Below, one piece after another: positions 1-64,000 of a DNA stretch of 64,000 nucleotides. The notes below the pieces were generated by a model. That model ran no database searches. It was not told where the DNA came from and saw only the letters and a list, made by a program, of their open reading frames with translations. Numbering within the stretch: the stretch's first letter is position 1; each line of letters starts with the position of its first letter. Origin of the DNA: Candidatus Thermoflexus japonica (GTDB lineage: Bacteria > Chloroflexota > Anaerolineae > Thermoflexales > Thermoflexaceae); contig BEHY01000005.1 of NCBI GenBank assembly GCA_002898735.1, forward strand, positions 4,772-68,771, in the 5' to 3' direction. Both the position numbers and the translations under genes were made by a program.

Positions 1-1
1 A

Positions 2-1210
2 ATGCGCCGCATCCTGGAGATCGATCCGGTGAACCTGAGGGCCGTGGTGCAGCCCGGCGTGGTGAACATCGCGGTCTCCCAGGCCGCCGCCGCCCACGGC
101 CTGTATTACGCCCCGGATCCCTCCAGCCAGAAGGCATGCACCATCGGTGGCAATATCGCGGAGAACTCCGGGGGGCCCCATTGCCTGGCCTACGGAGTGA
201 CGACCAACCATGTCCTCGGCCTGGAGGTGGTGCTGCCCGATGGCGAGGTCATCGAGGTCGGCGGCGCCGCCTGCGACTGGCCGGGCTACGACCTCACCGG
301 GCTGATCGTCGGCTCGGAAGGCACGCTGGGGATTGTCACGAAGGCGGTTCTCCGCCTGATGCCTGTGCCCGAGGCGGTGGTGACCCTGCTGGCGGTCTTC
401 GACACCGTGGACCAGGCCAGCGAGGCCGTGTCCGCGATCATCGCCGACGGCACCATCCCGGGAGCCATCGAAATGATGGACCACACGGCGATCCAGGCTG
501 TGGAAAGCGCCAAGCGCTGCGGCTACCCGATGGACGCAGGGGCGGTGTTGCTGATCGATGTCGAGGGGCTTCCGGAAGGACTGGAGGAGCTCGCCCGCCA
601 CATCGCCCGCCTCTGCGAGCACTTCGATGCCCGGGAGGTTCGCATCGCGACGGACCCGGCCGAGCGGGAGCGCCTGTGGTCCGGCCGCAAGGGGGCCTTC
701 GGGGCCATGGGCCGCCTGGCGCCCAGCTACTACGTTCAGGATGGGGTGGTGCCCCGGGATCAGCTGCCACGGGTCCTCCGACGGATCCAGGAAATCGGGC
801 AGCGCTATGGCCTCACCATCGCCAACGTCTTCCACGCGGGCGATGGGAACCTCCACCCGCTGATCCTTTTCGACGAACGGGACCCGGAGCTCACCCGACG
901 GGCCGTGGAGGCCGGAGCGGAGATCATCCGGGCCTGCGTGGAGGCCGGCGGCACCCTGACCGGCGAGCACGGGGTCGGGCTGGAGAAGCGGGATCTGATG
1001 CCCCTGCTCTTCTCACCGGCGGACCTGGAGGCGATGGCCCGCATCAAGGCAGCCTTCAACCCGGAGAACCGCCTCAACCCCTGCAAGATGTTCCCCTCCA
1101 CAAAGATGTGTCTGGAAACGTGGAGCCGCCGCAAAGCCCGTATGACGGAGCCCGTTCGTTATCGCGCCGCGCCGCCTCCTGCGGAGATGGAGGAGGAGTT
1201 GTGGATCTAA
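2..1210 (+). CDS. glcD: FAD-linked oxidase, glycolate oxidase subunit GlcD-like (5'-truncated by window edge)
   Basis: Motifs APDPSSQKACTIGGNIAENSGG, GSEGTLG, FHAGDGNLHP and GEHGVG; adjacent to a GlcE-like gene. Confidence 0.8.
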   Translation: MRRILEIDPVNLRAVVQPGVVNIAVSQAAAAHGLYYAPDPSSQKACTIGGNIAENSGGPHCLAYGVTTNHVLGLEVVLPDGEVIEVGGAACDWPGYDLTGLIVGSEGTLGIVTKAVLRLMPVPEAVVTLLAVFDTVDQASEAVSAIIADGTIPGAIEMMDHTAIQAVESAKRCGYPMDAGAVLLIDVEGLPEGLEELARHIARLCEHFDAREVRIATDPAERERLWSGRKGAFGAMGRLAPSYYVQDGVVPRDQLPRVLRRIQEIGQRYGLTIANVFHAGDGNLHPLILFDERDPELTRRAVEAGAEIIRACVEAGGTLTGEHGVGLEKRDLMPLLFSPADLEAMARIKAAFNPENRLNPCKMFPSTKMCLETWSRRKARMTEPVRYRAAPPPAEMEEELWI

Positions 1211-1212
1211 CG

Positions 1213-2466
1213 ATGCGTTATACCCTGAACGACTCTACCCCCCACATCGTGCGGCAACCGCAGACCGTGGAGGAGGCCGCCGAAGCCCTCCGGGAGGCCG
1301 CCCGTTCCGGCTGGGCGGTGGTGCCCTGGGGGAGCGGCACCCATCAGGGGATCGGTCACACCCCCGCCCGTTACGACCTCGCCCTGGATCTCACCCGGCT
1401 CTCCCGCGTCCTGCGCCATCGCCCGGCCAACCTCACCATCCGGGTGGAAGCCGGGATCCGCCTCGCCGAACTGAACGCGATGCTGGCCGAACACGGTCAG
1501 TGGCTTCCCCTCGATCCCCCCTTTGGAGATCGGGCGACGATCGGAGGGATCCTAGCAACAGGCCTGAGCGGGCCGTTGCGGGCCCGCTACGGTTCGGCGA
1601 GGGACCTGCTGATCGGGATCCGGGTCGCCCTGGCCGATGGAACGCTCATCCAGGGTGGAGGCGAGGTGGTCAAGAATGTGGCCGGATATGATCTCCCGAA
1701 GCTGTTCCACGGCGCGCTGGGGACCCTCGGGGTGATCGTGGAAGCGGCCTTCAAACTGTGGCCGCGCCCGAAGGCGGAGGCCACGTGGGTGTTCGGCTTC
1801 CCCCGCGCCGAGGATGCGCTGTCGCTGACCCTGAGCATGCTCCGCCATCCGGGCTTCCCCATGGCGGTGGAAGTCCTGAACGCCCGGGCATGGGAGGCCC
1901 TGCGAGCGGAAATGGAGCTCCCCGCGGACCCTGGAGCACGGGTCTGGGTGCTGGTGCGGGCCGGCGGATGGCCGGCGCAGGTCGAACGGATCGGGCGGGA
2001 CGCCGTGGCCGCGTCCTCCGGGGCCCGGGTGAAAGACCGCTTGCCGGAGGAAACCGCCTCGACCCTGTGGGCTCGTGTTTCCTCCGTCGCGATCCTCCCC
2101 CACCCCGCGCCTCCAGGGGCGCTGGGCGTGCGCCTGGGATTGTTGCCCGCCCAGCTGGCGGAAGGCGCTGCAACCCTGGAAGCCCTGGAAGAGATCCCGG
2201 TCCTCTGGCGGGCCCACGGGACCCTGGGCCTGATCTACGCCGAGGGCCGCGGGCCGATGGAGACGCTCCTTCGATGGGCGGAGAACCTTCGTTCCCTCGC
2301 CCTCACCCGGGGTGGGCACTTCATGATCCTCGCCGGTCCGGAATCGGTGAAACAGGCCCTGGGCCTGTGGGCTCCGCTCCGGCCGGAGGTGGAGGTGATG
2401 CGCCGGGTCAAAGCCCAGCTTGACCCGGAGGGTCGGCTGAACCCCGGGCGCCTGGGCTGGGCATAG
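1213..2466 (+). CDS. glcE: FAD-binding oxidoreductase, GlcE-like
   Basis: ATG at 1213 directly after the glcD stop; ATIGG, GGEVVKNVAGYDLPKL, GTLGVI and C-terminal DPEGRLNPG motifs. Confidence 0.8.
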   Translation: MRYTLNDSTPHIVRQPQTVEEAAEALREAARSGWAVVPWGSGTHQGIGHTPARYDLALDLTRLSRVLRHRPANLTIRVEAGIRLAELNAMLAEHGQWLPLDPPFGDRATIGGILATGLSGPLRARYGSARDLLIGIRVALADGTLIQGGGEVVKNVAGYDLPKLFHGALGTLGVIVEAAFKLWPRPKAEATWVFGFPRAEDALSLTLSMLRHPGFPMAVEVLNARAWEALRAEMELPADPGARVWVLVRAGGWPAQVERIGRDAVAASSGARVKDRLPEETASTLWARVSSVAILPHPAPPGALGVRLGLLPAQLAEGAATLEALEEIPVLWRAHGTLGLIYAEGRGPMETLLRWAENLRSLALTRGGHFMILAGPESVKQALGLWAPLRPEVEVMRRVKAQLDPEGRLNPGRLGWA

Positions 2467-2475
2467 TTTCGAAGA

Positions 2476-2530
2476 GGCCTGCGCCATAGGGGCCGCTCGC
2501 CTTTCGGACAGGGGTCCGGCGGCGCAGGCC
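2476..2530. repeat. Intergenic 10-bp inverted repeat, possible stem-loop or terminator
   Basis: GGCCTGCGCC (2476-2485) pairs with GGCGCAGGCC (2521-2530); no clear U-tract. Confidence 0.4.
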
Positions 2531-2580
2531 ATGCCCGGGTCCCTGAAAACCTCGGGGATAGCAACCCACGGGGGTTAACC

Positions 2581-3012
2581 ATGCGCTGTGCCTTCTGCCG
2601 TATCCTTCGTGGCGAGACCCCCGCCTTCACGGTGCTGGAAGATGAAATCTCCATCGCCTTCCTGGACCATCGTCCCCTGTTCCCGGGGCACTGTCTTCTG
2701 ATCCCGAGGGATCACTATGAGACCCTGGCCGATTTGCCCCCGGAACTGGTGGGGCCGCTGTTCCAGAACGCCCGTCTCCTGGCCCGGGCGGTGGAAGTCG
2801 GGCTGGGAGCGGAGGGGTCCTTCGTGGCCATCAACAACCGGGTGAGCCAGAGCGTGCCGCATCTGCACATTCACATTGTTCCCCGGCGGAAAGGGGATGG
2901 GCTGAGGGGCTTTTTCTGGCCCCGCCAGCGCTATGCGGGCGAGGCCGAGATGGCGGAGGTCGCCCGGAAGCTCCGCGAGGCGATCGCTCAGCTGCGGGAG
3001 AGCGGATGCTGA
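2581..3012 (+). CDS. HIT family nucleotide hydrolase
   Basis: N-terminal CAFC and the histidine triad QSVPHLHIHIVPR. Confidence 0.9.
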   Translation: MRCAFCRILRGETPAFTVLEDEISIAFLDHRPLFPGHCLLIPRDHYETLADLPPELVGPLFQNARLLARAVEVGLGAEGSFVAINNRVSQSVPHLHIHIVPRRKGDGLRGFFWPRQRYAGEAEMAEVARKLREAIAQLRESGC

Positions 3013-3015
3013 GGG

Positions 3016-3885
3016 CTACTCCCTTTGAAGAAAGCGGCGGTTCCGGCTATCGAAATGCCCGAGGATCCCGCTGATGCGGATCACCTCTACCCCCCGCGCC
3101 TCCAGCTCCGCGATCCACGGGTTCACCCCCACGCTGTCGCTGGCAATGTGGCCGGTGATCAGCAGCTGTCCCCGCCCCTCCTGTCGCAACCGCGCCAGCT
3201 CGCCCGGCGCGATATGGATATAAGCCACCGTGTCGATCCCATGCTCGAAGTAAGTCCGGGCCACCGCATAGCCCCCGTTGGTCAGGGCACCGTGGACCAT
3301 CACCACCTTCCCCGCCGGAGCGTTCGGCTCCCCCATCGCAATCCGGATCGGCGTCTCCGCCTCCCGGAACTCCGGGAGCTGCCCCAGCGCCTCCACGATC
3401 TCCTGAAGGCGAGCATGGGGGTTGCGGGCAAGGGTTTCATCGATCACCCCCTGGAGAATCCGACGCCCGGCTTCGTCGCACGGGGCATGCAGATTGAGAA
3501 AAGGGATGTTCAATAAGCGAGCTACGGAGACCACATGATCGTAATTATCCGAATGGCCGGAGATCTCCAGCTCCTCCATGCGCGCTCGGACCGCCGCCTC
3601 CGCAGCCTCCCGGGGGATCCCGTGGGCGATCATCAGCTCCACATGGCGCCGGTAGACCGGCGCCATCCGGTGACGCACCCCGACAGGATGATGAGCGACC
3701 ACGGCGTCGCAGCCCAGCTGCCGGGCCAGCAACAGCTCCGCCGTCCCGATATCGATGCCCACCAGCACCCGCCGGATCCCCCGCCCGGGCACGTAGATCG
3801 CCGAATCCGGCGGCAGCTCCGACCATCCCACCAGATCCAGCGCGATGGCCACCAGATCTTCTGTCGTCAGGCCGCTTCTACTCAT
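3016..3885 (-). CDS. Nif3-like dinuclear metal-centre protein
   Basis: RVLVGIDIG, DAVVAHHP, NLHAPCD and GHIASD metal-ligand motifs; start MSRSG at 3885. Confidence 0.6.
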   Translation of the reverse strand: MSRSGLTTEDLVAIALDLVGWSELPPDSAIYVPGRGIRRVLVGIDIGTAELLLARQLGCDAVVAHHPVGVRHRMAPVYRRHVELMIAHGIPREAAEAAVRARMEELEISGHSDNYDHVVSVARLLNIPFLNLHAPCDEAGRRILQGVIDETLARNPHARLQEIVEALGQLPEFREAETPIRIAMGEPNAPAGKVVMVHGALTNGGYAVARTYFEHGIDTVAYIHIAPGELARLRQEGRGQLLITGHIASDSVGVNPWIAELEARGVEVIRISGILGHFDSRNRRFLQRE

Positions 3886-3962
3886 CCTGGATCCCACCTC
3901 TTCCGGAGGATCACGGCCCGCCTTCCCAGGCCGATGGCGTCAAAATCGAAGGGAAAGCCCGG

Positions 3963-5147
3963 CTAATCCCCCCACAGGGCGTTGCCCAGGCGGGCCATAC
4001 GACGCATCAGGCTCTCCCGCAGGCTCCACCAGCGCTCCGGGTTGGCCTGGAGATCGATCCGCTCCAGGGCGATCTCAGCCCAGCGACGGGCCTCGATCGG
4101 ATCCCGTCGAACCCGCTCATAGTAGCGGGCCAGCCGGGCCGCCGGAAGCACCTCATCCGGGATCTCCATCGCCCACTCCTGCCAGATCCGGGCGGCCTCC
4201 TCCAGGCGCCCCATCCGACGCAACAGGGTCCCCAGGGCATGCCACGCCGCCCGACGGAGCTCCGGGTCCTCCCCTCCCTCCTCCAGGGCCCGGCGGAAGG
4301 CGCGCTCAGCGGCCTCCCAGCGGCCGCTGTCCTGATACCACCGGCCCAGCTGCACCCAGTCCCAACCCTGGACCGCGGGGTCCATCTCCGGCGTCTCGAA
4401 CAGATGGGCCAGCCGGGCCGCCAGGATGACCATGGAAAGCACATCCTGGCGGTTGTGGAGGAACACCCCCTCCAGCAGATCCGGATTCCGGGTTTGCAGA
4501 TAAGACCAGTAACGCGAGGGGATCTCATGGCCGGGCACATCGTCCGGGGAACGCTCCAGCCCCAGCACGGCCTCCTCCAGGGCGGCCAGCGCCCGTGAGG
4601 GAAGGCGACGCCGCCAGAGACGACGGGCGGTGGGTAGAAGATCCCAGTGGGGGACGCTCAGGCCGGGCCAGCGAAGCCGTTGAATCGCGAGACGCATCTC
4701 GATCAGGGGAAGATCAAAGCCCCGCCCGTTGAACGTCACCAGCCCCTGCACCCCATGCGTCAGGGCCAGGAAGGCCCGCCAGAACACAGGCTCCACCGCT
4801 GGATCGGCGAGAAAGAGCTGGCGGAACACCAGCGCCTCCCCCTCGATCCGGGCGAAGCCGATGAGGAAAATCATCGTTCCGGCCCCTCCCGCCAGCCCGG
4901 TGGTCTCCGTATCCAGAAAGAGCACCCCCTCCGGCGGGATGTCCAGCCAGTCCGGGTGGCCCGCCAGGGTCGCCACCGCTCCCCGCGGGGCCGTCCGCCA
5001 GGCTTCCAGCGGAAGATCGCCATGCCACGTGAACAGCGGCAGGGATTCCTCCCACAGGCGGATCCCTTCCTCCGGTGAAGGAGGAGATTCCATTTGCACC
5101 GGGCGGCTTCCTCGAAGCCGGCGCCATCGGGATTCCAAGGACTCCAT
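3963..5147 (-). CDS. YprB/MrfB-like RNase H-fold (DEDD) exonuclease with C-terminal TPRs
   Basis: FLDTETTGL, VTFNGRGFDLP, HWDLL and HNRQDVLS motifs followed by TPR-like helices. Confidence 0.8.
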   Translation of the reverse strand: MESLESRWRRLRGSRPVQMESPPSPEEGIRLWEESLPLFTWHGDLPLEAWRTAPRGAVATLAGHPDWLDIPPEGVLFLDTETTGLAGGAGTMIFLIGFARIEGEALVFRQLFLADPAVEPVFWRAFLALTHGVQGLVTFNGRGFDLPLIEMRLAIQRLRWPGLSVPHWDLLPTARRLWRRRLPSRALAALEEAVLGLERSPDDVPGHEIPSRYWSYLQTRNPDLLEGVFLHNRQDVLSMVILAARLAHLFETPEMDPAVQGWDWVQLGRWYQDSGRWEAAERAFRRALEEGGEDPELRRAAWHALGTLLRRMGRLEEAARIWQEWAMEIPDEVLPAARLARYYERVRRDPIEARRWAEIALERIDLQANPERWWSLRESLMRRMARLGNALWGD

Positions 5148-5314
5148 CGCTCCCACGCCTGGATTGGATCAGGATCCACGCCGCCGGGCTCCCGTTCGGG
5201 GAGGCAGGATGGCCCTTCCTCCCTCGGGCTATGCGGGCGCCTTCAACGCCCCGTCCGGCCCGCAAAGCCCCACGGGAAGCCAGCGGCCAGACCTCCGTGG
5301 AAACGCCTCGACCT

Positions 5315-6592
5315 TCATCGTGGACCCCGCAGGACCTCCACCCCCATGTAGGGGCGCAGGGCTTCAGGGACCACAATGCTGCCATCCCGCTGCTGATAGT
5401 TCTCCAGGATCGCGATCACGGTTCGGGGAAGGCCGAGGCCGGACCCGTTGAGGGTATGCACGTAACGCGGGCGTGCGCCCGGGCGTGGCCGGTAGCGCAG
5501 GTTCGCCCGCCGGGCCTGGAAGTCCTCGGTGTTGCTCACCGAGCTCACCTCCAGCCATTCGCCGCAGCCGGCCGCATACACTTCCACATCGTAGGTTTTC
5601 GCCGCCGCGAAACCCAGATCCCCGGTGCAGATCTCCACCACGCGGGTCGGCAACCCCAGACGCCGACATGTGTCCACCACGTCCTCCACCATCTTCTCCA
5701 GCTCCAGATAGGAGGTCTCCGGCGTGGTGAACTTGTAGAGCTCCACCTTATCGAACTGATGCCCACGCTTGATCCCCCGCACATCCCGGCCGGCCGACAT
5801 CCGCTCCCGGCGGAAGCACGGCGTGTAGGCCACATAATACAGGGGCAGCTGATCCGCCTCCAGGATCTCATCCCGATGCAGGTTGGTGAGGGGCACCTCG
5901 GCGGTGGGAACCAGCCAGATATCATCCTCCACATCGTGATAGAGGTTGTCCTCGAATTTGGGAAGCTGCCCGGCGCCCACCAGCGCCTCCCGCTTGACCA
6001 CGAAGGGCACATAGACCTCTGTGTAACCATGGATCTGCGTGTGAAGATCGAGAAGCCACTGGATCAGGGCCCGCTCCAGGCGCGCGCCCAATCCCCAGAG
6101 CACATAAAAACGGCTTCCGGAGAGCTTGACCCCCCGCTCGAAGTCGATCAGCCCCAGACGAGGTCCCAGTTCCCAGTGGGGGAGCGGCGTGAAGTCGAAC
6201 TCCGGGATCTCCCCTTCCACCCGCACCACCCGGTTGGCAGACTCATCCGGACCGACGGGGACGCTGGGGTGGGGGATGTTCGGGAACTGCAGCAAAAGCT
6301 CCTCCCGCTGCCCTTCCAGATCCCGAAGCCGCGCCTCCTCCGCCGCCAGGCGTTCGCCCAGTTCCCGCATCTCGGCAATGCGGGCCTCCCGCTCCGGGCC
6401 CGGCGGCATCTTCCCGATCTCCCGCGAGACCTGATTGCGCACCGCCCGCAGGCGCTCCACTTCCTGCAGCGCCGCCCGATACGCTTCATCCAGCTCCAGA
6501 AAGCGATCCACCAGATCCGGGGATTCCCCGCGGTGCTGAAGCCCGATCCGGATCTCCTCCGGATTGCGCCGGATGCGTTCCACGTCCAGCAT
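5315..6592 (-). CDS. serS: Seryl-tRNA synthetase
   Basis: [11 protein letters not shown] start, [21 protein letters not shown] and [11 protein letters not shown]; 425 aa. Confidence 0.97.
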
Positions 6593-6761
6593 GGCGTTCT
6601 CCTTATTGAACGGGTTCCCCTTCATTCGGAGGGTTATGGAGACATGCGAGATGGCCCTTACCGGCCCTGTCTGTTCCTCAAACCCGAGGGGGATCCTTCG
6701 TCTTTCACCCCCATCAGACCCAGCGCACAGGCGGACAACCGGACACCTCCCGCTTGTTATA

Positions 6762-6791
6762 ACCATAAACCGGCGGGAAGATCCCCGTCAA
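6762..6791 (-). promoter_or_regulatory. Candidate sigma70 promoter for serS
   Basis: Minus strand TTGACG-18 nt-TATGGT. Confidence 0.4.
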
Positions 6792-7046
6792 ACATGGTCC
6801 GGATGAGGCGGTGTCCCCCCGGATTGGGGGATCCATCCACCGCCCTCTTCTGGAGAGCGGCAGGCTCCCCATGCTTTGCGGCGCCTCCCTGCTGTCCAAA
6901 CCCCGGCAACCGAACCAGGCAATCGTTAGAATTCGGCCAAACCCCTTGCGCGGAATAGATTTTTATTTTACAATTTCCATGGTTGAAGATGAAATCGTAA
7001 TGTTCTCTATCACCGAAAGCGAATGAAGAAATCGGAACAGGAGGTC

Positions 7047-7403
7047 ATGATGTTGACGAACATCCGGAAGGCGCCCGCGGAGGAAGCAGGGGATCAGGAT
7101 CGTCTGATGGCCCTGCTGGCTTACATCATCGGGATCATCGTTCCCCTGATCATCCTGCTCACCGATATGAAGAACCGTCCCTTTCAGAAATACCACGCCG
7201 TCCATGCCCTCGTCGCCCAGGTCGCCCTGACGGTGATCTTCTTCGCCCTGGGCCTGATCCCCATCATCGGCTGCATCACCCCTCTCCTGGGCCTGGCCGC
7301 CTTTGTGCTGTTCGTTTACTACGGAATCCAGGCTTATCAGGGGAACTACTTCGAGATCCCGGGCATCACCGCCTTCGCTCGTCAGCAAGGATGGCTCTCC
7401 TGA
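7047..7403 (+). CDS. Small membrane protein, DUF4870/Tic20-like
   Basis: RLMALLAYIIG...PFQKYHAVHAL...AYQGNYFEIP pattern; GGAGG RBS upstream. Confidence 0.7.
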   Translation: MMLTNIRKAPAEEAGDQDRLMALLAYIIGIIVPLIILLTDMKNRPFQKYHAVHALVAQVALTVIFFALGLIPIIGCITPLLGLAAFVLFVYYGIQAYQGNYFEIPGITAFARQQGWLS

Positions 7404-7580
7404 AAATCGAGGAACAGGACCCTCATCCTCTCCGGCATTCCGCCGCTGGATGTTCCTTTAAGGACTTTGGGGGGCTGACGAGTCGCTGAAGGCGACGAAC
7501 CGGCCCCCTGCCTGATTCTTCCCCCCTGCTGCGCCATCCCCCATGATAGGGGGTTCATGCCGGGGGCGCGGCATCCGCCC

Positions 7581-8618
7581 CTAACCCGACGCCTCCGGGG
7601 GAGCCTGGCGCAACACCCACATGAGCACTCCGGCCAGCAGGGCCAGAGCCAGCGCTTTATAGAGGGCGGACGGGATCAGCAGCGCGATCCCTCCTGCCGC
7701 CGCCGCAAAGCCGTAATAAGCCATCCGGATCCGATGGGGAGACCACCCCGCATCCAGCAGGCGGAAGTGCAGATGGTCCCGCCCCCCCTGGGTGGGACGT
7801 CGCCCTCGACGCCAGCGATAGGCAATCAGCCACGCCACGTCCGCGATGGGCAACGCCATGGCCATCACGACCGTGGCCACCTTCGCGCCCCCGATGATCG
7901 CCAGAACCCCCAGGGTGTATCCGAGGAAGAGCGCGCCGGAGGACCCCAGAAACAGGCGGGCGGGCGACCAGTTCCAGGGAAGAAACCCCAGACAGGCTCC
8001 TGCCAGGGCCGCGGGCAGCAACGCCACGCTGTGCTGAGGGGGATCCAGACGATAGCCGGCATGCAGGAACAGGATCAGAGCCACAATGGCCACCACCCCG
8101 CTGGCCAGGCCGTCGATCCCATCCAGCCAGTTCACCGTGTTCATCATCCCCATCAACCAGAAGACCGTCAGCAGGACAACGATCGGAAGGGGGAAATAAA
8201 GCGGACGGCCAGTCAGCGGGTTATTGACGTATTCGATGAAAATCAGAAAGGGGAGGGACAGAAGGGCGATCAGGGCCTGGCCGAGGAACTGCGGCCCCGG
8301 GGGGAGTTCCCAGCGATCGTCGATCAGCCCCAGGATCAGGCTGAGCGTTCCGCCCAGCAAAAGGCCCGTAAGGCGGACCACTTCTTTCGGATCAAAACGG
8401 GGAATCGGGAGGATCTGCGCGAAGAGGACCGTCACGACGAAAGCCAGCCAGAGCGCCAGGCCGCCGGTGCGCGGGATCTCCCCGCGATGCCGCCGGCGCC
8501 CTCCCGGCCGATCCAGCATCCCCAGACGATAACCCAGACGCGCCGCCAGCGGGGTCGATCCCCCCGAAAGCAGAAAGGCGATCAGGAACACCAGCAGGGC
8601 CGCCAGAGGGAAGGGCAT
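7581..8618 (-). CDS. MraY/WecA/TagO family polyprenyl-phosphate GlcNAc-1-phosphate transferase
   Basis: DRPGGRRRHRGEIPRTGG, GLIDD, NTVNWLDGIDGLASG and RDHLHFRL motifs; multiple TM segments. Confidence 0.9.
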   Translation of the reverse strand: MPFPLAALLVFLIAFLLSGGSTPLAARLGYRLGMLDRPGGRRRHRGEIPRTGGLALWLAFVVTVLFAQILPIPRFDPKEVVRLTGLLLGGTLSLILGLIDDRWELPPGPQFLGQALIALLSLPFLIFIEYVNNPLTGRPLYFPLPIVVLLTVFWLMGMMNTVNWLDGIDGLASGVVAIVALILFLHAGYRLDPPQHSVALLPAALAGACLGFLPWNWSPARLFLGSSGALFLGYTLGVLAIIGGAKVATVVMAMALPIADVAWLIAYRWRRGRRPTQGGRDHLHFRLLDAGWSPHRIRMAYYGFAAAAGGIALLIPSALYKALALALLAGVLMWVLRQAPPEASG

Positions 8619-8636
8619 CCTCGCTCCGTTCCGAAA

Positions 8637-9296
8637 TCATGATGGAACTGCCGAACTACGGCTGACCCGTTCCGCGACGCGGCGGATCTGCTGGAAGACC
8701 TCCCGGGCCGGGATCTTCTGATCCCTGGGGAAGCCCACATGGATCTGGAGGTGATGGGGCTCCGCGCGGCGCACCGACAGGCGGGCGATATAAGGATAGG
8801 AGCGGCTCAGATCGCCCAGGCATTCCTCGATCACCCGCGGCGCCATGGCCCCCCGATACGCCAGGCGTCCCCCCGCCAGGTCCATGTTCTCCCACTCCCC
8901 CCAGACAATGCGCTGGAGGATCTCCCGCCCGGTCCACATCGCGGGGTTGGCCCATTCTCCCTCAAAGGCCGGGGGTTGCCGTAGCCGCGCCCGCACGATC
9001 ATCAGATCCCGCCGCCCGCGCCAGCGGGAGAACAGCCAGAGAAAGGGCACATCGCGAGGCTCGAAAACCAGGAGAAGCTCCACCTCCCGGAAGGGGGTTT
9101 TCGCCTCGCGCATCCTCAGCCGAACCAGCGACGTCCCCACCCATTCCAGCGTGGTCCGCTCGCTGAGCAGGGGCAGCCCCTCCCGCATCCAGCGTAAAAG
9201 GCGCTGGCCTTTATGGACGTTCCATTGCATGCCCAGGAAAAACCATCCAATGATCAGGATGGCTCCCGTCATCAGGATCGGCACACCCAGGTCCAT
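8637..9296 (-). CDS. Hypothetical protein with N-terminal membrane anchor
   Basis: Start MDLGVPIL, one hydrophobic helix, then a soluble domain; coding-like composition. Confidence 0.6.
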   Translation of the reverse strand: MDLGVPILMTGAILIIGWFFLGMQWNVHKGQRLLRWMREGLPLLSERTTLEWVGTSLVRLRMREAKTPFREVELLLVFEPRDVPFLWLFSRWRGRRDLMIVRARLRQPPAFEGEWANPAMWTGREILQRIVWGEWENMDLAGGRLAYRGAMAPRVIEECLGDLSRSYPYIARLSVRRAEPHHLQIHVGFPRDQKIPAREVFQQIRRVAERVSRSSAVPS

Positions 9297-9562
9297 CCCT
9301 GACCCCCAGGACGAATCGGCTTGGGACTTGTGTTGCTGGCTCCAATCCTGAGAGGCAAGATAACCCCTCCCCTCGAGGAGAGGATGGAGCACACGTTGGC
9401 CTCCCGTGAAGAGGCCAGCGGCGTAACTCCGGGTTTGTTTCCATTATTATAATGTAGGAGTTGCACGGTGAGCCTCCTCTGGGGGGCTCCGGGGCGATCC
9501 CGATTTCTGGATTCGGATTCAACGGCGCAGGTTTTAACCCGGATCTGGCGGCACATTCCCGG

Positions 9563-10360
9563 ATGGCTCGTGTTCGTCTGGATCTCCTCCTGGTGGAGCG
9601 AGGGCTGGCGGAAAGCCGGGAGCGCGCCCAGCGCCTGATCCGCGCGGGCCGGGTGCGAATCGGGGACCGGGTGGTGGATAAGCCGGGGACCATGGTTCCG
9701 GTGGATGCGCCCATCACCGTAACCGAGCCCCTCCCCTATGTGAGTCGGGGCGGCATCAAGCTGGCCGCGGCCCTGGCTCGCTTCCCGGTCCCGGTCCGGG
9801 GGGCGATCTGCGCGGATATCGGCGCTTCCACCGGAGGATTCACGGATTGCCTGCTTCAGCACGGCGCCGCCCGGGTTTACGCGATCGATGTGGGCTACGG
9901 TCTTCTGGATCTGCGGTTGCGCCAGGATCCCCGGGTGATCGTCATGGAGCGGACCAACGCCCGTTACCTGACCGCGCTCCCGGAGCCGGTCCATCTGGTG
10001 ACCATCGATGTCTCTTTCATCTCCGTTCGCCTGATCCTTCCCAACGCACATCGCTGGCTCGTCCCGGATGGTCATGCGATTGTCCTGGTGAAGCCTCAGT
10101 TCGAGGCCGGTCGCTCGGAGGTTCGGCGGGGCGTGGTGCGTGATCGCGCCGTTCACGAACGGGTGCTGCGGACCCTGATCGAGTGGAGCATGGGGCAGCG
10201 CTGGTGGCCCCGGGGGCTGATCCCCTCGCCGCTGCTCGGGCCGGCCGGCAACATCGAGTTCCTGCTATGGCTTCAAAAGGGGGAAGGGCCAGCGGATCCG
10301 GAAGCGATGATCCGCGAGGCCTTCGCCGAGCTCGAGGCTCATCCCCCTTCGCGGGAATAG
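9563..10360 (+). CDS. tlyA: TlyA family rRNA 2'-O-methyltransferase
   Basis: S4 domain [44 protein letters not shown] and GPAGNIEFL. Confidence 0.95.
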
Positions 10361-10501
10361 TAAGCCGGGGGCGCGCCGGGAGGCGTGTCCCCCTGTCAGG
10401 GAACATCCTTCGCCCTCCGTGCCCCCACCGGTGGACGGCAGGCATGCCGCTCAGGGTAGGTCAGAAAGCTGGCGATCTTCGTGATCGGGGAGTCTCCGGC
10501 C

Positions 10502-12922
10502 ATGCACGCCCGTCAACCTCGTGCGCCTCGATGGCGGTGGGTCGTGATGGGGATCGCCCTGCTGGGCCTGGTGGCGCTCTTCGGCCGGCTGCCGCGGCCG
10601 CTGCCGCTGCCTTCCCCTACCCCAGCGGCGACGTCCACGGCCACCGTGACGCCCTCCCCTGTTCCCTCGCCGACCCCCACGCCCACCCCCGTCCCTTCTC
10701 CCAGCGAATGGCTGATGCGGGCTCGAGCGGCCATGCGGGCTGGGGCATTCGAGGAGGCCGCGGCGGCCTACGCGGCCGCGCTTCAGGGCCCGCTGTCGAT
10801 GGAACAGGCCGGGGAGGCATGGGTGGGCATAGGGCGGGCGTTGCTGGCGGCGGAGCAGCCTGCGGAAGCGGCGCAGAGGCTGAGCCAGGCGCCCCTGGAC
10901 ACCCTGCCACCGGAGTGGGCCCGGCAGGTCTGGGCGCTCCTCGGGGACGCCCGGCGACAGGCGGGGGATCCGGCCGGGGCGGCGGAGGCGTATGCCCGGG
11001 CGCTGGCTTCCGGCTCCCCGCTGACGGTAGAGCTGCGGATGCGACGGGCACGGGCCCTGCAGGAGGCCGGTCGGTGGGAAGCGGCCGCGGCGGAGCTCCG
11101 GGCCGCGCTGCCCGCCGCTCGGGATCGGAGCCAGGAAGCGGCGATCCGGGAACAGCTGGCGGAAACCATGGAAGCCCTTCAGGCCTATCCGGCGGCCCTG
11201 GAACAGTATCAGGCGATCCTCTCCTTCGCCCAGAATCCCGCCTACCGGGCCTATATCGAATGGCGGGCGGCCCAGGCCCTTCTCAACGCCGGGCAAACCT
11301 CAGAAGCCTATGCGCGGCTCCAGCGCCTGATCCGCGAGGCTCCGGATACCGTCGGCGCCTACAACGCCCTGGTCCGCCTGGTGGAAGCCGGGATCCCGGT
11401 CCCCGACGACCTGCGCGGCCAGATCGATTACTTCGCCGGGCAATGCCTCCCGGCGGTTCAGGCCTTCGAGCGCTGGATCGCCGCTCATCCGGAGCACGGC
11501 GATGCCCACTACTACGCGGCGCTATGCTACCGGGCGCTGGGGAACATGACCGCGGCCCACGCGCATCTGGATGCGCTGCTCCGGGACCATCCCGAGGCCT
11601 CCCACTGGGCAGATGGATGGCTGGAGAAAGGACGGCTATGGGTCCAGAGCGGCGCGACCGATGCCGCCGTCGCGCTCTGGCAGCGGTTCCTCGCCCGGTT
11701 TCCGAACCATCCCTTCGCCCCCCGTCTGCTCTGGGAAGCGGGGCGCCTCCTGGAGCGGAACGGCGCGGAGGCGTCCGCGGCGGCGTTCTATCGCCAGCTG
11801 GTGGAGCGCTTTCCCGCCGATGCGCGTGCCCCGGAGGCATGGCACCGACTGGGCGTGCTGGCCTATGCCCGCGGGGATCTGGATTCAGCAGCGGCAGCCT
11901 GGGAGACCCTGCGGGGCCGATATCCCGATTCGCCGTGGGCGCTGACCGCTCAATTCTGGCTGGGGAAGGTGACATGGGCCCGCGGGGATCGCGAGCGTGC
12001 GGCCTCGGAATGGCGGGAGGTCGCCGCCCGGGCCGCCGGGCGTTTTCTCGGGGAACGGGCGCGGATGCTCCTGAACGGCCAGGAGGCTCTGGGAGGGGAT
12101 CTCTCCACGGCCTTTCCGGATCCCGAATCCGGACGGGAGGAAGCGGAGGCCTGGCTGCTGGCCCGTCTGGGGATCACCGATACGGCCGTGTTGCGGAACC
12201 CTCCTTTCTCATCGGATCCGGCCTGGCTGGCGGGTGAAGAGGCGTGGCGGATGGGATGGGTGGAGGAGGCCCGCCAGCTCTGGACGAGAGTGCGCCAGCG
12301 CCTGGATGGGGATCCGCTGGCCCTCTATCAGCTCACGCTGGCCTTCCGGGAGCGCGGGGCGGATGCCCTCTCCCTGCAGGCCGCAGCGCGCATGCTGGCC
12401 CGCCTGGGCATCCGGCCTCAGGAGGCCCCACCGTTCCTTGCCCGCCTGGCCTATCCGACCCCTTACCTCGAGCAGGTGCTGGCCGAAGCGCAGCGTTACA
12501 GCCTGGATCCGCTGCTCCTGTATGCGCTGATGCGTCAGGAGAGCCTGTTCGATCCCTATGCGGTCTCCTCCGCGCAGGCCCGCGGGTTGATGCAGATCAT
12601 CCCGCCGACGGCCCGGGCCATCGCCGGGGCGCTGGATCAACCGTATCGGGAGACATGGCTCTATCGGCCCCAGGTGAATATCGCCTTCGGGGCCTATTAC
12701 CTGGCCCGGCAACGGGATCGCTTCGGAGGGAACCTGTGGGTCGCCCTGGCGGCATATAACGGGGGGCCGGGGAATGCGGCGCAATGGTGGGAGGCGGCCC
12801 GGGGGGATGTGGATCTCTTCTACGAACGGATCACCCTCGAGGAAACCCGACGCTACCTGGAGCGCATCCTGGAACACCTCGCGGTATATCGACGCCTCTA
12901 CGCCTCCCATGGGGAGGGATAG
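10502..12922 (+). CDS. Secreted or anchored TPR-rich soluble lytic transglycosylase (Slt70-like)
   Basis: N-terminal hydrophobic helix, Pro/Thr linker, TPRs, and an SLT domain with RQES, GLMQI, AAYNGG and ETRRY. Confidence 0.88.
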   Translation: MHARQPRAPRWRWVVMGIALLGLVALFGRLPRPLPLPSPTPAATSTATVTPSPVPSPTPTPTPVPSPSEWLMRARAAMRAGAFEEAAAAYAAALQGPLSMEQAGEAWVGIGRALLAAEQPAEAAQRLSQAPLDTLPPEWARQVWALLGDARRQAGDPAGAAEAYARALASGSPLTVELRMRRARALQEAGRWEAAAAELRAALPAARDRSQEAAIREQLAETMEALQAYPAALEQYQAILSFAQNPAYRAYIEWRAAQALLNAGQTSEAYARLQRLIREAPDTVGAYNALVRLVEAGIPVPDDLRGQIDYFAGQCLPAVQAFERWIAAHPEHGDAHYYAALCYRALGNMTAAHAHLDALLRDHPEASHWADGWLEKGRLWVQSGATDAAVALWQRFLARFPNHPFAPRLLWEAGRLLERNGAEASAAAFYRQLVERFPADARAPEAWHRLGVLAYARGDLDSAAAAWETLRGRYPDSPWALTAQFWLGKVTWARGDRERAASEWREVAARAAGRFLGERARMLLNGQEALGGDLSTAFPDPESGREEAEAWLLARLGITDTAVLRNPPFSSDPAWLAGEEAWRMGWVEEARQLWTRVRQRLDGDPLALYQLTLAFRERGADALSLQAAARMLARLGIRPQEAPPFLARLAYPTPYLEQVLAEAQRYSLDPLLLYALMRQESLFDPYAVSSAQARGLMQIIPPTARAIAGALDQPYRETWLYRPQVNIAFGAYYLARQRDRFGGNLWVALAAYNGGPGNAAQWWEAARGDVDLFYERITLEETRRYLERILEHLAVYRRLYASHGEG

Positions 12923-12992
12923 ACGAACGGATCCCCAGTTCCCTGGAGCTCGTCTCTCTTTAACCTTTCCCTCCAGAAAATATGCCCTGGAG

Positions 12993-15629
12993 TCAATCCC
13001 TGACATGGGGGGCCGGGCTGGAGGATAGAGCCATGCGGGCCTTCACGAACGCGATCTCATCCTCCCGCGTCCGCACCTCGCCATCGAGGCGGGCCGCCCG
13101 CAGGGCGCGCAACATCTGCCCGATGGCCGGGCCCGGTGGGATGCCCAGCCGCTGCAGATCGTCCCCCCGCAGGATCGGTCGAACCCCTCGCCAGTGATGG
13201 GCATACTGATAGAGGTTCTCCCGGGCCCGGCCCGCAGGGGCGGCGACCCAGACCACAAAGAGGGCAACTGCCGGGTAAAAGTCCAGATGCTCGGCGACGG
13301 TGCTGGGCTTCAACGGCTCCGACAGCTGATCCAGTTTCCCCCGGATCTCATGGACGCCCCGCAGCATATCCGCATCCCGGGCCGGGAAACGCAGCCGGCG
13401 GAGCGCCTGCTCCAGCTGGGCGGACGTCAATCGGTAAACCATCAACCCCCATCCGGTCAGGATCCGCCAGCGCTCCGGCGTCCCTTCCATCACCTGCCAC
13501 TCTCCCTGCTCCAGCGCGGTCCGCATGATCCGGAAACGCTCCTGGAGCCATGCATCCGCCTGAAGCCCGGGCATCACAAAAGCGAGCGCTCGCCATTCCT
13601 CCAGCCGGGCCAGGATGCGCTCGGGCTCCGCCTCAGCCAGGATCAGCTCCATCTCATGGCGGATCCGCTCCCCGCTCACCCGGGCCAGGAGATCCACCGC
13701 ATGGTGGATGAGCTCCTCCGTCCGGGGCTCCACCCGGAACCCCAGGCGGGCCTCCAGCCGGGCCGCCCGCAGGATCCGGGTGGGGTCTTCCACAAAACTC
13801 AGGGAATGCAGCACCCGGATGAGGCCCCGCTGGAGATCCTGAAGCCCGCCGTAAAAATCCAGGAGCTCCCCGAACCGATCCGGGTTCAGGCAAACCGCCA
13901 GGGTGTTGATGGTGAAGTCCCGCCGGTGCAGATCCTGTTTGATCGAGCTGGGCTCCACCTGGGGCAGGGCCGTGGGATGGGCGTAGAACTCCCGGCGGGC
14001 GGTGACGAAGTCGATCGCCTTCAACCCCTCCACCGGCCCGGCCGGCGTGGCGATCGTTATTCCTTCCAGCAGCCACTTGGCGGTTCCGAAGCGCCGATGG
14101 GCCACCACCCGCCCCCCATAGCGCGCTCGCATCGCATCCGCCAGGGCGATCGCATCTCCTTCCACCACGATATCCACATCGACGATGGGATGATTCAGGA
14201 TGAGATCGCGGACCAGTCCGCCCACGAAATAAGCGATGAAGCCCATAGATTGCGCCGTCGCCCCGATCTCCCGCACGAGGGCCAGCCACGGGGGTGGAAA
14301 CGCGGCCTCCATCGCCGAGGCCACGCTCAGACGGGGGCGAACGCGCAGCCGTTCCCCCCACAGCTTGATCAGATCCGTTCGGGTGACGATGCCCACCACC
14401 TCGCCGTCCTCCACCACCGGGATCTGCCCCCAGCCGGTCTCGATCATCAGGCGCTGCACCTTCTCCACCGGATCGGAGGGGAGGACGAAGATCTCCCCCT
14501 TCTCCATCACGCGCTCCACCGGCTGGCCGCCCAGACCATGCTGAAGCGCCCGGTCAACTGCACGGCGCGTCAACAGCCCGATGACCCGGCCGCCCTGAAC
14601 GACAGGGAAGCCCTCGTGGCCGGTCCGCTGCATCTCCCTCGCCGCCTCACTGATGGAAAGATCGGGGGGAAGGACGCGGACCCCGCGGGACATGATCTCC
14701 GCCACCGTCACGGCAGGCCGGATGTAACGGGGCAGGATCCGCAGCAGCTCCTCCCGGACCTCTTCGAGGGAGCGATCCCGGATCACCGCGGCCGCCGCCC
14801 GGGCATGGCCTCCACCCCCGAAGTGGGCGGCCACGCCACCGGCATCGATGTCATCGGTGGTGGTGCGGCAGACCATCTGAATGTGTCCATCGAACTCCAC
14901 CAGCACGAAGAGCGCGGAGGGCTCGAAGAGATCTCGGAGGCGGTGGGCGACGGTGGAGACCTCTTCCATAAAGCCATCCGCCCGTGCCGCAGCGATCACC
15001 ACCGTGTGCCCTTCGATCTCCCGGGTTTCCGCGGACTCCACCAGACGGTCATACAGGCGGCGCTGGGCCTCGGACATCGGATGATGGAGGAACTCGCCCA
15101 GGACCGTCAGATCCGCCCCGCGTTCGATCAGCCAGGCGGCCGCCCGCAGATCGCGAGGGGTGGTGGAAGGATAGGTCAGGGAGCCGGTGTCTTCGTAAAT
15201 CCCCAGCAGCATCAGGGTGGCCTCCACCCACGTCAGGACGACCCCCCGTTCCGCCAGCCCCTCGACCAGAAGCGTGGTGGTCGCCCCAACCGGATCGCCA
15301 TGGTAAGTCCAGCCAGGGGGCAGATCACGCGTTAGCGGATGATGGTCGATGATCCGCACCCGCGTCTGAGGCCCCATCCCCCGCACCGTCGCCATCGTCT
15401 GAGCATCCACCAGGATGACCTGGTCCACGGGGCGCCGGATCAGCTCATCCGGGAGCATGAAGGGCAGCTGATCCCCATACAGGTTGAGAAAGGCGCGCAC
15501 ATTCCGGTTCACCCGACGGGGGAGCACCGGAATCGCCCCCGGGTAGAGCCGGGCCGCCGCCAGCTGCGCGGCCACGGCGTCGAAATCGGCGTTCTCATGG
15601 GTCAGGATGAGGGTCAGACCCTCCTCCAT
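12993..15629 (-). CDS. cca: DHH-DHHA1-CBS-tRNA nucleotidyltransferase fusion (CCA- or A-adding enzyme)
   Basis: THENADFD, IIDHH, GGGGHARAA, two CBS domains, GGLVRD, DVDIV, DLHRRDFTIN and EDPTRILRA. Confidence 0.88.
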   Translation of the reverse strand: MEEGLTLILTHENADFDAVAAQLAAARLYPGAIPVLPRRVNRNVRAFLNLYGDQLPFMLPDELIRRPVDQVILVDAQTMATVRGMGPQTRVRIIDHHPLTRDLPPGWTYHGDPVGATTTLLVEGLAERGVVLTWVEATLMLLGIYEDTGSLTYPSTTPRDLRAAAWLIERGADLTVLGEFLHHPMSEAQRRLYDRLVESAETREIEGHTVVIAAARADGFMEEVSTVAHRLRDLFEPSALFVLVEFDGHIQMVCRTTTDDIDAGGVAAHFGGGGHARAAAAVIRDRSLEEVREELLRILPRYIRPAVTVAEIMSRGVRVLPPDLSISEAAREMQRTGHEGFPVVQGGRVIGLLTRRAVDRALQHGLGGQPVERVMEKGEIFVLPSDPVEKVQRLMIETGWGQIPVVEDGEVVGIVTRTDLIKLWGERLRVRPRLSVASAMEAAFPPPWLALVREIGATAQSMGFIAYFVGGLVRDLILNHPIVDVDIVVEGDAIALADAMRARYGGRVVAHRRFGTAKWLLEGITIATPAGPVEGLKAIDFVTARREFYAHPTALPQVEPSSIKQDLHRRDFTINTLAVCLNPDRFGELLDFYGGLQDLQRGLIRVLHSLSFVEDPTRILRAARLEARLGFRVEPRTEELIHHAVDLLARVSGERIRHEMELILAEAEPERILARLEEWRALAFVMPGLQADAWLQERFRIMRTALEQGEWQVMEGTPERWRILTGWGLMVYRLTSAQLEQALRRLRFPARDADMLRGVHEIRGKLDQLSEPLKPSTVAEHLDFYPAVALFVVWVAAPAGRARENLYQYAHHWRGVRPILRGDDLQRLGIPPGPAIGQMLRALRAARLDGEVRTREDEIAFVKARMALSSSPAPHVRD

Positions 15630-15690
15630 CCCGCTCTCCCCAACGATCCGCTTCTCGAACATGCTGTGCGGTCGCCGTGTGATGAGCAGG

Positions 15691-16323
15691 TCAATAAACC
15701 CCGGTCCCGAACTGGCGATCGCCCGCATCCCCCAGGCCGGGCACGATGAAGCCATGGGGGTTCAGGTGGCTATCCACCGCCGCCACGTAAACCGGGATCC
15801 CGGGATGGGCCTGGGCGAAGCGATCTAACCCCTCAGGAGCGGCGATCAAACCCACGAAGACAATATGGGGCACCCCCCATCGCTTCAGGATATCTGCCGC
15901 CGCCACCGCGGATCCCCCGGTCGCCAGCATCGGATCCAGGATGAAGCACCAGGCCACGGTGGGCTGGGGTGGCAATCGATTGTAGTAGGCGATCGGCTGC
16001 AGGGTGCGCTCATCCCGATAGATCCCCAGATGCCAGACCTGAGCCTCCGGGAACACCTGCAGGGCTCCCTCCACCATCCCAAGCCCGGCCCGCAGGATGG
16101 GCACCAGGCCGATGGTTCCCCGCAGGCGTTGCCCTCGGGCCTCCCCCATGGGCGTGCTCACGGGGACTTCCTCCACCTCCAGATCCCGGGTGGCCTCATA
16201 TAACAGAAGGGGGGTGATCTCTCGAAGGAGCTCCCGAAACCGCTTGGGGCCTGTTCGCTGGTCCCGCAACTCGGTGAGTTTGTGCTGAACGACAGGATGG
16301 CGCACGATATGAATCTGGCTCAT
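15691..16323 (-). CDS. upp: Uracil phosphoribosyltransferase
   Basis: PILRAGLGM, DPMLATGGS and GFIVPGLGDAGDR. Confidence 0.97.
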   Translation of the reverse strand: MSQIHIVRHPVVQHKLTELRDQRTGPKRFRELLREITPLLLYEATRDLEVEEVPVSTPMGEARGQRLRGTIGLVPILRAGLGMVEGALQVFPEAQVWHLGIYRDERTLQPIAYYNRLPPQPTVAWCFILDPMLATGGSAVAAADILKRWGVPHIVFVGLIAAPEGLDRFAQAHPGIPVYVAAVDSHLNPHGFIVPGLGDAGDRQFGTGVY

Positions 16324-16442
16324 GGCCGAACTCCTGAGGGGAATGGCATGCGGAAGGCAGGGCGGACCACCGCAGGCAGCCTCCCCAGCCCTTGGAATCG
16401 ATACTTCTCCCGCCTCTCCAGAATCCCCCGGCCGCGGGGAAA

Positions 16443-16497
16443 GAAAATTTGTTGGGGGGAGCCGGGTGGGGCGCCGAAGGTGCTCCGCCCAGCCCCC
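16443..16497 (-). terminator. Possible terminator between the M23 gene and upp
   Basis: Imperfect GC-rich hairpin 16454-16497 followed on the minus strand by a U-rich run. Confidence 0.35.
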
Positions 16498-16515
16498 GGG
16501 TCCCCCAGGGGAAGC

Positions 16516-17703
16516 TCACAGATAGGGCATCGGATCCAGAATGTCCCCATATAGGCCGTTCCGCGCCCCCTCTTTCTTCAGCGTCCAGTGAATAAAGCCC
16601 CTGGATCCCGCGCGCCCCAGAGGCTGCCCGGGTTGCACCCGCTCCCCCGCCCGAACTTCCAGGGTGCCTGGCATGAGATGGCCATAAATCGTAACGTAAA
16701 TGCCATCGGGCCTTCGATGCTCGACCCGGACCTGAGTCCCATAGGGATGATCCGGACGCTCGGCAGCCATCACCACGATCCCCTCTGCAGCCGCACAGAC
16801 CGGCTCGCCGGGGGAGGCCTGGAAGTCCACGCCCTCATGGCCGGGCAGCCCCCACGCCGCAAAGAAGTCCGGATCGGCTCCAAAGGCGCGATGGATCACC
16901 GGCGACTTCACCGGGGGTTGCAGCCACCGTCCCGATGGATAGGCCGGCAGCTCCTCCAGAGCCCCCCGCAGGATCTCCAGGCCCTCCCTCGGAACCCAGC
17001 CCGTATGCGCCGCATCGGGAAAGGCGATCTGGATCCACCGCCCTCCCTCCGACTGCCCGAGGGCTTCGCACTCCGCGCCCTCGGGGAGCTGGCCCAGGGC
17101 CGGTGCCCCCGGATCCGGTTCCTGCCGGACCGTCAGCGGAGCGCGGGCGCGAACGCGTGGAGGGTGCGCCAGGAGGACCGGCACGGTCTCCGGGATCCCC
17201 GTGGTCGCCCGGGTATAGGCGGCTGCGATCCAGGCGCGTTCCCGGCGTATGGGATCCAGGATGGCCCACCACGCGCCATCCGCGCTCTGGCCCAGCACCT
17301 CCACTTCAACGCCCGCCTCCAGACGGCCAATGATCGGGGCGGAGAACCCCGGCCCGCTCCGGACGTTCAGGCGATCCGTGGTGACGACCCGGAGCCCGCG
17401 GCCCAGCCGGGCCCCCCGGGCCGTCCGGGCATCCAGGATCCTTTGCAGGCGCTCAGGGGTGGGGGCGAAGAGCACATCCAGATGAATGGAAGGCCGATGC
17501 GCACGAAGCCAGGCTGCGGTGTGACCCGGGCGCCCATCCGGGAGGACCAGGGACACGATCAGCGGGTCACCCGAGAGCGCGAGAGCGATCTCCGGGTTCG
17601 TGGTGGGGATCACCCGGAACCGCTCCACGTAGAAGCGGGATGCTTCCATCCATCGCCAGTCCGCTCCTGCCGGCAGGAGCAACAGGTGCCGAAGCGAGTT
17701 CAT
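16516..17703 (-). CDS. SH3b x2 plus M23 peptidase-like protein with a degenerate active site
   Basis: LNVRSGPG and LTVRQEPD SH3b repeats; HEGVDF and YGHL present, HxH motif reads FIH. Confidence 0.8.
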   Translation of the reverse strand: MNSLRHLLLLPAGADWRWMEASRFYVERFRVIPTTNPEIALALSGDPLIVSLVLPDGRPGHTAAWLRAHRPSIHLDVLFAPTPERLQRILDARTARGARLGRGLRVVTTDRLNVRSGPGFSAPIIGRLEAGVEVEVLGQSADGAWWAILDPIRRERAWIAAAYTRATTGIPETVPVLLAHPPRVRARAPLTVRQEPDPGAPALGQLPEGAECEALGQSEGGRWIQIAFPDAAHTGWVPREGLEILRGALEELPAYPSGRWLQPPVKSPVIHRAFGADPDFFAAWGLPGHEGVDFQASPGEPVCAAAEGIVVMAAERPDHPYGTQVRVEHRRPDGIYVTIYGHLMPGTLEVRAGERVQPGQPLGRAGSRGFIHWTLKKEGARNGLYGDILDPMPYL

Positions 17704-17800
17704 GCGCGCCCTTGCGAAGGGATCCAGACCTGGAATCCCGGTGGACAGGCGGGGCCATCCCCGACGGCCCTGTCCCATCGGATCTTCTTTTTCCAGCCGG

Positions 17801-19321
17801 TTACCCGGATCGCTCTCCCGACCGCCGGGATCCGCCCGGGCTTGCGGCGGTCAGAGGCGGCCGGCGGCGGTGCCATGGCGTGGCCTGCTCATATGCGTAA
17901 GCCACCCGCAGGATCTTCTCCTCGCCCAATGCGGGCCCCAGGATCTGCAGACCGATGGGGAGGCCCTGGCTGTCGAAGCCGCAGGGGATGCTGATGCCGC
18001 AGATCCCGGCCAGATTCGCCGTGATGGTGAAGATATCCGCCAGATACATCTGAAGCGGATCGGATGTGCGCTCCCCAAGCCGGAAAGCGGTCGTCGGCGA
18101 GGTGGGGCAGACGATGACGTCCACCTTTTCGAAAGCCTGCTCGAAATCCCGCCGGATCAGCGTGCGCACCTTCTGGGCTTTCAGATAATATGCGTCATAG
18201 TAGCCAGCGGATAAGGCGTAAGTCCCCAGCATGATCCGCCGCTTGACTTCGGGGCCGAAGCCCCGCCCCCGGGTCAGACGATAGGTATCCCAGATCGTTT
18301 CCCCCTGGATGCGAAGGCCGTATTTGACGCCGTCGTAGCGGGCCAGGTTCGCGGAAGCCTCCGCAGGGGCGATCATGTAATACGTGGGCAGGGCATACGC
18401 TGTATGCGGCAGGGAGACCTCCATGACCTCGGCTCCCAGCTCGGCCAGCACCTCGATCGCTTCTCGAACTGCCCTTTCCACCTCCGGCTGCATCCCGGGG
18501 GTGAAATACTCCGGGGGAACCCCCACCCGCATGCCCTTCAGATCGGGAATCAGCGCCCGGGTGTAATCGGGAACCGGCGCAGACCATGAAGTGGCATCCC
18601 GGGGATCGTGCCCGGCCATCCACTGCAACAGGATCGCTGCATCCCACACGTCTTTGGTGATCGGCCCGATCTGATCCAGAGAGGAACCGTAGGCCACCAG
18701 GCCGTAACGGGAAACCCGGCCATAAGTCGGCTTCAACCCGACCACCCCACATAGCGCGGCCGGCTGGCGGACCGAGCCGCCCGTGTCCGTGCCCAGGGCG
18801 CCCGCACAGAGATCCGCAGCGACCGCCGCCGCGCTGCCTCCGGAGGAGCCCCCCGGCACCCGCTCCAGATCCCATGGGTTGCGGGTTGGACCGAAGGCGG
18901 AGTTCTCCGTGGAAGAACCCATCGCGAACTCATCGGTGTTCGTCTTCCCCAGGAACACCGCGCCGGCCTCCCGCAACCGGGCGACCGCGGTGGCCTCGTA
19001 AGGCGGAACGAAGTTCTCCAGGATGCGGGAACCGCATGTGCATCGCACGCCCTGCACGCAGATCACGTCCTTGATGGCCAGGGGGATCCCGTTCAGCGGG
19101 GGGAGCGGCGTCGCCGGATCCCGCCGCCATGCCGCCCATCGTTCGTCCGCCTCCCGGGCCTGCGCCAGCGCCAGATCCGGGGTCACCGTGAGGTAGGCGT
19201 GCAGGATCGGATCCAGGGCCTCGATGCGCGCCAGATAGGCCTCGGTGACCTCCACGGCCGAGATCTTCCCCTGACGCAGATGCTCCAGCGTCTCATGGAT
19301 CGTCCATTCGTGAGGGGCCAT
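17801..19321 (-). CDS. gatA: Asp-tRNA(Asn)/Glu-tRNA(Gln) amidotransferase subunit A
   Basis: Amidase signature [23 protein letters not shown] and [10 protein letters not shown]. Confidence 0.97.
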
Positions 19322-19375
19322 TCCCCAAGCCTCCTCTCGGGATCATCGAAAAGCGCTCGTCCCACCATCCCCAGC

Positions 19376-19666
19376 TCATTCTTCCAGAACCGGCTGCACC
19401 TGGAAACAGCCATCGGCCTGAGCGGGGGCATTTTGAAGCAACAATTCCCGCGGCATCGGCTCGCCCGGCTCATCGGGCCGGAACACATTCCGGATCGGCA
19501 GGACCGTTGCGGTGGGAGGGATGTCCGAAGTGTCGACTTCCTGGAGCTTGCGGAAATAGTCCAGGATGGCGGAGAGCTGCTCCGCATACAGGGATTTCTC
19601 TTCATCCGTTAAAGCCAGCTTGGCCAGCTCCGCGATGTGCTCTACTTCCTCACGGGAAAGGGCCAT
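19376..19666 (-). CDS. gatC: Amidotransferase subunit C
   Basis: LSREEVEHIAELAKL...NVFRPDEP; 96 aa; GGAGG RBS; directly upstream of gatA. Confidence 0.95.
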   Translation of the reverse strand: MALSREEVEHIAELAKLALTDEEKSLYAEQLSAILDYFRKLQEVDTSDIPPTATVLPIRNVFRPDEPGEPMPRELLLQNAPAQADGCFQVQPVLEE

Positions 19667-19905
19667 TGCGACCTCCCTGGTCAGGAAGAGCTCCGAACGC
19701 AGGTCCCGCTCAGGAGTCGGGCAGCCAGACCCGGATGGCAAGGCGAGGGTGCCTCCTCTCCCTTCCCTCCCTCCCCGATGGAAGGCTGGGCTATCCCGGC
19801 AACCTCTGGTGGGGTCCGACAGCGCAGCTCCTACCGAATTATATATTTAGCGCGGGTGCTTTCGCCTCCCCCTCAGGGGCCCGCTCGAGCTCCACGCCCG
19901 GATCC

Positions 19906-19947
19906 TAAAACAACGCCGGGGATGTCCCTTTCGGGGCATCCCCGGCG
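19906..19947 (-). terminator. Rho-independent terminator after rpoB
   Basis: Minus strand CGCCGGGGAUG CCCC GAAA GGGA CAUCCCCGGCG followed by UUGUUUU. Confidence 0.8.
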
Positions 19948-19974
19948 CATGCGCTTTTCAGGGCGGCGAGGGGT

Positions 19975-22900
19975 TTATCCCTCCTTCCCATCCTCCTCGG
20001 GCCCGAGGTCGAGCAGGCCCAGGGGCAGGCGCGGCAGCTTCGGCTTCTCCTCCTCCCGCCCGAAACGGATCACCTCGCCGGTATCGGTGATCGCCTCCAC
20101 GGCCACCGCCAGGGACTGCAGCTCTTTCACCAGCACCTTAAAGGAGGCCGGCAGCCCGGGCTCTTCGATCTTCTGCCCCTTGACGATCGCCTCATAGGTC
20201 TTGACACGGCCCAGCACATCGTCCGACTTGACGGTGAGCATCTCCTGGAGCGTATAGGCCGCGCCGTAAGCCTCCAGGGCCCAGACCTCCATTTCGCCGA
20301 AGCGCTGCCCGCCGAACTGCGCTTTGCCGCCCAGGGGCTGCTGGGTGATCAGAGAGTAAGGGCCGGTGGACCGGGCGTGCACCTTGTCCTCCACCAGGTG
20401 GGCCAGCTTCATCATGTAAATCACTCCGACGGTCACCGGCCGATCGAAGGGCTCGCCGGTCTTGCCATCATAAAGGATCATCTTGCCCAGGATGGGCATG
20501 GGCTGGCCTGTCTCCAGCATCACCTCCGTGGCCCGCTGGCGGACCTGCTCGTCGGGGATGTCCCGCGCATCCACCCCGAGGCGCTCCATCCACAGCCGCA
20601 GCCCCACCAGGATGGCCTTTTCATCCGCCTTCCGACGCTCCTCCGGGGAGCGCGGATCATCCTCGAACACCAGGATCTCATCCGGATCGTAGCCCCGATC
20701 GCGGAGCCACTCCCGGAGGTTGCTGCGGCGGGCGTAGACTTCATCGGTGGCCAGGCGATCCACATCGTAGCCCCGGGCGCCCAGGATGGCGGAGAGATAG
20801 AGCAGGCGGGCCTCCGCATCGTCCTGGAGCTCCGAGAGATCATAGCCCTGGGCCTTCAGCCAGCCCCAGCACTGGCGCCGGGCATCCTCCCAGGCCGTGT
20901 CGATCATCCAGGCCCGGGCCAGCTCCGCCTCGATCTCCTGCTCATCCGCCCCGTCGAACACCGGCGTGATCGCCCGGAAGCCCAGCCGCGAGGCGGCCCA
21001 ACCCAGATGGGTCTCCAGAAGCTGGCCGATGTTCATCCGGCTGGGCACCCCCAGGGGGTTCAGGATGATATCCACGGGGGTGCCATCGGGCAGGAAAGGC
21101 ATGTCCTCGATGGGCGCGACCTTAGAGATCACCCCTTTGTTGCCGTGGCGGCCAGCCATTTTGTCGCCCTCGGTGATCTTCCGCCACTGGGCCACCGAAA
21201 CCCGCACAACCGCGTTCACGCCGGCGGGGAGCTCCCGATACTCATCCCGGGTGAAGAGCTTCACGTCGATCACCTTTCCGTGCTCGCCGTGCGGCATCCG
21301 CAGCGAGGAATCCTTCACATCGTGGGCTTTCTCCCCGAAGATGGCCCGGAGCAGGCGCTCCTCCGGGGTCATCTCCCGCTCCCCCTTAGGCGTGACCTTG
21401 CCCACCAGAATATCCCCCGGGCCCACCAGCGCCCCGATGCGGACGATCCCGTTCTCGTCCAGATCCCGGAGCTGTTCCTCGCCGACGTTGGGGATGTCCC
21501 GCGTGATCTCCTCCGGGCCCAGCTTGGCCTCCCGGGCCTCGGCTTCGTATTTCTCAATATGGACGGAGGAATAAATATCCTCCCGCACCAGCCGCTCGCT
21601 GATCACAATCGCGTCCTCAAAGACCTGACCTTCCCACGAGAGGAAGGCGACGATGAGATTGCGGCCCAGGGCCAGCATCCCCTGATCCGTGCTGCTGGAG
21701 TCCGCGATGACCTGCCCCTTCTTCACCTTCTGGCCCTTGAAGACCAGGGGGCGCTGGTGGATACAGGTGCTCTGGTTCGACCGCTGGAAGCGCCGCAACG
21801 GATAGCGATACAGGCGCCGGTTGGTGCCCCGGATCACAATCTCGTCGGCGGTGGCCTGAACGACCTCCCCATCGACCTCCGAGAGGAGGACGTGGCCGGA
21901 ATCCCGGGCCGCCACCCGCTCCATCCCGGTCGCCACGATGGGGGCCTCGGGGCGCAGGAGCGGCACTGCCTGTCGTTGCATATTGGAGCCCATCAGGGCG
22001 CGGTTGGCATCATCATGCTCCAGGAAGGGGATCAGGGAAGCGGAGACCCCCACAATCTGCCGCGGAGCCACGTCCATGTGATCGATCCGCTCCGGAGCCT
22101 CCATCATGAACTTCCCCATATGACGGGCGGGGACACGGGCCTGCTTGAAGTGCCCTTTCTCATCCAGCTCCACGCTCGCCTGGGCGATCACATACCGCTC
22201 TTCTTCATCGGCGGTAAGATACACGATCTCCTGGGTCACAAAGGGCTGGACCTTGATCTCCTCCAGCGGCAGACGGGCGATCCGCTTCGCCAGGGCGGCG
22301 TCCACCTCCGTCCCGGCCGGCGCGATCACCTCCCCGGTCGCCGGATCCACCACGTCCTCCCGCAGGATCCGGCCGATCAGGGCCTCCGGCCGGTTGGGCA
22401 CGGCCCGCTTGACCTTCCGATAGGGGGTCTCGATAAAGCCGAACTCGTTCACCCGGCTGTAGATGGCCAGCCGGCCGATCAGACCGATGTTCGCCCCCTC
22501 CGGCGTTTCGATCGGGCAGATCCGGCCGTAGTGGCTGAGGTGGACGTCCCGCACCTCAAAGCCGGCCCGCTCCCGCCGCAGACCGCCCGGCCCCATCGCC
22601 GAAAGGGTGCGCTTATGCGTGAGCTCCGAGAGGGGGTTCGTCTGATCCATGAACTGGGAAAGCTGACTCGAGCCGAAGAACTCCCGCAGCGCCGCCATCA
22701 CCGGACGGATATTGATCAGCTGCAGCGGGGTGACCGTGGCGGGATCGGCAATGCTCATGCGCTCCTGGATCACCCGCTCCATCCGGCGCAGGCCGACCCG
22801 CATCTTGGCCTGGATCAGCTCGCCCACCGTGCGCACCCGCCGGTTGCCCAGATGGTCCATATCGTCCGGCGGCCGCAACCCGTTGTTGATGCGGATGAGC

Positions 22901-23886
22901 TCCTTGATGATGGCCACGATATCCTGCTTGGTGATCGTGCGATGGTGAATGGGGATCGAGAGCTCCAGCCGCCGGTTCATCTTATACCGGCCGACCCGGT
23001 GCAGATCATAGCGATGCGGATCGAAGAGTTGGGCCGCGAGGAAAGAGGTGGCGTTCTCCAGCGTCGGCGGGTCGCCCGGACGCATCCGGCGGAAGAATTC
23101 GATCAGGGCCTCCTGAGCCAGCGTGCGACCTTCCCGGGGCTCCAGCCGGCCCTCCTGGCGGATGGTGCTCAGAATGTAAGGATGATCGGGATGGGTATCC
23201 ACATCCTTAAAAAGCTCCAGGAGCTCCTCGTCGGTCCCCTCCTTCAGGAGATCGCTGATCCCATCATCCAACGCGGCCAGGGCGCGCAGGAAAAGGGTGA
23301 CGGGCACCGTGCGACGGCGGTTAAAGCGGAGGAGCAACAGGTCGTTGCGCCGGGTCTCGAACTCCAGCCACACTCCCCGGTCCGGGATCAGCTTGGCCAT
23401 CGCCAGGGGACGGCCCAGCGTGGGATCCTCCTCCACGTCGAAGTAGACGCCGGGCGAGCGGATGAGCTGGGAGACCACGACCCGCTCTGTGCCGTTATAG
23501 ATGAACGTGCCGTTGCGGGTGATCCACGGGATCTCCCCGAAGAAGATGTCCTTGACCATGGGCTCCCGCCCGGCCACGATCAGCGCCACCTGAACCCACA
23601 TCCCCCGGCCGTAAGTGAGGTCCCGCTCCAGGCACTCCAGCTCCGTGTACTTGGGCTCGTCGAACCAGTAGCGCAACTTCAACTGCTTGGCCACCGGGTT
23701 GTTGCCCGGAAAATACAAACGCATCTGGCCGTTCAGGCTCTCGATCGGAGAGATCTCATCGAAGAGCTCCTTGAGACCTTCCTCGATAAACCACTGGAAC
23801 GATCGATGCTGGATTTCGATCAGATTCGGCGGCTCCAGGACCTCCGGGATATGCGCGTAGCTCTTCTCACCGTGGATTCGGATCAT
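19975..23886 (-). CDS. rpoB: DNA-directed RNA polymerase subunit beta
   Basis: [32 protein letters not shown] and [17 protein letters not shown]; 1303 aa from ATG 23886. Confidence 0.99.
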
Positions 23887-24278
23887 AACAGATCGCTCCC
23901 TCCAGTTGAGGCTCTCACGATTTGTTCGCAGTGAGACTTCCCGCCGGGGGAGGGATGGACCCTTCCCCGTCGTGGCCCATCGGGCCACCAGAGGGGGAGG
24001 GCAGGAAGGAGCCATACCGCCTCCCGGATGGGAGTCAAACAGCGAACAGCGGTCCTAAAATGCGACCTTGAATATCCGGGTGGGATCGGGTAGCTCCGCC
24101 TCTGGGGATCCGATGGGAGATATCGGGATATCACCCCCCATCGAGGATCTTCCGTGAATCGCCGGGAACCACAGACAGATCTTCATCATCCTCCACGACT
24201 GGCCCGGAAGAGGCCAATCCCGCTCCCTATGCGAAGTTTCCCGCGGCATGCTGTGGGGTTTACAAGTCGCAAAGCTAT

Positions 24279-24307
24279 AATATAGCAACAAATCCTGTTT
24301 GTGTCAA
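24279..24307 (-). promoter_or_regulatory. Consensus sigma70 promoter upstream of rpoB
   Basis: Minus strand TTGACA (24307-24302), 17 nt, TATATT (24284-24279), with an extended -10 TG. Confidence 0.75.
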
Positions 24308-24459
24308 ATCTAACCGGGAACGCATCGGGCTTCTCTGTACCGCGGTTAGGCCCGCATACGGGGCCTGAATGAGGGTCGGGCGCTGAAGGCGTCCGACCCC
24401 ACCCATTTCCTGCGGCCTCCGGATCATGGCGGGGAAAAGAGGGCTGGCCTTAGAAGCCC

Positions 24460-24978
24460 TCATGAGGCGCGAAGGATGACCTCCGACCGGCGCTCCCACA
24501 CCACCCGGAACTCCTGAAGCCGATCTTCCAGCGAGCGCAGGGCAGCAGGAAGATCGCCCCCACCGCGGATCGCCTGGCTCAGGACGTCGATGCTCCCCTG
24601 CAGCTCCTCGACCTTCTGGAGGAGATCCGCATCGAACCGATAAAGCGTCTCAAGCTCCGCTTCCCCGATCCGAACGGCATCGAAGAAGCCCGCGTAACCA
24701 TAGCGCGCCACGCCCACCTGATCGGCCAGCGTCTGGATCCGACGGACCGCGCGATCGATCTCATCCACCCGGGAGAGATCGCGTTCTGCCAGCTCGCGCT
24801 GGAGCGCCAGGAGGCGATCGGCGAGCTCCCGAAGCCGCTGACGGATGGCCTCCCGAAGGATCCGATCCGCATCCCGCCGCCGCTCTTTCTCTTTGTATCC
24901 TGCATAGCCGGGGAGGAGACGGAGCCATCGCTCCAGAGCCGGGCGGTTCGCTTTCACGCGCTCCAGGATCTCATCCAT
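24460..24978 (-). CDS. Conserved hypothetical alpha-helical protein
   Basis: GGAGG RBS; LPGYAGYKEKERRRDAD...YGYAGFFD pattern; coiled-coil-like. Confidence 0.7.
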   Translation of the reverse strand: MDEILERVKANRPALERWLRLLPGYAGYKEKERRRDADRILREAIRQRLRELADRLLALQRELAERDLSRVDEIDRAVRRIQTLADQVGVARYGYAGFFDAVRIGEAELETLYRFDADLLQKVEELQGSIDVLSQAIRGGGDLPAALRSLEDRLQEFRVVWERRSEVILRAS

Positions 24979-25062
24979 AAGAACCTCCATTGTCCCGGGG
25001 AGACATGAAAACCCGTTGCTTTCTCTTCGCATCCTTCCGCTCGAATCCGGCTTCCGTCCGGA

Positions 25063-25272
25063 TCATGGGCGACGGCCCTTCCCCTCCGCCAGCTCGACGA
25101 TCTGGCGCAACAGCGTAACCAGTGTGACAGCGCTCTGGACCAGGGCGGCTGGGGATGGCCGTGCGCTTCCTCCGCGCTCCTGTCGGGCCCGCACGTAGAG
25201 ATAGGCCGCCAGCACCCCGAACAGAGCGCCCAGAGCTCCGCCCAGCAGCAACCACCTTCCTTCGCGGCGCAC
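25063..25272 (-). CDS. Small single-TM hypothetical protein
   Basis: GTG start after GGAGGAGGA; hydrophobic segment WLLLGGALGALFGVLAAYLYV; 69 aa. Confidence 0.6.
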   Translation of the reverse strand: MRREGRWLLLGGALGALFGVLAAYLYVRARQERGGSARPSPAALVQSAVTLVTLLRQIVELAEGKGRRP

Positions 25273-25573
25273 GTTGCATCCTCCTCCGGGATTCGTTGCG
25301 GCGTCGCCTCCTATCATAACCCAACATGGGTCGCTTCGCCTTCCTCCCTCCCCGCCACAGCGCCCTCAGGCCGCGGAAGAAGGGCCTTCCGCCTCATCGG
25401 AGAGAGATCCGGCGCGCAAGTTGAGTTATGATAAAACCTGGAGGGCTGGCCATGGCGACGATCCTCGGGATGCGCGGCGGTGAAGATTTCGCCGGACGAG
25501 GGAAATGATCCGGTCTTCCCTCCACCCCGGGATTTCGCCGCATATGGAGGCATCCCATTCCAAGGAGGAAGTC

Positions 25574-26371
25574 ATGCCGTTCGCAACGATCAACGGCCTT
25601 CGCCTCGTCTACGATGTCCGCGGCCAGGGGATCCCGGTGCTCTGGATCCACGGCTTCCCCCTGGGACGCTGGCTCTGGGATCCGCAGGTCGAAGCCCTGG
25701 CGGATATCGCCCGCTCCATCGCGGTGGATCTGCGCGGATTCGGGGGAAGCAGCGCACCCGAAGGTCCATACACCATGGAAACCTACGCGGCCGACCTCCG
25801 GGGATTGCTGGACACCCTGGGGATCGATCGGGTTGTGCTGGCCGGGCTTTCGATGGGTGGCTATGTGGCCTTCGCTTTCTATGCGGCCTATCCGGAACGG
25901 GTCCGGGCCCTGATCCTGGCTGACACCCGGCACCAGGCGGATACGCCGGAGGCGCGGGCGAACCGATACGCCCTGATCGAACGGATCCGGGCCGAGGGAA
26001 CACCTGCCGCGGTGGAGGCGTTCCTCCCTCGTCTGTTCGGTGCCACCACGCAACAGGAGCGGCCGGAGCTGGTGGAAACCCTTCGACGCAAGATGCTTAC
26101 GAATCCCGCCGTCGGGCTCATCGGCGCGCTCCAGGCGATGGCCGAACGGCCGGACCGCACGGAGCTCCTTCCCTCCATCCAGGTGCCGACCCTGGTGATC
26201 GTCGGCGAGGAAGATGCGGTGACCCCGCCCGACACCGCCCGCCAGATGGCGGAAGGAATCCCCCATGCCCGGCTGGTGGTGATCCCACGGGCCGGCCATC
26301 TGGCCAACGTGGAGGCCCATGAGGCGTTCAACGAGGCGGTCCGCACGTTCCTTCGGGAACTGGAAGCCTGA
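25574..26371 (+). CDS. Alpha/beta fold hydrolase (PcaD/MhpC-like)
   Basis: HGFP oxyanion motif, GLSMGG nucleophile elbow, GEED acid and AGHL histidine; AAGGAGG RBS. Confidence 0.9.
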   Translation: MPFATINGLRLVYDVRGQGIPVLWIHGFPLGRWLWDPQVEALADIARSIAVDLRGFGGSSAPEGPYTMETYAADLRGLLDTLGIDRVVLAGLSMGGYVAFAFYAAYPERVRALILADTRHQADTPEARANRYALIERIRAEGTPAAVEAFLPRLFGATTQQERPELVETLRRKMLTNPAVGLIGALQAMAERPDRTELLPSIQVPTLVIVGEEDAVTPPDTARQMAEGIPHARLVVIPRAGHLANVEAHEAFNEAVRTFLRELEA

Positions 26372-26429
26372 GGGATCCATGGCGCATGCAGGGGCGAGCT
26401 CCGGTTCCTGCCCCTCCGGATGGAGAACC

Positions 26430-27917
26430 ATGTCCGCGGAAAAACGGGCGATCGCCATCGTGCGGCGGGCGGTCCGCGAGGCCGCCCGCCGCTTCCAGCT
26501 ATTCCCCCCGGGGGAGCCCGTGGTGGTGGGCGTCTCCGGCGGGCCGGATTCCCTGTGCCTGCTGGATGTGCTGCGGGATCTGGCCCCGGAATTCGGGATT
26601 ACGATTCACGTCGCCCATCTTCACCATGGCCTGCGCGGGGCGGAAGCAGATGCGGACGCGGCCTTCGTGGCGGAACTGGCCCGGGCCTGGGAGCTGCCCT
26701 GCACCATCGAGCGCATGGACGTCCGGGCGCTGGCCGATCAGGAGGGTCTTTCCCTCGAAGAAGCCGCCCGCCAGGCCCGCTATACCTTCCTGGCAGAGGT
26801 CGCCGCTCGGGTGGGGGGCCATACCATCGCCGTTGCTCACCATGCGGATGACCAGGTGGAAACGGTGCTGATGCATCTTTTGCGGGGAAGCGGCCTGGCA
26901 GGGCTGCGGGGCATGCGCCCCCGCATGCCCCTTACGGAATACCATGGCCTGCTGCGCCGGCCTCCGGAGGGGCTCTGGCTTGTGCGGCCCCTTCTGGGGG
27001 TCTGGCGACGGGACATCGAAAACTATCTTCAGGCCAAAGGGCTGACCCCGCGTTTCGACCGATCGAACCTGGATCTCACATTTTTCCGCAATCGGCTGCG
27101 CCATGAGGTTCTCCCCTTCCTGGAGCGCCTGAACCCCCGCCTGCGGGAAACCTGGTGGCGGATGGCCGAGGTCCTCGCGGCTGACTATGAGTTCCTGGCG
27201 CAGACCCTCCTCCAGGTCTGGCCCACCGTCGTCGTCCGTGAAGAGCCGGAGCGCATCGTCTTCGACCTCCCCCGCTGGCGGGGCCTCCCCCTGAGCCTCC
27301 GGCGCATGGCGCTGCGGGAAGCCGCCTTCCGCCTGGCCCACCGCCTGCGGGACCTGCGATTCGAGCACGTGGAGGATGCGATCCGGATGGCTGAGGCAGG
27401 GATGACGGGGAGCATGCTGACCTGGCCCGAAGATCTGCGGGTGGTGGTAGCCTATGGAGATCTGATCATCGCCCGGGAAGGCGCGGTCTGGCCGGATCCG
27501 GATCTTCCCCTGCTGACAGCTCCATTTCCGTTACACCCCGGAGAGACCTCATGGCCCGACGGCCGGTGGGTGGTCCTCTGGGAGGAAATCCGCGTGTGGG
27601 ATCCAGCCCGGCTGCAGCATGCAGATCCATGGACCCTTTATCTGGATGCGGAGCGCACGGGGGCTCGCCTCACTTTCCGGGCTCGTCGTCCGGGGGATCG
27701 CTTTCACCCCGCCGGGATGCCCGGCCCGGTGCGCCTGAAAACCTTCCTGATCAACCAGAAGATCCCCCAGGCCTGGCGCGATCGGTGGCCGCTCCTGGTC
27801 AACGAGCGGGATGAGATCCTGTGGGTCGCTGGCGTGCGGCCCGCCGCGTTCATCCAGCCCGGCCCCGATTGCCCCCGGGTGTGGCGGATCACCATCCGGC
27901 GCGCGATGAAGAGTTAA
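26430..27917 (+). CDS. tilS: tRNA(Ile)-lysidine synthetase
   Basis: VSGGPDS PP-loop, HHADDQVETVL, RPLL and RNRLRH; C-terminal TilS domain. Confidence 0.95.
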   Translation: MSAEKRAIAIVRRAVREAARRFQLFPPGEPVVVGVSGGPDSLCLLDVLRDLAPEFGITIHVAHLHHGLRGAEADADAAFVAELARAWELPCTIERMDVRALADQEGLSLEEAARQARYTFLAEVAARVGGHTIAVAHHADDQVETVLMHLLRGSGLAGLRGMRPRMPLTEYHGLLRRPPEGLWLVRPLLGVWRRDIENYLQAKGLTPRFDRSNLDLTFFRNRLRHEVLPFLERLNPRLRETWWRMAEVLAADYEFLAQTLLQVWPTVVVREEPERIVFDLPRWRGLPLSLRRMALREAAFRLAHRLRDLRFEHVEDAIRMAEAGMTGSMLTWPEDLRVVVAYGDLIIAREGAVWPDPDLPLLTAPFPLHPGETSWPDGRWVVLWEEIRVWDPARLQHADPWTLYLDAERTGARLTFRARRPGDRFHPAGMPGPVRLKTFLINQKIPQAWRDRWPLLVNERDEILWVAGVRPAAFIQPGPDCPRVWRITIRRAMKS

Positions 27918-28005
27918 CTGCGCCTCGCGGCGCTTTGGGTCATCGCATGATGAAAGTCACCCGGATATGAGCGAAGCGCCTGAGATGTCCCTCCCCGTTT
28001 CAGGC

Positions 28006-29151
28006 TCAGCGGAGGAAAGCCCTGAACAGCCCCATCCCTGCTCCCGCCAGCACCACCCATGTGGCGTTGATCGGAAAACGGGCGAGGATCGCCAGGCTGA
28101 GCAGCCCGACCCCCACGGTCAGAGGATCCACCAGGGAGGCCGGCGCGAGCTGGACCAGAACCCCCCCCATCAACCCGAGGGAGGCCGCGTTCACACCATC
28201 CAGGAAGGCGCTGATCGTGGGAGAACACCGCATCCGGGGGATCAGCGGGCCGGTCAGCGCAACGAACACAAAGGACGGAAGGAAGATCCCGAGCGTCGCC
28301 AGAAGGGCGCCCGGGACCCCCGCCAGGAGGTAGCCGATAAATGTGGCGGTGGTGAGAACCGGCCCCGGGGTGATCTGCCCAACGGCCACCGCATCCAGCA
28401 ACTGGGCCTCGGTCAGCCAGCCCAGGCGAGCCACGAAATCCGCCCGCAGAAAGGCCACCAGCACATAACCGCTTCCATACAGAACGGCGCCGATCTTCAG
28501 GAACATCAGAAACATTAGGGGAAGGCTGAAGGGGATCGGGGAAGCGGAGAAGGCCAGCATCGGCAATCCCGCTACGCCCGCCATGGGAATGCGGAACGAC
28601 AACCCCCGACGGCAGAGCACCATCAATGCGCCCGCCGTTAGCAGGAGGAGCAGCTCATGGACGCCCCACAGGTAGAGCCCGAAAACCACCAGGCCGGTCA
28701 GCACCAGAGAGAGGCCCCGCACGGTCCGACGGCCCAGATCCCACAGCGCGTGGGCGATCAGAGCCAGAACCACCGGCTTCACCCCGTAAAGGATCCCCAC
28801 CAGGGCTGGGGCGGTTCGAAAGTGGACATAGAGGGCGGCCAGGGCCATCACAATCATCATGGCCGGCGCGATGAAGGCAATGCCTCCCAGCACCAGCCCG
28901 GGCCATCCCGCCCGGACGAACCCGAGATGGATGGCCATCTCGGTGGAATTGGGGCCGGGGATCAGATACATAGCGCTCAGGAGGTCCAGGAACTGCTCCT
29001 CGGTCACCCACCGTCGGCGACGGACCAGCTCACGGTGCATCATCGCGATGTGCGCCGCCGGCCCGCCGAAGGCGGTAAAGCCCAGCCCCAGGAAGAATTT
29101 CAACACCTCCAGCGCTGAACCCGGATGCGCCCGCTTTTCAGAGCCCTCCAT
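28006..29151 (-). CDS. chrA: Chromate efflux transporter (CHR family)
   Basis: FGGPAAHIAM, PGPNST, YGSGYVL and ITPGPVLTTATFIG. Confidence 0.9.
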   Translation of the reverse strand: MEGSEKRAHPGSALEVLKFFLGLGFTAFGGPAAHIAMMHRELVRRRRWVTEEQFLDLLSAMYLIPGPNSTEMAIHLGFVRAGWPGLVLGGIAFIAPAMMIVMALAALYVHFRTAPALVGILYGVKPVVLALIAHALWDLGRRTVRGLSLVLTGLVVFGLYLWGVHELLLLLTAGALMVLCRRGLSFRIPMAGVAGLPMLAFSASPIPFSLPLMFLMFLKIGAVLYGSGYVLVAFLRADFVARLGWLTEAQLLDAVAVGQITPGPVLTTATFIGYLLAGVPGALLATLGIFLPSFVFVALTGPLIPRMRCSPTISAFLDGVNAASLGLMGGVLVQLAPASLVDPLTVGVGLLSLAILARFPINATWVVLAGAGMGLFRAFLR

Positions 29152-29245
29152 TTCTTCCAACTCCCCGGGAAGAGAGCTGAATTCCATGATTTCGGACGAT
29201 GGGAAGGAAAGCATGCTCCGGCGACCGGCCCGGCCTCAGAAGCCC

Positions 29246-30229
29246 TCAGGAGCCGGGGGGATGATAAGACCATCCATAGCCCTCCGAATCCAGGCGCCAG
29301 ATCCCCCCATCCGGCGCCTGGATGAACAGGGTATTGTAGCGCTCTCGTGCTGTCCCCTGAATCCGGGTGGTGAACCCCTGTTCCGGCCGGAGCGCCCATC
29401 CCAGGCGGGCCTGGACCTCGGGGTCGCTCCGCCAGAGGAGTCCGAACCCCCGAACCGGCTGAAAGCGCCCCGGGGGCGGCGTCAGGGCGGGATCGGATTC
29501 CGGCATCCCCTCCTCGAACAGGTCCACAAACACCCGCCATCGATGGACGGATCCGTCCTCAAAGAGCACGAAGATTTCATCGCGGGCTTGAATCCAGATC
29601 ATATGCCCGTGTTCGAAGGGTTGATAGGCCGCGAAGGAGGCCTGTGGAGGGCCCGAGGGACATTCCGCTGGCGCGTTGGGGAAGAACCACTCCGCCGGGC
29701 ATGCACGAAGGGGCAAACGCAGGCCGCGAGAGATCCACGCCTCGGACGAATCGAACACGAACAGCATGTATTCCAGCGGCTGGCGCAGGTCCGCAGGGGC
29801 CGTCAGGATCTGAGAGCCGGTGGGGGAGACGGGCACCCCCTGGGTCAACCGGCCACCCACGACCGGATACAACCAGGCCTGAACAGCCCCTGTCGATTCC
29901 CAGGTGAGCGTAAAAGCCTCGCCCGGCCTGATCGTTGCCCGATCCGCCTGAAAGAACCGGATGGCCAGGTTCGACGCCCGGGGCGGAGCACCGGATGGGG
30001 GGGAAGCCCCGGGCATGGCCGTCCCGGTTGCTGATGGGAAGGGAGTCTTGAATTCCCCGGTCGCAGGGGGCATGGGCTTCAGGGGGGAAGGCGATGGGGA
30101 AGAAGGGGAAGAAAGAGCGGGGCTTGCGCCGGGCGTCGGGCTGGACCGGACGCTCGAGCCACAGGCGGCCAGCAGCAACAGGAAAATCCCGCCCGCGACA
30201 CTTTTCCCACAGAATGTGCGCTGTCGCAC
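29246..30229 (-). CDS. Predicted lipoprotein with a Pro/Ser/Thr linker, an Ig-like domain and a C-terminal 'RGFG..W' domain
   Basis: Lipobox LLLAAC; low-complexity linker; YQPFEHGHMIW...QPVRGFGLLWR. Confidence 0.65.
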   Translation of the reverse strand: MRQRTFCGKSVAGGIFLLLLAACGSSVRSSPTPGASPALSSPSSPSPSPLKPMPPATGEFKTPFPSATGTAMPGASPPSGAPPRASNLAIRFFQADRATIRPGEAFTLTWESTGAVQAWLYPVVGGRLTQGVPVSPTGSQILTAPADLRQPLEYMLFVFDSSEAWISRGLRLPLRACPAEWFFPNAPAECPSGPPQASFAAYQPFEHGHMIWIQARDEIFVLFEDGSVHRWRVFVDLFEEGMPESDPALTPPPGRFQPVRGFGLLWRSDPEVQARLGWALRPEQGFTTRIQGTARERYNTLFIQAPDGGIWRLDSEGYGWSYHPPGS

Positions 30230-30260
30230 GGAAACCTCCTGTATGGGAGATCCAGAGGCC

Positions 30261-30965
30261 TCACGCCTGGCCCTCGCCCTCCTCCGGGCGGGCGAGATCC
30301 TGCAAAGCCTTCCGATCCCGAATCAGGATGTAACCGCCCCGCTCCGTGCGGATCCATCCCATCCGGGTCCACCGGCTCAGGATCCGGATGGCCGTCTCCA
30401 GGGTGGTGCCGGCCATCCGGGCGATATCCTCACGGGAGAGGGGGATGGTGATCCAGACGCCCTGGGGATCAGGGTGCCCGGCCCGCTCCGCCAGGGTCAG
30501 CAACACGTAGGCGATGCGGTTCTCCACTTTCTCCAGGATCAGGGCGCGGATCGACATGGCGTGTTCCAGCCGCCGGCCCAGCATCTGCAACAGGCGGACG
30601 GCGACCTGCGGATAACGCTCGAGGAGCTCCAGATAGGCAGACCGGGGGATGCGCAGGACGGTGACCGGGGTGGCAGCCTGTGCGGTAGCCGGATTGCGGC
30701 TCAGCAAGAGCGTCGCTCCTCCAAACACCTCACCCGGACCCAGGAGCTCCAGGATCACCTCCTTTCCCGGGGACGCATGTCGGAGCATGCGCACCCGTCC
30801 CTTCGCCACAATCCAGACCGCATCCGCCTCATCCCCCTGATGGAAAATGTAATGTTCCGCCGGGAAGGAGTAAAGTTCTGCCCAGTGGCCGATCTCGTGA
30901 TAGGCCTCCTCATCCAGGCCGCCGAACAGAGGGACCGATCGCAGCGTCTCCAGCAACATGCTCAT
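30261..30965 (-). CDS. Crp/Fnr family transcriptional regulator
   Basis: cNMP-binding barrel (IFHQGD, GEVFGG) and C-terminal HTH LSREDIARMAGTTLETAIRIL. Confidence 0.92.
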   Translation of the reverse strand: MSMLLETLRSVPLFGGLDEEAYHEIGHWAELYSFPAEHYIFHQGDEADAVWIVAKGRVRMLRHASPGKEVILELLGPGEVFGGATLLLSRNPATAQAATPVTVLRIPRSAYLELLERYPQVAVRLLQMLGRRLEHAMSIRALILEKVENRIAYVLLTLAERAGHPDPQGVWITIPLSREDIARMAGTTLETAIRILSRWTRMGWIRTERGGYILIRDRKALQDLARPEEGEGQA

Positions 30966-31242
30966 CACCCTGGCCCTTGCCCGGATTTTCATTCAGGGGT
31001 CATACCGTCGGTCGAGTAGAATTAAAACCACAACAGCCCACCAGGATGCCATGGAACTTACGCCGTCAGGCTCCCATCCGTGGGCGGGATGGCCCCTTCT
31101 CCCTCCCCGGGGGCGCTCTGGGCCCCGGGAGAGGAGGAAAAGAGACCCGGAAGCTCCAGGGGAAAGCCAACCGTGTAATTCCCGTGTTGATTTTCGCCGG
31201 ACTCCGGCCACAATCCAAACATCTGCAGGGAGGAGATAAAGA

Positions 31243-32280
31243 TTGTCCGCTCTGAATCCTCTGCGACCCATCGGAAGGAACCCGGAGGAGATCCGGCTGG
31301 CGCTCCCCAGCAAAGGGCGTCTGGAGGAACCCACCCTGGCTTTCCTGGCCGCATGCGGCCTCGCGGTGGAGAAAGCCAACCCCCGGCAGTATATGGCCCG
31401 CATCCCGGCGTTGCCCGGGGTCACGGTGCTCTTCCAGCGGGCCGGGGATATCCCCCTGAGCGTCCGGGACGGCGGGGTGGATTTCGGCATCACCGGCTAC
31501 GATGTGGTGATGGAACGTCTGGACCACGACCCGCGGGTCCTGATCCTGCATGAGGCCCTGAACTATGGCCATTGCGACCTTGTCCTGGCGGTCCCGGAGG
31601 TCTGGCCGATCGAGACCGTCGATGAGCTGGCCGCCATGGCCCGATCCCGCGCCCGGGAAGGGCATCCCCTTCGGATCGCCACCCGCTTCACCCATCTGGT
31701 GAGCCGTTTCCTGAGGGACCACGGGATCGTCGAATTCCAGCTGGTGGCCTCCGAGGGAACCCTGGAGGTGGCCCCGAGCATCGGCTATGCGGACCTCATC
31801 GCCGATCTGACCACGACGGGGACGACGCTGCACGACAACCGGCTGAAGCCGCTACGCGACGGCGTGATCCTCCATGCCCAGGCCTGTCTGATCGCCAACC
31901 GGGATGCGCTGAAGACCCGGCCGGAGGTCCTCACGGTGGCCCGTCAGCTGGTGGAGTTCTTCGAAGCCCACCTGCGGGCCGAAGGTCACTACATGCTCTT
32001 CGCCAACATGCGGGGGGAATCCGCGGAGGCGATCGCCCGCCGCCTCTTCACCCAGACGGATCTGGGCGGCCTGCAGGGGCCCACCATCTCCCGCGTCTAC
32101 GTCCGTGACGAGGACCCCGGCTGGTTTGCCATCCATATCATCGTGCGTAAGGATCGCCTGAACGAGGCCATCCAGCAACTGCGGACCATCGGGGGCAGCG
32201 GGGTGGTGGTGGCCCCGGTCACCTACATCTTCGAAGAAGAGCCCCCTCGCTGGCGGCGGGTGCTGGAGCAGCTATCGTAG
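31243..32280 (+). CDS. hisG: ATP phosphoribosyltransferase, long form
   Basis: ALPSKGRL, DFGITGYD, GTLEVAP and DLTTTGTTL; C-terminal regulatory domain; TTG start with GGAGG RBS. Confidence 0.95.
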   Translation: MSALNPLRPIGRNPEEIRLALPSKGRLEEPTLAFLAACGLAVEKANPRQYMARIPALPGVTVLFQRAGDIPLSVRDGGVDFGITGYDVVMERLDHDPRVLILHEALNYGHCDLVLAVPEVWPIETVDELAAMARSRAREGHPLRIATRFTHLVSRFLRDHGIVEFQLVASEGTLEVAPSIGYADLIADLTTTGTTLHDNRLKPLRDGVILHAQACLIANRDALKTRPEVLTVARQLVEFFEAHLRAEGHYMLFANMRGESAEAIARRLFTQTDLGGLQGPTISRVYVRDEDPGWFAIHIIVRKDRLNEAIQQLRTIGGSGVVVAPVTYIFEEEPPRWRRVLEQLS

Positions 32281-32384
32281 AGGCCCCTAACGCTCCGGGG
32301 GAGAGCATCCGCCGTCAGGCTCCCGTTTTGGGGGAAGAGGCGATTGCGCAATTTCTATGGGAACTCGCGCAAGGAGGTGCTTCG

Positions 32385-33488
32385 GTGATCGAACGCTGGC
32401 TGCGCGCTGACCTTCGGGATCTGTTGACCTACAGCATGTCGGTCTCGCCGGAGGACCTGGCGGCCGCTTACGGGGTAGCGCCGGACCGATTGATCCGGCT
32501 TCACGCCAACGAGAACGTCTATGGCCCCTCTCCGCGGGTGTATGCGGCCCTGGCCCGGGGGGCCTGGCATCAGTATCCGGACCCGCAGGGGAGGGCCCTG
32601 CGCCGGGCGCTGGCGGAATATACCGGGCTCAGCCCGGAGTGGATCGCGCTGGGGAACGGCGCGGATGACGTCATCGACCTGCTGGCTCGCCTCCTGGTCG
32701 GGCCCGGGCGCACCGCCCTGATCGTGGAGCCCACTTTCGAAATGTATGCCCTCTCCGTCCGCTGGCACGGTGGAAAGGTTCTCACGCTCCATCGGGATGA
32801 GGCCTTCCGGATCTCCCTCGCGGAGCTTCTCGAAGCCGTCCGTCGCCATCGCCCCGCCGCGGTCTTTCTCGCCTCCCCCAACAACCCGGACGGCGCTCTG
32901 CTTCCCGACGAGATCCTGGACGCTCTGCTCGCCGAGGATGTGATGGTGATCGTGGACGAGGCCTACTTCGAGTTCTCTGGCCACACCTTCGCCGGACGGC
33001 TTCCTCAGCACCCCAATCTGGTCATTGTGCGGACCTTCAGCAAGTGGGCGGGGCTGGCGGCCCTCCGTCTGGGCTACGCACTGATGCATCCCGAACTGGT
33101 CCGGGCATATGATGAGGTTCGGCCGCCGTTCCATGTGAACCTGGCCGCCCAGCAGGCCGCCCTGGCGTCGCTGGAGGATCGGGCCTATCTCCTGGCGAAC
33201 GTCGCGCGGCTGGTGGCGGAACGGGAACGGCTTTACCAGGCGCTGCAGGCGTTCCCTTTCCTCCGTCCTTTCCCCAGCCGGACCAACTTCATCCTGTGTC
33301 GGGTGATCGGACGGGATGCCCATCGCCTCTGGGAGGAGCTCCTGCGCCGGGGCATCCTGATCCGCCGTTACACATCGCCGGAGCTGCGGGATTACCTCCG
33401 CATCTCCGTCGGGCGGCCGGAGCACACCGAGGCGCTGCTTCGTGCTTTAACCGAAATCGTCGAGGAGATCCCCCATGGCCACGCGTGA
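32385..33488 (+). CDS. hisC: Histidinol-phosphate aminotransferase
   Basis: LHANEN, SPNNPDG, DEAYFEF and [16 protein letters not shown]; GTG start with AAGGAGG RBS. Confidence 0.93.
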
Positions 33489-34071
33489 AGCTCGACGTCA
33501 GCGGCGCACCGCGGAAACGGAGGTCGCGATCTTCCTGCGGCTAGACGGACATGGGGAGGCCCGGGTGGAGACAGGCATCGGCTTCCTGGACCATCTGCTG
33601 CACCATCTGGCCGTCCACGGGTTGCTGGATCTGGAGGTCCAGGCTCGGGGGGACCTGCATATCGACCCGCATCATACGGTGGAGGATGTCGCCATCGTGC
33701 TGGGGCAGGCCCTGGACGAGGCGCTGGGGGATCGAAAGGGGATCACACGGATGGGACATGCATGGGTCCCCATGGATGAAGCGCTGGCCTTCGTGGCAGT
33801 GGATCTCTCCGGGCGGCCCTATGCGGTGCTGGACCTGGCTTTCAGCAGCCCAGCCATCGGCGCCATGCCCACCTCTCTGATCCCCCATTTCCTGGAAACC
33901 CTGGCGGTCCACGCCCGGATGAACCTGCACGCCCGGTTGCTGTATGGGCGGGACGATCACCACCGGGCGGAGGCGCTTTTCAAGGCCCTGGGTCGAGCCC
34001 TGGACATGGCGGTGCGCCTGGACCCCCGCCGGCGTGACATCCCCTCCACGAAGGGGACGCTGGGGCCGTAA
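33475..34071 (+). CDS. hisB: Imidazoleglycerol-phosphate dehydratase
   Basis: [31 protein letters not shown] and PSTKG. Confidence 0.97.
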
Positions 34072-34261
34072 AATCATGGCGGGGCCGGTCGGCTTCGCCG
34101 CCTGCCTGGCCTCCCCATCTGCCCGGAGGTTGGGCGCTGCCGAAGCGACCTCCAGCCCCGAAGGATTCCGCGCCTCCCCCCCAGGCCATGGGGAGGGGGC
34201 AAGCGGAACTCAACCCTGCAGGTTTCGAATCCGGAGGGCTGCATTGCGAGCAGCGTTCTGG

Positions 34262-35503
34262 TTGGAGAACATCCGTCAGGCCCTGGACACCCTGGCCTCG
34301 AACCGGCTGCGAGCGGCCCTGACATTGCTGGGCATCCTGATCGGGGTGGCCGCTGTCATCGCCATGGTGGCCATCGGCCGGGGCGTGCAGCATTACATCA
34401 ACGCGCAGTTCGCGGCCATCGGGACCAACCTCATTTTTGTGATCCCGCGAGCCGCCGCGGAGGGAAATTCCGCCGGGGCTGCCCTTCAGGACGTCTCATC
34501 GCTTACCATGCGGGATGTCCGGGCCATCGAACAGGCGGTGCGAGGGCGAGCGGTCGAAGTGGTTCCGGTCGTTCAGCGCTTCGGGCCGGTTGAAAGCGAG
34601 GGCCGCGAGGCGGTGACGGTCATCCTGGGCACCACGCCGGGCTACGCCCCCGCCCGCAACTGGCGCCCTCTGTATGGGAGCTTCCTGGAAGAAGGACATA
34701 TCCTGAACCGATCCCGGGTGATCGTGCTGGGCCTGACCCCGGCCCGCCGCCTTTTCCCCGATACCCCGAACCCGATCGGGCGGACCGTCCGCATCAACGG
34801 CATCCCCTTCCGGGTGATCGGGGTGATGTCCGATAAGGGGGGCAGCGCCTTCGGCGATTATAACGATCTGGCTTTCATCCCCCTCACCGTGGCCCAGGAA
34901 ATGCTCTACGACGCCCGGGATCCGCGCACCGGCGAGCCGCTGGTCACCGGGATCATGCTCCAGGTGGCACGGGCGGAATACACCGACGGGGTGGTTCGGG
35001 CGATTACGGAAACCCTGCGGGAACAGCACCGGATCCGCTTTCGGGACGAGGATGATTTCGCCGTCCTGACCCAGCTCGAGCTGATCTCGATCTTCGGGCA
35101 GATCTCCAGCGTGCTGACTGTCTTTCTGGGGGCGTTAGGGGCCATTTCGCTGCTGGTGGGCGGCATCGGGATTATGAACATTATGCTGGTCTCGGTCACG
35201 GAGCGGACACGGGAGATCGGCCTGCGAAAAGCTGTGGGCGCCCGGCGCCGGGACATCATGATCCAGTTCCTCGCCGAAGCCACCCTGATCACCCTGCTGG
35301 GGGGCGCACTGGGCACGGCCGCAGGGATGGCGCTTGCCTCCCTGATCGGCATCCTCAGTCAGGGGGAGGTCCAGGCCATGATCGGGGCGGACACGGTGCT
35401 CCTGGCGGTTGGGGTGAGCACAGCGGTGGGGCTCTTCTTCGGCCTCTACCCGGCCTGGCGCGCCGCCCGATTGGATCCCATCGTTGCGTTACGATACGAA
35501 TAA
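34262..35503 (+). CDS. MacB/FtsX-like ABC transporter permease (start uncertain, TTG 34262 or ATG near 34076)
   Basis: NRLRAALTLLGILIGVAAVI, GGIGIMNIMLVSVTERTREIG and PAWRAARLDPIVALRYE. Confidence 0.88.
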   Translation: MENIRQALDTLASNRLRAALTLLGILIGVAAVIAMVAIGRGVQHYINAQFAAIGTNLIFVIPRAAAEGNSAGAALQDVSSLTMRDVRAIEQAVRGRAVEVVPVVQRFGPVESEGREAVTVILGTTPGYAPARNWRPLYGSFLEEGHILNRSRVIVLGLTPARRLFPDTPNPIGRTVRINGIPFRVIGVMSDKGGSAFGDYNDLAFIPLTVAQEMLYDARDPRTGEPLVTGIMLQVARAEYTDGVVRAITETLREQHRIRFRDEDDFAVLTQLELISIFGQISSVLTVFLGALGAISLLVGGIGIMNIMLVSVTERTREIGLRKAVGARRRDIMIQFLAEATLITLLGGALGTAAGMALASLIGILSQGEVQAMIGADTVLLAVGVSTAVGLFFGLYPAWRAARLDPIVALRYE

Positions 35504-35653
35504 AGAAAGAACGTGCGCAACAGGTCTCCCAGGTCTCCGTGCAGGGGGCTGGATGACCCCTTCTTCGGGCCCCTCTGGGCCGCGGGGAGAGGAAAGGGAG
35601 CGACCCGGTCCCCGGAAGCCCCTCATGAGGAGACCCGCTACGTCACTTGACTT

Positions 35654-36244
35654 TCATGAACGCCGGGATCTGCCGTAACGCCTCAAGAAGGCCTCCCGCG
35701 AGATCCAGAACTGAACGCGTTCCAGTTGATGGAGAGGCCGGCTCCGCAAGCTGCCGGGGTTATATGCCTGCATCAATAGCCACACATAGAAGTCATCCAT
35801 TCGATAACGGAGCCGCCGCCATCCCTTCGCTCCCCGCTCCAGCAGGATGAGATCAAACCCGAGCGCCTGGATCAGCCCCCGTGCCGGATCCACCATAGAG
35901 GTCTCCCCCCGCAGCGCCCGGGCCTGCCGGGCTTCGGGATGCTGCGCCATCCACTGGGCGACCAGCCGGAGCGAGGCCACCAGACGTCGATAAAAGCGGA
36001 GGCCCCAGGCCAGATCCGGCCCCTCCGGGGGCATCCGCGGAACCCGCTCGTTCCACAGATGCAGTTCCACAATGGGATCCCCCCGTCGGATCCATGTCCC
36101 ATCGGAGAGCTGGAGATCCCGGTCGGAGAAGCCCAGCGCCACCCGGAGCATGCACTGCGGGTCCCCGGTGAACTCCTGAACCCGATGAACGCTCCGAAGC
36201 ATGGGATCCAGCAGATGGACAAACGCCTGGATGATGGGCTGCAT
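35654..36244 (-). CDS. YkoP-like hypothetical protein
   Basis: DGTWIRRGDPIVELHLWNE resembles YkoP-family proteins (from memory). Confidence 0.55.
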   Translation of the reverse strand: MQPIIQAFVHLLDPMLRSVHRVQEFTGDPQCMLRVALGFSDRDLQLSDGTWIRRGDPIVELHLWNERVPRMPPEGPDLAWGLRFYRRLVASLRLVAQWMAQHPEARQARALRGETSMVDPARGLIQALGFDLILLERGAKGWRRLRYRMDDFYVWLLMQAYNPGSLRSRPLHQLERVQFWISREAFLRRYGRSRRS

Positions 36245-36246
36245 GT

Positions 36247-36600
36247 TCAGCGCCCCCTCGCGATCAGGGCAACGCCCAGCACCACCAGCCCGGTTCCGAT
36301 CCACTTCCAGATCCCAATCGGCTCATGGAAAATCAGCCAGGCCGTGAAGACCTGGATGCTGGCAAACCCCAGGCCCATCGTGAGGCTCACCGCGATATGA
36401 ACAGGGAGCCATCGGAGCAAAGCGGTATAAGTCAGCACGCTGAGGAACCCGGAGAGGTTGCCCAGGATCTGCCATGCCAGGAAGGTCAGGGCGGTTGTGC
36501 TCTCCGCGGACCGTTTAAACCCGAAGTTCGCGATCACCACCAGGCCCTGATAGAGCAGAACCAGCAGAGGGATCCAGACCGGATGCGGCGGGCTCGACAT
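36247..36600 (-). CDS. Small 4-TM SMR/DMT-superfamily membrane protein
   Basis: Four hydrophobic helices; FHEPIGIWKWIGTGLVVLGV typical of the DMT superfamily. Confidence 0.7.
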   Translation of the reverse strand: MSSPPHPVWIPLLVLLYQGLVVIANFGFKRSAESTTALTFLAWQILGNLSGFLSVLTYTALLRWLPVHIAVSLTMGLGFASIQVFTAWLIFHEPIGIWKWIGTGLVVLGVALIARGR

Positions 36601-36725
36601 GGGCCACCTCAAGGAGTAACCGGGTTGGATCGCTCCCCAGGGCGCTTATCGCCACAACCGTCATGGAGAGGCAGACGCTTCCCCACAGGCCCGGAGGACA
36701 TACTCGGACAGTTGCGGTGGTCGCC

Positions 36726-37859
36726 TCATTCCAGGCAGGTCGACGGCGGATGGGCTGCCGGCGCATCTCCGGCCAGACCGGATAGCCGTCGTTGCCATTC
36801 CGCAAGGCGCCGCAGGGCTTCCAGCCGCTCCCGATCCCCCAGACGAGCTCGCTCCACAGCCTCGTGGAGGATGCGGATGGAACGATCATAAAGCGCCCGA
36901 TCCACCGGGAACGGGTGACGATCCTTCCCGCCGTGGGCGAAGGCGAAACGCGCCGGATCCCGGAAGGAGAGGGGTGTTCCGTAGAGCAATTCCGCCAGAA
37001 GGGCCAGCGCGCGGACGGTTTTGGCACCCACCTGGGGGAGGCCCAGAAGCTCCAAGAAAGAGGAGGGCTGAGCCTCGTAGGTTTTGACGAAGATCGAGGC
37101 CAGATGGTCCGGGTGGATGTCCTGAAGCAGGATCTCATGGTGGGGGGGAAGGCGCAATCGCTGGAGGCGCTTCAGCTCCTGGAGCAGACGCCATGGCTTC
37201 TCGCGGGAGAGTTCCGCCACCGCCTGGCGCGCGGCCTCCGCCTCCGCGGCCACCATGTTCAGGGGTCGGGTCCGTTCATCGCAGCAGACCGCAGCATGCG
37301 GCTCGCGGACGAAATCCGTCAGCGTCTCGCTGAACCAGTGATAGCGGCGCGCGTAGCGGTTGTTCAGATTCATCCCCTGCTGGATGACGGCCCATCGCCC
37401 CTCCCGATCGAAAACCATCGTATGGTGATAAATCTGATAACCATCCTGGAGCGCATGGTTATCCACCTTCGCCGCCATACGACTGGCATAGACGAGAGCA
37501 GCCGGATCCGCCTGGAGGTATCGGGAGGCCGCCTCGATCTCCTCCGGCGTTCGACGGGAGGCTTTCCCCTTCCCTCCAGCCACGAAGAGCCCCAGATCCC
37601 GCCCCACGTCTTTCAGGGCCTCCTTGAGAGCCCCGCAGACCACCGTGGTCACCCCGCTGGAATGCCAGTCGTAGCCCAGGATGCATCCGAAGGCCTGGAA
37701 CCAGTAGGGGTCGCTCAGGCGGCGGAGCACTTCCGCCGTCCCGAACTCATCCACCAGGACGGTCACGATCTCGCGGGCCAGGGCTGTCATGCGCACGAAC
37801 AACCAGCGCGGGGCCCGTCCTGTATGCAAAGGCAGATCCGCAAAACCGGTGCGGGGCAT
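36726..37859 (-). CDS. DUF763 family protein
   Basis: [32 protein letters not shown] and FAHGGKD. Confidence 0.85.
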
Positions 37860-38159
37860 CCGATGGGCTCTCCGATCCAGCGGATGACGGGAAGACGTCG
37901 CGCCTGACCCGTTTCACAAATTCCTACCCCATAAGCCTTCAGGAAGAGGCCCCCCATCTCTTCCCGATGAAATTCTACCGGAACGGATCTCAGGGTGCCA
38001 GCGTCAGTGGGGGGATCCCTCACCCGAAGGATCCCGCCGCTGCGAATGGAGAACCGAAAAGCCATGCTTACAGGGGAAAGGCCATCCTGCCTCCCGAATC
38101 TGGGCCCACCGATGGATGTCCTGAGAACACGGAAAAGCCATGGCCTGCACCCCAATGGT

Positions 38160-38188
38160 TTGCGGAACCCATCCGGATTTGTTACAAT
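38160..38188 (+). promoter_or_regulatory. Sigma70 promoter for rpsO-pnp
   Basis: TTGCGG (38160-38165), 17 nt, TACAAT (38183-38188), with an extended -10 TG. Confidence 0.7.
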
Positions 38189-38245
38189 ATAAAACCTGGA
38201 AGTCCGCTGATCGAACCCCACGATCCTCGCAAGGAGGAAGATGCA

Positions 38246-38515
38246 GTGAGCCTTTCGAAGGAAGAGAAACAGCAGTTAATCGAGATGTTCCGACGCCACG
38301 AGGCCGACACGGGCTCGCCGGAGGTGCAGATCGCGATTTTAACAGAACGGATCAATCGGCTGACCGAACACCTGAAGCAGCACAAGCACGATGAGCACTC
38401 CCGGGTCGGGCTGCTCAAGCTGGTCGGCAAACGCCGGCGACAGCTGGAATACCTCGCCCGGGTGGATCCCCAGCGTTACCGCATGGTGCTGGAACGGCTG
38501 GGGCTGCGGAAGTGA
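38246..38515 (+). CDS. rpsO: 30S ribosomal protein S15
   Basis: GTG start; 89 aa; [24 protein letters not shown] and LGLRK. Confidence 0.98.
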
Positions 38516-38771
38516 GGCCGCCCCACCGACCTTCCGGGGCAGGGAGGCAGCCCCTGGCGGTCTTCATACCCGGATTCCCTTCGAGATGATCGGATGGCTT
38601 CCAGATGAGGGCCGCGGGGGCGTTCGGAAGGGCTCCACGCGGCCCCTCCAATCCGGGCGGATCCTCCCCTTCCCGGGGCCCAGAGGGCCATGGGAAGGGG
38701 CCCTATGGCTTTCCGGATAGGAACCAGAGGGCGCACGCCCTGATCCTCTGTTAGAGGGAGCGAGACGAAAC

Positions 38772-40991
38772 GTGAGGCGAGAGAAGCATGTATTCAAAAC
38801 TGTTGTAGGCGATAAAGAGATCATCATTGAAACCGGCTACTTCGCCTGGCAGGCCAATGGGGCCGTGATCGTCCGGGTCGGAGACACGATGATCCTGGCC
38901 ACGGCCACGATGGCAAAGGAGCCGCGGGAGGGCATCGATTTCTTCCCTCTGAGTGTGGATTTCGAGGAACGGCTCTATGCCGCCGGCCGGATCCCCGGCA
39001 GCTTCCAGCGCCGGGAAGGCAAGCCCTCCGAGAACGCCATCCTCACCGCCCGCCTGGTGGATCGACCTCTCCGCCCGCTGTTCCCGAAAGATCTCCGCAA
39101 CGACGTCCAGATCATCCTGACCAGCCTTTCCGCCGATCCGGAATATCACCTGGATATCCCCTCTATCATCGCGGCCTCCGCGGCCCTGACCATCTCGGAT
39201 ATCCCATGGTCCGGCCCCATCGGGGCGGTTCGGGTGGGATATATTGATGGACAGTTCGTCATCAACCCAACCGTCAGCCAGATGGAACACAGCCGGCTGG
39301 ATCTGCGCCTCGCGGGAACCGCGGATGCGGTGATCATGGTGGAGGCAGGGGCGAACGAGATCCCGGAGGACCTGATGGTGGAGGCGATCCGGCTGGGCCA
39401 TGAGGCGATGCAGCCGCTGATTGCCCTCCAGGAGGAGATGCGAGCGGCGATCGGCAAGCCCAAGGCCTCCTACCGTTCCTTCACGATCTCGGAAGAGGTT
39501 CGCCAGGCGGTCCGCGCTCGCCTCGACCATCAGATCGCCGAGATCCTGGACACGTATTTTGATAAAGACCGGCGGAACGAGGCGCTGGACGAACTGGAGG
39601 AGGAAATCCTTCAGGCTCTCTCGGAGTATGAGCAGGCCCAGGTGAAGGAAAGCTTCCACGAGGCGCTGCGGGAGGAGGTCCGCCGTCGCATCCTGGAGGA
39701 GGGCCGTCGGCCGGACGGGCGGGGGCCGAAGGATATCCGGCCGATCTGGTGCGAGGTCAATGTGGCGCCCCGCGCCCATGGCTCGGCCATCTTCACCCGT
39801 GGCGATACCCAGGTCCTCTCCGTCGCGACCCTCGCCACGCTGGCGGAGCAGCAGGAGCTGGATACCCTTGCCCCGGAGGAGACCAAGCGCTATATCCATC
39901 ACTACAACTTCCCGCCGTTCTCCACCGGCGAGGTTCGGGTGCTCCGGGGCGCCTCCCGGCGGGAGATCGGCCATGGGGCTCTGGCCGAACGGGCGCTGCT
40001 CCCGGTGATCCCGCCGGAGGAGGAATTCCCCTACACCATCCGGGTGGTGAGCGAAGTTCTCTCCTCCAACGGCTCCACCTCCATGGCCAGCGTGTGCGGC
40101 TCCACCCTGGCCCTGATGGACGCCGGCGTGCCGATCCGCAAGCCGGTATCCGGCGTGGCGATGGGCCTGGTGACGGCCGATGAGACCTGGCAGAAATACG
40201 TGATCCTTACCGATATCCAGGGGATGGAAGACCACCTGGGCGATATGGACTTCAAGGTCGCCGGCACCGCGGACGGGATCACCGCCCTGCAGATGGATGT
40301 GAAGATCCGGGGGCTGCCTTACCACGTGCTGGCCGAGGCGCTGCACCAGGCCCGTGAGGCGCGCCTCTACATCCTGGAGAAGATGCTGGAGGTCCTGCCC
40401 GCGCCGCGGCCTGAACTCAAACCGCATGCCCCGCGGATCTTCACCGTCCACATCCCGGCTGAGAAGATCGGCGCCCTCATCGGCCCTGGGGGCAAGACCA
40501 TCCGCAAGATCCAGGAGGAGACGAACACCCAGATCGACATCGAGGAGGACGGAACCGTCCATATCGCCGCCACCAGCCTGGCGGACGCGGAAAGCGCCCG
40601 TCTCAAGATCGAGGCCTACGCCGAGGAGCCCCAGGTGGGCAAGATCTATCTGGGGAAGGTCATCCGGATCACCGACTTCGGGGCCTTCGTGGAGATCCTG
40701 CCCGGCGAGGTGGGAATGGTCCACATCTCCCAGATCGCCGATCAGAAGGTGAACCGCATCGAGGACGTGGTGCGGGTGGGAGACCAGATCCTGGTGATGG
40801 TCACCCACATCGACGAGGATGGAAAGATCCGCCTCTCCCGCCAGGCCGTCCTGGAAGGGCTCTCGGTGGAGGAGGCCCAGCAGCGGGATCGCCTGCTCTC
40901 GAGCAGGGCAGCCCCCAAAGGCAAATCGGGCGAGGAGCGCCCCCTGGCCGGCCGGGTGAAGATCGTGAAGCGCGTATCCGGCAAGCATTAA
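38772..40991 (+). CDS. pnp: Polyribonucleotide nucleotidyltransferase
   Basis: [29 protein letters not shown] and DMDFKVAG; KH and S1 domains. Confidence 0.98.
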
Positions 40992-41037
40992 CCACAGGAA
41001 TGGCGCAGGTATTCTCCTCCTGACGGCTTTCAGAGAT

Positions 41038-41070
41038 GGAGCGGCCGCCTTCGGCGGCCGCTCCGGTTTT
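41038..41070 (+). terminator. Rho-independent terminator between convergent pnp and garR
   Basis: 11-bp stem GGAGCGGCCGC / GCGGCCGCTCC, loop CTTCG, followed by GGTTTT. Confidence 0.75.
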
Positions 41071-41085
41071 GAAGGATCTTTCCCT

Positions 41086-41976
41086 TTACGCCGGGCGCAC
41101 CTCGGTTTGCGCCCACTCCTCAAACAGCGCCACCAGGGCCGAATGATCCAGCTCCCCCTGCCCCCGAGTGACCAGCACCCCGAACCATTCGTGGATCAGA
41201 GCTGTAAGAGGGAGGCTCGCCCCGACGGCACGGCCCAGCCCCAGAGCGATTCGGAGATCCTTGTGGTGCAGGCGAACCCGGAATCCCGGGCGGAAGTTCC
41301 GCTCCAGGATCCGCTGGCCGTGAACCTCCAGGACGCGGCTGCTGGCGAAGCCCCCGAGAAGCGCCTGGCGCACCTTCGCTGGATCCACACCCGCTTTGGC
41401 CGCCAGGGTCAGCGCCTCGCTGATCGCGGCGATGGTGAGAGCCACCACGACCTGGTTGGCCGCCTTGGTTACCTGGCCAGCCCCCGGGCCGCCCATATAG
41501 ACGATATTCCGGCCCATCGCCTGGAAGATCGGGAGGCAGCGCTCAAAGGCCGATGCGTCCCCCCCGACCATGATGGAAAGCGTCCCCTGGATCGCGCCGA
41601 TCTCCCCGCCCGAGACCGGAGCATCCAGCATAGTGATCCCTCGCTCCGCCGCCCGGGCGGCGAGGCGCCGCGCGGCCATCGGATCGATGGTGCTCATATC
41701 GATCACGATCAGCCCTGGCCGTCCGCCCTCGAAGACCCCACCCGGCCCGGCCAGCACCTGCTCCACATCCGGAGTATCGGGGAGCACCGTGATCACCACA
41801 TCGCTGCGTTGCGCGACCTCTTTCGGGGAACCCACCGCCTCCGCCCCCTCTGCGGCCAGCTCCTCCATCGGTGCACGGCTCCGGTTGTAGACCACCAGCG
41901 GATACCCCGCCTTCATCAGGTTGCGGGCCATGGGCTTCCCCATCACGCCCAGGCCGATGAAACCGATGCGCTCCAT
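41086..41976 (-). CDS. garR: 2-hydroxy-3-oxopropionate (tartronate semialdehyde) reductase-like beta-hydroxyacid dehydrogenase
   Basis: GFIGLGVMG, DAPVSGG, GQVTKAANQ and FRPGFRVRLHHKDL. Confidence 0.8.
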   Translation of the reverse strand: MERIGFIGLGVMGKPMARNLMKAGYPLVVYNRSRAPMEELAAEGAEAVGSPKEVAQRSDVVITVLPDTPDVEQVLAGPGGVFEGGRPGLIVIDMSTIDPMAARRLAARAAERGITMLDAPVSGGEIGAIQGTLSIMVGGDASAFERCLPIFQAMGRNIVYMGGPGAGQVTKAANQVVVALTIAAISEALTLAAKAGVDPAKVRQALLGGFASSRVLEVHGQRILERNFRPGFRVRLHHKDLRIALGLGRAVGASLPLTALIHEWFGVLVTRGQGELDHSALVALFEEWAQTEVRPA

Positions 41977-42194
41977 CCCAGCCTCCCATGCGGTGAGATC
42001 CAGCAGGCCCGGACCCGCCCGGGGCCCTTCGAACCGCGTTGAAGGCTACGCTCGCCCGAGCACGGATCCGCGCCGAAGGTGGCCTCAGGCTCCGATTATA
42101 TCGGAGGATCCCGGCGCGAATCCGACACGCCGGAGGCGCTTCTGAAAGATCGCGATCGGGATTAAGGCGAACATTTCCGGAGAGGTGATCCGCT

Positions 42195-42518
42195 TTGTGG
42201 AACCTTCCATCTGGCCTTCCGGATCAGGAGCGCTTTGAGCGGACCGTTCAGCGGCTTCTCCAGGAGCGAGGAGAGGAGATCGAGTTCCTGGTTCTGTTCG
42301 GCTCCATCGCCCGGGGAGACTGTTCCTGGCGCAGCGATGATGATCTCCTCCTGGGCCTCCGGGAGGCGGATGGCCTGCGCCTGATCGATCGAATCCTGCA
42401 TTTCACGCCGCTGACCCCAGGAGGGAGAGTGAGTCCACAGCGCTACACGGGGGAACGGTTCAGCGCGATACGCGCCCATCGGGCGACCTGCGCCATCGCC
42501 TCCTCCAGGGAAGGCTGA
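42195..42518 (+). pseudogene. Degenerate minimal nucleotidyltransferase (MNT), likely a HEPN-MNT relic
   Basis: LVLFGSIARGD...SDDDLLL motif; last 76 nt overlap the iolO 3' end antisense; no intact HEPN partner. Confidence 0.55.
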
Positions 42519-43270
42519 GGCAGCACCTCTGCGGAGAGCCATCCCCCATACCCTGCCTCCCGGAGCGCCTTCAGGACAGACTCGAAATCCAGATGCCCCC
42601 ACCCGGGCGCCCACCGGTTGGAGTCCGCGATATGCACATGGAACAGCCGATCCCCCGCGCGCGCGATGGCCTTCTCCAGGGAGGCCTCCTCGATGTTGGC
42701 GTGGAAAGTGTCCAGCAGCACCCCCACATGGGATCGTCCCACCCGCTCGATGAGGGCCAGCGTTTCCTCGACCGTGTTCAGCAGGTCCGTTTCGTAGCGA
42801 TTGAGAGGCTCCAGCGCCAGCCGAACGGGATACGCAGCGGCCCGATCGGCCAGGTGCGCGATGGCCTCACCCAGCCACGCCAGCGCCCGGCCCCGGTCGA
42901 CGCCGGCCATAAGACGCCCGCGGATCAACCCGATGATCACCAGGCTCCCCCACTCCGCCGCCAGCTCCAGGTGGGCTTCCAGCCGGGCGAGGGCTGCCCG
43001 GCGCACCACAGCATCCGGATGGGTGAGGGACAACCCTTCCTCCACCCACGCCTGACCGGTGCCGATCGCTGGGATCCGCAGCGCATACCGCTCCAGAAGC
43101 GACCGCAGCCGGGGAACCGGAACCATCGCCGGATCCCGCACGGCCAGCTCCACACCGGCATAGCCCAACGCCCGTAGCCGCTCCAGGGTGCGTTCCAGAT
43201 CGTGAACGGCGGCAGCGGCTTCGAAGCGGGTGGGCTGCCAGGAAAGCACAAACGCCAGCGGCCATCCCAT
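42443..43270 (-). CDS. iolO: 5-keto-L-gluconate epimerase-like (xylose isomerase/AP endonuclease 2 fold)
   Basis: AIGTGQA..GLSLTHPD, EPLNRYETD, DTFHANIEE and ADSNRWAPG match Thermotoga IolO as recalled; context supports it. Confidence 0.8.
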   Translation of the reverse strand: MGWPLAFVLSWQPTRFEAAAAVHDLERTLERLRALGYAGVELAVRDPAMVPVPRLRSLLERYALRIPAIGTGQAWVEEGLSLTHPDAVVRRAALARLEAHLELAAEWGSLVIIGLIRGRLMAGVDRGRALAWLGEAIAHLADRAAAYPVRLALEPLNRYETDLLNTVEETLALIERVGRSHVGVLLDTFHANIEEASLEKAIARAGDRLFHVHIADSNRWAPGWGHLDFESVLKALREAGYGGWLSAEVLPQPSLEEAMAQVARWARIALNRSPV

Positions 43271-43274
43271 CCCT

Positions 43275-44096
43275 TCAAACCCCGGCGTAAGCGTTGAACC
43301 CCCCATCGATCGGCACCACCACCCCGGTGACAAAGGCGCTGGCCGGAGAGGCCAGCCAGATCACCGTGCCGATCAGATCCTCCGGGTCTCCGAACCGGCC
43401 CATCGGCGTATGTTCGAGGATCGCCCGGCCCCGCGGGGTCAGGTTCCCCTGCTCATCCAGGAGCAGATATCGATTCTGCCGGGTGAGGAAGAACCCCGGG
43501 GCGATCGCGTTCACACGGATCCTCGGCGAGTATTCCTGGGCCAGATGCACCGCCAGCCACTGGGTGAAATTGCTGACCGCCGCCTTGGCCGCGGCATAAC
43601 CCACCACACGGGTTAAGGGGCGGAAGGCCGCCATGGAGGAGACGTTGATGATGACCCCCTCGCCCGCCTCGACCATCTGTCGGGCGAAAACCTGGCTCGG
43701 GAGGATCGCCCCGCCGAAGAGGTTGAGGGCCACCACCTTCTCCAGGGCCTCCAGCGGCAGATCGAAGAATGAGCGCTCCGGCCCGACCGTGGCCTCCGGC
43801 ATATTCCCCCCCGCCAGGTTGATCAGGATGCTCACCGGCCCCACCTCCCGTCGGACCCGTTCCGCCACCGCTTCGATCTCCGCCCGGTTGAGCACATCCA
43901 TCCGGTAGCCACAAGCTTCCAGGCCCTCCATCTGCAATTCCGCCAGGCGACCCTCCAGGGGGCCGATGTCGGTGAGCACCAGACGGGCTCCCGCCCGACC
44001 CAGGCCTCGAGCGATCGCGCCCGCCAGAACCCCAGCGCCGCCCGTCAGCAACGCGACTTTCCCCTTCAGCGAGAACAGGGTTTCGAGGTAGCTCAT
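43275..44096 (-). CDS. uxuB: SDR family D-mannonate oxidoreductase (fructuronate reductase)
   Basis: TGGAGVL, AGGN, SFFD, YAAAK, GFFLTRQN and DGGFNAYAGV match the Bacillus UxuB/YjmF type as recalled. Confidence 0.75.
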   Translation of the reverse strand: MSYLETLFSLKGKVALLTGGAGVLAGAIARGLGRAGARLVLTDIGPLEGRLAELQMEGLEACGYRMDVLNRAEIEAVAERVRREVGPVSILINLAGGNMPEATVGPERSFFDLPLEALEKVVALNLFGGAILPSQVFARQMVEAGEGVIINVSSMAAFRPLTRVVGYAAAKAAVSNFTQWLAVHLAQEYSPRIRVNAIAPGFFLTRQNRYLLLDEQGNLTPRGRAILEHTPMGRFGDPEDLIGTVIWLASPASAFVTGVVVPIDGGFNAYAGV

Positions 44097-44259
44097 GGCA
44101 CCCCTCCTGAAAGCCTCGTCATCGGATAACAGCCCGCCCGCCATGGTCGGTAGATCGATCCGCCCCCTCTTCCCCGCTCGTGTGGGGAAGAGGAGGGGTC
44201 AGGGCGTTCGTTCCTCGGAAAAAGGGGCGGTCCCTTCCCGGCAGCCCCGAGAACCCCGC

Positions 44260-45678
44260 TCAATCCAGCCACTCCGTATGGAAAACACCAGGCCGATCGA
44301 TCCGCTCATAGGTGTGGGCTCCGAAGGCATCCCGCTGGGCCTGGATGAGGTTGGCCGGCAACCGGGAGCGGCGCATGGAGAGCACATAATCCACCGCCGT
44401 GCTCAGCGCAGGCATTGGGACCCCTGCCTCGAAGGCCCATCGCAAGACCCGTCCGGCCGCTGGCAGCCGCTGCTGGAGCTCAGCCCGGAATCGCGCGCTG
44501 AACAGCAGGTGCGGATCCTCCGGGTCCTCCCGAACGATCTCCCTCAGGAACCCCAGCCAGCGGGCGCGGATAATGCAACCGGCCCGCCAGACCCGCAGGA
44601 CCTCCGCCCGATCCGTTCCGTAGCTGTAGACCCGCGAAGCTTCGTGGAGCAACCAGAGCCCCTGAGAGAAAGCCGCCAGCAGCATCAGATTGAGCGCGGC
44701 CTCCAGGTCCGCCAGGACGCCCTCGGAAAAAGGCCCCAGACGCTGATCCGGCCACGGGAACCCGGCCCCAATTCGCTCCCGATCCGTCTTGAAGTAGGAA
44801 AGGGTGCGCGCGATCACCGCCACGGTGAGGGTGGGAGCGGGCACGCCCAGCTCCAGCGCGCTCTGGGCTGCCCACCGCCCCGTCCCCTTCTGCTCCGCGC
44901 GATCCATGATCCGCTCCACCAGCGGATCCCCGCTCTCCGGATCCCGGTATCGCAGGACGCGGGCGGCCAGCTCCGTGAGGAAGGCGTTCAACGCCCCCTC
45001 GTTCCAGCGCTCGAAGGTCTCCGCAATGGCTTCGACGGGCATCCCCAGGGCCGTCTTCATAAAGTCATAGGCCTCGGCGATGCCCTGCATGAAGGCGTAT
45101 TCGATGGCGTTATGCACCATCTTCACGTAGTGGCCGGCCCCACCCCGCCCCATATAGGCGCAGCATGGGCCCTCCTCACTCTGCGCCGCAATCCGGATGA
45201 ACATATGCTCGACCATGGCATAGGCTTCGGCGGACCCACCGGGCATGATGGAAGGGCCCAGCAGGGCCCCTTTCTCCCCCCCGCTGATCCCCACCCCCAG
45301 GAACCGGATCCCGTGGGCGGCCAGATTCTGCATGCGTCGCTCGGTATCCGCGTAATGGGAGTTTCCTCCATCCATCACCAGATCCCCCGGCTCCAGGAGG
45401 GGAAGCAACGCCTCGATCACCTGATCCACCGCCGACCCGGCCTGGACCATCAGCAGGATCCGGCGAGGGCGTTCCAGGCACCGCACGAATTCCTCCAGGG
45501 TGTAGGCGGGGATGATCGGCTCATCCCGCACGCGATCCCGCAGAAACCCCTCGGTCCGCTCCGGGGTCCGGTTGTAGACACACACCCGGAACCCGTGCCG
45601 GGCGAAATTCAGGGCCAGATTCTGGCCCATGACCGCCAGACCGATGATCCCGATCTCGCCACCGTTACGCATACGCAT
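44260..45678 (-). CDS. gnd: 6-phosphogluconate dehydrogenase, decarboxylating (long form)
   Basis: GLAVMG, VKMVHNAIEY, QKGTGRW and QAQRDAFGAHTY. Confidence 0.95.
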   Translation of the reverse strand: MRMRNGGEIGIIGLAVMGQNLALNFARHGFRVCVYNRTPERTEGFLRDRVRDEPIIPAYTLEEFVRCLERPRRILLMVQAGSAVDQVIEALLPLLEPGDLVMDGGNSHYADTERRMQNLAAHGIRFLGVGISGGEKGALLGPSIMPGGSAEAYAMVEHMFIRIAAQSEEGPCCAYMGRGGAGHYVKMVHNAIEYAFMQGIAEAYDFMKTALGMPVEAIAETFERWNEGALNAFLTELAARVLRYRDPESGDPLVERIMDRAEQKGTGRWAAQSALELGVPAPTLTVAVIARTLSYFKTDRERIGAGFPWPDQRLGPFSEGVLADLEAALNLMLLAAFSQGLWLLHEASRVYSYGTDRAEVLRVWRAGCIIRARWLGFLREIVREDPEDPHLLFSARFRAELQQRLPAAGRVLRWAFEAGVPMPALSTAVDYVLSMRRSRLPANLIQAQRDAFGAHTYERIDRPGVFHTEWLD

Positions 45679-47163
45679 TCACCCCCCAAAGATCTCCTGG
45701 TGACGGCGGAACGCCTCCTCCAGATCCCCCATCAGGGCCTGGAAGCGCTCGAACTGCCGCTCATAGATCGGAACCCAATCCGGCACCGGTTCGTAGATCC
45801 GCACAGGCACCTCCCGGACCGCTGACCATAGATCCGGGGCTGCGCCGATGGCGACCCGAGCCAGGGCGGCGCTTCCTGTTAGAGCCGGCTCCGCGATCTC
45901 CGGAACCTCAACCGGGGTCTGGAACACGGAGGCCAGGATGCGCATCCAGAGGGCTGAACGGGTTCCCCCGCCGCCTGCCCGAAGCCGCAATGGGGACAGA
46001 TCGTTGGCCCGCAGCGCCTCCAGGATCAACCGGAGGGCGAACGCCACCCCTTCCATGGCGGCCCGGGTGAGATGCCCCCGGTGGTGATGAGCGCGCAGGC
46101 CGAAGATCACCCCAGAGGCCAGATGGCTGATCCCCGGATAACGCTCGCCGGTCAAAAACGGAAGGAACAGAAGCCCGGTCGGCCCTCCGACGGCCTCGGC
46201 CAGGGCCTCCTGCTCCGCATACGCCAGACCCAGCACCGCCTCCTGCAACCACTGCAGGACGCTTCCCGCATTGTTGATGGCCCCGCCAGGGAACCAGCGA
46301 CCCCCGGCCAGATAATACGTCTGCAAGCGCATCTGCGGGAAGCGATCCAGGATCGGGCGATCGGCGACCCGGCGGATCATGGCCGTAGTCCCCAGGTTCA
46401 TCGCCCCGATGCCGGACGCGACGGCCCCCAATCCCAGGCCCACCGCTCCCCCATCATAGACCCCCGCGATCACCTCCACCTCCGGCCGGAGACCGAGGGC
46501 TTCGGCGGCTTCGGGGCGCAGGGAACCCATCCGGGTTTCCGGAAGGACCACCTCCGGCATGCGCTCCTCGGTGAGCTCCACGAGCGCCAGGATCTCCGGA
46601 TCCCAGCGCAGGGTATGCACGTTCATCAGCTGGGTCGCCGTGGCCAGGGAAGGCTCCGTCAGGAACCTTCCCAGAAGACGGAAGAGAATGTAATCCTTCG
46701 CCCCCACAAACCACCGGGCCCGGTGGAAGACATCGGGCCGGCGAACCCGGATCCATTCCAGCTTGGCCAGCGGATATTGAAAGAGGGGCGGACATCCTGT
46801 CCGCTGGTAGATCCTCCCGATATCCATGCGGGCCAGCAACCCCGGGAACGTCTCCTGGGGCCGGGTGTCGAGGAGGGTCATCAGCCCCATCAGGGGGCGA
46901 CCCGCCGCATCCACCGGCATGAGGCTGAGCTGATAGGCGGAAAGGACGATCCACCGGATCTCATCCGACGCCTCTCCGACCACCTCCCGCACGGCGGCCA
47001 CCAGCCGATCCCACAGGACCTCCGGATCATGCTCCGCCCGCCCGGTCTCATCCCGGGCCAGCGGAAGCGCCCGGATGGCCACCCCGTGGAGCTGTCCATC
47101 CCATCCGAAGCGACCGGCCTTCAGATGGGTCGTGCCGATATCCACGGCAAGGATTTGCGCCAT
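45679..47163 (-). CDS. gntK: FGGY family kinase, gluconokinase-like
   Basis: DIGTT, NLGTTAMIR, FLPFLTGER and GGGTRS; directly upstream of gnd. Confidence 0.75.
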   Translation of the reverse strand: MAQILAVDIGTTHLKAGRFGWDGQLHGVAIRALPLARDETGRAEHDPEVLWDRLVAAVREVVGEASDEIRWIVLSAYQLSLMPVDAAGRPLMGLMTLLDTRPQETFPGLLARMDIGRIYQRTGCPPLFQYPLAKLEWIRVRRPDVFHRARWFVGAKDYILFRLLGRFLTEPSLATATQLMNVHTLRWDPEILALVELTEERMPEVVLPETRMGSLRPEAAEALGLRPEVEVIAGVYDGGAVGLGLGAVASGIGAMNLGTTAMIRRVADRPILDRFPQMRLQTYYLAGGRWFPGGAINNAGSVLQWLQEAVLGLAYAEQEALAEAVGGPTGLLFLPFLTGERYPGISHLASGVIFGLRAHHHRGHLTRAAMEGVAFALRLILEALRANDLSPLRLRAGGGGTRSALWMRILASVFQTPVEVPEIAEPALTGSAALARVAIGAAPDLWSAVREVPVRIYEPVPDWVPIYERQFERFQALMGDLEEAFRRHQEIFGG

Positions 47164-47272
47164 ATCCTTCGGCCTCGAATTGGCTTTCCGGAGCGGGGCG
47201 GCGGATCACCCGGGGAGGCTCCCAGGGCGGGTCGATGGCCTTCGCGGCCAGCCCGGCCCCAGGCGGAGCGGG

Positions 47273-48325
47273 TTACCGAGAGGGAGCTACCCCACCCCCG
47301 GAGCCCGCAGGCGATTGCCGGGCGAACGCCCGGGCACGCGAGAGGACTTCGGGGTTCACCACTTCCTCCGGGATCTCCCCCCGGAGCACCCGCTCCACAT
47401 CGGAGATCACCTTCTCCCCCATACGCCGCAGCGTCTCGTGGGTGTAAGCGGCGATGTGGGGGACGATCAGCACGTTCGGGAAACGGAGGAGAGGATGATC
47501 CGGGCCGATGGGCTCCCCTTCCACCACGTCCAGAGCGGCCCCGGCCACGCGTCCGGATTCCAGCGCGGCGATCAGCGCCGCCTCGTCGATGAGCTCCCCC
47601 CGCGCCGTGTTCACCAGGATCACGCCCGGCTTCATCTTCCTGAAGGCCTCGTGGGAAAGCATATGGAAGTTTTCCTCCGTGAGGGCCGCGTGCAGAGAGA
47701 GGATGTCCGCCTCCCGAAGCAGGGTCTCCAGATCCACGGGCTCCGCCCCGCTCTCCCGGATGGCTTCGGAGGGCACCCCCGGATCGAAGGCCAGGACCCG
47801 GGCATGGAAGCCGTGCGCCAGGATCTCCCCCACCCGGCTTCCGATGTTCCCGAAGCCGATCAGCCCCACGGTCTTGCCCCGGAGCTCCCATCCGACGAAG
47901 GCCGCCCGCTCGGCCCAGCGTCCCTCCCGCGCGGCAGCGGCGGCCTCGGGGATCCGGCGGAGGAGCGCGAGCAACAGGGCGATCGTGAGCTCCGCCACGG
48001 CGTCCCGCTCCATCCAGGGGGTGACGCGGGTCACCAGCACCCCGTGGGCGGTTGCGGAAGGGAGGTGAATGTTATCCACCCCGATGCCATGGCGGGCGAT
48101 CAGCCAAGTCTCATCCTTGTGGGCGAAGAACTCCGGGCCGAACCGCGGCGTGACGCTCACGACGAGGATCTGGAAGCCGTGGAGCGCTTCAGCCAGGGCC
48201 CGGCCATCCATCTGCGGGGGAACGTCGATTCGCCGGACCTCCCCCAGGGCAGCCAGGCGCTCCAGATGTTCCGGGAAGTAGCGGCCGAAGCTGCTGGAGT
48301 TGACGATGGCGATGCGCAGGCGCAT
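47273..48325 (-). CDS. D-isomer-specific 2-hydroxyacid dehydrogenase
   Basis: RHGIGVDN, GLIGFGNIG, NTARG, LDVVEGEP and PHIAAY; distinctive N-terminal VNSSSFG. Confidence 0.9.
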   Translation of the reverse strand: MRLRIAIVNSSSFGRYFPEHLERLAALGEVRRIDVPPQMDGRALAEALHGFQILVVSVTPRFGPEFFAHKDETWLIARHGIGVDNIHLPSATAHGVLVTRVTPWMERDAVAELTIALLLALLRRIPEAAAAAREGRWAERAAFVGWELRGKTVGLIGFGNIGSRVGEILAHGFHARVLAFDPGVPSEAIRESGAEPVDLETLLREADILSLHAALTEENFHMLSHEAFRKMKPGVILVNTARGELIDEAALIAALESGRVAGAALDVVEGEPIGPDHPLLRFPNVLIVPHIAAYTHETLRRMGEKVISDVERVLRGEIPEEVVNPEVLSRARAFARQSPAGSGGGVAPSR

Positions 48326-48374
48326 CGTGGATGCGCTCCTCGTGGAGGATCGAGAGGCAGAGGCAGGCGATCGA

Positions 48375-49850
48375 TCAGCCGGACGGGCCGGGATCGATAC
48401 GGGCGCCTCGTCCGTCTCCAGCGGATTTTAGCAGGATTTCCAGATGGCGTTCCAGGTTCTCCCGGATGGCGGCATCGTGTTCCGCCTTGTGGCTCTCCAG
48501 GAGCTCCCGGATCGCAACCCCGCGCTCGCGCAGCAACACGCCATAGGAGATATGGAAGAGCTGCCGCACCGCACGGTCGGCCAGCGCCGCTTCCGGATCG
48601 CCGGGAAGGGCGGAGGGAAGGTCCTCCGGCCGCAACGCGATGGGGTAATCCCGGCGGCTCTCCTCCAGATGCGCGCGGGCGATGGCGTAAAGCTCGGCGA
48701 AGAAGGGCGGGTGCACACGGGCGATGACCCGCACCGCCTGCAACCAGGTGGTCCCGGAGGTCTTCACATGGAAGCAGCCACCGGTCGCCTCCCGGAAGAT
48801 GGGCAGGATGCGGAACTTCTCGCTTCCGGAATGGAGGCTGAGGCGATGGCCCCCGAAGGCCCGCGCGACCGCCGCATGCAGGGTCACGGCGCGGGCGAAG
48901 CGCGCCACGTCTCCCTCATAATCGACGGCCTTCTCGAAGATCCCCGGGAACCGGGGGGCCAGGCTCCAGAGGGCGACTCCTCGCCGCTGCAGATACACGG
49001 CGATGAAGGCGTGGGCTTCCGGGGTCGTTTCCTCCTCCGTCTCATCGACCGACACCTCCAGATCGGCGTCGATTCCCTGATCGCGAAGGATCCCGGCCCC
49101 GCGAACCACGTCCTCCAGGGCCGGCGCATAGCGGCAGGCCGCCGCCTGCAAAGCGGATTCCTGGAGGATCCATGGTCCCTCCGGCGTCTCGAGGCGGCGC
49201 CCGGCCAGCTCAGCGACCACGGATCGGGCCAGAGCGGGGAGCGCCTCCCATGGGCAGGGGCCCCGGGCCAGCGCCCGACGGAGGTCAAAGGTGTAGAGGG
49301 AGTAACCGGCTGCGGCTGCGGCGCGGAGCTGTTCCTCCTCCTGAAGGTGATCGGCGTCCGCTCCGAAGGGACCGGTGTAGCCAGCCTCCAGCACGCCCCA
49401 TACCGCATCCAGCAGGACAGCCTGGAAATCCCGGCCGGTGCGAGCAAGCTCCCGGGGCGACTGCTGAGCCAGCACGGGGAAGACCGGGTATCCCCGCAGG
49501 GCCGCGATCTGCGCAGCGGTCGCCATCCCCAGGCGATCCCCAGCCCCGAAGGACGCCGGCCGGTCGCAGCGCTGGGGAACCAGCGACAGCAGAGACCGCA
49601 GCGCAAGATAGTTGTCCCACATCCAGGGATACAGATTCACCCGATAGCGGCCCACGGGGATCGGCTCAGGGAGCAGCGGAGCAATCCGAAGCGGGAGCTC
49701 GGCCTCTCCCACCCACCCCACGGCCTTCCTCCCGGGACCGCGCGCTGCGAACCACCAGCCCTGTCCGGGGATCTCTCGGAACGAGCCAGGCAGGAGCTGG
49801 AACCCTTTTTCCTGGAGCGCATCCCCCAAGGCCTCCCCAGGGAAGTCCAT
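48375..49850 (-). CDS. uxaE: Tagaturonate/fructuronate epimerase
   Basis: SFGAGDRLG, AQQSPRE, GADADHL, SVDET, SLHSGSEKF and HVKTSGTTWL. Confidence 0.9.
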   Translation of the reverse strand: MDFPGEALGDALQEKGFQLLPGSFREIPGQGWWFAARGPGRKAVGWVGEAELPLRIAPLLPEPIPVGRYRVNLYPWMWDNYLALRSLLSLVPQRCDRPASFGAGDRLGMATAAQIAALRGYPVFPVLAQQSPRELARTGRDFQAVLLDAVWGVLEAGYTGPFGADADHLQEEEQLRAAAAAGYSLYTFDLRRALARGPCPWEALPALARSVVAELAGRRLETPEGPWILQESALQAAACRYAPALEDVVRGAGILRDQGIDADLEVSVDETEEETTPEAHAFIAVYLQRRGVALWSLAPRFPGIFEKAVDYEGDVARFARAVTLHAAVARAFGGHRLSLHSGSEKFRILPIFREATGGCFHVKTSGTTWLQAVRVIARVHPPFFAELYAIARAHLEESRRDYPIALRPEDLPSALPGDPEAALADRAVRQLFHISYGVLLRERGVAIRELLESHKAEHDAAIRENLERHLEILLKSAGDGRGARIDPGPSG

Positions 49851-51251
49851 TCATGCCCCCTTCGAGCGAAATACCTGCGCGGCGAGATCTGGCCGATCCG
49901 TGGTTACAGCATCCACTCCCACAGCCTTCAAGGCCTTCAGGGCAATGGGTTGTTCCTCATGCCAGGAGATAATCCCCAGGCCGCTTGCGTGAACTCGCTT
50001 TACCCAGGTGGAAGTAAGTTGCTCTTCCGGCCGTGCGCTCCGTCCCTCCCAACATGGGTGAACATAATGGGCATCCGCCGCCTCAGCCAGCGCGATGGGA
50101 TCTGTTTCCAGGCCCTCAAACATGATGGATCGGTAAGCCCATGGAAGCACCCGCCGAACAGCGTGCAGGGTCACCGGCTCCCGCGCGCCGAAGATCACAA
50201 AGGGCAACATCCCGGTCTGCTGAACAATAAGGGCAGCAGGCTCCACGGCCTCCGGGGCCTTGAGGTCCAGGTAGGCCCCGAGACCGACCTCCCGGCATAA
50301 CTCCAGCGCTTCTGCCAGTGTGGGGATCTCCGGCCGGGCGATCCGAAGCTCGCTCAGGAAAACGTCCCCAAGGGGCCGCAGGGTTCCATCCAGCCAGCGG
50401 ACCTCCGCATCGTGGTGCAAGACCGGGATCCCATCGGCCGTCACCTGCACGTCCAGCTCGACCGCATCGGCATCATCCATGGCAGCCTGCCGGATAGCAG
50501 CCAGGGTGTTCTCGGGAGCCTTTGCAGAGGCGCCCCGATGGGCAATGATGAGAAGATCCCGTTCCTCCTCCGGGATATCGCGCTCCAGGCGCTCGATGAG
50601 CGTTTGCAACCGCCGGGGGATCTCAAATAGCAGCTCTCGGATCGGGCGGAGGAGTTCCGGGGAGATCTCGAGACGGCGATCGAAGATCCAGGTCGGTGTG
50701 AAAGCCTTGCGGCGCAAATAAGTTCGCGCCAGCCGATCAGTCTGAGGGGATTTAATGGCTGGAAAGCCATAGAGAGGATTCAGCCAGATCCCTCCCGCCC
50801 CGGCCAAGCGTGTGCACTCCCGCAGAGTCCGTGCGGATCGTTCCTGAAACCACGTGGGGCTCGGTGCCATCGCATGCTTGCCGGGCTCCACATACAGGAT
50901 AGGATGTCCATCCTCCAGGGGAATGCGGCCATCTGCAACCATCTCCCGATAGGTGCCGTGCCAGGAGGCCTCCACCCGGACGACCATACCTTCCCTATCT
51001 AAATACACCCAGACGTGCTCCAGCTCATAGAGATGACCGATGTCAGCATCCCACTCAATGGCGTACTCGATCACCTGACAGGCAGGAGGTTCCACCATCA
51101 ACCGGCGGGGGAAAGTCGGAGAGAAAGTCCCCCGATCCAATACCGCATAGCCTACCCCTTCGACCCGGAAAGGCTCCGCCCGGTCCAGGAGGAGAACGGG
51201 GGTATGTCGGAGCGCCAGATGATGGAGATCTGAGCCTCGATCCCAGCTCAT
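49851..51251 (-). CDS. Fusion of an uncharacterised N-terminal domain (about 230 aa) and a glycerophosphodiester phosphodiesterase
   Basis: GDPD motifs IAHRGAS, PENT, ELDVQ and LHHD; N-terminal domain with GHLYELEH, ASWHG and GKHA. Confidence 0.85.
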   Translation of the reverse strand: MSWDRGSDLHHLALRHTPVLLLDRAEPFRVEGVGYAVLDRGTFSPTFPRRLMVEPPACQVIEYAIEWDADIGHLYELEHVWVYLDREGMVVRVEASWHGTYREMVADGRIPLEDGHPILYVEPGKHAMAPSPTWFQERSARTLRECTRLAGAGGIWLNPLYGFPAIKSPQTDRLARTYLRRKAFTPTWIFDRRLEISPELLRPIRELLFEIPRRLQTLIERLERDIPEEERDLLIIAHRGASAKAPENTLAAIRQAAMDDADAVELDVQVTADGIPVLHHDAEVRWLDGTLRPLGDVFLSELRIARPEIPTLAEALELCREVGLGAYLDLKAPEAVEPAALIVQQTGMLPFVIFGAREPVTLHAVRRVLPWAYRSIMFEGLETDPIALAEAADAHYVHPCWEGRSARPEEQLTSTWVKRVHASGLGIISWHEEQPIALKALKAVGVDAVTTDRPDLAAQVFRSKGA

Positions 51252-51252
51252 C

Positions 51253-52350
51253 CTACGAACGCCCGATCAGGACTCCGGTGTGAGGATCGAACAGGTAAAG
51301 ATGTGCAGGATCGAAATGGAGGCCGACGATGTCTCCGACCTTCCAGGGGAAGGGTGGAGGAACCAGGGCCCGCAACCGGAGGCTTCCGATGCGCAGATTA
51401 ACCAGCACATCCCGCCCCAACGGTTCGATCACGTAGACCTCAGCCCGGAGCTCACCCTCCTCCGAGGGAGCCAGGCGAACATGCTCCGGGCGAACGCCAA
51501 GGATCAATCGGTCCCTATCCCGGACGGCCTCAGCCCACGATTTCAACCCCTCCGGAAGAGTTACATGCCATTCAGGGCCAGTGAGGCGAAGGGCGCTCCC
51601 ATGAACCGTTAAAGAGCCTTCCAGGAAGTTCATCGGCGGGCTGCCGATGAATTCCGCAACGAAGAGGTTTGCCGGGCGGGTGTAAAGGGCCTCCGGGGTG
51701 TCGAACTGCTGGAGGACGCCCTGATTGAGCACGGCGATGCGGTCAGCCATGGTCATTGCTTCCACCTGGTCATGGGTCACGAAGATCGTGGTGATGCCCA
51801 ATTCCTTTTGAAGGCGCTTGATCTCAGCGCGGGCCAGGAGCCGAAGGCGGGCGTCCAGGTTCGAAAGCGGCTCATCAAGCAGCAACAGATCTGGCTCTTT
51901 CGCGAGGGCGCGGCACAGGGCCACCCGCTGCTGCTGGCCGCCGGAGAGCTGACCCGGGCGTCGATCGAGGAGCTCCTCGATCTGAAGCAGCTGGGCCGCC
52001 GCCACCACCCGTCGATGGATCTCAGCACGGGGCATACGCCGCAGGGTCAATGGGAAGGCGATGTTTTCATAAACGGTCATGTGGGGATAGAGAGCGTAAC
52101 TCTGAAATACCATCCCGATGTTACGCTCCCTGGGGGGCAGATCATTAACCACCTTCCCATCAAACCGAATCCAACCATGCGTCGGTCGGTAGATGCCCGC
52201 CACGGTCAGGAGGACCGTGGTCTTACCGCATCCAGAGGGCCCGAGAAGGGCGACAAATTCTCCATCCATGATCTCGAGGCTCAGGTCCTGCACTGCCACC
52301 ACCTTGCCGAAACGCTTGGTCAGGCGCTCAATGCTCACCCGCATTTGCAC
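51253..52350 (-). CDS. CUT1 ABC transporter ATPase (MalK/InoK-like)
   Basis: GPSGCGKT, LSGGQQQRV, LLLDEPLSNLD and TOBE domain. Confidence 0.95.
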   Translation of the reverse strand: MQMRVSIERLTKRFGKVVAVQDLSLEIMDGEFVALLGPSGCGKTTVLLTVAGIYRPTHGWIRFDGKVVNDLPPRERNIGMVFQSYALYPHMTVYENIAFPLTLRRMPRAEIHRRVVAAAQLLQIEELLDRRPGQLSGGQQQRVALCRALAKEPDLLLLDEPLSNLDARLRLLARAEIKRLQKELGITTIFVTHDQVEAMTMADRIAVLNQGVLQQFDTPEALYTRPANLFVAEFIGSPPMNFLEGSLTVHGSALRLTGPEWHVTLPEGLKSWAEAVRDRDRLILGVRPEHVRLAPSEEGELRAEVYVIEPLGRDVLVNLRIGSLRLRALVPPPFPWKVGDIVGLHFDPAHLYLFDPHTGVLIGRS

Positions 52351-52408
52351 TCCCCCTCTTCCAGGAACACTTGTATGTTTGGTGAGCGCTTTTCTGGCAA
52401 AGTTTAAC

Positions 52409-53242
52409 TTAACCTTTTACCCCTCCGGCATAAATCTGCAACAGATATCGCTGGGTGAACAGGAAGAACAAAAGCACCGGCAGGACATAGAACAGGCCCG
52501 CAGCGGCGATCACCCCGTAATTCACGAACAGGATTTCCCCTGCCCCACCCGCGGTGACGCTGCGAATGAAGACGGAGAGGGTCCAGTTGCGCGCGCTGGG
52601 CATGTAAATATAGGGGAGCAGGAATTCATTCCATCCCAGGACAAAGGCAAAGACCGCTAAGGCTGCGATGCCAGGGCGGACCATCGGGATCATCACCCGA
52701 CGCCAGGCCTGGAGGCGGGAGCAACCATCAATCAACGCGGCCATCTCGATATCCCACGATACGTTGTCGAAGAACCCTTTCATCACCCAGACCCCCAGCG
52801 GAAGCTCCAGGGCAGTTTTCACCAGGGCCACCCCGATTAAGGTGTCGTAAAGCCGTAAAGCCCGCAGGACATAGAAGATGGCAATCAACAGGGTGATGCT
52901 GGGGAAGGCATGAAGGACCAGGACCAGCATCATGAAAAAGCGGCGGCCGCGAAAAGAGAGCCGGGAGAGCGCATAGGCAGCAGTGGAGGAGATCAGCAAC
53001 AGGATCACGGTGTAACCGCCCGCCAGCAAAGTGGAATTCAACGCCGCCACCCAGATGCTGGGACGGTTCCCCCACGGAGTGAACAGGAAGCTCCAGTTCG
53101 ACAGAGTGAAGCCCTCCGGGATTAACCCATGAGTACGGGGGGAGAAGGCCCCAATGAACAGCCAGGCATATAAGAGCAGCAGCGGCAGGGAGAGAGCTGC
53201 CAGGATCAGATAGGGCGTGCCCTTCTTGATCCAGTTTCCCAT
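52409..53242 (-). CDS. CUT1 ABC permease (MalG/InoG-like)
   Basis: EAA loop IEMAALIDG; WNEFL. Confidence 0.92.
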   Translation of the reverse strand: MGNWIKKGTPYLILAALSLPLLLLYAWLFIGAFSPRTHGLIPEGFTLSNWSFLFTPWGNRPSIWVAALNSTLLAGGYTVILLLISSTAAYALSRLSFRGRRFFMMLVLVLHAFPSITLLIAIFYVLRALRLYDTLIGVALVKTALELPLGVWVMKGFFDNVSWDIEMAALIDGCSRLQAWRRVMIPMVRPGIAALAVFAFVLGWNEFLLPYIYMPSARNWTLSVFIRSVTAGGAGEILFVNYGVIAAAGLFYVLPVLLFFLFTQRYLLQIYAGGVKG

Positions 53243-53243
53243 C

Positions 53244-54233
53244 TTACACCCCTTCGATCTTTGGCTCGCTCATCATCTCCTGAAATCGGAAAACCCGCAG
53301 ATAAATCACCGAAGCCACCACCCCGATGGCCACCAGGACCGCGGCCAACGCAGCCCCGAACCCGAATTGCACGTTGCCAAAGTAATTGGAAAGGGCCTGA
53401 TGATAGGCATAAAGGGCCCAGACCTCCGTCCGATAAAACCCGGGCCCACCCTCCGTGAGCAGCAGGATATATTCAAACGAGGCCAGGAGGGAAAGCGTCT
53501 GATAAGCCGTCACGAACATGATCGGCCATCGGATCAGCGGCAGGATGATCCGTCGGATGATCTGCCAGGTGGTGGCTCCATCCACCTGGGCCGCCATGAT
53601 GTAATCCGGTGGGATCGCCTTGATGGCCGAGGTGAAGATGATCATCCCCAGTGAGGCCCCGACAAATCCATTGGCGAGAATAATCACTCCCCACGGCTGC
53701 GTGGTCAACCAGTTGCGCGAAGGAAGCCCGAGCGGACCCAGAACCTGATTCAGGGTCCCGAAGGGAGCAGGAGCCGTCGCCCAGGTCCATAATAACGCGT
53801 AGACAACGGAAGGGGTGACGCGAGGCAGCAACCAGAGAGCTCGAAAGAGAACCCCTACCCGCTCCTCGATATGTGTGGTTAACAGAGCGAGGATGAGGCC
53901 CATTCCGACGTTAAAAGTTAACGTTGCGGAAACATAGAGAAGTGTGTTCTGGAGGATCCGTGAAGTATAGGGGCTGCGCAGGATCCGCAAATAATTACTA
54001 AATCCGATGATCTCGGTTCGGCCCAGGGTCGCCACGCTCATATTGGTCATGCTGATCCAGAAGGTGAGAAGGACAGGAGCGACAAAAAACAGGAGCACAA
54101 TCAGGGCCGCCGGACTCAAAAAGAGGAGGGCGGCCACTCCCTGTTTGGAGACCCCGGGCCGAATCCGCAGGAGGGGGAGGGAAAATCCCCTCCCCCTCTT
54201 CGCCACTTCCAGCTCCCGTTCCACCTGCCTCAT
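53244..54233 (-). CDS. CUT1 ABC permease (MalF/InoF-like)
   Basis: EAA loop YIMAAQVDGA; six TM segments. Confidence 0.92.
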   Translation of the reverse strand: MRQVERELEVAKRGRGFSLPLLRIRPGVSKQGVAALLFLSPAALIVLLFFVAPVLLTFWISMTNMSVATLGRTEIIGFSNYLRILRSPYTSRILQNTLLYVSATLTFNVGMGLILALLTTHIEERVGVLFRALWLLPRVTPSVVYALLWTWATAPAPFGTLNQVLGPLGLPSRNWLTTQPWGVIILANGFVGASLGMIIFTSAIKAIPPDYIMAAQVDGATTWQIIRRIILPLIRWPIMFVTAYQTLSLLASFEYILLLTEGGPGFYRTEVWALYAYHQALSNYFGNVQFGFGAALAAVLVAIGVVASVIYLRVFRFQEMMSEPKIEGV

Positions 54234-55675
54234 CGGATGATCACCTTATCCCCCAAACGGGCCTGAAGCTCCTTCACCACCATCTCAACCGCCTGGTCCG
54301 GCTTCATCTCCCCGCCCATGACGGCGGACAAAGCCGTCCAGACCACCTCATCATAGGCCGAGAAGTCAGCATGGTTGGGCGCGTAAGTAGCATATTCCAC
54401 CATATAGGCGGTCTGCTGCAGGAACTGGGCCTTCTTATACTCCGGGTCGTCGAGCTGGGTCTTCAGGATCGCGAGGTGAGCGCTTTGCACCGCGTGGCGG
54501 GTGTTGAGTTCGGGCGTGGTGGCCATGGCAATCAGTCGGAAGGCCAGTTCCTGGTTCTTCTTTCCGCTCGCCTTCTCCGAGGTCACCATATAAACCAGAG
54601 GGTGGGAAAGGGTGGTGGGCTTTTGCCCAGGCTCGCCCGCCGGGATCAGGGCGAAACCGATGTTCGCCCACAGATCCGGCTCCTGGCGGCCGAACTGGGT
54701 CAGCCACTGACCCCAGTGCCACGTTCCACCGTTCCAGAAGAGCACCTGATCCCCTGCACTCACCGTCTGATGCCAGGTGCTCCAGTCAGTTCCAATGAAG
54801 TTCTTCGGTGTGGTTCCATAGGTGAACACCGTGTCGTAATGGAACTGGAAGTGCTTCCGGAGGGCCTCCTGGACCAGCACGAGCTTCCCGGTCTGAGGAT
54901 CCTGCAACTGACCGCCGAAGGCGATGTAGAACTGATAGAAATCCAGCCCCCGACGTGGGCGGGTCCAGTAGCCGTAACCCGGCTTCACCACCCCTTTATC
55001 CTGAGCTTCCTTAGCGACCCGGAGCAGATCCATAAGGGTGAACTGGCCGGTTCGGATCCGCTCGGGCAGGGCCTGGATTTCCTCATCGGACCAGCCCAGC
55101 TTCTTCAGAAGCGTCTTGCTGAAAAACATCGGGCGGGCTTCTGTGTCCTGAGGAACTGCCCAGCGCTGGCCCTTATAGGTCACGGCGTTCCAGAGGGTGG
55201 GGAAGATATCCTTAAGCCCCGTCTGGGCTTCATATTTCCGGATCCAATCGTCCAGAGGGACAATGAACCCGGCTTCGGACCACGGTGCTGTGTCCTCATG
55301 GCCGCTCAGGATGATATCCGGCGCATTGCCTGCCTGAGCGGCCAGGATGAACCGCTGGCGGTATTCATCCCATGTGCTGGTGTCGAAGCTGGCATCTACC
55401 TTCACCCGGATGTTTGACCCCTCCGCTTCAAGGGCCTTATTCAGGGCCTCCGCCGCCGCCGTCAGATTGTCTGCCCGAAAATGAGAGGCCTGCTCCGGTC
55501 CTATCGTCCACGCTGTCAGAACCACCTCCCTGGGTGGCGGGGTTGGCGTAGGAGGAGCTGGGGTCGCTGCAGGGGGTGGAGCCGCCGGCGTCGCCGTGGG
55601 AGGCGCTGGTGTGGGGGCCGGCGCACATGCGACCAGAGCCAATACCATGCCGAGGATCAGAAGCCAACGGGCCAT
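54230..55675 (-). CDS. CUT1 solute-binding lipoprotein, InoE-like (inositol-phosphate or phosphodiester)
   Basis: Lipobox LVAC, Pro/Ala/Thr linker, AWTIGP, PQDTEARP and TLSHPLVY resemble Thermotoga InoE as recalled. Confidence 0.8.
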   Translation of the reverse strand: MARWLLILGMVLALVACAPAPTPAPPTATPAAPPPAATPAPPTPTPPPREVVLTAWTIGPEQASHFRADNLTAAAEALNKALEAEGSNIRVKVDASFDTSTWDEYRQRFILAAQAGNAPDIILSGHEDTAPWSEAGFIVPLDDWIRKYEAQTGLKDIFPTLWNAVTYKGQRWAVPQDTEARPMFFSKTLLKKLGWSDEEIQALPERIRTGQFTLMDLLRVAKEAQDKGVVKPGYGYWTRPRRGLDFYQFYIAFGGQLQDPQTGKLVLVQEALRKHFQFHYDTVFTYGTTPKNFIGTDWSTWHQTVSAGDQVLFWNGGTWHWGQWLTQFGRQEPDLWANIGFALIPAGEPGQKPTTLSHPLVYMVTSEKASGKKNQELAFRLIAMATTPELNTRHAVQSAHLAILKTQLDDPEYKKAQFLQQTAYMVEYATYAPNHADFSAYDEVVWTALSAVMGGEMKPDQAVEMVVKELQARLGDKVIIR

Positions 55676-55703
55676 GGCAACCTCCCTCTTTTTTGTGGGG
55701 GAT

Positions 55704-55878
55704 TTTAACTTGACATTGTTAAATTCGGGCTCTTTGACCTCTCCCAACTGCCAAGGACGGCCTTGTAGCGCAGGCTGAAAGCCTGCGCCGCGGGCGCAAG
55801 CCCGCGTTCACCGTCTTATACGGCGGAAGCCCGTGCTACGTCACGGCGGCACGGCAAATCTAACAATATCAAGTTAAT
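55704..55878 (-). repeat. Structured intergenic element: 23-bp AT-rich inverted repeat enclosing GC-rich hairpins and REP-like GTAG units
   Basis: 55705-55727 pairs with 55855-55877 (20 Watson-Crick plus 3 G-U pairs on the minus strand); internal hairpins at 55768-55788, 55789-55806, 55811-55823 and 55831-55846. Confidence 0.65.
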
Positions 55879-55942
55879 TGCCCCTCTTTAACTCGCAGTG
55901 AGACCAGCTGGATGGTTTCGTTAAAGAAGAACGAAAAAATTT

Positions 55943-56917
55943 TCACATCGGGTAGTGCAGCTCATACAGGCTCCGCCAGCCAGGCTCGAAGGGCATCTTG
56001 AGGTAGGGCTCCAGCATCTCCCGCTCCCGCTCCGTCACCCCCTCCAGCGGCGGCAGCTTCCCCGGCGGGAAGGCCTCCAGGATGTCCCGAACCAGTTTCT
56101 CCAGGTAATCGAGCAGCTGCTCCACCCCCGGCTTCGCCTTCTCGGCGCTGGCCAGGGTCGCCTTCCCCACCACGCCCGGCTGGTAGGCCTTCACCTCAAT
56201 CGGCCGCAGGCCCACCTGCGCATACCAGGCGATGGGCTTGCGCAGCAGATTCCCCGCCTTGTCGATGTGCTCGCTATCCGTGGGCAGGAAACTGTAAGGC
56301 TCCGTGTCCACCGCATCCTCCATGCGGATGAACTCCGGGAACAGGGCCAGGCTCCAGCTGGTCTCCACCTCATCCCCATGGATGAAATGGGTCTCGTAGG
56401 GGCCGCCTTCGGACTTCAACTTGAAGTGATCGGGGATCGCGTGATACCAGTTGACGTTGACGATGATCGCCGGCACCTTGTAGGTCTTGGCGAAGCGGTG
56501 GATGGCGATGGGGATCACATATTCCTGCCCGTGGCCGTTCAGGATGATCTGCTTGCGGAATCCCGCGTTCCAGAACCCGGCGATGATCGCCGTCAGCATC
56601 CCGACGAACACGTCCTCGGGCACCACGATGGTCCCCGGCATCCCCATGTGGTGATACGGGTGGGAGCCGAACCACAGCGGCTGGCTCACCGTGCACCCTG
56701 TCCGCAGGGCCACCTGCTCCGCCATCCGGGTGACCAGGAAGACGTCCTCCCCGTAAGGCGCATGGGGGCCATGGGCCTCCGTGGCCCCGACCGGGATGAT
56801 GATCAGATCGTTCTGCTTCAGGCGCTCCATGACCTGTTTGCCGGTCATGTTCTGGAAGTAAATCCCCGTCGGCCGATCCATATGGCCGCCTTCCGGTGGG
56901 ATCTGCCACTTGCTCAT
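55943..56917 (-). CDS. iolN: Creatininase-family hydrolase, 3-dehydro-scyllo-inosose hydrolase-like
   Basis: RPTGIYFQNMT, PVGATEAHGPH, NGHG and HGDEVETS; resembles Thermotoga IolN as recalled. Confidence 0.8.
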   Translation of the reverse strand: MSKWQIPPEGGHMDRPTGIYFQNMTGKQVMERLKQNDLIIIPVGATEAHGPHAPYGEDVFLVTRMAEQVALRTGCTVSQPLWFGSHPYHHMGMPGTIVVPEDVFVGMLTAIIAGFWNAGFRKQIILNGHGQEYVIPIAIHRFAKTYKVPAIIVNVNWYHAIPDHFKLKSEGGPYETHFIHGDEVETSWSLALFPEFIRMEDAVDTEPYSFLPTDSEHIDKAGNLLRKPIAWYAQVGLRPIEVKAYQPGVVGKATLASAEKAKPGVEQLLDYLEKLVRDILEAFPPGKLPPLEGVTEREREMLEPYLKMPFEPGWRSLYELHYPM

Positions 56918-57003
56918 CGCGAAACCTCCACGCGTTTGTGTGAGGATCTGCACCGGGAAGCCCCCGTTCAGGGGACAGAATGGCCCCTCCCTTCACCCCC
57001 CTC

Positions 57004-58029
57004 TCACGCGGGCACCATCATCACTTTCACCGCCTCTCCCCGGCGTAAATGCTCCAGCCCCTCCCCGAAGCGGGATAACGGCAGGCGATGGGTGACGAGC
57101 TCCTCCGGACGGATCACCCCCCGCTCCAGCATCTGGATGGCCAGGGGGAAGGTGTGGCGACCGACATAGCTGCCCACCACCCGGATCTCCCGGCGGGTGA
57201 TGTCATACTGGGCGATCTCCGCCCGGGCCCGGGCGTTCATCCCGAAGAGGATCACCGTTCCCCCCGGCCGCACCAGCCGCAGGGCGGTCCCCATCAACGA
57301 GCCCACCGCATCCACGACCACATCCGCCCCGATCCCCGTGACCTCCCGAACCAGCCCCTCCAGATCCTGCTCCCGGGGGTCCACGGCCCAATCCGCCCCC
57401 GCCCGCCGCGCGAACTCCAGGCGGAACGGCGCGATATCGGCGGCGATGAGACTCCCGGCCCCACTCGCCCGAAGGATCTGAAGGAACAGCAATCCCACCG
57501 GCCCGCAACCCAGCACCACCGCATGCTCCCCCGGATGCAAACGGGCGTGAAGGGTTCCGCCCACCACCGTGGAAACCACCTCGGTGAAGATCGCCCGCTC
57601 CAGGGGGACCTCCGGGGAGATCGGGAAGAGGGCCCGGGCAGGGGCCACCTCGTAAGGGGCCAGGCCGCCATCCAGGAAAATCCCCAGCGTGGTGAACCGC
57701 TCGCAGTGGTTGTAAAGCCCCCGCTGGCAGAAGCGACAGACCCCGCAATACAGATTTGGAGCCACCGCGACCCGATCCCCCGGCCGCAGATGGGTCACCG
57801 CCGGACCGACCTCCACGACGCGGCCGATGACCTCATGGCCCAGGACCACCCCGGGGGTTGCGGGATGCCCGGGGGGGACCTCCAGGATATGCAGATCCGT
57901 GCCGCAGATCCCGCAGGCCTCCACCTGGAGGAGAACGTCATCCGGGTTCCGCAACGAAGGGACCGGCCGCTCCTCCAGCGCCCAACGTCCTTCTCCCAGG
58001 AACACCACCGCTGGCATCCGCTCGGCCAT
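57004..58029 (-). CDS. Zn-dependent medium-chain (polyol) dehydrogenase
   Basis: CGICGTD, GHE, structural Zn site CGVCRFC...C and GCGPVG. Confidence 0.9.
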   Translation of the reverse strand: MAERMPAVVFLGEGRWALEERPVPSLRNPDDVLLQVEACGICGTDLHILEVPPGHPATPGVVLGHEVIGRVVEVGPAVTHLRPGDRVAVAPNLYCGVCRFCQRGLYNHCERFTTLGIFLDGGLAPYEVAPARALFPISPEVPLERAIFTEVVSTVVGGTLHARLHPGEHAVVLGCGPVGLLFLQILRASGAGSLIAADIAPFRLEFARRAGADWAVDPREQDLEGLVREVTGIGADVVVDAVGSLMGTALRLVRPGGTVILFGMNARARAEIAQYDITRREIRVVGSYVGRHTFPLAIQMLERGVIRPEELVTHRLPLSRFGEGLEHLRRGEAVKVMMVPA

Positions 58030-58045
58030 CCCCGCATCCTCCCGA

Positions 58046-59248
58046 TCAGGCGGTCGCGGCGGCCGCCGGCTCGGCTTCCGGCACCGCCCGCAGATCCGGC
58101 TTGATGGTGATCTTCGCGTCGATCCGCTGGCTCAGCCGCTCCACCGCCTCCACCGCCCGATCCAGGGGATAGCGGGCGGTGATGATGCGGGTCATATCGA
58201 TCAGCCCGGCGGCCATCATCCGGATCACGCTGGGGAAGATGGCATCGCCCGAATGGCCCTGGGAGCCGAAGATCTGCCCCCGCCGCACCTGCAGGACCTC
58301 CAAGTAGAGCGGCACCCGCTCGGCGGCCCGGCCGATCACCACGATCCGCCCGTTGATCGCCAGGGCCTTCTCCATCTCCGGCAGCGTCCGTGGGGGAGCC
58401 CCCGCCGCCTCCACCAGCACATCCGCCCCTTCCCCACGGGTCGCCTCCCGGATCGCCTCGCTGGGGGCCACCTCCCGGGGATCGAAGGCCGCATCCGCGC
58501 CCATCCGCAGCGCCATCTCCCGCCGCGAAGGGCTCACGTCGAAGGCCAGCACCTTCCCGGCGCCCGCCGCCCGGGAGAGGGCGATGGCCGCCAGGCCGAT
58601 GGGCCCTGCCCCGAAGACCGCCACATAGGCTCCGGGGCGGAACCCGCCCGCGCGGACAAAGAGCCCATTGTAGGCCACACTGGTCGGCTCCACCAGGGAA
58701 CCCGCTTCGTAAGCCCGGTCGACATCCCCGTAGCGCTCGGCGATGGCGTCGATCTTCCAGCAGTATTTGGCTTTGACGGCCACATACTCCGCCATGGCCC
58801 CCGGGACCGTGAAGCCCAGCTCCTCCAGGTTGGTGCAATGGTTGAAGAAGCCGCTGCGGCAGGGCGTGCAGACCCCACACCACAGCATCTCTTCGGAAGT
58901 CACCATATCCCCCGGCCGCAGATCCCGCACCTCCTTCCCCACCGCGACCACTTCCCCGGAGAACTCGTGGCCCGGGATCACGGGGAACTTCACCAGGCCG
59001 GGATACAGGATGTAGCCCTCCGCATCGGTCTCATAGAAATGCAGATCCGACCCGCATACCCCGCAGGCCTTCACCCGGATCACCACCTCATCCGGGCCCG
59101 GCGCGGGATCCGGGACCTCCTGGATCGAGAACCGGGGATGCCGCCAGATGCTGGACCCCGTGATCGCCTTGCCCGTCTCCCGCTCCCAATCCGAAAGCGG
59201 ATAATCCGGACGCGGATCCCACTTCGCCTCCACCACCACGGCTTTCAT
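58046..59248 (-). CDS. iolM: Zn-dependent scyllo-inosose 3-dehydrogenase-like
   Basis: Distinctive N-terminus AKWDPRP...WRHP and CGSDLHFYETDAEGYILYPGL, as recalled for Thermotoga IolM; GHEFSG. Confidence 0.82.
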   Translation of the reverse strand: MKAVVVEAKWDPRPDYPLSDWERETGKAITGSSIWRHPRFSIQEVPDPAPGPDEVVIRVKACGVCGSDLHFYETDAEGYILYPGLVKFPVIPGHEFSGEVVAVGKEVRDLRPGDMVTSEEMLWCGVCTPCRSGFFNHCTNLEELGFTVPGAMAEYVAVKAKYCWKIDAIAERYGDVDRAYEAGSLVEPTSVAYNGLFVRAGGFRPGAYVAVFGAGPIGLAAIALSRAAGAGKVLAFDVSPSRREMALRMGADAAFDPREVAPSEAIREATRGEGADVLVEAAGAPPRTLPEMEKALAINGRIVVIGRAAERVPLYLEVLQVRRGQIFGSQGHSGDAIFPSVIRMMAAGLIDMTRIITARYPLDRAVEAVERLSQRIDAKITIKPDLRAVPEAEPAAAATA

Positions 59249-60015
59249 GGCTTTCCCTCCTCCGGAAGGGTGATCCCGCCAGCAATGAGCTCCGCGACCA
59301 TCTCCGGCGAGACATCGGTTTTGCGGAAGTCCCCGATCTTGCGCCCGTGGCTTAAGATGACCAGACGATCCGCCACCGGATAGACGTGATAGATGTTATG
59401 GGTGATGAAGATCACCGAGAGGCCCCGCCGGCGGACTTCCTCCACATACCCCAGCACCTTGCGGGTCTCTTTGATCGAGAGCGCGGAAGTGGGCTCATCG
59501 AGGATCAGCAGGCGCACACCGAAGTGGAGGGCGCGGCCGATCGCGATCGATTGTCGCTCCCCACCCGACAGCACGGAGACGGGCTCCCATACCGAACGGA
59601 CCCGGATGCCGATCTCCTCCAGCACCTGACGAGTGACCTGCTCCATCTCCCGCATATCGAGGAATGAGAAAGGCCCGACCCGCCGCACCGGCTCCCGGCC
59701 CAGGAAGAAGTTCCGGGCGATGCTCATCATCTCCACCAGGGCCAGATCCTGGTAAACGGTCTCAATGCCCAGCGCTCGCGCCTCGCGGGGCGAGCGGAAG
59801 CGAACCGGACGGCCCTCGAAGTAGATCTCGCCGTCATCCGGCGGGTAGACCCCGGTCAGGACCTTGATCAGCGTGGATTTCCCGGCGCCGTTATCCCCCA
59901 GGAGGCCGACCACCTCCTGATAGCCCACGGCGAAATCCACCCCGGCCAGGGCCTCCACACCGTCGAACCGCTTGACGATCCCGCGCATCTCCACCAGCCA
60001 GCGCCCTTCGCTCAT
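59245..60015 (-). CDS. CUT2 ABC transporter ATPase (single NBD)
   Basis: GDNGAGKST, LSGGERQ and LILDEPT. Confidence 0.93.
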   Translation of the reverse strand: MSEGRWLVEMRGIVKRFDGVEALAGVDFAVGYQEVVGLLGDNGAGKSTLIKVLTGVYPPDDGEIYFEGRPVRFRSPREARALGIETVYQDLALVEMMSIARNFFLGREPVRRVGPFSFLDMREMEQVTRQVLEEIGIRVRSVWEPVSVLSGGERQSIAIGRALHFGVRLLILDEPTSALSIKETRKVLGYVEEVRRRGLSVIFITHNIYHVYPVADRLVILSHGRKIGDFRKTDVSPEMVAELIAGGITLPEEGKP

Positions 60016-60095
60016 CGTCGCTCCTCGTTTCCATCCCGCATCCACGCGATGGGGCCGGAAAGGGCGTGGGCGCCCCGGATGCCAGATCGAGCGCC

Positions 60096-61154
60096 TCACC
60101 CCGACCGTCGGATCCGCAGGTTGATGATCACCGCTCCGACCAGCACCAGCCCGATGAACGCGCGATACCAGTAGGCCGGCGCGCCGGCCAGCACCAGGCC
60201 GTTGCGGACCATCCCCACGATCAGCGCCCCGAGCACCGTGCCGATCACGCTCCCATAGCCCCCCGTGAGCAGGGTCCCGCCGGTCACCGTGGCCGCAATC
60301 GCTTCCAGTTCGACTCCTTCCCCTCGCAGGGGATCCACCGATCCGAAGCGGCTGAACTGGATGATGCCCGCCAGGGCGGCCAGGACCGCGGTGAGGATGA
60401 ACCCGATCTGCTTCACCCGCGCCACCTCCACCCCCAGGGCTCGGGCCGCCTGGGGGTTGCCCCCCGAAGCGAAGATCGCGTTCCCGAAGGGCGTGCGGGT
60501 GAGAACGAGGGTGGCGATCAGCGCAACCGTCAGGAACCAGAGGGCAGAGGCATGGAAACCACCGGGGAGCCGGCCGGAGAGAACGAACATAAGAAGGGAT
60601 TTCCCCTCATAGGCGATGGGAAACCCGCCGGTCACCGCCAGGAGCACCCCCCGCCAGAACATCATGGACCCCAGGGTAACGATGAATGAGGGGAGCCGCC
60701 CGCGGGTCACCACCCAGCCGTTCAGCGCCCCGATCGCCGCCGCCAGGGAGAGGGCCGCCAGGAACGCGAGGAGATGAGGGATCCCGGCCCGGGCCATCAG
60801 CGCGAACGCCATCGCCGAGACCCCCAGCACGGAGCCCACCGAGAGATCGAATTCCCCGGCGATCATCAGCAGCGTGACGCCAATCGCCACCAGCCCCAGC
60901 TCCGCGGCGATGGTCATGATCCCGGCCAGAGAGTCCAGGGTGAGGAAGTAGGGGGCCGCGATCGCAAAGCCGAGAAAGACAGCGAGGAAACCGGCCAGCG
61001 CCCCCACCTCCGGGTATCGCCGCAGCTCCGCCAGGGAAATCCCTCGTATCCGCCGGCGGGCCTGCGCCTGCACACGCGCCTCAACCGCTTGCGGATCCAT
61101 TGCGGACGCACTCAACCATGGGTTCATCGGGACCTGCGCCTGCTGGGCCCCCAT
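60096..61154 (-). CDS. CUT2 ABC permease (RbsC-like)
   Basis: GEFDLSVG, FIVTLG, GGNPQAARALG and ELEAIAATVTGG. Confidence 0.93.
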   Translation of the reverse strand: MGAQQAQVPMNPWLSASAMDPQAVEARVQAQARRRIRGISLAELRRYPEVGALAGFLAVFLGFAIAAPYFLTLDSLAGIMTIAAELGLVAIGVTLLMIAGEFDLSVGSVLGVSAMAFALMARAGIPHLLAFLAALSLAAAIGALNGWVVTRGRLPSFIVTLGSMMFWRGVLLAVTGGFPIAYEGKSLLMFVLSGRLPGGFHASALWFLTVALIATLVLTRTPFGNAIFASGGNPQAARALGVEVARVKQIGFILTAVLAALAGIIQFSRFGSVDPLRGEGVELEAIAATVTGGTLLTGGYGSVIGTVLGALIVGMVRNGLVLAGAPAYWYRAFIGLVLVGAVIINLRIRRSG

Positions 61155-61226
61155 CGGGAAAGCCAGATCCCCCCGCTCTCCTTCTCCGCCTCCCCCGCGC
61201 CTTTCAGGCCACAGGGAGGAGAGAGG

Positions 61227-61312
61227 GGCTGCAGGGACACCGAAGGCGCCCCGCAGCCCCAGAAGCCTCCGGAGGGGATTTGCTCGCGCAGCGGCTTCGT
61301 CCCGCGAGCGGG
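61227..61312 (-). repeat. Intergenic hairpins between the solute-binding protein and permease genes, possible mRNA-stability elements
   Basis: GGGGCTGC...GCAGCCCC stem and GCTCGCG...CGCGAGC stem. Confidence 0.4.
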
Positions 61313-61320
61313 CCCCAGGT

Positions 61321-62301
61321 TTAACGGATGCCCTGCTTGATCAGCTCCTCCACCTGGCTCACATTGTCCTTATCCACAAAGCCCGGCCCGGTCAGCACGT
61401 CGTTGGCCGGCCGCAACCCATATTTCTTGTAGAGATAGAGCCAGGTGATGGCCATGTAACCCTGCAGGTATTGCTGCTGATCGATGGCGAACAGCGTCAC
61501 CCCTTCCTTGATCGCCGACAGCGTCCCGGGGTGCAGATCGAACGTCCCATGGAGCACCTTGCCGACCAGGTTGTTCTCCTTCAGGAACTTCACCGCCGGG
61601 TCCGTGCCCAGGGGGCCGAGGGTGAGGAGGGCATCCGTATCCGGGTTGCGGGTGAAGTAAGCCTTGAGGGCCTCCACCGCCTTGGTGGGATCCGTGCCGA
61701 TGTCCAGCTTCTCCACCGGCACGTTCTTCTCCTTCATCCCATCCAGGAAGCCCTGACAGCGGGCCTCCAGGCCCACGTGGCCAACCTCGTGGATGGCGCA
61801 CACGGCCCGTTTGGGCGTGCGCACGGCGAGCATCCGCTGGGCCGCCCGGAGCCCGCCCAGATACTCATCCATGCCGATGTAGAACATATACGGGATGCGC
61901 TCTCCCTCCGGGCGCGGATCGGCGACGTTGATCGCCACCACCGGGATGCCCTGCTGGATCGCCCGACGCAGCGGCTCATCGAGGGCCTTGGGGTCTGTGA
62001 TGGTCACCGCCAGCCCGTCCGGCCTGGCGGCGATGGCGCTGTTGAGGAGGTTCACCAGCTCCTGGATGGAGAACTTCTCCGGCCCGAAGTATTTCGCTTC
62101 CACCGGATAAACCTTCGCGGCGTCGTTCATCCCTTTGATCACCACCCCCCAGAAGGGATCGGCAGGGCCGCCGTGGGAGACGATGTAAAACGTGAACTCC
62201 TTCTTCGGGGGAGCGGCGGCAGGCGTGGCCGGGGCGCACGCCCCCAGCAGCAAGCCCAGGACCAGGAGAATGGGAATCCACCGGCGGACGGTGCGAATCA
62301 T
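61321..62301 (-). CDS. CUT2 (periplasmic binding protein type 1) sugar or polyol-binding lipoprotein
   Basis: Lipobox LLGAC; SHGGPADPFW, GMDEYLGG and IDQQQYLQGY; ATGA overlap with the LacI gene. Confidence 0.9.
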   Translation of the reverse strand: MIRTVRRWIPILLVLGLLLGACAPATPAAAPPKKEFTFYIVSHGGPADPFWGVVIKGMNDAAKVYPVEAKYFGPEKFSIQELVNLLNSAIAARPDGLAVTITDPKALDEPLRRAIQQGIPVVAINVADPRPEGERIPYMFYIGMDEYLGGLRAAQRMLAVRTPKRAVCAIHEVGHVGLEARCQGFLDGMKEKNVPVEKLDIGTDPTKAVEALKAYFTRNPDTDALLTLGPLGTDPAVKFLKENNLVGKVLHGTFDLHPGTLSAIKEGVTLFAIDQQQYLQGYMAITWLYLYKKYGLRPANDVLTGPGFVDKDNVSQVEELIKQGIR

Positions 62302-63368
62302 GGCAACCTCCTTTCAGCCAGAAGGTGGGGAACTACCGGGATGGAGCCTTCCGGGGGTGGGCCGCATGAGGCCCGCTCCACCAGACGGCAGGGCAGCTGC
62401 AGCTGAGGAGAGACCCGCTCCCCCTGCAGCAGGCGGAGCAGCATGCTCATAGCGGTCCGCCCCATCTCATACTTGGGCTGGGCGATCGTCGTGAGAGGGG
62501 GTTCCGTGTAGGCGGCGAAGAGGATATCATCAAAGCCGATAATCGAAAGGTCCTCCGGAACCCGCAGCCCCGCGACTCGGGCAGCCCGAAGGGCCCCGAT
62601 CGCCGTCATATCGTTGTAGCAGAACACGGCCGTCGGCCGGACCGGGGCCTCCAGCAGGCGTTGAATGCCCCACTCCCCGGCCTCCGGCCGGCCGTTTCCT
62701 TCCACAACCCATGCGGGATCCGGCGGGATGCCTGCGGCCGTGAGAGCCTCCTGATAACCCGCCCGCCGCAACCGATCTGAGCGGGCCATGGGGGGGCCGC
62801 TGATGTAAGCGATGCGGGTGTGGCCCAGGCGCATCAGATACGAAACCGCCAGCACCGCCCCCTGATAGCTGTCCGAGGCGACGGAATAAATGAGCGGCGC
62901 CTCCCGCTGCTGATTAATGAGCACAATGGGGACCCCGAGGGCTTCCAGATAGGGGAGGTAGAGCTCGCCGACGCGAGAGGAGGCCACGATCACGCCCTCC
63001 ACCCGGCTCTCCGCCAGGGCCCGCACCGCGGCCAGCTCCCGCTCCGGATCGGCGTTGGAGGTGGCCAGGAACAGGCGATAGCCCGCCTCCAGGGCCACTT
63101 CCTCCACGCCGCGGACGATCTCCGCCAGAAAGGGATCCGCCAGGGTGGTGATGACCAGGCCGATGATGGATGTGCGGGTGGTGACCAGGCTCCGCGCGGC
63201 CGCGTTGGGCACATAGCCCATCCGCGCCGCCAGCCGACGGATCCGCTCGGCCGTGCGGGGATTGACCAGGGGGCTCCCCCGCAACGCCCGCGAGACCGTG
63301 GAGTGGGAGACGCCAGCCCTTCGCGCGATATCCTTGATCGAAACCCGCCGGGAAGCGCGTCGGCCCAT
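62298..63368 (-). CDS. LacI family transcriptional regulator
   Basis: SIKDIARRAGVSHSTVSRAL HTH, YVPN hinge, FCYND and GFDD. Confidence 0.95.
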   Translation of the reverse strand: MGRRASRRVSIKDIARRAGVSHSTVSRALRGSPLVNPRTAERIRRLAARMGYVPNAAARSLVTTRTSIIGLVITTLADPFLAEIVRGVEEVALEAGYRLFLATSNADPERELAAVRALAESRVEGVIVASSRVGELYLPYLEALGVPIVLINQQREAPLIYSVASDSYQGAVLAVSYLMRLGHTRIAYISGPPMARSDRLRRAGYQEALTAAGIPPDPAWVVEGNGRPEAGEWGIQRLLEAPVRPTAVFCYNDMTAIGALRAARVAGLRVPEDLSIIGFDDILFAAYTEPPLTTIAQPKYEMGRTAMSMLLRLLQGERVSPQLQLPCRLVERASCGPPPEGSIPVVPHLLAERRLP

Positions 63369-63377
63369 CGGAGGAAT

Positions 63378-63393
63378 TTGCACACGTGTGCAA
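63378..63393. promoter_or_regulatory. LacI-type operator (perfect 16-bp palindrome)
   Basis: TTGCACACGTGTGCAA with central CG, immediately downstream of the -10 element. Confidence 0.75.
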
Positions 63394-63403
63394 TTTGGTT
63401 CCT

Positions 63404-63432
63404 ATGATATTCGATGAGATCGATTTTGTCAA
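63404..63432 (-). promoter_or_regulatory. Consensus sigma70 promoter driving the LacI gene and the catabolic island
   Basis: Minus strand TTGACA (63432-63427), 17 nt, TATCAT (63409-63404). Confidence 0.8.
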
Positions 63433-63583
63433 GGGCTGGCAAAGCGGCATGGGGAGGAAGCTGTTTTTCGGCGAGGGTGGGCGCTGGGTGGATGCCTGTA
63501 GGCGCGCCCGCTCACACCGAAAGCTCGAAAAGATCCGGGGACATTCGAGCTACACATGGAAGGCGCATCCCGAATTGAATAGA

Positions 63584-64000
63584 TCAAGCTGAGGATATGG
63601 GGGTCACCAGCACGCCCGGATTCATGATCCCGGCCGGATCCAGGGTGCCCTTCACGCTCTGAAGGATCTCCAGGGCCAGGGGGCCATGCTCTACGACCAG
63701 GAGCGACCGGAGATCCCGTCCCGTTCCGTGGTGATGGGTGATCGTCCCCCCACACGCCAGAAACGCTTCCAGGGCCGTCCGCTGGAGGTCCCGCCAGGCC
63801 TCGCGCAGCGCTTCCCGAGGTGGACGGGCGAAGAAGGTGAAATACAGCGCGCAGCCGTCCGGATATCCGTGGGTCACTCGACACATCACCCCACCGACCG
63901 GCGACCAGCGATCGATCCGCTGAAGCAACCGCTCTCGCACCGTCCGCACAGTTTCCTCTACCCGAGGCCATGGCACAGCCGTCTCCACCGTATCCAGGAG
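63584..64000 (-). CDS. C-terminal part of an FAD-linked oxidase (alkyl-DHAP synthase or D-lactate dehydrogenase-like); 5' part lies beyond the window
   Basis: LDTVETA, CRVTHGYPDG, TITHHHGTG and LDPAGIMNPG. Confidence 0.8.
   Translation of the reverse strand, partial: LLDTVETAVPWPRVEETVRTVRERLLQRIDRWSPVGGVMCRVTHGYPDGCALYFTFFARPPREALREAWRDLQRTALEAFLACGGTITHHHGTGRDLRSLLVVEHGPLALEILQSVKGTLDPAGIMNPGVLVTPISSA

What the first reader, a model, noticed from the sequence alone, without database searches (positions are those of the whole stretch)
42443..63432. A 21-kb island for inositol and inositol-phosphodiester scavenging, a rewired Thermotoga-type pathway in a Chloroflexota-like host
Seen: a consensus promoter and operator, then about 18 same-strand genes in the order lacI, CUT2 ABC, iolM, Zn-DH, iolN, CUT1 ABC, X-GDPD, uxaE, 2-hydroxyacid DH, gntK, gnd, uxuB, iolO. 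Many have abutting or overlapping stops and starts. Established: in T. maritima, IolG-IolM-IolN-IolO convert myo-inositol to D-tagaturonate, UxaE gives fructuronate, and the InoEFGK importer prefers inositol phosphate. Inference: here the upper inositol route, the hexuronate step and entry into the pentose phosphate pathway form one unit with a phosphodiesterase. That suggests use of glycerophospho-inositol or di-myo-inositol phosphate, which are thermophile compatible solutes or lipid head groups. None of the Bacillus iolBCDE genes are present.
Basis: partly seen in the sequence, partly recalled or inferred. Interest (0 to 1): 0.85.

Follow-up and report, generated by a model that had tools for sequence, protein, structure and literature searches.

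The report
Inositol-catabolism operon with acquired phosphodiester cassette
A hot-spring Thermoflexus (Chloroflexota) carries one repressor-controlled 18-gene operon predicted to turn inositol into pentose phosphate by the Thermotoga-type route; most of it is recognisable by standard annotation, but two steps use unexpected enzymes and a 6-kb transporter-plus-phosphodiesterase cassette was inserted recently.

Summary
Eighteen co-directional, mostly abutting genes lie on the minus strand (63368-42443) behind a near-consensus promoter and a perfect 16-bp palindrome.

IolM, IolN, IolO and Gnd pass NCBIfam equivalog cut-offs, and UxaE passes Pfam. The CUT1 transporter is 41-55% identical to Thermotoga InoEFGK. 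The host is Thermoflexus.

The interpretation needs three corrections.
- It is not a 21-kb island. The core operon has host-like GC and sits at the same locus in all Thermoflexus genomes examined. Only the 6.1-kb InoEFGK-like plus X-GDPD block (49851-55942, GC 57-62%) is a lineage-specific insertion.
- No IolG homologue is in the window. An IolM paralogue (ZnDH2) is the candidate substitute.
- T. maritima's Ni-dependent mannonate 2-epimerase GntE is absent. A D-2-hydroxyacid dehydrogenase, conserved next to the FGGY kinase in Dictyoglomus, Pseudothermotoga thermarum and Thermoanaerobacter, sits in its place.

The inositol-phosphodiester idea gains comparative support. X-GDPD follows InoEFGK-like genes in at least 17 unrelated loci. 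It recurs beside iol genes, and the same operator motif precedes both kinds of unit. Its N-domain has an NLP-like fold. The substrate remains unproven.

Verdict: a new variant of a known pathway, of moderate interest.

The parts
63404..63432 (-). Sigma-70-type promoter TTGACA-17 nt-TATCAT
   Evidence: Matches 11 of 12 positions and is the best match in 20 kb. The same architecture occurs in L001, L003, L006, L009 and L010.
63378..63393 (.). LacI-type operator, perfect 16-bp palindrome TTGCACACGTGTGCAA (22-bp imperfect palindrome 63375-63396), immediately downstream of the -10 box
   Evidence: It is unique in the window (0.03 expected). It is conserved with a symmetric change in L001. Similar sites precede inoE-like or lacI-iol genes in L094, L114, L121 and L137.
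62298..63368 (-). LacI-family repressor. The likely start is ATG 63368 (356 aa, the length in T. hugenholtzii); the ORF caller's GTG at 63383 lies inside the operator.
   Evidence: Pfam LacI plus Peripla_BP_3; sequence; L172 gene length.
61321..62301 (-). CUT2 substrate-binding lipoprotein (lipobox LLGAC); likely importer component for free cyclitol
   Evidence: Peripla_BP_4. Best NCBIfam hit is the rhizopine-catabolism SBP, 264 bits, below the 420 cut-off. It is 56-64% identical to SBPs next to iolM/iolN in Thermotogota and related loci.
60096..61154 (-). CUT2 permease
   Evidence: BPD_transp_2.
59245..60015 (-). CUT2 ATPase, single cassette, probably 256 aa (ORF runs to 60099)
   Evidence: ABC_tran; 256 aa in L001 and L172.
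58046..59248 (-). IolM, scyllo-inosose 3-dehydrogenase
   Evidence: NF041097 584 bits against a cut-off of 450; 49-51% identical to Thermotoga sp. SG1 IolM.
57004..58029 (-). ZnDH2, a Zn-dependent polyol-type dehydrogenase and distant IolM paralogue; candidate first-step inositol dehydrogenase
   Evidence: NF041097 219 bits, below cut-off. About 30% identical to IolM. Nearest solved structures are polyol, threonine and alcohol dehydrogenases. It is found beside iolM/iolN in 13 non-Thermoflexus loci, never together with a Thermotoga-type IolG.
55943..56917 (-). IolN, 3-dehydro-scyllo-inosose hydrolase (324 aa)
   Evidence: NF041098 543 bits against a cut-off of 245; 71% identical to Thermotoga IolN.
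55705..55877 (.). 173-bp MITE-like structured repeat in the iolN-inoE spacer, at the left edge of the insertion
   Evidence: 23-bp terminal inverted repeats match at 20 of 23 positions. Spacer fold -114.7 kcal/mol, z = -7.1. Metagenome word depth is about 480-508 against 15-19 on the flanks. It is absent from the same spacer in L083 and L084.
54230..55675 (-). InoE-like CUT1 substrate-binding lipoprotein (lipobox LALVAC; 481 aa)
   Evidence: SBP_bac_1; 41% identical over about 430 aa to Thermotoga sp. SG1 InoE, E about 1e-110 to 1e-117; 481 aa in L083.
53244..54233 (-). InoF-like permease
   Evidence: BPD_transp_1; 51-53% identical to Thermotoga InoF.
52409..53242 (-). InoG-like permease
   Evidence: BPD_transp_1; 44-45% identical to Thermotoga InoG.
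51253..52350 (-). InoK-like ATPase
   Evidence: ABC_tran plus TOBE_2; 55% identical to Thermotoga InoK; nearest NCBIfam is the UgpC subfamily, 404 bits against a cut-off of 432.
49851..51251 (-). X-GDPD, a cytoplasmic two-domain phosphodiesterase: NLP-like domain X (aa 1-230) plus GDPD (aa 238-456)
   Evidence: GDPD 100 bits. AlphaFold pLDDT 93. GDPD fold TM 0.84 to 2pz0. For domain X the top 12 Foldseek hits are all NLP proteins, and Pfam NPP1 is the only, sub-threshold, hit.
49851..55942 (-). 6.1-kb lineage-specific insertion (inoEFGK-like plus X-GDPD) between the iolN stop and the uxaE start
   Evidence: Absent from L001, L003, L006, L007, L009, L010, L172 and L173. Present in L083-L085, L089 and L090. 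GC is 0.57-0.62 against 0.66-0.70 on the flanks, and GC3 is 0.71-0.76 against 0.82-0.88. An independent contig crosses the GDPD/uxaE junction.
48375..49850 (-). UxaE, tagaturonate/fructuronate epimerase
   Evidence: PF16257 384 bits.
47273..48325 (-). D-isomer-specific 2-hydroxyacid dehydrogenase; candidate for the C2 inversion needed between mannonate and gluconate (free or 6-phosphorylated)
   Evidence: Pfam. No NCBIfam equivalog is reached. Nearest solved structures are phosphoglycerate dehydrogenase and glyoxylate reductase. The 2HADH-FGGY pair is conserved in L169, L170 and L171. LarA sits in this place in Pseudothermotoga.
45679..47163 (-). FGGY kinase, gluconate-kinase-like (gluconate or mannonate kinase)
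   Evidence: FGGY_N and FGGY_C. gntK_FGGY 268 bits, below the 649 cut-off. Best solved structure is gluconate kinase 3gbt, 214 bits, against 151 for the next hit.
44260..45678 (-). Gnd, decarboxylating 6-phosphogluconate dehydrogenase
   Evidence: NF006765 596 bits against a cut-off of 413; TIGR00873 582 against 427.
43275..44096 (-). SDR of the D-mannonate oxidoreductase (fructuronate reductase) subfamily (ORF runs to 44144)
   Evidence: NF006132 351 bits against a cut-off of 281; 66-71% identical to the SDR next to uxaE and iol genes in Pseudothermotoga.
42443..43270 (-). IolO, 5-keto-L-gluconate epimerase (about 275 aa; ORF runs to 43333)
   Evidence: NF041099 324 bits against a cut-off of 300. 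TM0416 (2zvr) scores 230 bits against 102 for the next structure.

Best explanation
This is a LacI-repressed catabolic operon of a Thermoflexus species. It imports a cyclitol, most likely myo- or scyllo-inositol, and converts it to ribulose 5-phosphate.

Proposed flow:
1. The CUT2 ABC system brings in free inositol.
2. A dehydrogenase makes scyllo-inosose. The canonical IolG is absent, so the best candidate is ZnDH2, the IolM paralogue encoded between iolM and iolN.
3. IolM oxidises scyllo-inosose to 3-dehydro-scyllo-inosose.
4. IolN opens the ring to 5-keto-L-gluconate.
5. IolO epimerises that to D-tagaturonate.
6. UxaE gives D-fructuronate.
7. The SDR reduces it to D-mannonate.
8. The conserved pair of D-2-hydroxyacid dehydrogenase and FGGY kinase converts mannonate to 6-phosphogluconate. 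This needs inversion at C2, which T. maritima does with the Ni-pincer enzyme GntE.
9. Gnd yields ribulose 5-phosphate and CO2.

In this lineage a 6.1-kb cassette was inserted precisely between iolN and uxaE. It encodes an InoEFGK-like importer and a cytoplasmic phosphodiesterase whose GDPD domain is fused to an NLP-like domain. The cassette most likely adds a second entry: uptake of an inositol-containing phosphodiester and its hydrolysis inside the cell. Glycerophosphoinositol is the simplest candidate; DIP or a glycosylated relative is possible.

Shown here: family membership of IolM, IolN, IolO, UxaE and Gnd; the similarity to InoEFGK; the promoter and operator and their conservation; the insertion polymorphism; the conserved gene modules.
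Inferred: all substrates, the roles of ZnDH2, the 2-hydroxyacid dehydrogenase and X-GDPD, and co-transcription.
For: - Equivalog-level hits for IolM, IolN, IolO and Gnd, and a strong Pfam hit for UxaE. IolO is nearest to TM0416.
- Identity to the Thermotoga sp. SG1 TM0411-TM0422-type locus is 41-71%. The pathway chemistry is as described in PMC5931981, PMC12632266 and PMC3750489.
- The core operon, promoter and operator are conserved across Thermoflexus.
- ZnDH2 lies beside iolM/iolN in 13 loci from other phyla. Ten of these have no Gfo/Idh/MocA gene within 10 kb. None of the four loci with a Thermotoga-type IolG (50% identity or more) has ZnDH2.
- uxaE-2HADH-FGGY-gnd-SDR occurs in the same order as a free-standing operon in Dictyoglomus. 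The 2HADH-FGGY pair also occurs in Pseudothermotoga thermarum and Thermoanaerobacter.
- In Pseudothermotoga the orthologous SDR (about 68% identical) and UxaE are followed by a LarA-type gene. GntE is a proven mannonate 2-epimerase (PMC7583248).
- Cassette: it is absent from 8 Thermoflexus loci and present in 5 independent contigs, and it has low GC.
- X-GDPD directly follows InoEFGK-like genes in 17 other loci. It lies beside IolG/IolM/IolN/IolO or TM0415-like PfkB genes in L092, L094, L095, L102, L114, L121, L144 and L146.
- The same operator motif precedes inoE-like genes (L094, L114) and lacI-iol genes (L121, L137).
- Domain X has an NLP-like fold. NLPs bind glycosyl-inositol-phosphoceramide head groups (PMC6743777, PMC12513423).
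- Domain X is also fused to HAD phosphatases, to GDPD plus HAD, and to an AP_endonuc_2 barrel.
- Thomas et al. note the InoEFGK module (KEGG M00599) in only some Thermoflexus MAGs (PMC8129789).
Against: - There are no expression or biochemical data. No RNA runs hold this sequence.
- No IolG homologue is in the window. One may be encoded elsewhere, and the rest of the genome could not be searched.
- A single stereospecific D-2-hydroxyacid dehydrogenase cannot by itself invert C2. I know of no epimerase in that family.
- The FGGY kinase does not reach the gluconokinase equivalog cut-off.
- About half of the X-GDPD loci with enough flank have neither the transporter nor iol genes nearby.
- The NLP similarity is weak: TM 0.35-0.41, and Pfam 12 bits against a cut-off of 21.
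- The cassette has no operator of its own. A strongly folded repeat lies between iolN and inoE and could interrupt transcription.
Confidence: 0.7

Rival explanations
1. The inserted cassette is a general Ugp-like system for scavenging glycerophosphodiesters for phosphate or glycerol. It landed in the iol operon by chance, and its substrate does not contain inositol.
For: The gene order SBP-permease-permease-ATPase-GDPD is the same as E. coli ugpBAECQ (own knowledge). The ATPase is nearest the UgpC subfamily, 404 bits against a cut-off of 432. Many X-GDPD loci show no iol genes nearby. The cassette is absent from most Thermoflexus genomes and has foreign GC. One relative lies near diol/glycerol dehydratase genes (L088).
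Against: The SBP and permeases are closest to Thermotoga InoEFG, and the SBP gave no UgpB hit. X-GDPD is linked independently to IolG, IolM, IolN, IolO and TM0415-like kinases. A shared operator motif occurs in four unrelated loci. The insertion is exact, between two iol-pathway genes, and preserves abutting stop and start.
Confidence: 0.22
2. ZnDH2 does not replace IolG. A canonical Gfo/Idh/MocA inositol dehydrogenase is encoded elsewhere. ZnDH2 feeds a second substrate into the route, for example scyllo-inositol, or L-gluconate/L-galactonate oxidised to 5-keto-L-gluconate/D-tagaturonate.
For: ZnDH2 resembles polyol and sugar-acid dehydrogenases: RspB, L-idonate 5-dehydrogenase and sorbitol dehydrogenase. 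Dehydrogenases acting on L-gluconate or L-galactonate give exactly these intermediates (PMC12632266). Three loci have both ZnDH2 and a weak Gfo/Idh/MocA gene. Only 64 kb of the genome was visible.
Against: ZnDH2 sits between iolM and iolN in many phyla and is absent wherever a Thermotoga-type IolG is present. No transporter for sugar acids is present in the operon.
Confidence: 0.35
3. The 2-hydroxyacid dehydrogenase has nothing to do with C2 inversion. It is an ordinary 2-ketogluconate, glyoxylate or hydroxypyruvate reductase. Mannonate is epimerised by a LarA-type GntE, or dehydrated by UxuA, encoded elsewhere.
For: The nearest characterised relatives are phosphoglycerate dehydrogenase, glyoxylate reductase and a probable 2-ketogluconate reductase. 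I know of no epimerase in this family. The stereochemistry requires a second, L-specific oxidation.
Against: The gene is tightly paired with the FGGY kinase (overlapping starts and stops), with Gnd, UxaE and the SDR alongside, in three other phyla. It occupies the slot that LarA/GntE holds in Thermotogota (PMC3750489). Dictyoglomus has only these five genes in its operon.
Confidence: 0.3

Closest known systems
Thermotoga maritima inositol regulon TM0411-TM0422 (IolR, IolM, IolN, IolG, TM0415, IolO, InoEFGK; Rodionova et al. 2013, cited in PMC3750489 and PMC5931981)
   Same: IolM, IolN and IolO are orthologues (49-71% identical and above the equivalog cut-offs). An InoEFGK-like importer is present (41-55% identical). 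The ring is cleaved oxidatively and hydrolytically to 5-keto-L-gluconate and then D-tagaturonate.
   Different: There is no IolG, no PPi-dependent kinase TM0415, no TM0422, and no ROK-type IolR; the regulator here is LacI-type. There is an extra CUT2 importer and an IolM paralogue. InoEFGK is a recent insertion and comes with a phosphodiesterase.
T. maritima UxaR-controlled gnd-uxaE-uxaD-gntE-gntK genes (TM0438-TM0443; PMC3750489, PMC7583248)
   Same: UxaE, a fructuronate reductase, an FGGY gluconate-type kinase and Gnd link tagaturonate to the pentose phosphate pathway.
   Different: The LarA-type, Ni-pincer GntE is replaced by a D-2-hydroxyacid dehydrogenase. The SDR belongs to the PRK08277 mannonate-oxidoreductase subfamily and is not close to TM0441 (1vl8 is not among hits at E below 1e-35). 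The genes are fused to the iol genes in one operon.
Dictyoglomus thermophilum uxaE-2HADH-FGGY-gnd-SDR operon (uncharacterised; locus L170)
   Same: The same five genes occur in the same order. The 2-hydroxyacid dehydrogenase is 58% identical.
   Different: It stands alone, without iol genes or a LacI gene in the 9-kb flanks.
[quoted passage not shown]
   Same: The same chemical problem is solved without free-gluconate epimerisation, and the route ends in 6-phosphogluconate dehydrogenase.
   Different: The genes for those two activities were not identified there. Whether the 2HADH-FGGY pair encodes them is a hypothesis and was not tested.
E. coli ugpBAECQ glycerophosphodiester uptake and hydrolysis operon (own knowledge)
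   Same: Same order: SBP, two permeases, ATPase, cytoplasmic GDPD.
   Different: The SBP and permeases are InoEFG-like rather than UgpBAE-like. The GDPD carries an extra 230-aa NLP-like domain. The cassette is embedded in an inositol operon.
NLP/NPP1 cytolysins of oomycetes, fungi and bacteria (PDB 3gnu, 3st1, 5nnw; PMC6743777)
   Same: Domain X gives NLPs as its only significant fold matches. It has a conserved acidic/His motif (WDxDIGHxYELEHVW) at the position where Pfam aligns it to NPP1. By eye this resembles GHRHDWE.
   Different: Domain X is cytoplasmic and fused to enzymes. It is below the Pfam threshold. No toxin role is implied.

Membership tests
IolM, scyllo-inosose 3-dehydrogenase (NCBIfam NF041097) | Score at or above the curated equivalog cut-off (450 bits) over the full length | tested here: met
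   584 bits, residues 1-383 of 400. The paralogue ZnDH2 scores only 219 bits and so is not a member.
IolN, 3-dehydro-scyllo-inosose hydrolase (NF041098) | Score at or above the cut-off (245 bits) | tested here: met
   543 bits; 71% identical to the Thermotoga protein.
IolO, 5-keto-L-gluconate epimerase (NF041099) | Score at or above the cut-off (300 bits); closest solved structure is TM0416 | tested here: met
   324 bits. 2zvr (TM0416) scores 230 bits against 102 for the next structure. The margin above the cut-off is small.
T. maritima-type inositol pathway | IolG, a Gfo/Idh/MocA myo-inositol 2-dehydrogenase, encoded with the other genes | tested here: not met
   tblastn with Thermotoga sp. 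SG1 IolG finds nothing in the 64-kb window at E up to 1e-3. No GFO_IDH_MocA domain appears in any ORF scanned.
T. maritima-type inositol pathway | Enzymatic conversion of myo-inositol to D-tagaturonate | not testable with these tools
   Needs in vitro reconstitution.
UxaE tagaturonate epimerase (PF16257) | Pfam gathering score | tested here: met
   384 bits against 27.1.
GntE, LarA-type mannonate/gluconate 2-epimerase | A Lar_N/LarA homologue encoded with uxaE and gntK | tested here: not met
   No Lar_N hit in any window ORF scanned. It is present in Pseudothermotoga L065.
GntK, FGGY-type gluconokinase (TIGR01314) | Equivalog cut-off of 648.55 bits | tested here: inconclusive
   268 bits, tied with XylB. 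The best solved relative is a gluconate kinase, 214 bits against 151 for the next hit.
Gnd, decarboxylating 6-phosphogluconate dehydrogenase | Equivalog cut-offs of NF006765 and TIGR00873 | tested here: met
   596 bits against 413, and 582 against 427.
InoEFGK inositol(-phosphate) ABC importer (KEGG M00599) | Sequence relationship of all four subunits to the Thermotoga system | tested here: met
   41, 51-53, 44-45 and 55% identity, full length, E from 1e-56 to 1e-117. Thomas et al. list the module for some Thermoflexus MAGs (PMC8129789).
InoEFGK inositol(-phosphate) ABC importer | Ligand specificity of the binding protein | not testable with these tools
   Needs binding assays.
GDPD glycerophosphodiester phosphodiesterase (PF03009) | Pfam gathering score, TIM-barrel fold, conserved HRG motif and acidic/His catalytic residues | tested here: met
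   100 bits against 23.6. Foldseek gives TM 0.84 to 2pz0. H238, R239, G240, E265, D267 and H280 are invariant in 40 homologues.
NLP/NPP1 (PF05630) | Pfam gathering score (21 bits); NLP fold | tested here: inconclusive
   Pfam 12.1 bits, E = 0.21, the only hit. Five of 40 homologues hit at E up to 1, best 0.034. The top 12 Foldseek PDB hits are all NLPs, best E = 2e-4, but TM is only 0.35-0.41. phmmer against PDB found nothing.
Genomic island (recently acquired block) | Deviant composition and variable presence among close relatives | tested here: not met
   The whole 21 kb has host-like GC and is conserved in all Thermoflexus loci. The criterion is met only for 49851-55942.
Bacillus-type iolBCDE pathway | IolB, IolC, IolD and IolE homologues | tested here: not met
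   None appeared among the window ORFs scanned. IolE (TIGR04379) appears only as a weak 50-bit hit on IolO.

The most novel reading that the evidence does not exclude
Two new enzyme functions may be hidden in this otherwise familiar operon.

(1) The D-2-hydroxyacid dehydrogenase that always travels with the FGGY kinase may be an NAD(P)-dependent enzyme that inverts C2. It would turn mannonate (or 6-phosphomannonate) into gluconate (or 6-phosphogluconate). It would be a cofactor-cheap replacement for the Ni-pincer epimerase GntE, and could be the unidentified gene behind the 6-phosphomannonate 2-epimerase activity of L. suebicus.

(2) Domain X may be a bacterial, cytoplasmic relative of the NLP toxin fold. 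It would serve as a recognition module for inositol-phosphate head groups on phosphodiesterases and phosphatases, defining a pathway for recycling inositol phosphodiesters such as glycerophosphoinositol or DIP.
Probability: 0.3. Interest if true: 0.75.

Novelty: new variant of a known kind. Interest (0 to 1): 0.55.

Why it matters
[quoted passage not shown] That paper's main text mentions inositol only once, for the transporter module. A complete, repressor-controlled inositol-to-pentose-phosphate operon, also present in T. hugenholtzii assemblies, gives a concrete substrate to test.
- The operon offers candidate genes for two steps where the Thermotoga enzymes are missing: the first dehydrogenase and the C2 inversion. 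The second bears on an activity whose genes were still unknown in 2020 (PMC6978723).
- The cassette is a clean natural example of operon growth by exact insertion of a transporter-plus-hydrolase module.
- The cassette's phosphodiesterase carries a little-known domain (257 cluster representatives among 1.84 billion) with a possible link to the NLP fold.

Tried and rejected
- tblastn with Thermotoga IolG, TM0415 (PfkB), IolR (ROK) and TM0422 found no homologue in the window.
- The exact-sequence look-up of the window's IolN found no record.
- The whole-cluster 'island' reading was rejected on composition and conservation.
- The tartronate-semialdehyde-reductase-like gene at 41086-41976 was considered as a 19th gene. 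It was rejected because a convergent ORF lies between it and iolO, and it is not adjacent in T. hugenholtzii.
- Foldseek with the whole X-GDPD model returned only GDPD hits, so the N-domain was modelled separately. phmmer of the N-domain against PDB found nothing.
- Rfam found nothing above the gathering score anywhere in the window. On the structured spacer it gave only a chance-level RsmW hit.
- The spacer repeat was not found in any fetched locus.
- No RNA-seq run holds the sequence, so co-transcription could not be tested.
- The context of an X-GDPD-HAD fusion (P0207) was uninformative.
- The Rodionova 2012 UxaE paper (PMC4505799) is not held. The claim that InoE prefers inositol phosphate could be traced only to the KEGG module name quoted in PMC8129789.
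- The script machine was lost. The fine DNA mapping of the insertion ends against L003 and L006 was not done, and neither was a shuffle control for operator matches across loci. A hand estimate gives about 0.5 chance matches in about 1.9 Mb, against 11 seen.

Full report
**What is there.** The window has about 66% GC. Between 63432 and 42443, eighteen genes lie on the minus strand.

Pfam and NCBIfam give the following, in order:
- A LacI-family regulator.
- A CUT2 ABC system: binding protein, permease and single-cassette ATPase.
- IolM: NF041097, 584 bits against a cut-off of 450.
- A second Zn-dependent dehydrogenase, here called ZnDH2. It scores only 219 bits on the IolM model.
- IolN: NF041098, 543 bits against 245.
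- A CUT1 ABC system: binding protein, two permeases and an ATPase.
- A 466-aa protein whose C-terminal half is a GDPD phosphodiesterase.
- UxaE: PF16257, 384 bits.
- A D-isomer-specific 2-hydroxyacid dehydrogenase (2HADH).
- An FGGY kinase.
- Gnd: 596 bits against 413.
- An SDR of the D-mannonate oxidoreductase subfamily: 351 bits against 281.
- IolO: NF041099, 324 bits against 300. Its best solved relative is TM0416, at 230 bits against 102 for the next structure.

Many stops and starts overlap or abut.

**Promoter, operator and ends.** On the minus strand, TTGACA-17 nt-TATCAT lies at 63432-63404. It matches 11 of 12 positions and is the only match of that quality in 20 kb. Seven bases downstream lies TTGCACACGTGTGCAA (63378-63393), a perfect 16-bp palindrome. 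It is unique in the window, with 0.03 matches expected even at three mismatches.

The ORF caller's GTG start for lacI lies inside the palindrome. The ATG at 63368 gives a 356-aa protein, the length called in T. hugenholtzii.

The same promoter-operator arrangement is present in five other Thermoflexus loci. In L001 both ends of the palindrome have changed symmetrically (CTGCACACGTGTGCAG), which argues for selection on the palindrome.

Downstream of iolO there is a convergent ORF with a nucleotidyltransferase motif (42195-42518, plus strand). The rest of the window is housekeeping: PNPase, S15, rpoB, gatCA, hisG, serS, tilS.

**Host and conservation.** IolN is 65-92% identical across Chloroflexota, Bacillota, Armatimonadota, Thermotogota, Dictyoglomota and others. 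NCBI already names many of these proteins 3-dehydro-scyllo-inosose hydrolase.

The closest genomes are Thermoflexus MAGs. Candidatus Thermoflexus tengchongensis QQ.bin.20 (L003) has proteins 85-99% identical to the window's.

The core gene order is lacI, CUT2 ABC, iolM, ZnDH2, iolN, uxaE, 2HADH, FGGY, gnd, SDR, iolO. It is found in L001, L003, L006, L007, L009 and L010, and in two assemblies named Thermoflexus hugenholtzii (L172, L173). In L001, L172 and L173 the same FAD-oxidase gene lies upstream, and L003 shows it by DNA match. Its GC matches the genome. The 21 kb is therefore a resident operon of the genus, not an island.

**The inserted cassette.** In all eight of those loci iolN is followed directly by uxaE. 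In the window, 6,092 bp (49851-55942) lie between them, carrying the CUT1 transporter and the GDPD gene.
- GC drops to 0.57-0.62, against 0.66-0.70 on both sides.
- GC3 of the four transporter genes is 0.71-0.76, against 0.82-0.88 for most neighbouring genes.
- The CUT2 permease has normal GC, so membrane-protein composition is not the cause.
- The right junction is exact: the GDPD stop TGA is followed at once by the uxaE ATG.
- The same arrangement, at about 90-96% protein identity, occurs in five independently assembled hot-spring contigs (L083-L085, L089, L090).
- An independent Logan contig from another run crosses the GDPD/uxaE junction. The arrangement is therefore not an assembly artefact.

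Thomas et al. reported that the KEGG inositol-phosphate transport module is present only in Ca. T. japonica HR22 and in Ca. T. tengchongensis GXS_4 and QQ28 (PMC8129789). This fits the polymorphism.

**Comparison with Thermotoga.** I fetched the TM0411-TM0422-type locus of Thermotoga sp. SG1. Its gene order is ROK regulator, IolM, IolN, IolG, PfkB, IolO, FTR1, InoEFGK, TM0422.

Identities of the window proteins to it:

| Protein | Identity |
|---|---|
| IolM | 49-51% |
| IolN | 71% |
| IolO | 45% |
| InoE | 41% over about 430 residues |
| InoF | 51-53% |
| InoG | 44-45% |
| InoK | 55% |

The chemistry of this route is stated in PMC5931981, and for IolO in PMC12632266. [quoted passage not shown]

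IolG, the TM0415-type PPi kinase, the ROK regulator and TM0422 have no homologue anywhere in the window.

**The first step.** ZnDH2 is about 30% identical to IolM. It resembles polyol-type medium-chain dehydrogenases: alcohol and threonine dehydrogenases, RspB, sorbitol dehydrogenase and L-idonate dehydrogenase.

I examined 80 IolN-centred loci from species-representative genomes.
- A ZnDH2 orthologue (50-58% identical) lies with iolM/iolN in 13 non-Thermoflexus loci: Anaerolineae, Caldilineae, Bacillota, Actinomycetota and unclassified.
- Ten of these have no Gfo/Idh/MocA gene within 10 kb. Three have only a weak one (26-27% identical).
- The four loci with a Thermotoga-type IolG (50% identity or more) have no ZnDH2.

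This complementary pattern makes ZnDH2 the best candidate for the inositol dehydrogenase. It is an inference. A canonical IolG elsewhere in the genome cannot be excluded. Nor can a role on scyllo-inositol or on L-gluconate/L-galactonate, which give the same downstream intermediates (PMC12632266).

[quoted passage not shown] GntE is a LarA homologue with demonstrated mannonate 2-epimerase activity (PMC7583248).

All intermediates from inositol or galacturonate have the L configuration at C2 of the aldonate, whereas D-gluconate has the D configuration. This is my own stereochemical derivation. An inversion at C2 is therefore unavoidable.

The window has no LarA homologue. In its place is the 2HADH, which reaches no NCBIfam equivalog. 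It is nearest to phosphoglycerate dehydrogenase and glyoxylate reductase, with a probable 2-ketogluconate reductase among the lower-ranked structures.

Its orthologues (58-67% identical) occur in Armatimonadota, Dictyoglomus, Pseudothermotoga thermarum and Thermoanaerobacter.
- In a contig carrying the protein annotated as Dictyoglomus thermophilum's, the operon is uxaE, 2HADH, FGGY, gnd, SDR, exactly as here and with nothing else.
- In P. thermarum the genes are 2HADH and FGGY, overlapping.
- In Thermoanaerobacter the genes are 2HADH, FGGY (split there into two fragments) and gnd.
- In a Pseudothermotoga locus the iol genes lie back to back with DeoR, uxaE, SDR and a LarA-type gene. That SDR is about 68% identical to the window's.

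The same slot is therefore filled by LarA in one lineage and by 2HADH plus kinase in others.

[quoted passage not shown] The 2HADH-FGGY pair is a reasonable candidate for such a route.

The weak point is mechanistic. A stereospecific D-2-hydroxyacid dehydrogenase alone should not oxidise an L-configured C2.

The FGGY kinase is nearest a solved gluconate kinase, at 214 bits against 151 for the next hit. It stays below the gluconokinase equivalog cut-off.

**The phosphodiesterase and its context.** The protein has no signal peptide, judged by eye.
- Its GDPD half scores 100 bits in Pfam.
- It keeps the HRG motif and the acidic and His residues invariant in 40 homologues.
- It superposes on solved GDPDs, with TM 0.84 to 2pz0.

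The two-domain architecture is common in Chloroflexota.

In 80 metagenomic loci found with this family, an InoEFGK-like transporter lies directly upstream in 17 non-Thermoflexus loci; its SBP is 37-63% identical to the window's. Eight shorter contigs show at least the ATPase there. Roughly fourteen loci with enough flank have no such transporter.

Links to inositol genes recur independently.
- L102 has an IolG-like gene (55% identical) upstream of the transporter.
- L121 has X-GDPD, TM0415-like PfkB, LacI, IolM (65%), IolN and IolO.
- L146 has IolG, IolM, IolN and IolO 4 kb upstream of X-GDPD.
- TM0415-like kinases flank X-GDPD in L092, L094, L095, L114 and L144.
- Palindromes within two mismatches of the window's operator lie upstream of the inoE-like gene in L094 and L114. 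They lie behind a TTGACA-17-TATAAT promoter in front of lacI-iolM in L121, and just after X-GDPD in L137.
- By hand, about 0.5 such matches are expected in the roughly 1.9 Mb of loci. Eleven were seen. The shuffle control could not be run.

Together these observations suggest one regulon covering iol genes and the transporter-phosphodiesterase unit in several Chloroflexota. That supports an inositol-containing diester as the substrate.

The alternative is a general Ugp-like glycerophosphodiester system. It has the same gene order as ugpBAECQ, and the ATPase is nearest UgpC. I consider it less likely but not excluded.

**Domain X.** The N-terminal 230 residues have no Pfam family. They are strongly conserved, with a WDxDIGHxYELEHVW motif and further invariant His, Lys, Glu and Asp residues.
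- A separate AlphaFold model has pLDDT 92.5.
- Against PDB, its first twelve hits are all Nep1-like proteins: 3st1, 5nnw, 5no9, 6qbd, 3gnu, 3gnz and 6qbe. The best E-value is 2e-4, TM is only 0.35-0.41, and everything else has E above 0.3.
- Pfam's only hit at E up to 10 is NPP1 (12 bits, E = 0.21), aligned over the conserved motif.
- Five of 40 homologues give the same weak hit.

NLPs bind the head group of glycosyl-inositol-phosphoceramides (PMC6743777, PMC12513423). The resemblance is a lead, not a demonstrated membership.

An exhaustive search found only 257 cluster representatives of domain X among 1.84 billion. It occurs:
- alone, as proteins of about 225 aa;
- before GDPD;
- after HAD phosphatases;
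- in X-GDPD-HAD triple fusions;
- after an AP_endonuc_2 barrel, the superfamily of IolO and IolE;
- at the end of a large glycosidase-like protein with a weak GH38 C-terminal-domain hit.

Partners that remove phosphodiester and phosphomonoester groups, and an inositol-type barrel, fit a role in processing phosphorylated cyclitol or glycosyl compounds.

**Verdict.** The novelty is smaller than claimed for the upper pathway: it is known since 2013 and recognised by standard models, and its linkage to uxaE already exists in Thermotogota.

The points of real interest are three:
- the candidate replacement of IolG by ZnDH2;
- the candidate replacement of Ni-dependent GntE by the 2HADH-kinase pair;
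- the recently inserted importer-phosphodiesterase cassette with its NLP-like domain.

All functional statements beyond family membership are inferences. No transcript data were available.

Noticed in passing
window 55705-55877: A 173-bp MITE-like element lies in the iolN-inoE spacer. It has 23-bp terminal inverted repeats (20 of 23 match) enclosing four GC-rich hairpins. The spacer folds at -114.7 kcal/mol (z = -7.1). In one hot-spring metagenome its core has word depth about 480-508, against 15-19 on the flanks, and contigs break there, so it is a high-copy repeat. It is absent from the same spacer in L083 and L084, and it matches no Rfam family.
   Followed up: partly
window 48375-49850 (uxaE) versus L001-L010 and L083: UxaE is far more diverged between Thermoflexus genomes (61-86% protein identity) than its neighbours (mostly 86-99%). 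The cassette-bearing relative L083 has the most different allele (61%). This suggests recombination or allele replacement at the insertion site.
   Followed up: no
window 41086-41976: A gene for a 2-hydroxy-3-oxopropionate (tartronate semialdehyde) reductase lies on the same strand 466 bp after iolO (TIGR01505, 392 bits against a cut-off of 341). Homologues (43-64% identical) also lie within 10 kb of iolN in several Armatimonadota and unclassified loci (L032, L034, L040, L056, L070). In T. hugenholtzii it is not next to iolO.
   Followed up: partly
window 42195-42518 (+): A small convergent ORF with a nucleotidyltransferase motif (LFGSIARGD) overlaps the 3' end of iolO. A similar NTP_transf_2 gene plus a small partner follows iolO in T. 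hugenholtzii (L172). It is possibly a toxin-antitoxin-type pair.
   Followed up: no
L065 (Pseudothermotoga sp.) 847-19975: The iol locus here contains a second ABC importer (SBP_bac_6/8-type binding protein, fused permease, ATPase) followed by a Cof-type HAD phosphatase, lying between the CUT2 system and iolO. On the divergent arm a PFK-family kinase and a HAD gene follow the LarA gene. This may be another way of using phosphorylated inositols.
   Followed up: no
L170 (contig carrying the 2HADH protein annotated as Dictyoglomus thermophilum's) 15305-17527: An MFS transporter and a 322-aa GDPD lie two genes downstream of the uxaE-2HADH-FGGY-gnd-SDR operon. This is a second, independent proximity of a phosphodiesterase to this module.
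   Followed up: no
L172/L173 (T. hugenholtzii) 9617-9886: An 89-aa DUF2442 gene lies between uxaE and the 2HADH in T. hugenholtzii but not in the window. This is another small insertion in the same operon.
   Followed up: no
L086/L087 and L088: In other Chloroflexota the transporter/X-GDPD unit lies near bacterial-microcompartment genes (BMC shell, aldehyde dehydrogenase, DeoC) or near B12-dependent diol/glycerol dehydratase subunits. This may reflect use of the glycerol half of a glycerophosphodiester.
   Followed up: no
window 63584-64000 and 2-1210: Two FAD-linked oxidase (GlcD-like) genes lie at the two ends of the window. The one upstream of lacI is conserved in that position in L001, L172 and L173, and by DNA match in L003.
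   Followed up: no

Follow-up and report, generated by a model that had tools for sequence, protein, structure and literature searches.

Gene organization of the locus

The window analysed here, 64 kb from a hot-spring genome of Candidatus Thermoflexus japonica, carries on its minus strand five sugar-acid genes that encode a tagaturonate/fructuronate epimerase (UxaE), a D-2-hydroxyacid dehydrogenase-like protein (2HADH), an FGGY kinase, a decarboxylating 6-phosphogluconate dehydrogenase (Gnd) and a short-chain dehydrogenase (SDR). The clustering of these five genes had been described in an earlier sequence-only reading and is upheld by Pfam, NCBIfam and PDB matches. UxaE (48375..49850) matches PF16257 with 384 bits and the PDB entries 9lhw (8e-77) and 6il9 (1e-68); its gene lies just beyond the stretch first described, 43275-48325. 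The 2HADH (47273..48325) contains PF02826 and PF00389. For the FGGY kinase (45679..47163), gntK_FGGY and XylB reach the same score, 268 bits, and each stays below its cut-off. Gnd (44260..45678) passes NF006765 (596 vs 413 bits) and TIGR00873 (583 vs 427 bits). The SDR (43275..44144) is a fructuronate reductase (D-mannonate oxidoreductase) analogous to UxuB/UxaD by its match to NCBIfam PRK08277 (351 bits vs 281), and its second-best family is 'gluconate 5-dehydrogenase'. In identical public contigs the SDR gene is called with 273 aa, and its true start is probably near 44096. Only DNA metagenomes contain this Thermoflexus sequence.

The sugar-acid genes are embedded in a Thermotoga-type inositol locus with IolM, IolN, IolO, an inositol-type ABC transporter and a LacI regulator, all on the same strand. 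The LacI-family regulator that heads the locus (62298..63383) has NCBIfam LacI-family matches (CytR, PurR and RbsR-like), all below equivalog cut-offs, and its position is kept in other Thermoflexus loci (cluster c15). The ribose-type sugar ABC transporter (59245..62301; Pfam Peripla_BP_4, BPD_transp_2 and ABC_tran) consists of a substrate-binding protein (61321-62301), a permease (60096-61154) and an ATPase (59245-60099). The top NCBIfam match of the binding protein is a rhizopine-catabolism binding protein, below the cut-off (264 bits vs 420), and the transporter probably imports inositol or an inositol derivative. IolM, a scyllo-inosose 3-dehydrogenase of the Zn-ADH family (58046..59248), reaches equivalog level (NF041097, 584 bits vs 450). 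Its paralogue, a second Zn-dependent dehydrogenase (57004..58029; Pfam ADH_N and ADH_zinc_N), falls below that cut-off with 219 bits and is a candidate for the first inositol oxidation because no GFO-type IolG is present at the inositol locus. IolN, a 3-dehydro-scyllo-inosose hydrolase of the creatininase fold (55943..56953; NF041098 equivalog, 543 bits vs 245), has 5-keto-L-gluconate as the product expected for its family. IolO, a 5-keto-L-gluconate 4-epimerase (42443..43333; NF041099 equivalog, 324 bits vs 300), is called as a gene of 275 aa in the public annotation and probably starts near 43270; the product of this reaction is D-tagaturonate (PMC12632266). A beta-hydroxyacid dehydrogenase resembling tartronate semialdehyde reductase (41086..41976; TIGR01505, 392 bits vs 341) ends the locus. 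It is also found in locus L010, and an ORF of the Gnd/HIBADH cluster has the same position in L006; it is not kept with the module outside Thermoflexus and is missing from the Dictyoglomus and Synergistota loci.

The region from 41 to 63.4 kb is best explained as one catabolic locus predicted to lead from inositol to ribulose 5-phosphate, in which the inositol genes would supply D-tagaturonate to the sugar-acid cluster. Pectin as the source of tagaturonate was rejected, since the Thermotoga-type IolM/IolN/IolO pathway supplies this compound and UxaC is missing from the window.

The missing inversion at C2

Domain scans with Pfam and NCBIfam, applied across the 64 kb to ORFs whose GC3 is coding-like and to other hand-picked long ORFs, revealed no UxuA, PfkB/KdgK, KDPG aldolase or LarA domains, in agreement with the earlier statement that the window lacks uxuA, kdgK, eda and LarA. 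By our own derivation from carbohydrate stereochemistry, C2 has the S configuration from 5-keto-L-gluconate through mannonate and 6-phosphogluconate is 2R; inversion at C2 is therefore obligatory. The other steps are assigned by homology: the identity of UxaE leaves no doubt, and curated cut-offs are exceeded by IolM, IolN, IolO, Gnd and the PRK08277 SDR. With the neighbours assigned and the inversion obligatory, the manno-to-gluco gap that had been pointed out in this operon is real. Among the enzymes, the 2HADH alone lacks an assignment, and it is the sole candidate in the cluster for the C2 inversion.

The Thermotoga background cited for this gap also stands. In Thermotoga maritima, whose operon is gnd-uxaRED-gntEK (PMC3750489), GntE2 is a LarA-type D-mannonate/D-gluconate 2-epimerase that acts on free D-mannonate (PMC7583248), and LarA enzymes work by transient oxidation to a 2-keto acid (PMC11770544). 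Whereas the LarA-type GntE performs the inversion in Thermotoga, the 2HADH occupies that functional slot in the Thermoflexus locus. Cell extracts of Lactobacillus suebicus have been reported to convert mannonate to 6-phosphomannonate and then to 6-phosphogluconate, the genes not being identified (PMC6978723). A 2-ketoaldonate reductase oxidises D-gluconate, and D-mannonate 31-fold less efficiently (PMC12994016, Table 5).

The 2HADH and its partner kinase

From its sequence, the 2HADH appears to belong to a new, unannotated subfamily of the D-2-hydroxyacid dehydrogenase fold. Its best NCBIfam match is PGDH, with 266 bits against a cut-off of 454, and the nearest structures, at most 38% identical, are glyoxylate/hydroxypyruvate reductases; detectable relatives include a 'probable 2-ketogluconate reductase' and enzymes of the GhrB and TkrA types. 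The VNSSSFG motif noted earlier is genuine and forms residues 8-14, within a loop that reads IAIVNSSSFG; an N-terminal loop IVNS(S/K)SFG is invariant in the subfamily, as are residues N9, S10, F13, G14, H79, E106 and R140. In the AlphaFold model, a confident canonical fold (pLDDT 91.6), this Ser/Gly-rich loop falls between beta1 (residues 4-8) and alpha1 (18-25), which would be the classic phosphate-binding position of the alpha/beta domain. The protein carries the Arg242/Glu271/His290 triad, GxGxxG and Asp181 (NAD type), and looks catalytically competent.

The FGGY kinase has the gluconate kinase 3gbt as its top PDB match (4e-62), and NCBI naming likewise gives gluconate kinase. It shares 43% identity with the Pseudothermotoga partner kinase but 23% with another GntK-like kinase, the second in a Fervidobacterium locus; the GntK of T. 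maritima is not among its 120 best relatives. By sequence it appears to form its own clade dedicated to this 2HADH, and it is proposed to be a D-mannonate (or gluconate) 6-kinase.

Recurrence of the module and phosphorylation of the substrate

In a comparison set of 80 loci related to the 2HADH, the partner of this protein is either a kinase of the dedicated FGGY clade or a mannose-type PTS, and bacteria add a 6-phosphogluconate dehydrogenase. The 2HADH occurs with UxaE and a fructuronate reductase of the SDR or long-chain type, sometimes with UxaC (L013, L015 and L035), in at least five phyla. The combination of UxaE, 2HADH, FGGY, Gnd and fructuronate reductase was found in Thermoflexus/Anaerolineae, Dictyoglomus, Caldanaerobacter, Atribacterota and Synergistota. 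The Dictyoglomus locus has only these five genes, the Synergistota locus L052 retains two Zn-ADHs, IolN and IolO, and in Thermoanaerobacter and Caldanaerobacter a long-chain, fructuronate-reductase-like enzyme of the mannitol dehydrogenase family stands in for the SDR. Locus L035, with the order DeoR-2HADH-FGGY-Gnd-UxuB-like-UxaC-SBP-permeases, is the exact set for converting glucuronate to ribulose 5-phosphate if the 2HADH and the kinase bridge mannonate to 6-phosphogluconate. The 2HADH and FGGY genes are tightly paired and often overlap across phyla; the pair stands alone in Pseudothermotoga (L001) and Bdellovibrionota (L081 and L083). Module proteins share just 33-64% identity. The clustering is far beyond chance, because the same gene set surrounds 2HADH orthologues in many phyla and in two gene orders. 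That the 2HADH co-occurs with Gnd and a fructuronate reductase, a check suggested earlier, is strongly borne out across related loci. Neither LarA nor UxuA recurs beside the module in kinase-type loci (by ORF clustering, and for LarA among the Pfam matches listed). Archaeal homologues of the 2HADH adjoin a DHDPS-family aldolase and are without Gnd.

Among the bacterial loci, an intact FGGY gene is present in 1 of 11 with a mannose-type PTS vs 23 of 28 without PTS (Fisher p = 4.4e-5), and it is broken up in the PTS-bearing Thermoanaerobacter loci. The 2HADHs of the PTS and kinase contexts interleave in a neighbour-joining tree, and all 11 PTS loci hold a 6-phosphogluconate dehydrogenase of the long or short form. 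The PTS takes the place of the kinase in Firmicutes, which supports a phosphorylated substrate for the 2HADH. In Clostridium perfringens and Enterococcus, operons with one PTS hold the 2HADH, a manno-specific UxuA homologue, Eda and a gluco-specific short 6-phosphogluconate dehydrogenase; a link between manno and gluco forms is therefore needed. In Firmicute PTS operons the 2HADH usually has another dehydrogenase beside it, which is a paralogue of the 2HADH or an Fe-ADH. Lacticaseibacillus nasuensis (L078) has the simplest operon, made up of the PTS, the 2HADH and the short 6-phosphogluconate dehydrogenase.

Proposed pathway and alternatives

In the proposed pathway, the Zn-ADH paralogue would catalyse the first oxidation of inositol and IolM the second, and IolN would open the ring to 5-keto-L-gluconate. 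Inversion of C4 by IolO would give D-tagaturonate, inversion of C3 by UxaE D-fructuronate, and reduction of C5 by the SDR D-mannonate. The FGGY kinase would most likely phosphorylate D-mannonate at C6, and the 2HADH with NAD(H) would interconvert 6-phospho-D-mannonate and 6-phospho-D-gluconate via 2-keto-6-phosphogluconate; Gnd would take the latter epimer to ribulose 5-phosphate as the end product. That the conserved pair performs both phosphorylation and C2 inversion, the kinase acting on mannonate first, is advanced as a tentative reading to which we give a little less than an even chance. Action of the kinase on mannonate first, previously mentioned as an alternative, is the better-supported order in view of the replacement of FGGY by a PTS in Firmicutes and of the L. 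suebicus extracts (PMC6978723). The data do not fix the order, and inversion at the level of fructuronate/5-keto-D-gluconate or on free mannonate would be chemically equivalent.

The earlier proposal of a redox-based inversion by the 2HADH stands in part: the enzyme occupies the functional slot of GntE, but all that a D-specific 2HADH offers is the reduction that yields the gluconate (2R) epimer. Mannonate (2S) can be oxidised only if the stereospecificity is relaxed or if another, L-specific enzyme takes part, and the operon has no conserved partner of this kind. We favour the view that the 2HADH alone carries out both half-reactions, either because its stereospecificity at C2 is relaxed or because the substrate can also bind flipped; this is the least secure part of the proposal. 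The catalytic residues are the ordinary one-sided Arg/Glu/His set, which counts against two-sided chemistry at C2, and we know of no member of the D-2HADH family that oxidises a 2S (L) hydroxy acid efficiently or acts as an epimerase. The archaeal context also counts against the model, which does not explain it.

Known stereochemistry of the family is better suited by a division of labour, in which the 2HADH is a D-specific, NADH-dependent 2-keto-6-phosphogluconate (or 2-ketogluconate) reductase like KguD/TkrA and another enzyme oxidises (6-phospho)mannonate. The 2S oxidiser could be unlinked, or it could be the fructuronate reductase, with the pseudo-C2-symmetric manno chain bound the other way round; by our derivation C2 and C5 of D-mannonate are stereochemically equivalent on chain reversal, and a C5 dehydrogenase might conceivably act at C2. 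The GhrB/TkrA-type relatives agree with this, as does the second dehydrogenase of the Firmicute PTS operons, which has no counterpart in the Thermoflexus window, and the L. nasuensis operon is equally well explained by import of 2-ketogluconate and a plain 2-keto-6-phosphogluconate reductase. However, no extra oxidoreductase is conserved with the module in kinase-type loci: L035 holds only UxaC, the UxuB-like enzyme, FGGY, 2HADH and Gnd, and Dictyoglomus just the five genes. Moreover, the reductase slot is filled by either an SDR or a long-chain enzyme, which makes shared moonlighting unlikely. This division of labour, the conventional form of the earlier redox proposal, we consider rather unlikely. 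In Pseudomonas, 2-ketogluconate is converted to 6-phosphogluconate by the kinase KguK and the 2HADH-family reductase KguD, and on this precedent the pair might only salvage external 2-ketogluconate, with mannonate handled elsewhere by a LarA-type GntE or by UxuA-KdgK-Eda. The loci in which the pair stands alone are in line with such a side entry. It is nevertheless improbable: the pair sits between uxaE and gnd, without its own transporter, in at least five phyla, and in the ORF clusters and Pfam matches listed no UxuA or LarA recurs near kinase-type loci. Gnd in inositol/hexuronate operons would be purposeless unless the pathways end in 6-phosphogluconate, as with gnd-uxaRED-gntEK of T. maritima, and 2-ketogluconate would be an unlikely nutrient for anaerobic thermophiles.

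Similarly low in probability is an unphosphorylated substrate, with the 2HADH making D-gluconate from D-mannonate and an ordinary gluconate kinase following, or, as a variant, converting D-fructuronate to 5-keto-D-gluconate ahead of reduction by the SDR. This would mimic the T. maritima order of GntE, acting on free D-mannonate, then GntK, and would suit the gluconate kinase structure and naming of the kinase and the second-best family of the SDR. Against it, the PTS delivers a phosphorylated acid and the same 2HADH clade is retained, the kinase is far below the GntK equivalog cut-off and distinct from the second GntK-like kinase in one locus, and the L. suebicus extracts phosphorylate first. 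Since the C2 stereocentre is lost on decarboxylation by 6-phosphogluconate dehydrogenase, Gnd might even take 6-phosphomannonate directly, with an unrelated role for the 2HADH, such as hydroxypyruvate/glycerate metabolism with the tartronate semialdehyde reductase-like enzyme at 41086-41976; the structures nearest to the 2HADH would fit. This is very improbable, given that Gnd is a canonical, equivalog-level enzyme, that the reductase-like gene does not follow the module beyond Thermoflexus, and that the tight 2HADH-FGGY pairing would go unexplained.

If the favoured reading is true, the 2HADH would functionally replace the nickel-pincer epimerase GntE by NAD-based chemistry, and the pair would provide candidate genes for two activities of the L. 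suebicus extracts, '6-phosphomannonate 2-epimerase' and 'mannonate kinase'. Recurring in many phyla, the 2HADH-kinase pair makes a strong and testable candidate for a step to which no gene has yet been assigned.

The inserted transporter segment

A 6.1-kb insertion of lower GC (0.596 vs 0.67 in the flanks) lies on the minus strand between iolN and uxaE (49824..55941). Pfam and NCBIfam matches identify in it a CUT1 ABC transporter with a substrate-binding protein (54230-55747), two permeases (53244-54233 and 52409-53242) and an ATPase (51253-52350), and a GDPD-domain phosphodiesterase of 466 aa (49851-51251). The segment probably feeds a glycerophosphodiester, for example glycerophosphoinositol, into the inositol pathway. 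It is missing between iolN and uxaE in loci L006, L007, L010 and L014, and the iolN-insertion-uxaE arrangement is also found in the independent hot-spring contigs L088 and L089.

Gene content of the locus

The sequence-only reading had described a cluster of uxaE, a 2-hydroxyacid dehydrogenase, gntK, gnd and a UxuB-like reductase on the minus strand, and Pfam, NCBIfam and PDB matches have confirmed this set as UxaE, a D-2-hydroxyacid-dehydrogenase-family protein (2HADH), an FGGY kinase, Gnd and an SDR, in the order uxaE-2HADH-FGGY-gnd-SDR. The UxaE gene (48375–49850, minus strand, as are all locus genes below) matched PF16257 with 384 bits and PDB structures of UxaE at 1e-77. Gnd (44260–45678) scored 596 bits against a cut-off of 413, and the SDR (43275–44144) scored 351 bits against a cut-off of 281 with PRK08277, 'D-mannonate oxidoreductase'. 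The same reading had stated that uxuA, kdgK, eda and a LarA-type gene are missing, and this held in Pfam and NCBIfam searches of the plausible ORFs over 64 kb. The remaining ORFs were housekeeping genes (RpoB, PNPase, SerRS, the His operon and others), with no UxuA, KdgK, Eda or LarA homologue among them. UxaC was also absent from the 64-kb window.

NCBIfam equivalogs identified IolM, scyllo-inosose 3-dehydrogenase (58046–59248, 584 bits vs. 450), IolN, 3-dehydro-scyllo-inosose hydrolase (55943–56953, 543 bits vs. 245), and IolO, 5-keto-L-gluconate epimerase (42443–43333, 324 bits vs. 300), the reaction of which has been described (PMC12632266). Because IolM, IolN and IolO are signature enzymes of the inositol pathway of Thermotoga maritima, which yields D-tagaturonate, tagaturonate would arise here from inositol and not from pectin. 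The locus also holds a ribose-type ABC transporter, with a binding protein similar to that for rhizopine (an inositol derivative), as well as a LacI regulator. By homology, 41086–63383 is a complete Thermotoga-type inositol catabolic locus in a Chloroflexota genome, forming one gene string with the UxaE/kinase/Gnd module. Inositol locus and module are likewise combined in a Synergistota locus (L052), which retains both Zn-ADHs, IolN and IolO. No GFO_IDH_MocA protein (GFO/IolG-type myo-inositol 2-dehydrogenase) was found in the window, and the sole candidate for this step was the second Zn-ADH (57004–58029), an IolM paralogue scoring 219 bits with the IolM model, below its cut-off. This paralogue may act as the first dehydrogenase of the inositol pathway, as a non-orthologous substitute for the expected IolG. 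Direct formation of 5-keto-D-gluconate by IolN was also considered and dropped, since IolO, UxaE and 2HADH would then be superfluous.

The last gene of the locus (41086–41976) is tartronate semialdehyde reductase (TSR)-like (TSR equivalog, 392 bits vs. 341), and no role in the pathway suggests itself for it. Retro-aldol cleavage of a 2-ketohexuronate would release tartronate semialdehyde, an intriguing point given the aldolase-like UxaE nearby. A role of UxaE as an aldolase supplying the TSR-like enzyme was dropped, because outside Thermoflexus the TSR-like gene is not a conserved companion of the module. A promoter and terminator scan gave nothing above chance level, and an expression look-up found the sequence in hot-spring DNA metagenomes only. 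The 2HADH is 86–92% identical to Thermoflexus proteins, and the DNA is 89–96% identical to that of Candidatus Thermoflexus tengchongensis.

The C2 gap and known solutions

Stereocentres were traced by hand along the assigned steps. By this derivation 5-keto-L-gluconate is 2S,3R,4S, D-mannonate is 2S,3S,4R,5R, and 6-phospho-D-gluconate (6PG) is 2R. IolO would invert C4 to give D-tagaturonate, UxaE would invert C3 to give D-fructuronate, the reductase would set C5 to give D-mannonate, and Gnd, at the end of the pathway, would take 6PG. Because C2 is untouched by the assigned enzymes, one C2 inversion and one phosphorylation are missing. Formally, 5-keto-L-gluconate passes to the enantiomeric series one centre at a time, at C4, C3 and C2. 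Homology and gene context show the pathway as far as mannonate, and Gnd at its end.

In Thermotoga maritima, the gap is closed by GntE, a LarA-type nickel-pincer enzyme with demonstrated D-mannonate/D-gluconate activity (PMC7583248), in the operon gnd-uxaRED-gntEK (PMC3750489). A 2024 survey has given LarA homologues as the sole proteins known for mannonate/gluconate epimerization (PMC11770544). The T. maritima route and the window have in common IolM, IolN, IolO, UxaE, an SDR fructuronate reductase, an FGGY hexonate kinase and Gnd, and in both mannonate must become 6PG. However, GntE is absent from the window, where a 2HADH-fold, NAD-type enzyme stands instead. The window kinase also belongs to another FGGY clade, a Zn-ADH paralogue stands where the T. 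maritima-type pathway has a GFO-type IolG, and an insertion with GDPD and CUT1 ABC genes is added. LarA and GntE need the nickel-pincer cofactor and three maturation enzymes.

[quoted passage not shown] The route is known from these activities only, and the authors' epimerase candidate is a LarA homologue. Its intermediates are those predicted for the window (mannonate, 6-phosphomannonate, 6PG and Ru5P), and the accompanying enzymes also agree (UxaE, fructuronate reductase, GntK-like kinase and 6PGD). No L. suebicus orthologue of 2HADH was present among the homologues listed for the Lacticaseibacillus nasuensis orthologue, nor was there a proteomic match in the supplement of PMC6978723, so L. 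suebicus and Thermoflexus may use different proteins, and 2HADH is tied to the measured activity only indirectly.

Two further papers treat the fungal D-glucuronate pathway (PMC4870679; PMC5814732). This pathway differs from that of the window in its separate oxidizing and reducing enzymes, its free (unphosphorylated) acids, its eukaryotic hosts and its intermediates. It runs from L-gulonate through 2-keto-L-gulonate, L-idonate and 5-keto-D-gluconate to D-gluconate, the stereocentres being inverted by paired oxidation and reduction.

The 2HADH protein

The 2HADH (47273–48325) has the catalytic and Rossmann NAD-binding domains of its fold (PF02826, 210 bits; PF00389, 75 bits), and its AlphaFold model is confident and canonical (pLDDT 91.6). 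The nearest structures by Foldseek are glyoxylate reductases (archaeal glyoxylate/hydroxypyruvate reductases), McyI and PGDH, at TM values of 0.8–0.87, and no PDB structure is more than 38% identical. The Arg-Glu-His triad (R242, E271, H290) and the GxGxxG glycines (G157, G159, G162) are invariant among 84 homologues, and D181 marks the protein as a predicted user of NAD rather than NADP. Invariants specific to the subfamily in these 84 sequences are N9, S10, F13 and G14 (within VNSSSFG, residues 8–14), H79 in RHGIG, E106 and R140, and the usual V-x-N-x-P substrate loop is replaced by V-T-(K/R)-V. In the AlphaFold model, the Ser/Gly-rich loop joins strand 4–8 to helix 18–25 of the substrate-binding domain, and such a strand-helix link is a typical phosphate-binding position in alpha/beta domains. 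R140 aligns near the inter-subunit arginine of human PHGDH, which we take to be Arg135. The loop and R140 would fit a second anionic group on the substrate and may form a phosphate site. The C-terminus (47273–47320) is a Gly/Ala/Ser-rich tail of about 15 residues that is absent from most homologues, and residues 338–348 are of low confidence in the model (pLDDT < 50).

Homologues of 2HADH bear generic names only, and the protein falls short of the equivalogs for GhrB (NF011938, 175 bits vs. 492) and SerA (TIGR01327, 266 bits vs. 454; NF008759, 174 bits vs. 404). SerA is among its closest relatives, with TIGR01327 the best NCBIfam match and 1wwk the best PDB match, at 36–38% identity. SerA and PdxB are 2HADHs that oxidize C2 of a phosphorylated D-2-hydroxy acid. 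Unlike SerA, 2HADH has no ACT or ASB domain and lies in a catabolic gene context; the residue aligned with what is presumably the phosphate-binding Arg54 of human PHGDH is Val/Ala. GhrB/TkrA and KguD (Pseudomonas, with the kinase KguK) share its fold and catalytic triad, act on C2 of hexonates or their 6-phosphates, yield the D-gluconate configuration, and are kinase-paired, leading into 6PG metabolism. In contrast to these enzymes, 2HADH is NAD-type (Asp181) and not NADP-type, carries the IVNS(S/K)SFG, RHGIG and V-T-(K/R)-V motifs, belongs to pathways that deliver a 2S epimer and not a 2-keto acid, and has an FGGY partner kinase and not a PfkB kinase like KguK. Its fold and gene context make it a plausible NAD-type reducer of 2-keto-D-gluconate, or of the 6-phosphate, to the gluconate form. 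No LarA domain (PF09861), the fold that carries NPN-binding Lys and His residues, was found in 2HADH or anywhere in the window; 2HADH is therefore not a GntE, though it may work like one, and its genomic position (uxaE-2HADH-FGGY-gnd-SDR) resembles that of GntE, which lies between fructuronate reductase and hexonate kinase in an operon with gnd.

The partner kinase

The FGGY kinase (45679–47163) scored 268 bits with the GntK equivalog (TIGR01314, cut-off 648.55) and tied with XylB, also below cut-off, yet its closest structure (3gbt) is a gluconate kinase, which points to a hexonate-type FGGY kinase of a separate clade. The Thermoflexus and Pseudothermotoga kinases are 43% identical, and identity to a second GntK-like kinase in a Fervidobacterium locus (L044) is 23%. 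No Thermotoga protein, T. maritima GntK included, was among the best 120 relatives of the Pseudothermotoga partner kinase, and the partner kinases appear by sequence as a small clade of their own. The Fervidobacterium islandicum locus (L044, 9986–20007) encodes two FGGY hexonate-type kinases, the 2HADH partner and the second GntK-like one. Eda and Gnd are encoded there too, as are the products of two ORFs (504 and 321 aa) for which neither a family nor a PDB structure was matched.

Genomic settings of 2HADH homologues

Eighty genome loci encoding proteins 44–92% identical to 2HADH were fetched, all ORFs were clustered, and recurrent neighbours were annotated. The subfamily spans thermophiles, gut Firmicutes (Clostridium perfringens, Enterococcus, Streptococcus suis) and Thermoproteota, and three genomic settings were seen, one with a kinase, one with a phosphotransferase system (PTS) in Firmicutes and one archaeal. 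In the kinase setting, an FGGY gene comes after 2HADH, as in 23 of the 28 well-covered bacterial loci that lack a PTS, and the two genes frequently overlap by a few bases; in Thermoflexus japonica, a 109-bp gap takes the place of the overlap found in other genomes. The same 28 loci encode Gnd in 16 cases, UxaE in 17 and a fructuronate reductase in 15. All five module genes occur in Chloroflexota, Dictyoglomota, Bacillota (Caldanaerobacter), Atribacterota and Synergistota, in two gene orders and with identities of 33–64%. In Thermoanaerobacter and Caldanaerobacter, the SDR is swapped for a long-chain, fructuronate-reductase-like enzyme of the mannitol dehydrogenase family, and UxaC is added in three loci (L013, L015 and L035). 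The order in L035, from Thermoanaerobacter sp. A7A, is DeoR, 2HADH, FGGY, Gnd, UxuB-like, UxaC, binding protein and permeases, which is a complete glucuronate-to-Ru5P set only if 2HADH and the kinase bridge mannonate to 6PG. ORF clustering gave no unannotated neighbour family of LarA size (at least 380 aa) recurring in three or more loci. As an indication only, a Pfam summary covering 64 ORFs of kinase-type loci that had no other assignment included neither LarA nor UxuA among the matches listed, and one candidate ORF, in the Fervidobacterium locus (L044, 15470–16984), had no PDB relative.

The PTS setting, in which a mannose-type PTS takes the place of the kinase, was found in Youngiibacter, Niallia, Erysipelotrichaceae, Lacticaseibacillus nasuensis, Clostridium perfringens and Enterococcus. 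Among well-covered bacterial loci, an intact FGGY kinase is present in 1 of 11 with a mannose-type PTS vs. 23 of 28 others (Fisher p = 4.4e-5). In two PTS-bearing Thermoanaerobacter loci the kinase is fragmented (L004, 10996–11633, 111 aa and 82 aa; L005, 10996–11630, 67 aa), and two mannose-type PTS systems lie just downstream of the broken gene; the kinase is intact in L033 and L035. A 6PGDH, long or short, is encoded in every PTS-setting locus, the short form passing the gnd_rel model with 413 bits vs. 297. In a neighbour-joining tree, 2HADHs from PTS and kinase contexts interleave, so their biochemical function is probably the same and their substrate probably a 6-phosphate. The complementary occurrence of PTS and kinase lends indirect support to a route by way of 6-phosphomannonate as in L. 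suebicus. Homology and context together show 2HADH with a kinase (or a PTS) as a conserved unit linked to enzymes that use 6PG. The operons of C. perfringens (L086, 9001–16482) and Enterococcus (L087, 9001–16601) lie behind an RpiR regulator and encode a short 6PGDH, 2HADH, an Fe-ADH, mannose-type PTS IIC/IID/IIB/IIA, a protein of about 291 aa without assigned function, a UxuA homologue, Eda and a HAD phosphatase. Such operons may convert a hexonate 6-phosphate imported by the PTS to KDPG without the need for Edd.

In Thermoproteota (L047–L084, e.g., L067, 4297–12513), the motif is IVNSKSFG, and 2HADH is always preceded by a gene of the DHDPS family (KDG-aldolase/NanA-like), often with an FGGY kinase, two generic SDRs, a TRAP transporter and an HTH_10 regulator. 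UxuA, Edd and Gnd were absent from the archaeal neighbourhoods examined. Without Gnd, the same enzyme clade seemingly serves a different pathway there, and the model proposed for Thermoflexus does not explain the archaeal setting.

Interpretation of the C2 step

The kinase/2HADH unit would convert mannonate to 6PG, and it is probable, on balance, that 2HADH carries out the manno/gluco step at C2 by way of a 2-keto intermediate. Phosphorylation would come first, as in the L. suebicus extracts, and 2HADH would invert C2 via 2-keto-6-phosphogluconate; this kinase-first version is put forward tentatively, at a little below an even chance. That a single enzyme acts as the epimerase is doubtful. Stereochemistry is the weak point of the proposal. 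Members of the D-2HADH family form and oxidize hydroxy acids of the 2R (D) configuration, and mannonate has the 2S configuration; the epimerase reading depends entirely on whether this D (2R) specificity is strict. Either 2HADH would be permissive or bind the epimers in swapped orientations, and so be a true epimerase with NAD cycling in place, or a separate L-specific oxidant would exist. A 2-ketoaldonate reductase that may not belong to the 2HADH family has been reported to oxidize D-gluconate, and D-mannonate with 31-fold lower efficiency (PMC12994016), which by analogy offers a partial precedent for permissive C2 specificity. PDB entry titles for McyI, a structural neighbour of 2HADH, mention 'prebound NAD'. 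As to a separate oxidant, no L-specific partner is conserved in the kinase-setting loci, and a second dehydrogenase is present with 2HADH in the Firmicute operons.

The L. nasuensis operon, with its PTS, 2HADH and 6PGDH, is explained equally well by plain reduction of 2-keto-6-phosphogluconate after uptake of 2-ketogluconate. A role of 2HADH as the C5 reductase of 6-phosphofructuronate was dropped, because neither the SDR nor the C2 problem would be accounted for. As a side-prediction, 2HADH in the Firmicutes would run from 6PG to 6-phosphomannonate, and the UxuA homologue and Eda would complete an Edd-independent Entner-Doudoroff branch.

Significance

The pathway logic is already known from T. 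maritima and L. suebicus; what is new is the protein proposed for the C2 step, which is best described as a non-orthologous replacement. There is a real chance that this protein represents a new reaction type for the 2HADH fold, and a genuine epimerase would bring such a reaction to a textbook enzyme fold. That the IVNS(S/K)SFG subfamily is the first redox-neutral 2-epimerase of the fold, holding its NAD and interconverting 6-phospho-D-mannonate and 6-phospho-D-gluconate via 2-keto-6-phosphogluconate, is rather unlikely. If true, 2HADH and a dedicated FGGY 'mannonate kinase' would give genes to two orphan activities, and hexuronates and inositol would have a nickel-independent, widespread link to the pentose phosphate pathway, with the reverse run in Firmicutes opening the Edd-independent branch to gluconate. 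[quoted passage not shown] Through the step from mannonate to (6-phospho)gluconate, hexuronates and inositol gain access to the pentose phosphate pathway at no net redox cost, which makes this conversion directly relevant to the fermentation of pectin-rich waste (PMC6978723). A self-contained pair of NAD enzyme and kinase would transplant more easily into production hosts, and a large, unannotated dehydrogenase subfamily would be assigned a function.

Inserted and neighbouring genes

A 6.1-kb segment between iolN and uxaE (49824–55941) has a GC content of 0.596 vs. 0.67 in its flanks and encodes a CUT1 ABC transporter together with a GDPD-domain phosphodiesterase of 466 aa, the N-terminal 230 residues of which have no family match. 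The segment is missing at this position in four related Thermoflexus genomes (L006, L007, L010 and L014), a 399-bp ATPase-like remnant is retained in L008, and identical copies are present in two Logan contigs from hot springs (L088 and L089). The segment seems to have been acquired and would supply the pathway with a glycerophosphodiester, for example glycerophosphoinositol. The GDPD protein neighbouring the Dictyoglomus locus is not orthologous to that of the window (32% identity over 124 aa), any association being convergent at best. Within the 466 bp that separate iolO from the TSR-like gene lies a small plus-strand ORF (42195–42518), opposite in direction to the locus. It matches Polbeta nucleotidyltransferase weakly (PF18765, E = 2e-5), and the gene calls of the two Logan contigs include it too; it may encode the MNT partner of a toxin-antitoxin pair or may be spurious. 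A gene for a DUF763 protein (36726–37859, 446 bits) separates the genes for ribosomal protein S15 and PNPase from the region upstream of the locus, and it adjoins the locus in one of the related Thermoflexus genomes (L010) as well.

Follow-up and report, generated by a model that had tools for sequence, protein, structure and literature searches.

A zinc-dependent dehydrogenase encoded between iolM and iolN in the inositol island of Thermoflexus japonica is probably an NAD-dependent inositol dehydrogenase that, judging from its sequence and genomic associations, catalyses the first step of inositol catabolism as a non-orthologous replacement of IolG. That the enzyme (hereafter MDR, for medium-chain dehydrogenase/reductase) takes part in inositol catabolism is very likely. 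The original prediction for this gene had offered two readings, in which the enzyme either replaces IolG or admits another cyclitol to the pathway; this pair is strongly supported, and the first is favoured by the lack of an IolG match in the genus, by the gene context of the MDR clade and by the complementary distribution of the two enzymes. The window, meaning the whole 64-kb stretch of DNA that was analysed (G000:C5:4772-68771), contains the following features, listed in the order of transcription:

63432-63404, minus strand: near-consensus promoter, TTGACA-17-TATCAT
63378-63393, minus strand: 16-bp palindrome TTGCACACGTGTGCAA, the likely LacI operator
62298..63383, minus strand: LacI-family repressor, the first gene of the operon
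61321-62301, minus strand: binding protein of a CUT2 importer (59245..62301); top match the rhizopine (inosamine) catabolism binding protein NF052284, 264 bits, below the cut-off of 420
60096-61154, minus strand: permease of the CUT2 importer
59245-60099, minus strand: ATPase of the CUT2 importer
58046..59248, minus strand: IolM, scyllo-inosose 3-dehydrogenase (second oxidation), upstream of MDR; NF041097, 584 bits, cut-off 450
57004..58029, minus strand: MDR dehydrogenase, 341 aa, ADH_N and ADH_zinc_N domains; candidate inositol dehydrogenase and predicted functional stand-in for IolG
55943..56953, minus strand: IolN, 3-dehydro-scyllo-inosose hydrolase (ring opening), creatininase fold, downstream of MDR; NF041098, 543 bits, cut-off 245
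49851..55747, minus strand: cassette of a CUT1 ABC importer and a GDPD phosphodiesterase, between iolN and uxaE
48375..49850, minus strand: UxaE, tagaturonate epimerase; PF16257, 384 bits
47273-48325, minus strand: D-2-hydroxyacid dehydrogenase, in a block of downstream sugar-acid genes (43275..48325)
45679-47163, minus strand: FGGY kinase, same block
44260-45678, minus strand: Gnd, same block
43275-44144, minus strand: mannonate-oxidoreductase-like (UxuB-like) SDR, same block
42443..43333, minus strand: IolO, 5-keto-L-gluconate epimerase; NF041099, 324 bits, cut-off 300

All genes of the island lie on the minus strand in the order LacI, CUT2, IolM, MDR, IolN, CUT1/GDPD, UxaE, D-2-hydroxyacid dehydrogenase, FGGY kinase, Gnd, SDR and IolO, and a tartronate-semialdehyde-reductase-like gene closes the series after IolO. 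A single strong promoter serves the operon, within which no strong internal terminator was found. Only 16 bp separate the iolM stop from MDR, and 50 bp separate MDR from the iolN start. The CUT1/GDPD cassette is missing from the islands of six Thermoflexus-like metagenome contigs (L093-L098) and of the closed genome G311, in which IolN is followed directly by UxaE; the cassette is therefore regarded as a recent insertion and IolM-MDR-IolN as the stable core of the island. In metatranscriptomes, iolN-MDR-iolM occurs unbroken on contigs of 4.7-5.1 kb at ~90% identity in three hot-spring libraries from separate studies, and in a fourth library it is found in two contigs with a break just before the iolN start. 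Such libraries can contain DNA and one contig does not prove a single transcript, so these contigs give only a weak hint of expression in nature.

The open reading frame at 57004-58029 is a real gene, with an ATG start and a ribosome-binding site (GGGAGGA) 7-8 nt upstream. Its product contains the Pfam domains PF08240 (GroES-like ADH_N, 102 bits) and PF00107 (Rossmann ADH_zinc_N, 97 bits), and these domains, the zinc sites and the dinucleotide motif assign it to the zinc-dependent medium-chain dehydrogenase/reductase superfamily. The ligands of the catalytic zinc (C42, H65, E66 and E150) and of the structural zinc (C95, C98, C101 and C109) are present in MDR and invariant in all 93 members of the clade described below, as are the glycines of the GxGxxG motif (G174-x-G176-x-x-G179). 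The original prediction had described a second dehydrogenase of this superfamily, with both sets of zinc ligands intact, between iolM and iolN; the ligands are indeed there, and both neighbours pass their family models, NF041097 and NF041098. Position 198, which follows beta-2, is acidic (D or E) in 93/93 clade members, the usual mark of a preference for NAD over NADP, and NAD is accordingly the predicted cofactor.

No NCBIfam model claims MDR at its cut-off. The highest-scoring one is that of IolM (NF041097), at 219 bits against a cut-off of 450; a second IolM was rejected as an identity for the protein on this score, on its 35% identity to the IolM of the operon and on its position in a separate clade. 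L-threonine 3-dehydrogenase was likewise rejected, both family models being under their cut-offs (NF003808, 190 bits, cut-off 380; TIGR00692, 172 bits, cut-off 458). Membership of the IolG family was also considered: profile searches of the protein gave no match to PF01408 or TIGR04380, and with the GFO_IDH_MocA domain absent and the 355-bit cut-off not reached, MDR would be an analogue of IolG rather than a member of its family. Close homologues of MDR, at 55-61% identity, are numerous and are named in databases as alcohol, threonine, butanediol or sorbitol dehydrogenases.

The AlphaFold model of MDR (pLDDT 90.2, pTM 0.88) has the fold of the polyol and threonine dehydrogenases. In structure comparison it matched threonine, sorbitol and idonate dehydrogenases and the Thermus TADH at TM 0.86-0.90 and 27-35% identity (TM 0.88-0.90 for the threonine and sorbitol dehydrogenases), and IolM TM0412 (3IP1) at TM 0.82. 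Foldseek, a PDB sequence search and the ESM Atlas returned generic MDR relatives and names alone, with no clue to the substrate, and the PDB sequence search found no solved structure near enough to MDR to hint at one. The PDB was also searched with the CUT2 binding protein, which gave generic sugar-binding proteins only; PDB entry 4RU1 is presumably an inositol complex.

An inositol pathway of the IolM/IolN type was reportedly described in Thermotoga by Rodionova et al. in 2013. It is followed here in part as relayed by the citing papers PMC5931981 and PMC9603128. For each step from scyllo-inosose to the pentose-phosphate pathway the island holds a candidate (IolM, IolN, IolO, UxaE, the SDR, the kinase and Gnd); the first oxidation is the only step that lacks a named gene, and no oxidoreductase other than MDR is left without an assignment between the importer and IolN. 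In the proposed scheme, the substrate would enter through the CUT2 importer encoded upstream, and MDR would convert an inositol to scyllo-inosose by oxidation, in the likeliest case that of the axial C2 hydroxyl of myo-inositol. The catalytic zinc (held by C42, H65, E66 and E150) would polarise the hydroxyl group while hydride passes to NAD+. IolM would then oxidise the neighbouring carbon of scyllo-inosose and IolN would cleave the resulting diketone to 5-dehydro-L-gluconate, after which IolO, UxaE, the SDR, the 2-hydroxyacid dehydrogenase with the kinase, and Gnd would bring the carbon to the pentose-phosphate pathway.

The original prediction had also stated that the window contains no Gfo/Idh/MocA gene, and it had called for a search of the genome for iolG. 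The first point is borne out: neither PF01408 nor TIGR04380 matches any gene in the 64-kb window, and in the whole assembly PF01408 matches are limited to contigs C2, C12 and C36, the window being on C5. The genome search was run, and its top TIGR04380 match (C2:92845-93774) reaches only 117 bits against the cut-off of 355. The neighbours of this gene, which scores 213 bits as a UDP-GlcNAc 3-dehydrogenase, are a DegT aminotransferase and a UDP-GlcNAc 2-epimerase, and for that reason it is regarded as a nucleotide-sugar gene. It is the sole Gfo/Idh/MocA gene of the genome; a sugar transferase and a Rex-like protein account for the remaining two weak PF01408 matches. A co-regulated iolG elsewhere, which the original prediction had named as a finding that would speak against it, was looked for genome-wide by means of the operator palindrome and was not found. 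The sole near-copy of the palindrome has 2 mismatches, which is chance level, and stands in front of a different LacI/CUT1 operon, before a LacI gene and a CUT1 binding protein and not before a dehydrogenase.

Since the T. japonica assembly (175 contigs) is only 90% complete, the search for IolG was extended to the whole genus. Among 15 Thermoflexus genomes, one of them closed, none has a TIGR04380 match at E<=1e-40, while IolN is present in 14/15 and MDR lies beside IolN in 13/15; the two genomes without MDR are 76% and 84% complete. The closed genome (G311, 3.3 Mb) likewise contains just this one Gfo/Idh/MocA gene, at a distance of about 377 kb from the island. It is very improbable, on these data, that a conventional Gfo/Idh/MocA enzyme carries out the first step and that MDR is a passenger in the operon. 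Such an enzyme could be an IolG encoded in the unassembled 10% of the fragmented T. japonica genome, or the nucleotide-sugar-type gene moonlighting, and enzymes of this family are often promiscuous. The genus-wide result, closed genome included, speaks against the former and the position of the sole such gene between DegT and UDP-GlcNAc 2-epimerase against the latter, and MDR furthermore retains a place in the iol operons of different phyla.

That replacement of IolG by MDR extends beyond Thermoflexus is suggested by the relatives of the enzyme. In a FastTree phylogeny of 236 MDR-superfamily sequences, all taken from the loci described in the next paragraph, MDR falls inside a 93-member clade (support 98), from which the IolM clade (48 members, support 99) and generic MDRs are separate. 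Identity between MDR and clade members outside Thermoflexus is given as 41-61%, with the lowest value in the clade at about 37-41%. The clade has a signature loop after the catalytic Cys, H47-I-L-E-V-P-P-G-H55-P-A-x-x-G60, which MDR of the window carries, and its specific residues (L49, P52, P53, H55, P56, A57, G60, T114, Q274, T278 and E302) are conserved at >=90% inside the clade and at <=25% elsewhere.

Gene context was recorded at 80 loci from genomes, 80 from metagenomes and a further set from whole-genome searches, and neighbours were labelled by tblastn with the window proteins and with reference Iol proteins verified against NCBIfam. IolM or IolN lies <=6 kb away in 55 of the 92 other clade members, a count to be read with the knowledge that the metagenome loci were themselves found by means of MDR. 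IolM-MDR-IolN(-IolO) is the commonest order, with IolM-IolN-MDR and MDR-IolM-IolN as variants. Classical iol genes lie <=6 kb away in 9/92 (2 of which are also among the 55), flanks are too short to judge in 14/92, and neither type is found <=6 kb away in 16/92, although for several of these IolE or IolM is located 6-8 kb away. Dereplication at 80% identity leaves 43 lineages, of which 32 have iol genes in the locus; by type, 23 have IolM/IolN, 7 classical genes, 2 both and 11 none.

The classical clusters are informative as to the step catalysed. At locus L147, the genes run in the order IolD (934 bits), MDR (54% identical), IolE, IolC (351 bits) and IolB (321 bits), and a Gfo/Idh/MocA gene is absent from the surrounding 10 kb. 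MDR is also found in classical clusters at L002, L006, L007, L090, L092 and L157. Apart from transport, the IolM/IolN and IolD/E/B/C routes have only the conversion of inositol to scyllo-inosose in common, since scyllo-inosose is the substrate of IolE as well as of IolM; an enzyme that occurs in both routes is therefore best placed at that reaction. These clusters also bear on the idea that IolM performs both oxidations, with MDR acting elsewhere, on 5-dehydro-L-gluconate or tagaturonate in the manner of L-idonate 5-dehydrogenase, or as a redox-balancing side enzyme. MDR does match L-idonate 5-dehydrogenase (139 bits) and sorbitol dehydrogenases, all below threshold, and both MDR and IolG are missing within 9 kb of at least one IolM-IolN-IolO-UxaE locus (L181). 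However, the iolD-E-C-B clusters in which the MDR clade occurs are without IolM and make no 5-dehydro-L-gluconate, the genome of L181 is 84% complete, and a dedicated IolG is kept in 79/119 IolN genomes, often beside IolN, which indicates that IolM is not normally sufficient. Double oxidation by IolM is thus quite improbable, and the first oxidation is retained as the predicted role of MDR.

Not every locus fits a simple exchange of one enzyme for the other. At L008, a distant clade member (38% identical) is found together with a true IolG, IolN and IolM, and in the genome of L002 (Ardenticatenaceae) the gene for an IolG (362 bits) and that for MDR are some 21 kb apart. At a few loci, non-IolG Gfo/Idh/MocA genes (110-175 bits) adjoin MDR, and these neighbours could perhaps be the real inositol dehydrogenases at those loci.

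The distribution of the two enzymes was compared over 301 genomes sampled evenly from the host's class, with E<=1e-80 for the MDR clade and E<=1e-95 for IolG. IolN is present in 119 of these genomes, the MDR clade in 41 and IolG in 137, the TIGR04380 cut-off for IolG being strict, such that inositol dehydrogenases (IDHs) of other subgroups would escape detection in paralogue-rich genomes. IolG is absent from 20 and present in 7 of the 27 IolN genomes with MDR; for the 92 without MDR, the figures are 13 and 79. The odds ratio linking MDR to the absence of IolG is 17 when genomes are counted and 7.6 when genera are counted (6/6 vs 7/53, p=0.006), values that are descriptive because related genomes are not independent samples. 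The 20 genomes with MDR and without IolG belong to six genera, namely Thermoflexus, g173 and the genera of G374, G383, G396 and G413; g173 has two copies of IolN, the second of which lies near a Gfo/Idh/MocA gene. Where MDR is lacking, a true IolG lies on the same contig and <=10 kb from IolN in about 48 genomes, and in G320, G383 and G311 it is MDR that takes this usual neighbourhood of IolG near IolN. The 13 IolN genomes with neither enzyme are mostly cases of short contigs or of stand-alone high-scoring IolN homologues that lack a nearby IolM or IolO, and they were not taken as evidence that IolM suffices.

The 7 genomes with both MDR and a true IolG come from six genera, and the two enzymes are generally encoded at different loci; together with the genome of L002, they indicate that MDR and IolG are not strictly exclusive. 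Where both are present, they may differ in isomer preference. Corynebacterium glutamicum has several isomer-specific IDH paralogues (PMC9603128), and the resemblance of the present enzyme multiplicity to that case means that MDR might prefer an isomer other than myo-inositol. MDR could then be the dehydrogenase for another cyclitol (scyllo-inositol, D-chiro-inositol, quercitol, pinitol or an inosamine), yielding scyllo-inosose, with myo-inositol handled differently or not a substrate of the operon. The coexistence of MDR and IolG, usually at different loci, would fit such a role, as would the CUT2 binding protein, which is nearest to the rhizopine (inosamine) model. That score is nevertheless far under the cut-off (264 against 420 bits), and MDR is the sole candidate for the first dehydrogenase in Thermoflexus and at loci such as those of L147, G320 and G383. 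The gained GDPD/CUT1 cassette also argues the other way, as by inference it would free myo-configured inositol from glycerophosphoinositol-type esters. A specialised role in the oxidation of another cyclitol is accordingly considered unlikely, and replacement of IolG, with myo-inositol as the most probable substrate, is preferred.

The enzyme that MDR is proposed to replace, IolG (myo-inositol 2-dehydrogenase, EC 1.1.1.18, TIGR04380), is represented by TM0414 of T. maritima and IolG of B. subtilis, and the two would share both the reaction and the place in pathway and operon. Their fold and chemistry are nevertheless unrelated, as IolG needs no metal and has a Lys-Asp-His triad (PMC9603128), whereas MDR is a two-zinc enzyme without PF01408. 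IolM (NF041097; TM0412, PDB 3IP1) is, like MDR, a zinc MDR encoded in the same operon, and acts on a cyclitol. MDR differs from it in being about 60 residues shorter, in missing its N-terminal extension and inserts, and at the signature positions P52/H55/P56/T114/Q274/T278/E302, where IolM has D/Y/I/E/L/Q/A; identity to the IolM of the operon is low, as given above. With the polyol/threonine branch of the superfamily (L-threonine 3-dehydrogenase, sorbitol dehydrogenase, L-idonate 5-dehydrogenase, Thermus TADH 4CPD and the S. meliloti protein 4EJ6), MDR has the fold, the zinc sites and the NAD-binding domain in common. It is set apart from that branch by low identity (27-35%), by scores below the cut-offs of all its family models, by the clade-specific loop and by a context of inositol catabolism rather than of threonine or sorbitol use. 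Zinc MDRs can oxidise or reduce ring hydroxyls of cyclitols, as in antibiotic biosynthesis, where NeoA (2-deoxy-scyllo-inosamine dehydrogenase) and the cyclitol reductases AcbL/ValN are of the MDR type. Those enzymes are biosynthetic, whereas MDR would be catabolic.

On balance, the zinc MDR family appears to be a second, evolutionarily unrelated type of inositol dehydrogenase that has repeatedly displaced IolG, in IolM/IolN as well as classical pathways, across Chloroflexota, Acidobacteriota, Actinomycetota, Bacillota, Rhodothermota and other phyla. The pathway, the reaction and the action of MDR enzymes on cyclitols (IolM) are already known, and the advance is for that reason incremental and not conceptual. 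A catabolic family of MDR-type inositol dehydrogenases that replaces IolG nonetheless appears to be undescribed; no paper on such an enzyme was found in the literature searched, which is not proof of absence.

Annotation pipelines and pathway-gap tools know only the Gfo/Idh/MocA type of inositol dehydrogenase, with the result that organisms like Thermoflexus are scored as pathway-negative and that members of the MDR family are labelled as threonine, butanediol or sorbitol dehydrogenases. If the assignment is confirmed, naming the family by its signature residues would fix many annotations, and the family would offer thermostable metal-dependent inositol dehydrogenases for the production of scyllo-inosose or scyllo-inositol. 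Confirmation would furthermore explain inositol use by genomes that are free of IolG, and would mean that there are two unrelated enzyme solutions for the first step of bacterial inositol catabolism.

The CUT1/GDPD cassette between iolN and uxaE is present in this genome only, whereas UxaE follows immediately after IolN in six related metagenome contigs and in the closed Thermoflexus genome G311. The features concerned are:

49851-55747, minus strand, CUT1 ABC importer and GDPD phosphodiesterase cassette, between iolN and uxaE
48375-49850, minus strand, 491-aa ORF, UxaE tagaturonate epimerase (PF16257, 384 bits)

The cassette looks like a recent insertion and perhaps serves in scavenging of glycerophosphoinositol-type esters. 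The 491-aa ORF has no NCBIfam match, and its Pfam hit clearly identifies it as UxaE, a gene that is also located downstream of IolO or IolN in many other loci (L115-L120, L143, L188).

A variant island is found in a Chloroflexia MAG (L008, 2611-14507), in the order LacI, UxaE, SDR, LarA_N-like, Gnd, PfkB, MDR, true IolG, IolN and IolM, i.e. an MDR 38% identical to that of the window shares an island with a true IolG. Where the window encodes a 2-hydroxyacid dehydrogenase and an FGGY kinase, L008 encodes a putative epimerase of the LarA type and a kinase of the PfkB family.

The scores of IolN homologues separate into a higher class of about 435-548 bits and a lower one of about 290-340 bits. 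The high-scoring type stands alone in two genera, with no IolM, IolO, MDR or IolG within 8-9 kb; given these absences, such homologues may act on a different substrate. The entries concerned are:

G354:C90, G431:C70, G524:C22 and G411:C11 (loci L176, L185, L177 and L179), IolN homologues

Genus g173 (G361:C73:18941-21676; G320:C58) has two IolN copies, one within an IolM-MDR-IolN-IolO-UxaE cassette and the other about 1.5 kb from a Gfo/Idh/MocA gene that scores below TIGR04380-level IolG.

At least six MDR paralogues, an unusually dense zinc dehydrogenase array, surround one IolN homologue (63% identical) in a Thermodesulfobacteriota locus (L080, about 800-16000). In an Acidobacteriota locus (L006:9980-11683), an MDR homologue with 52% identity lies inside a 567-aa ORF immediately 3' of an IolE-like gene, which would be either a C-terminal extension fusion or an assembly frameshift.

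Elsewhere in the Thermoflexus japonica genome, a sequence that differs from the operator palindrome of the island at two positions (G000:C28:5616-5631; L187:3017-3032) is located 6 bp upstream of a further gene of the LacI family, and a CUT1 binding protein gene comes next. The two LacI proteins are paralogous repressors with similar operators, and cross-talk between them is therefore possible.
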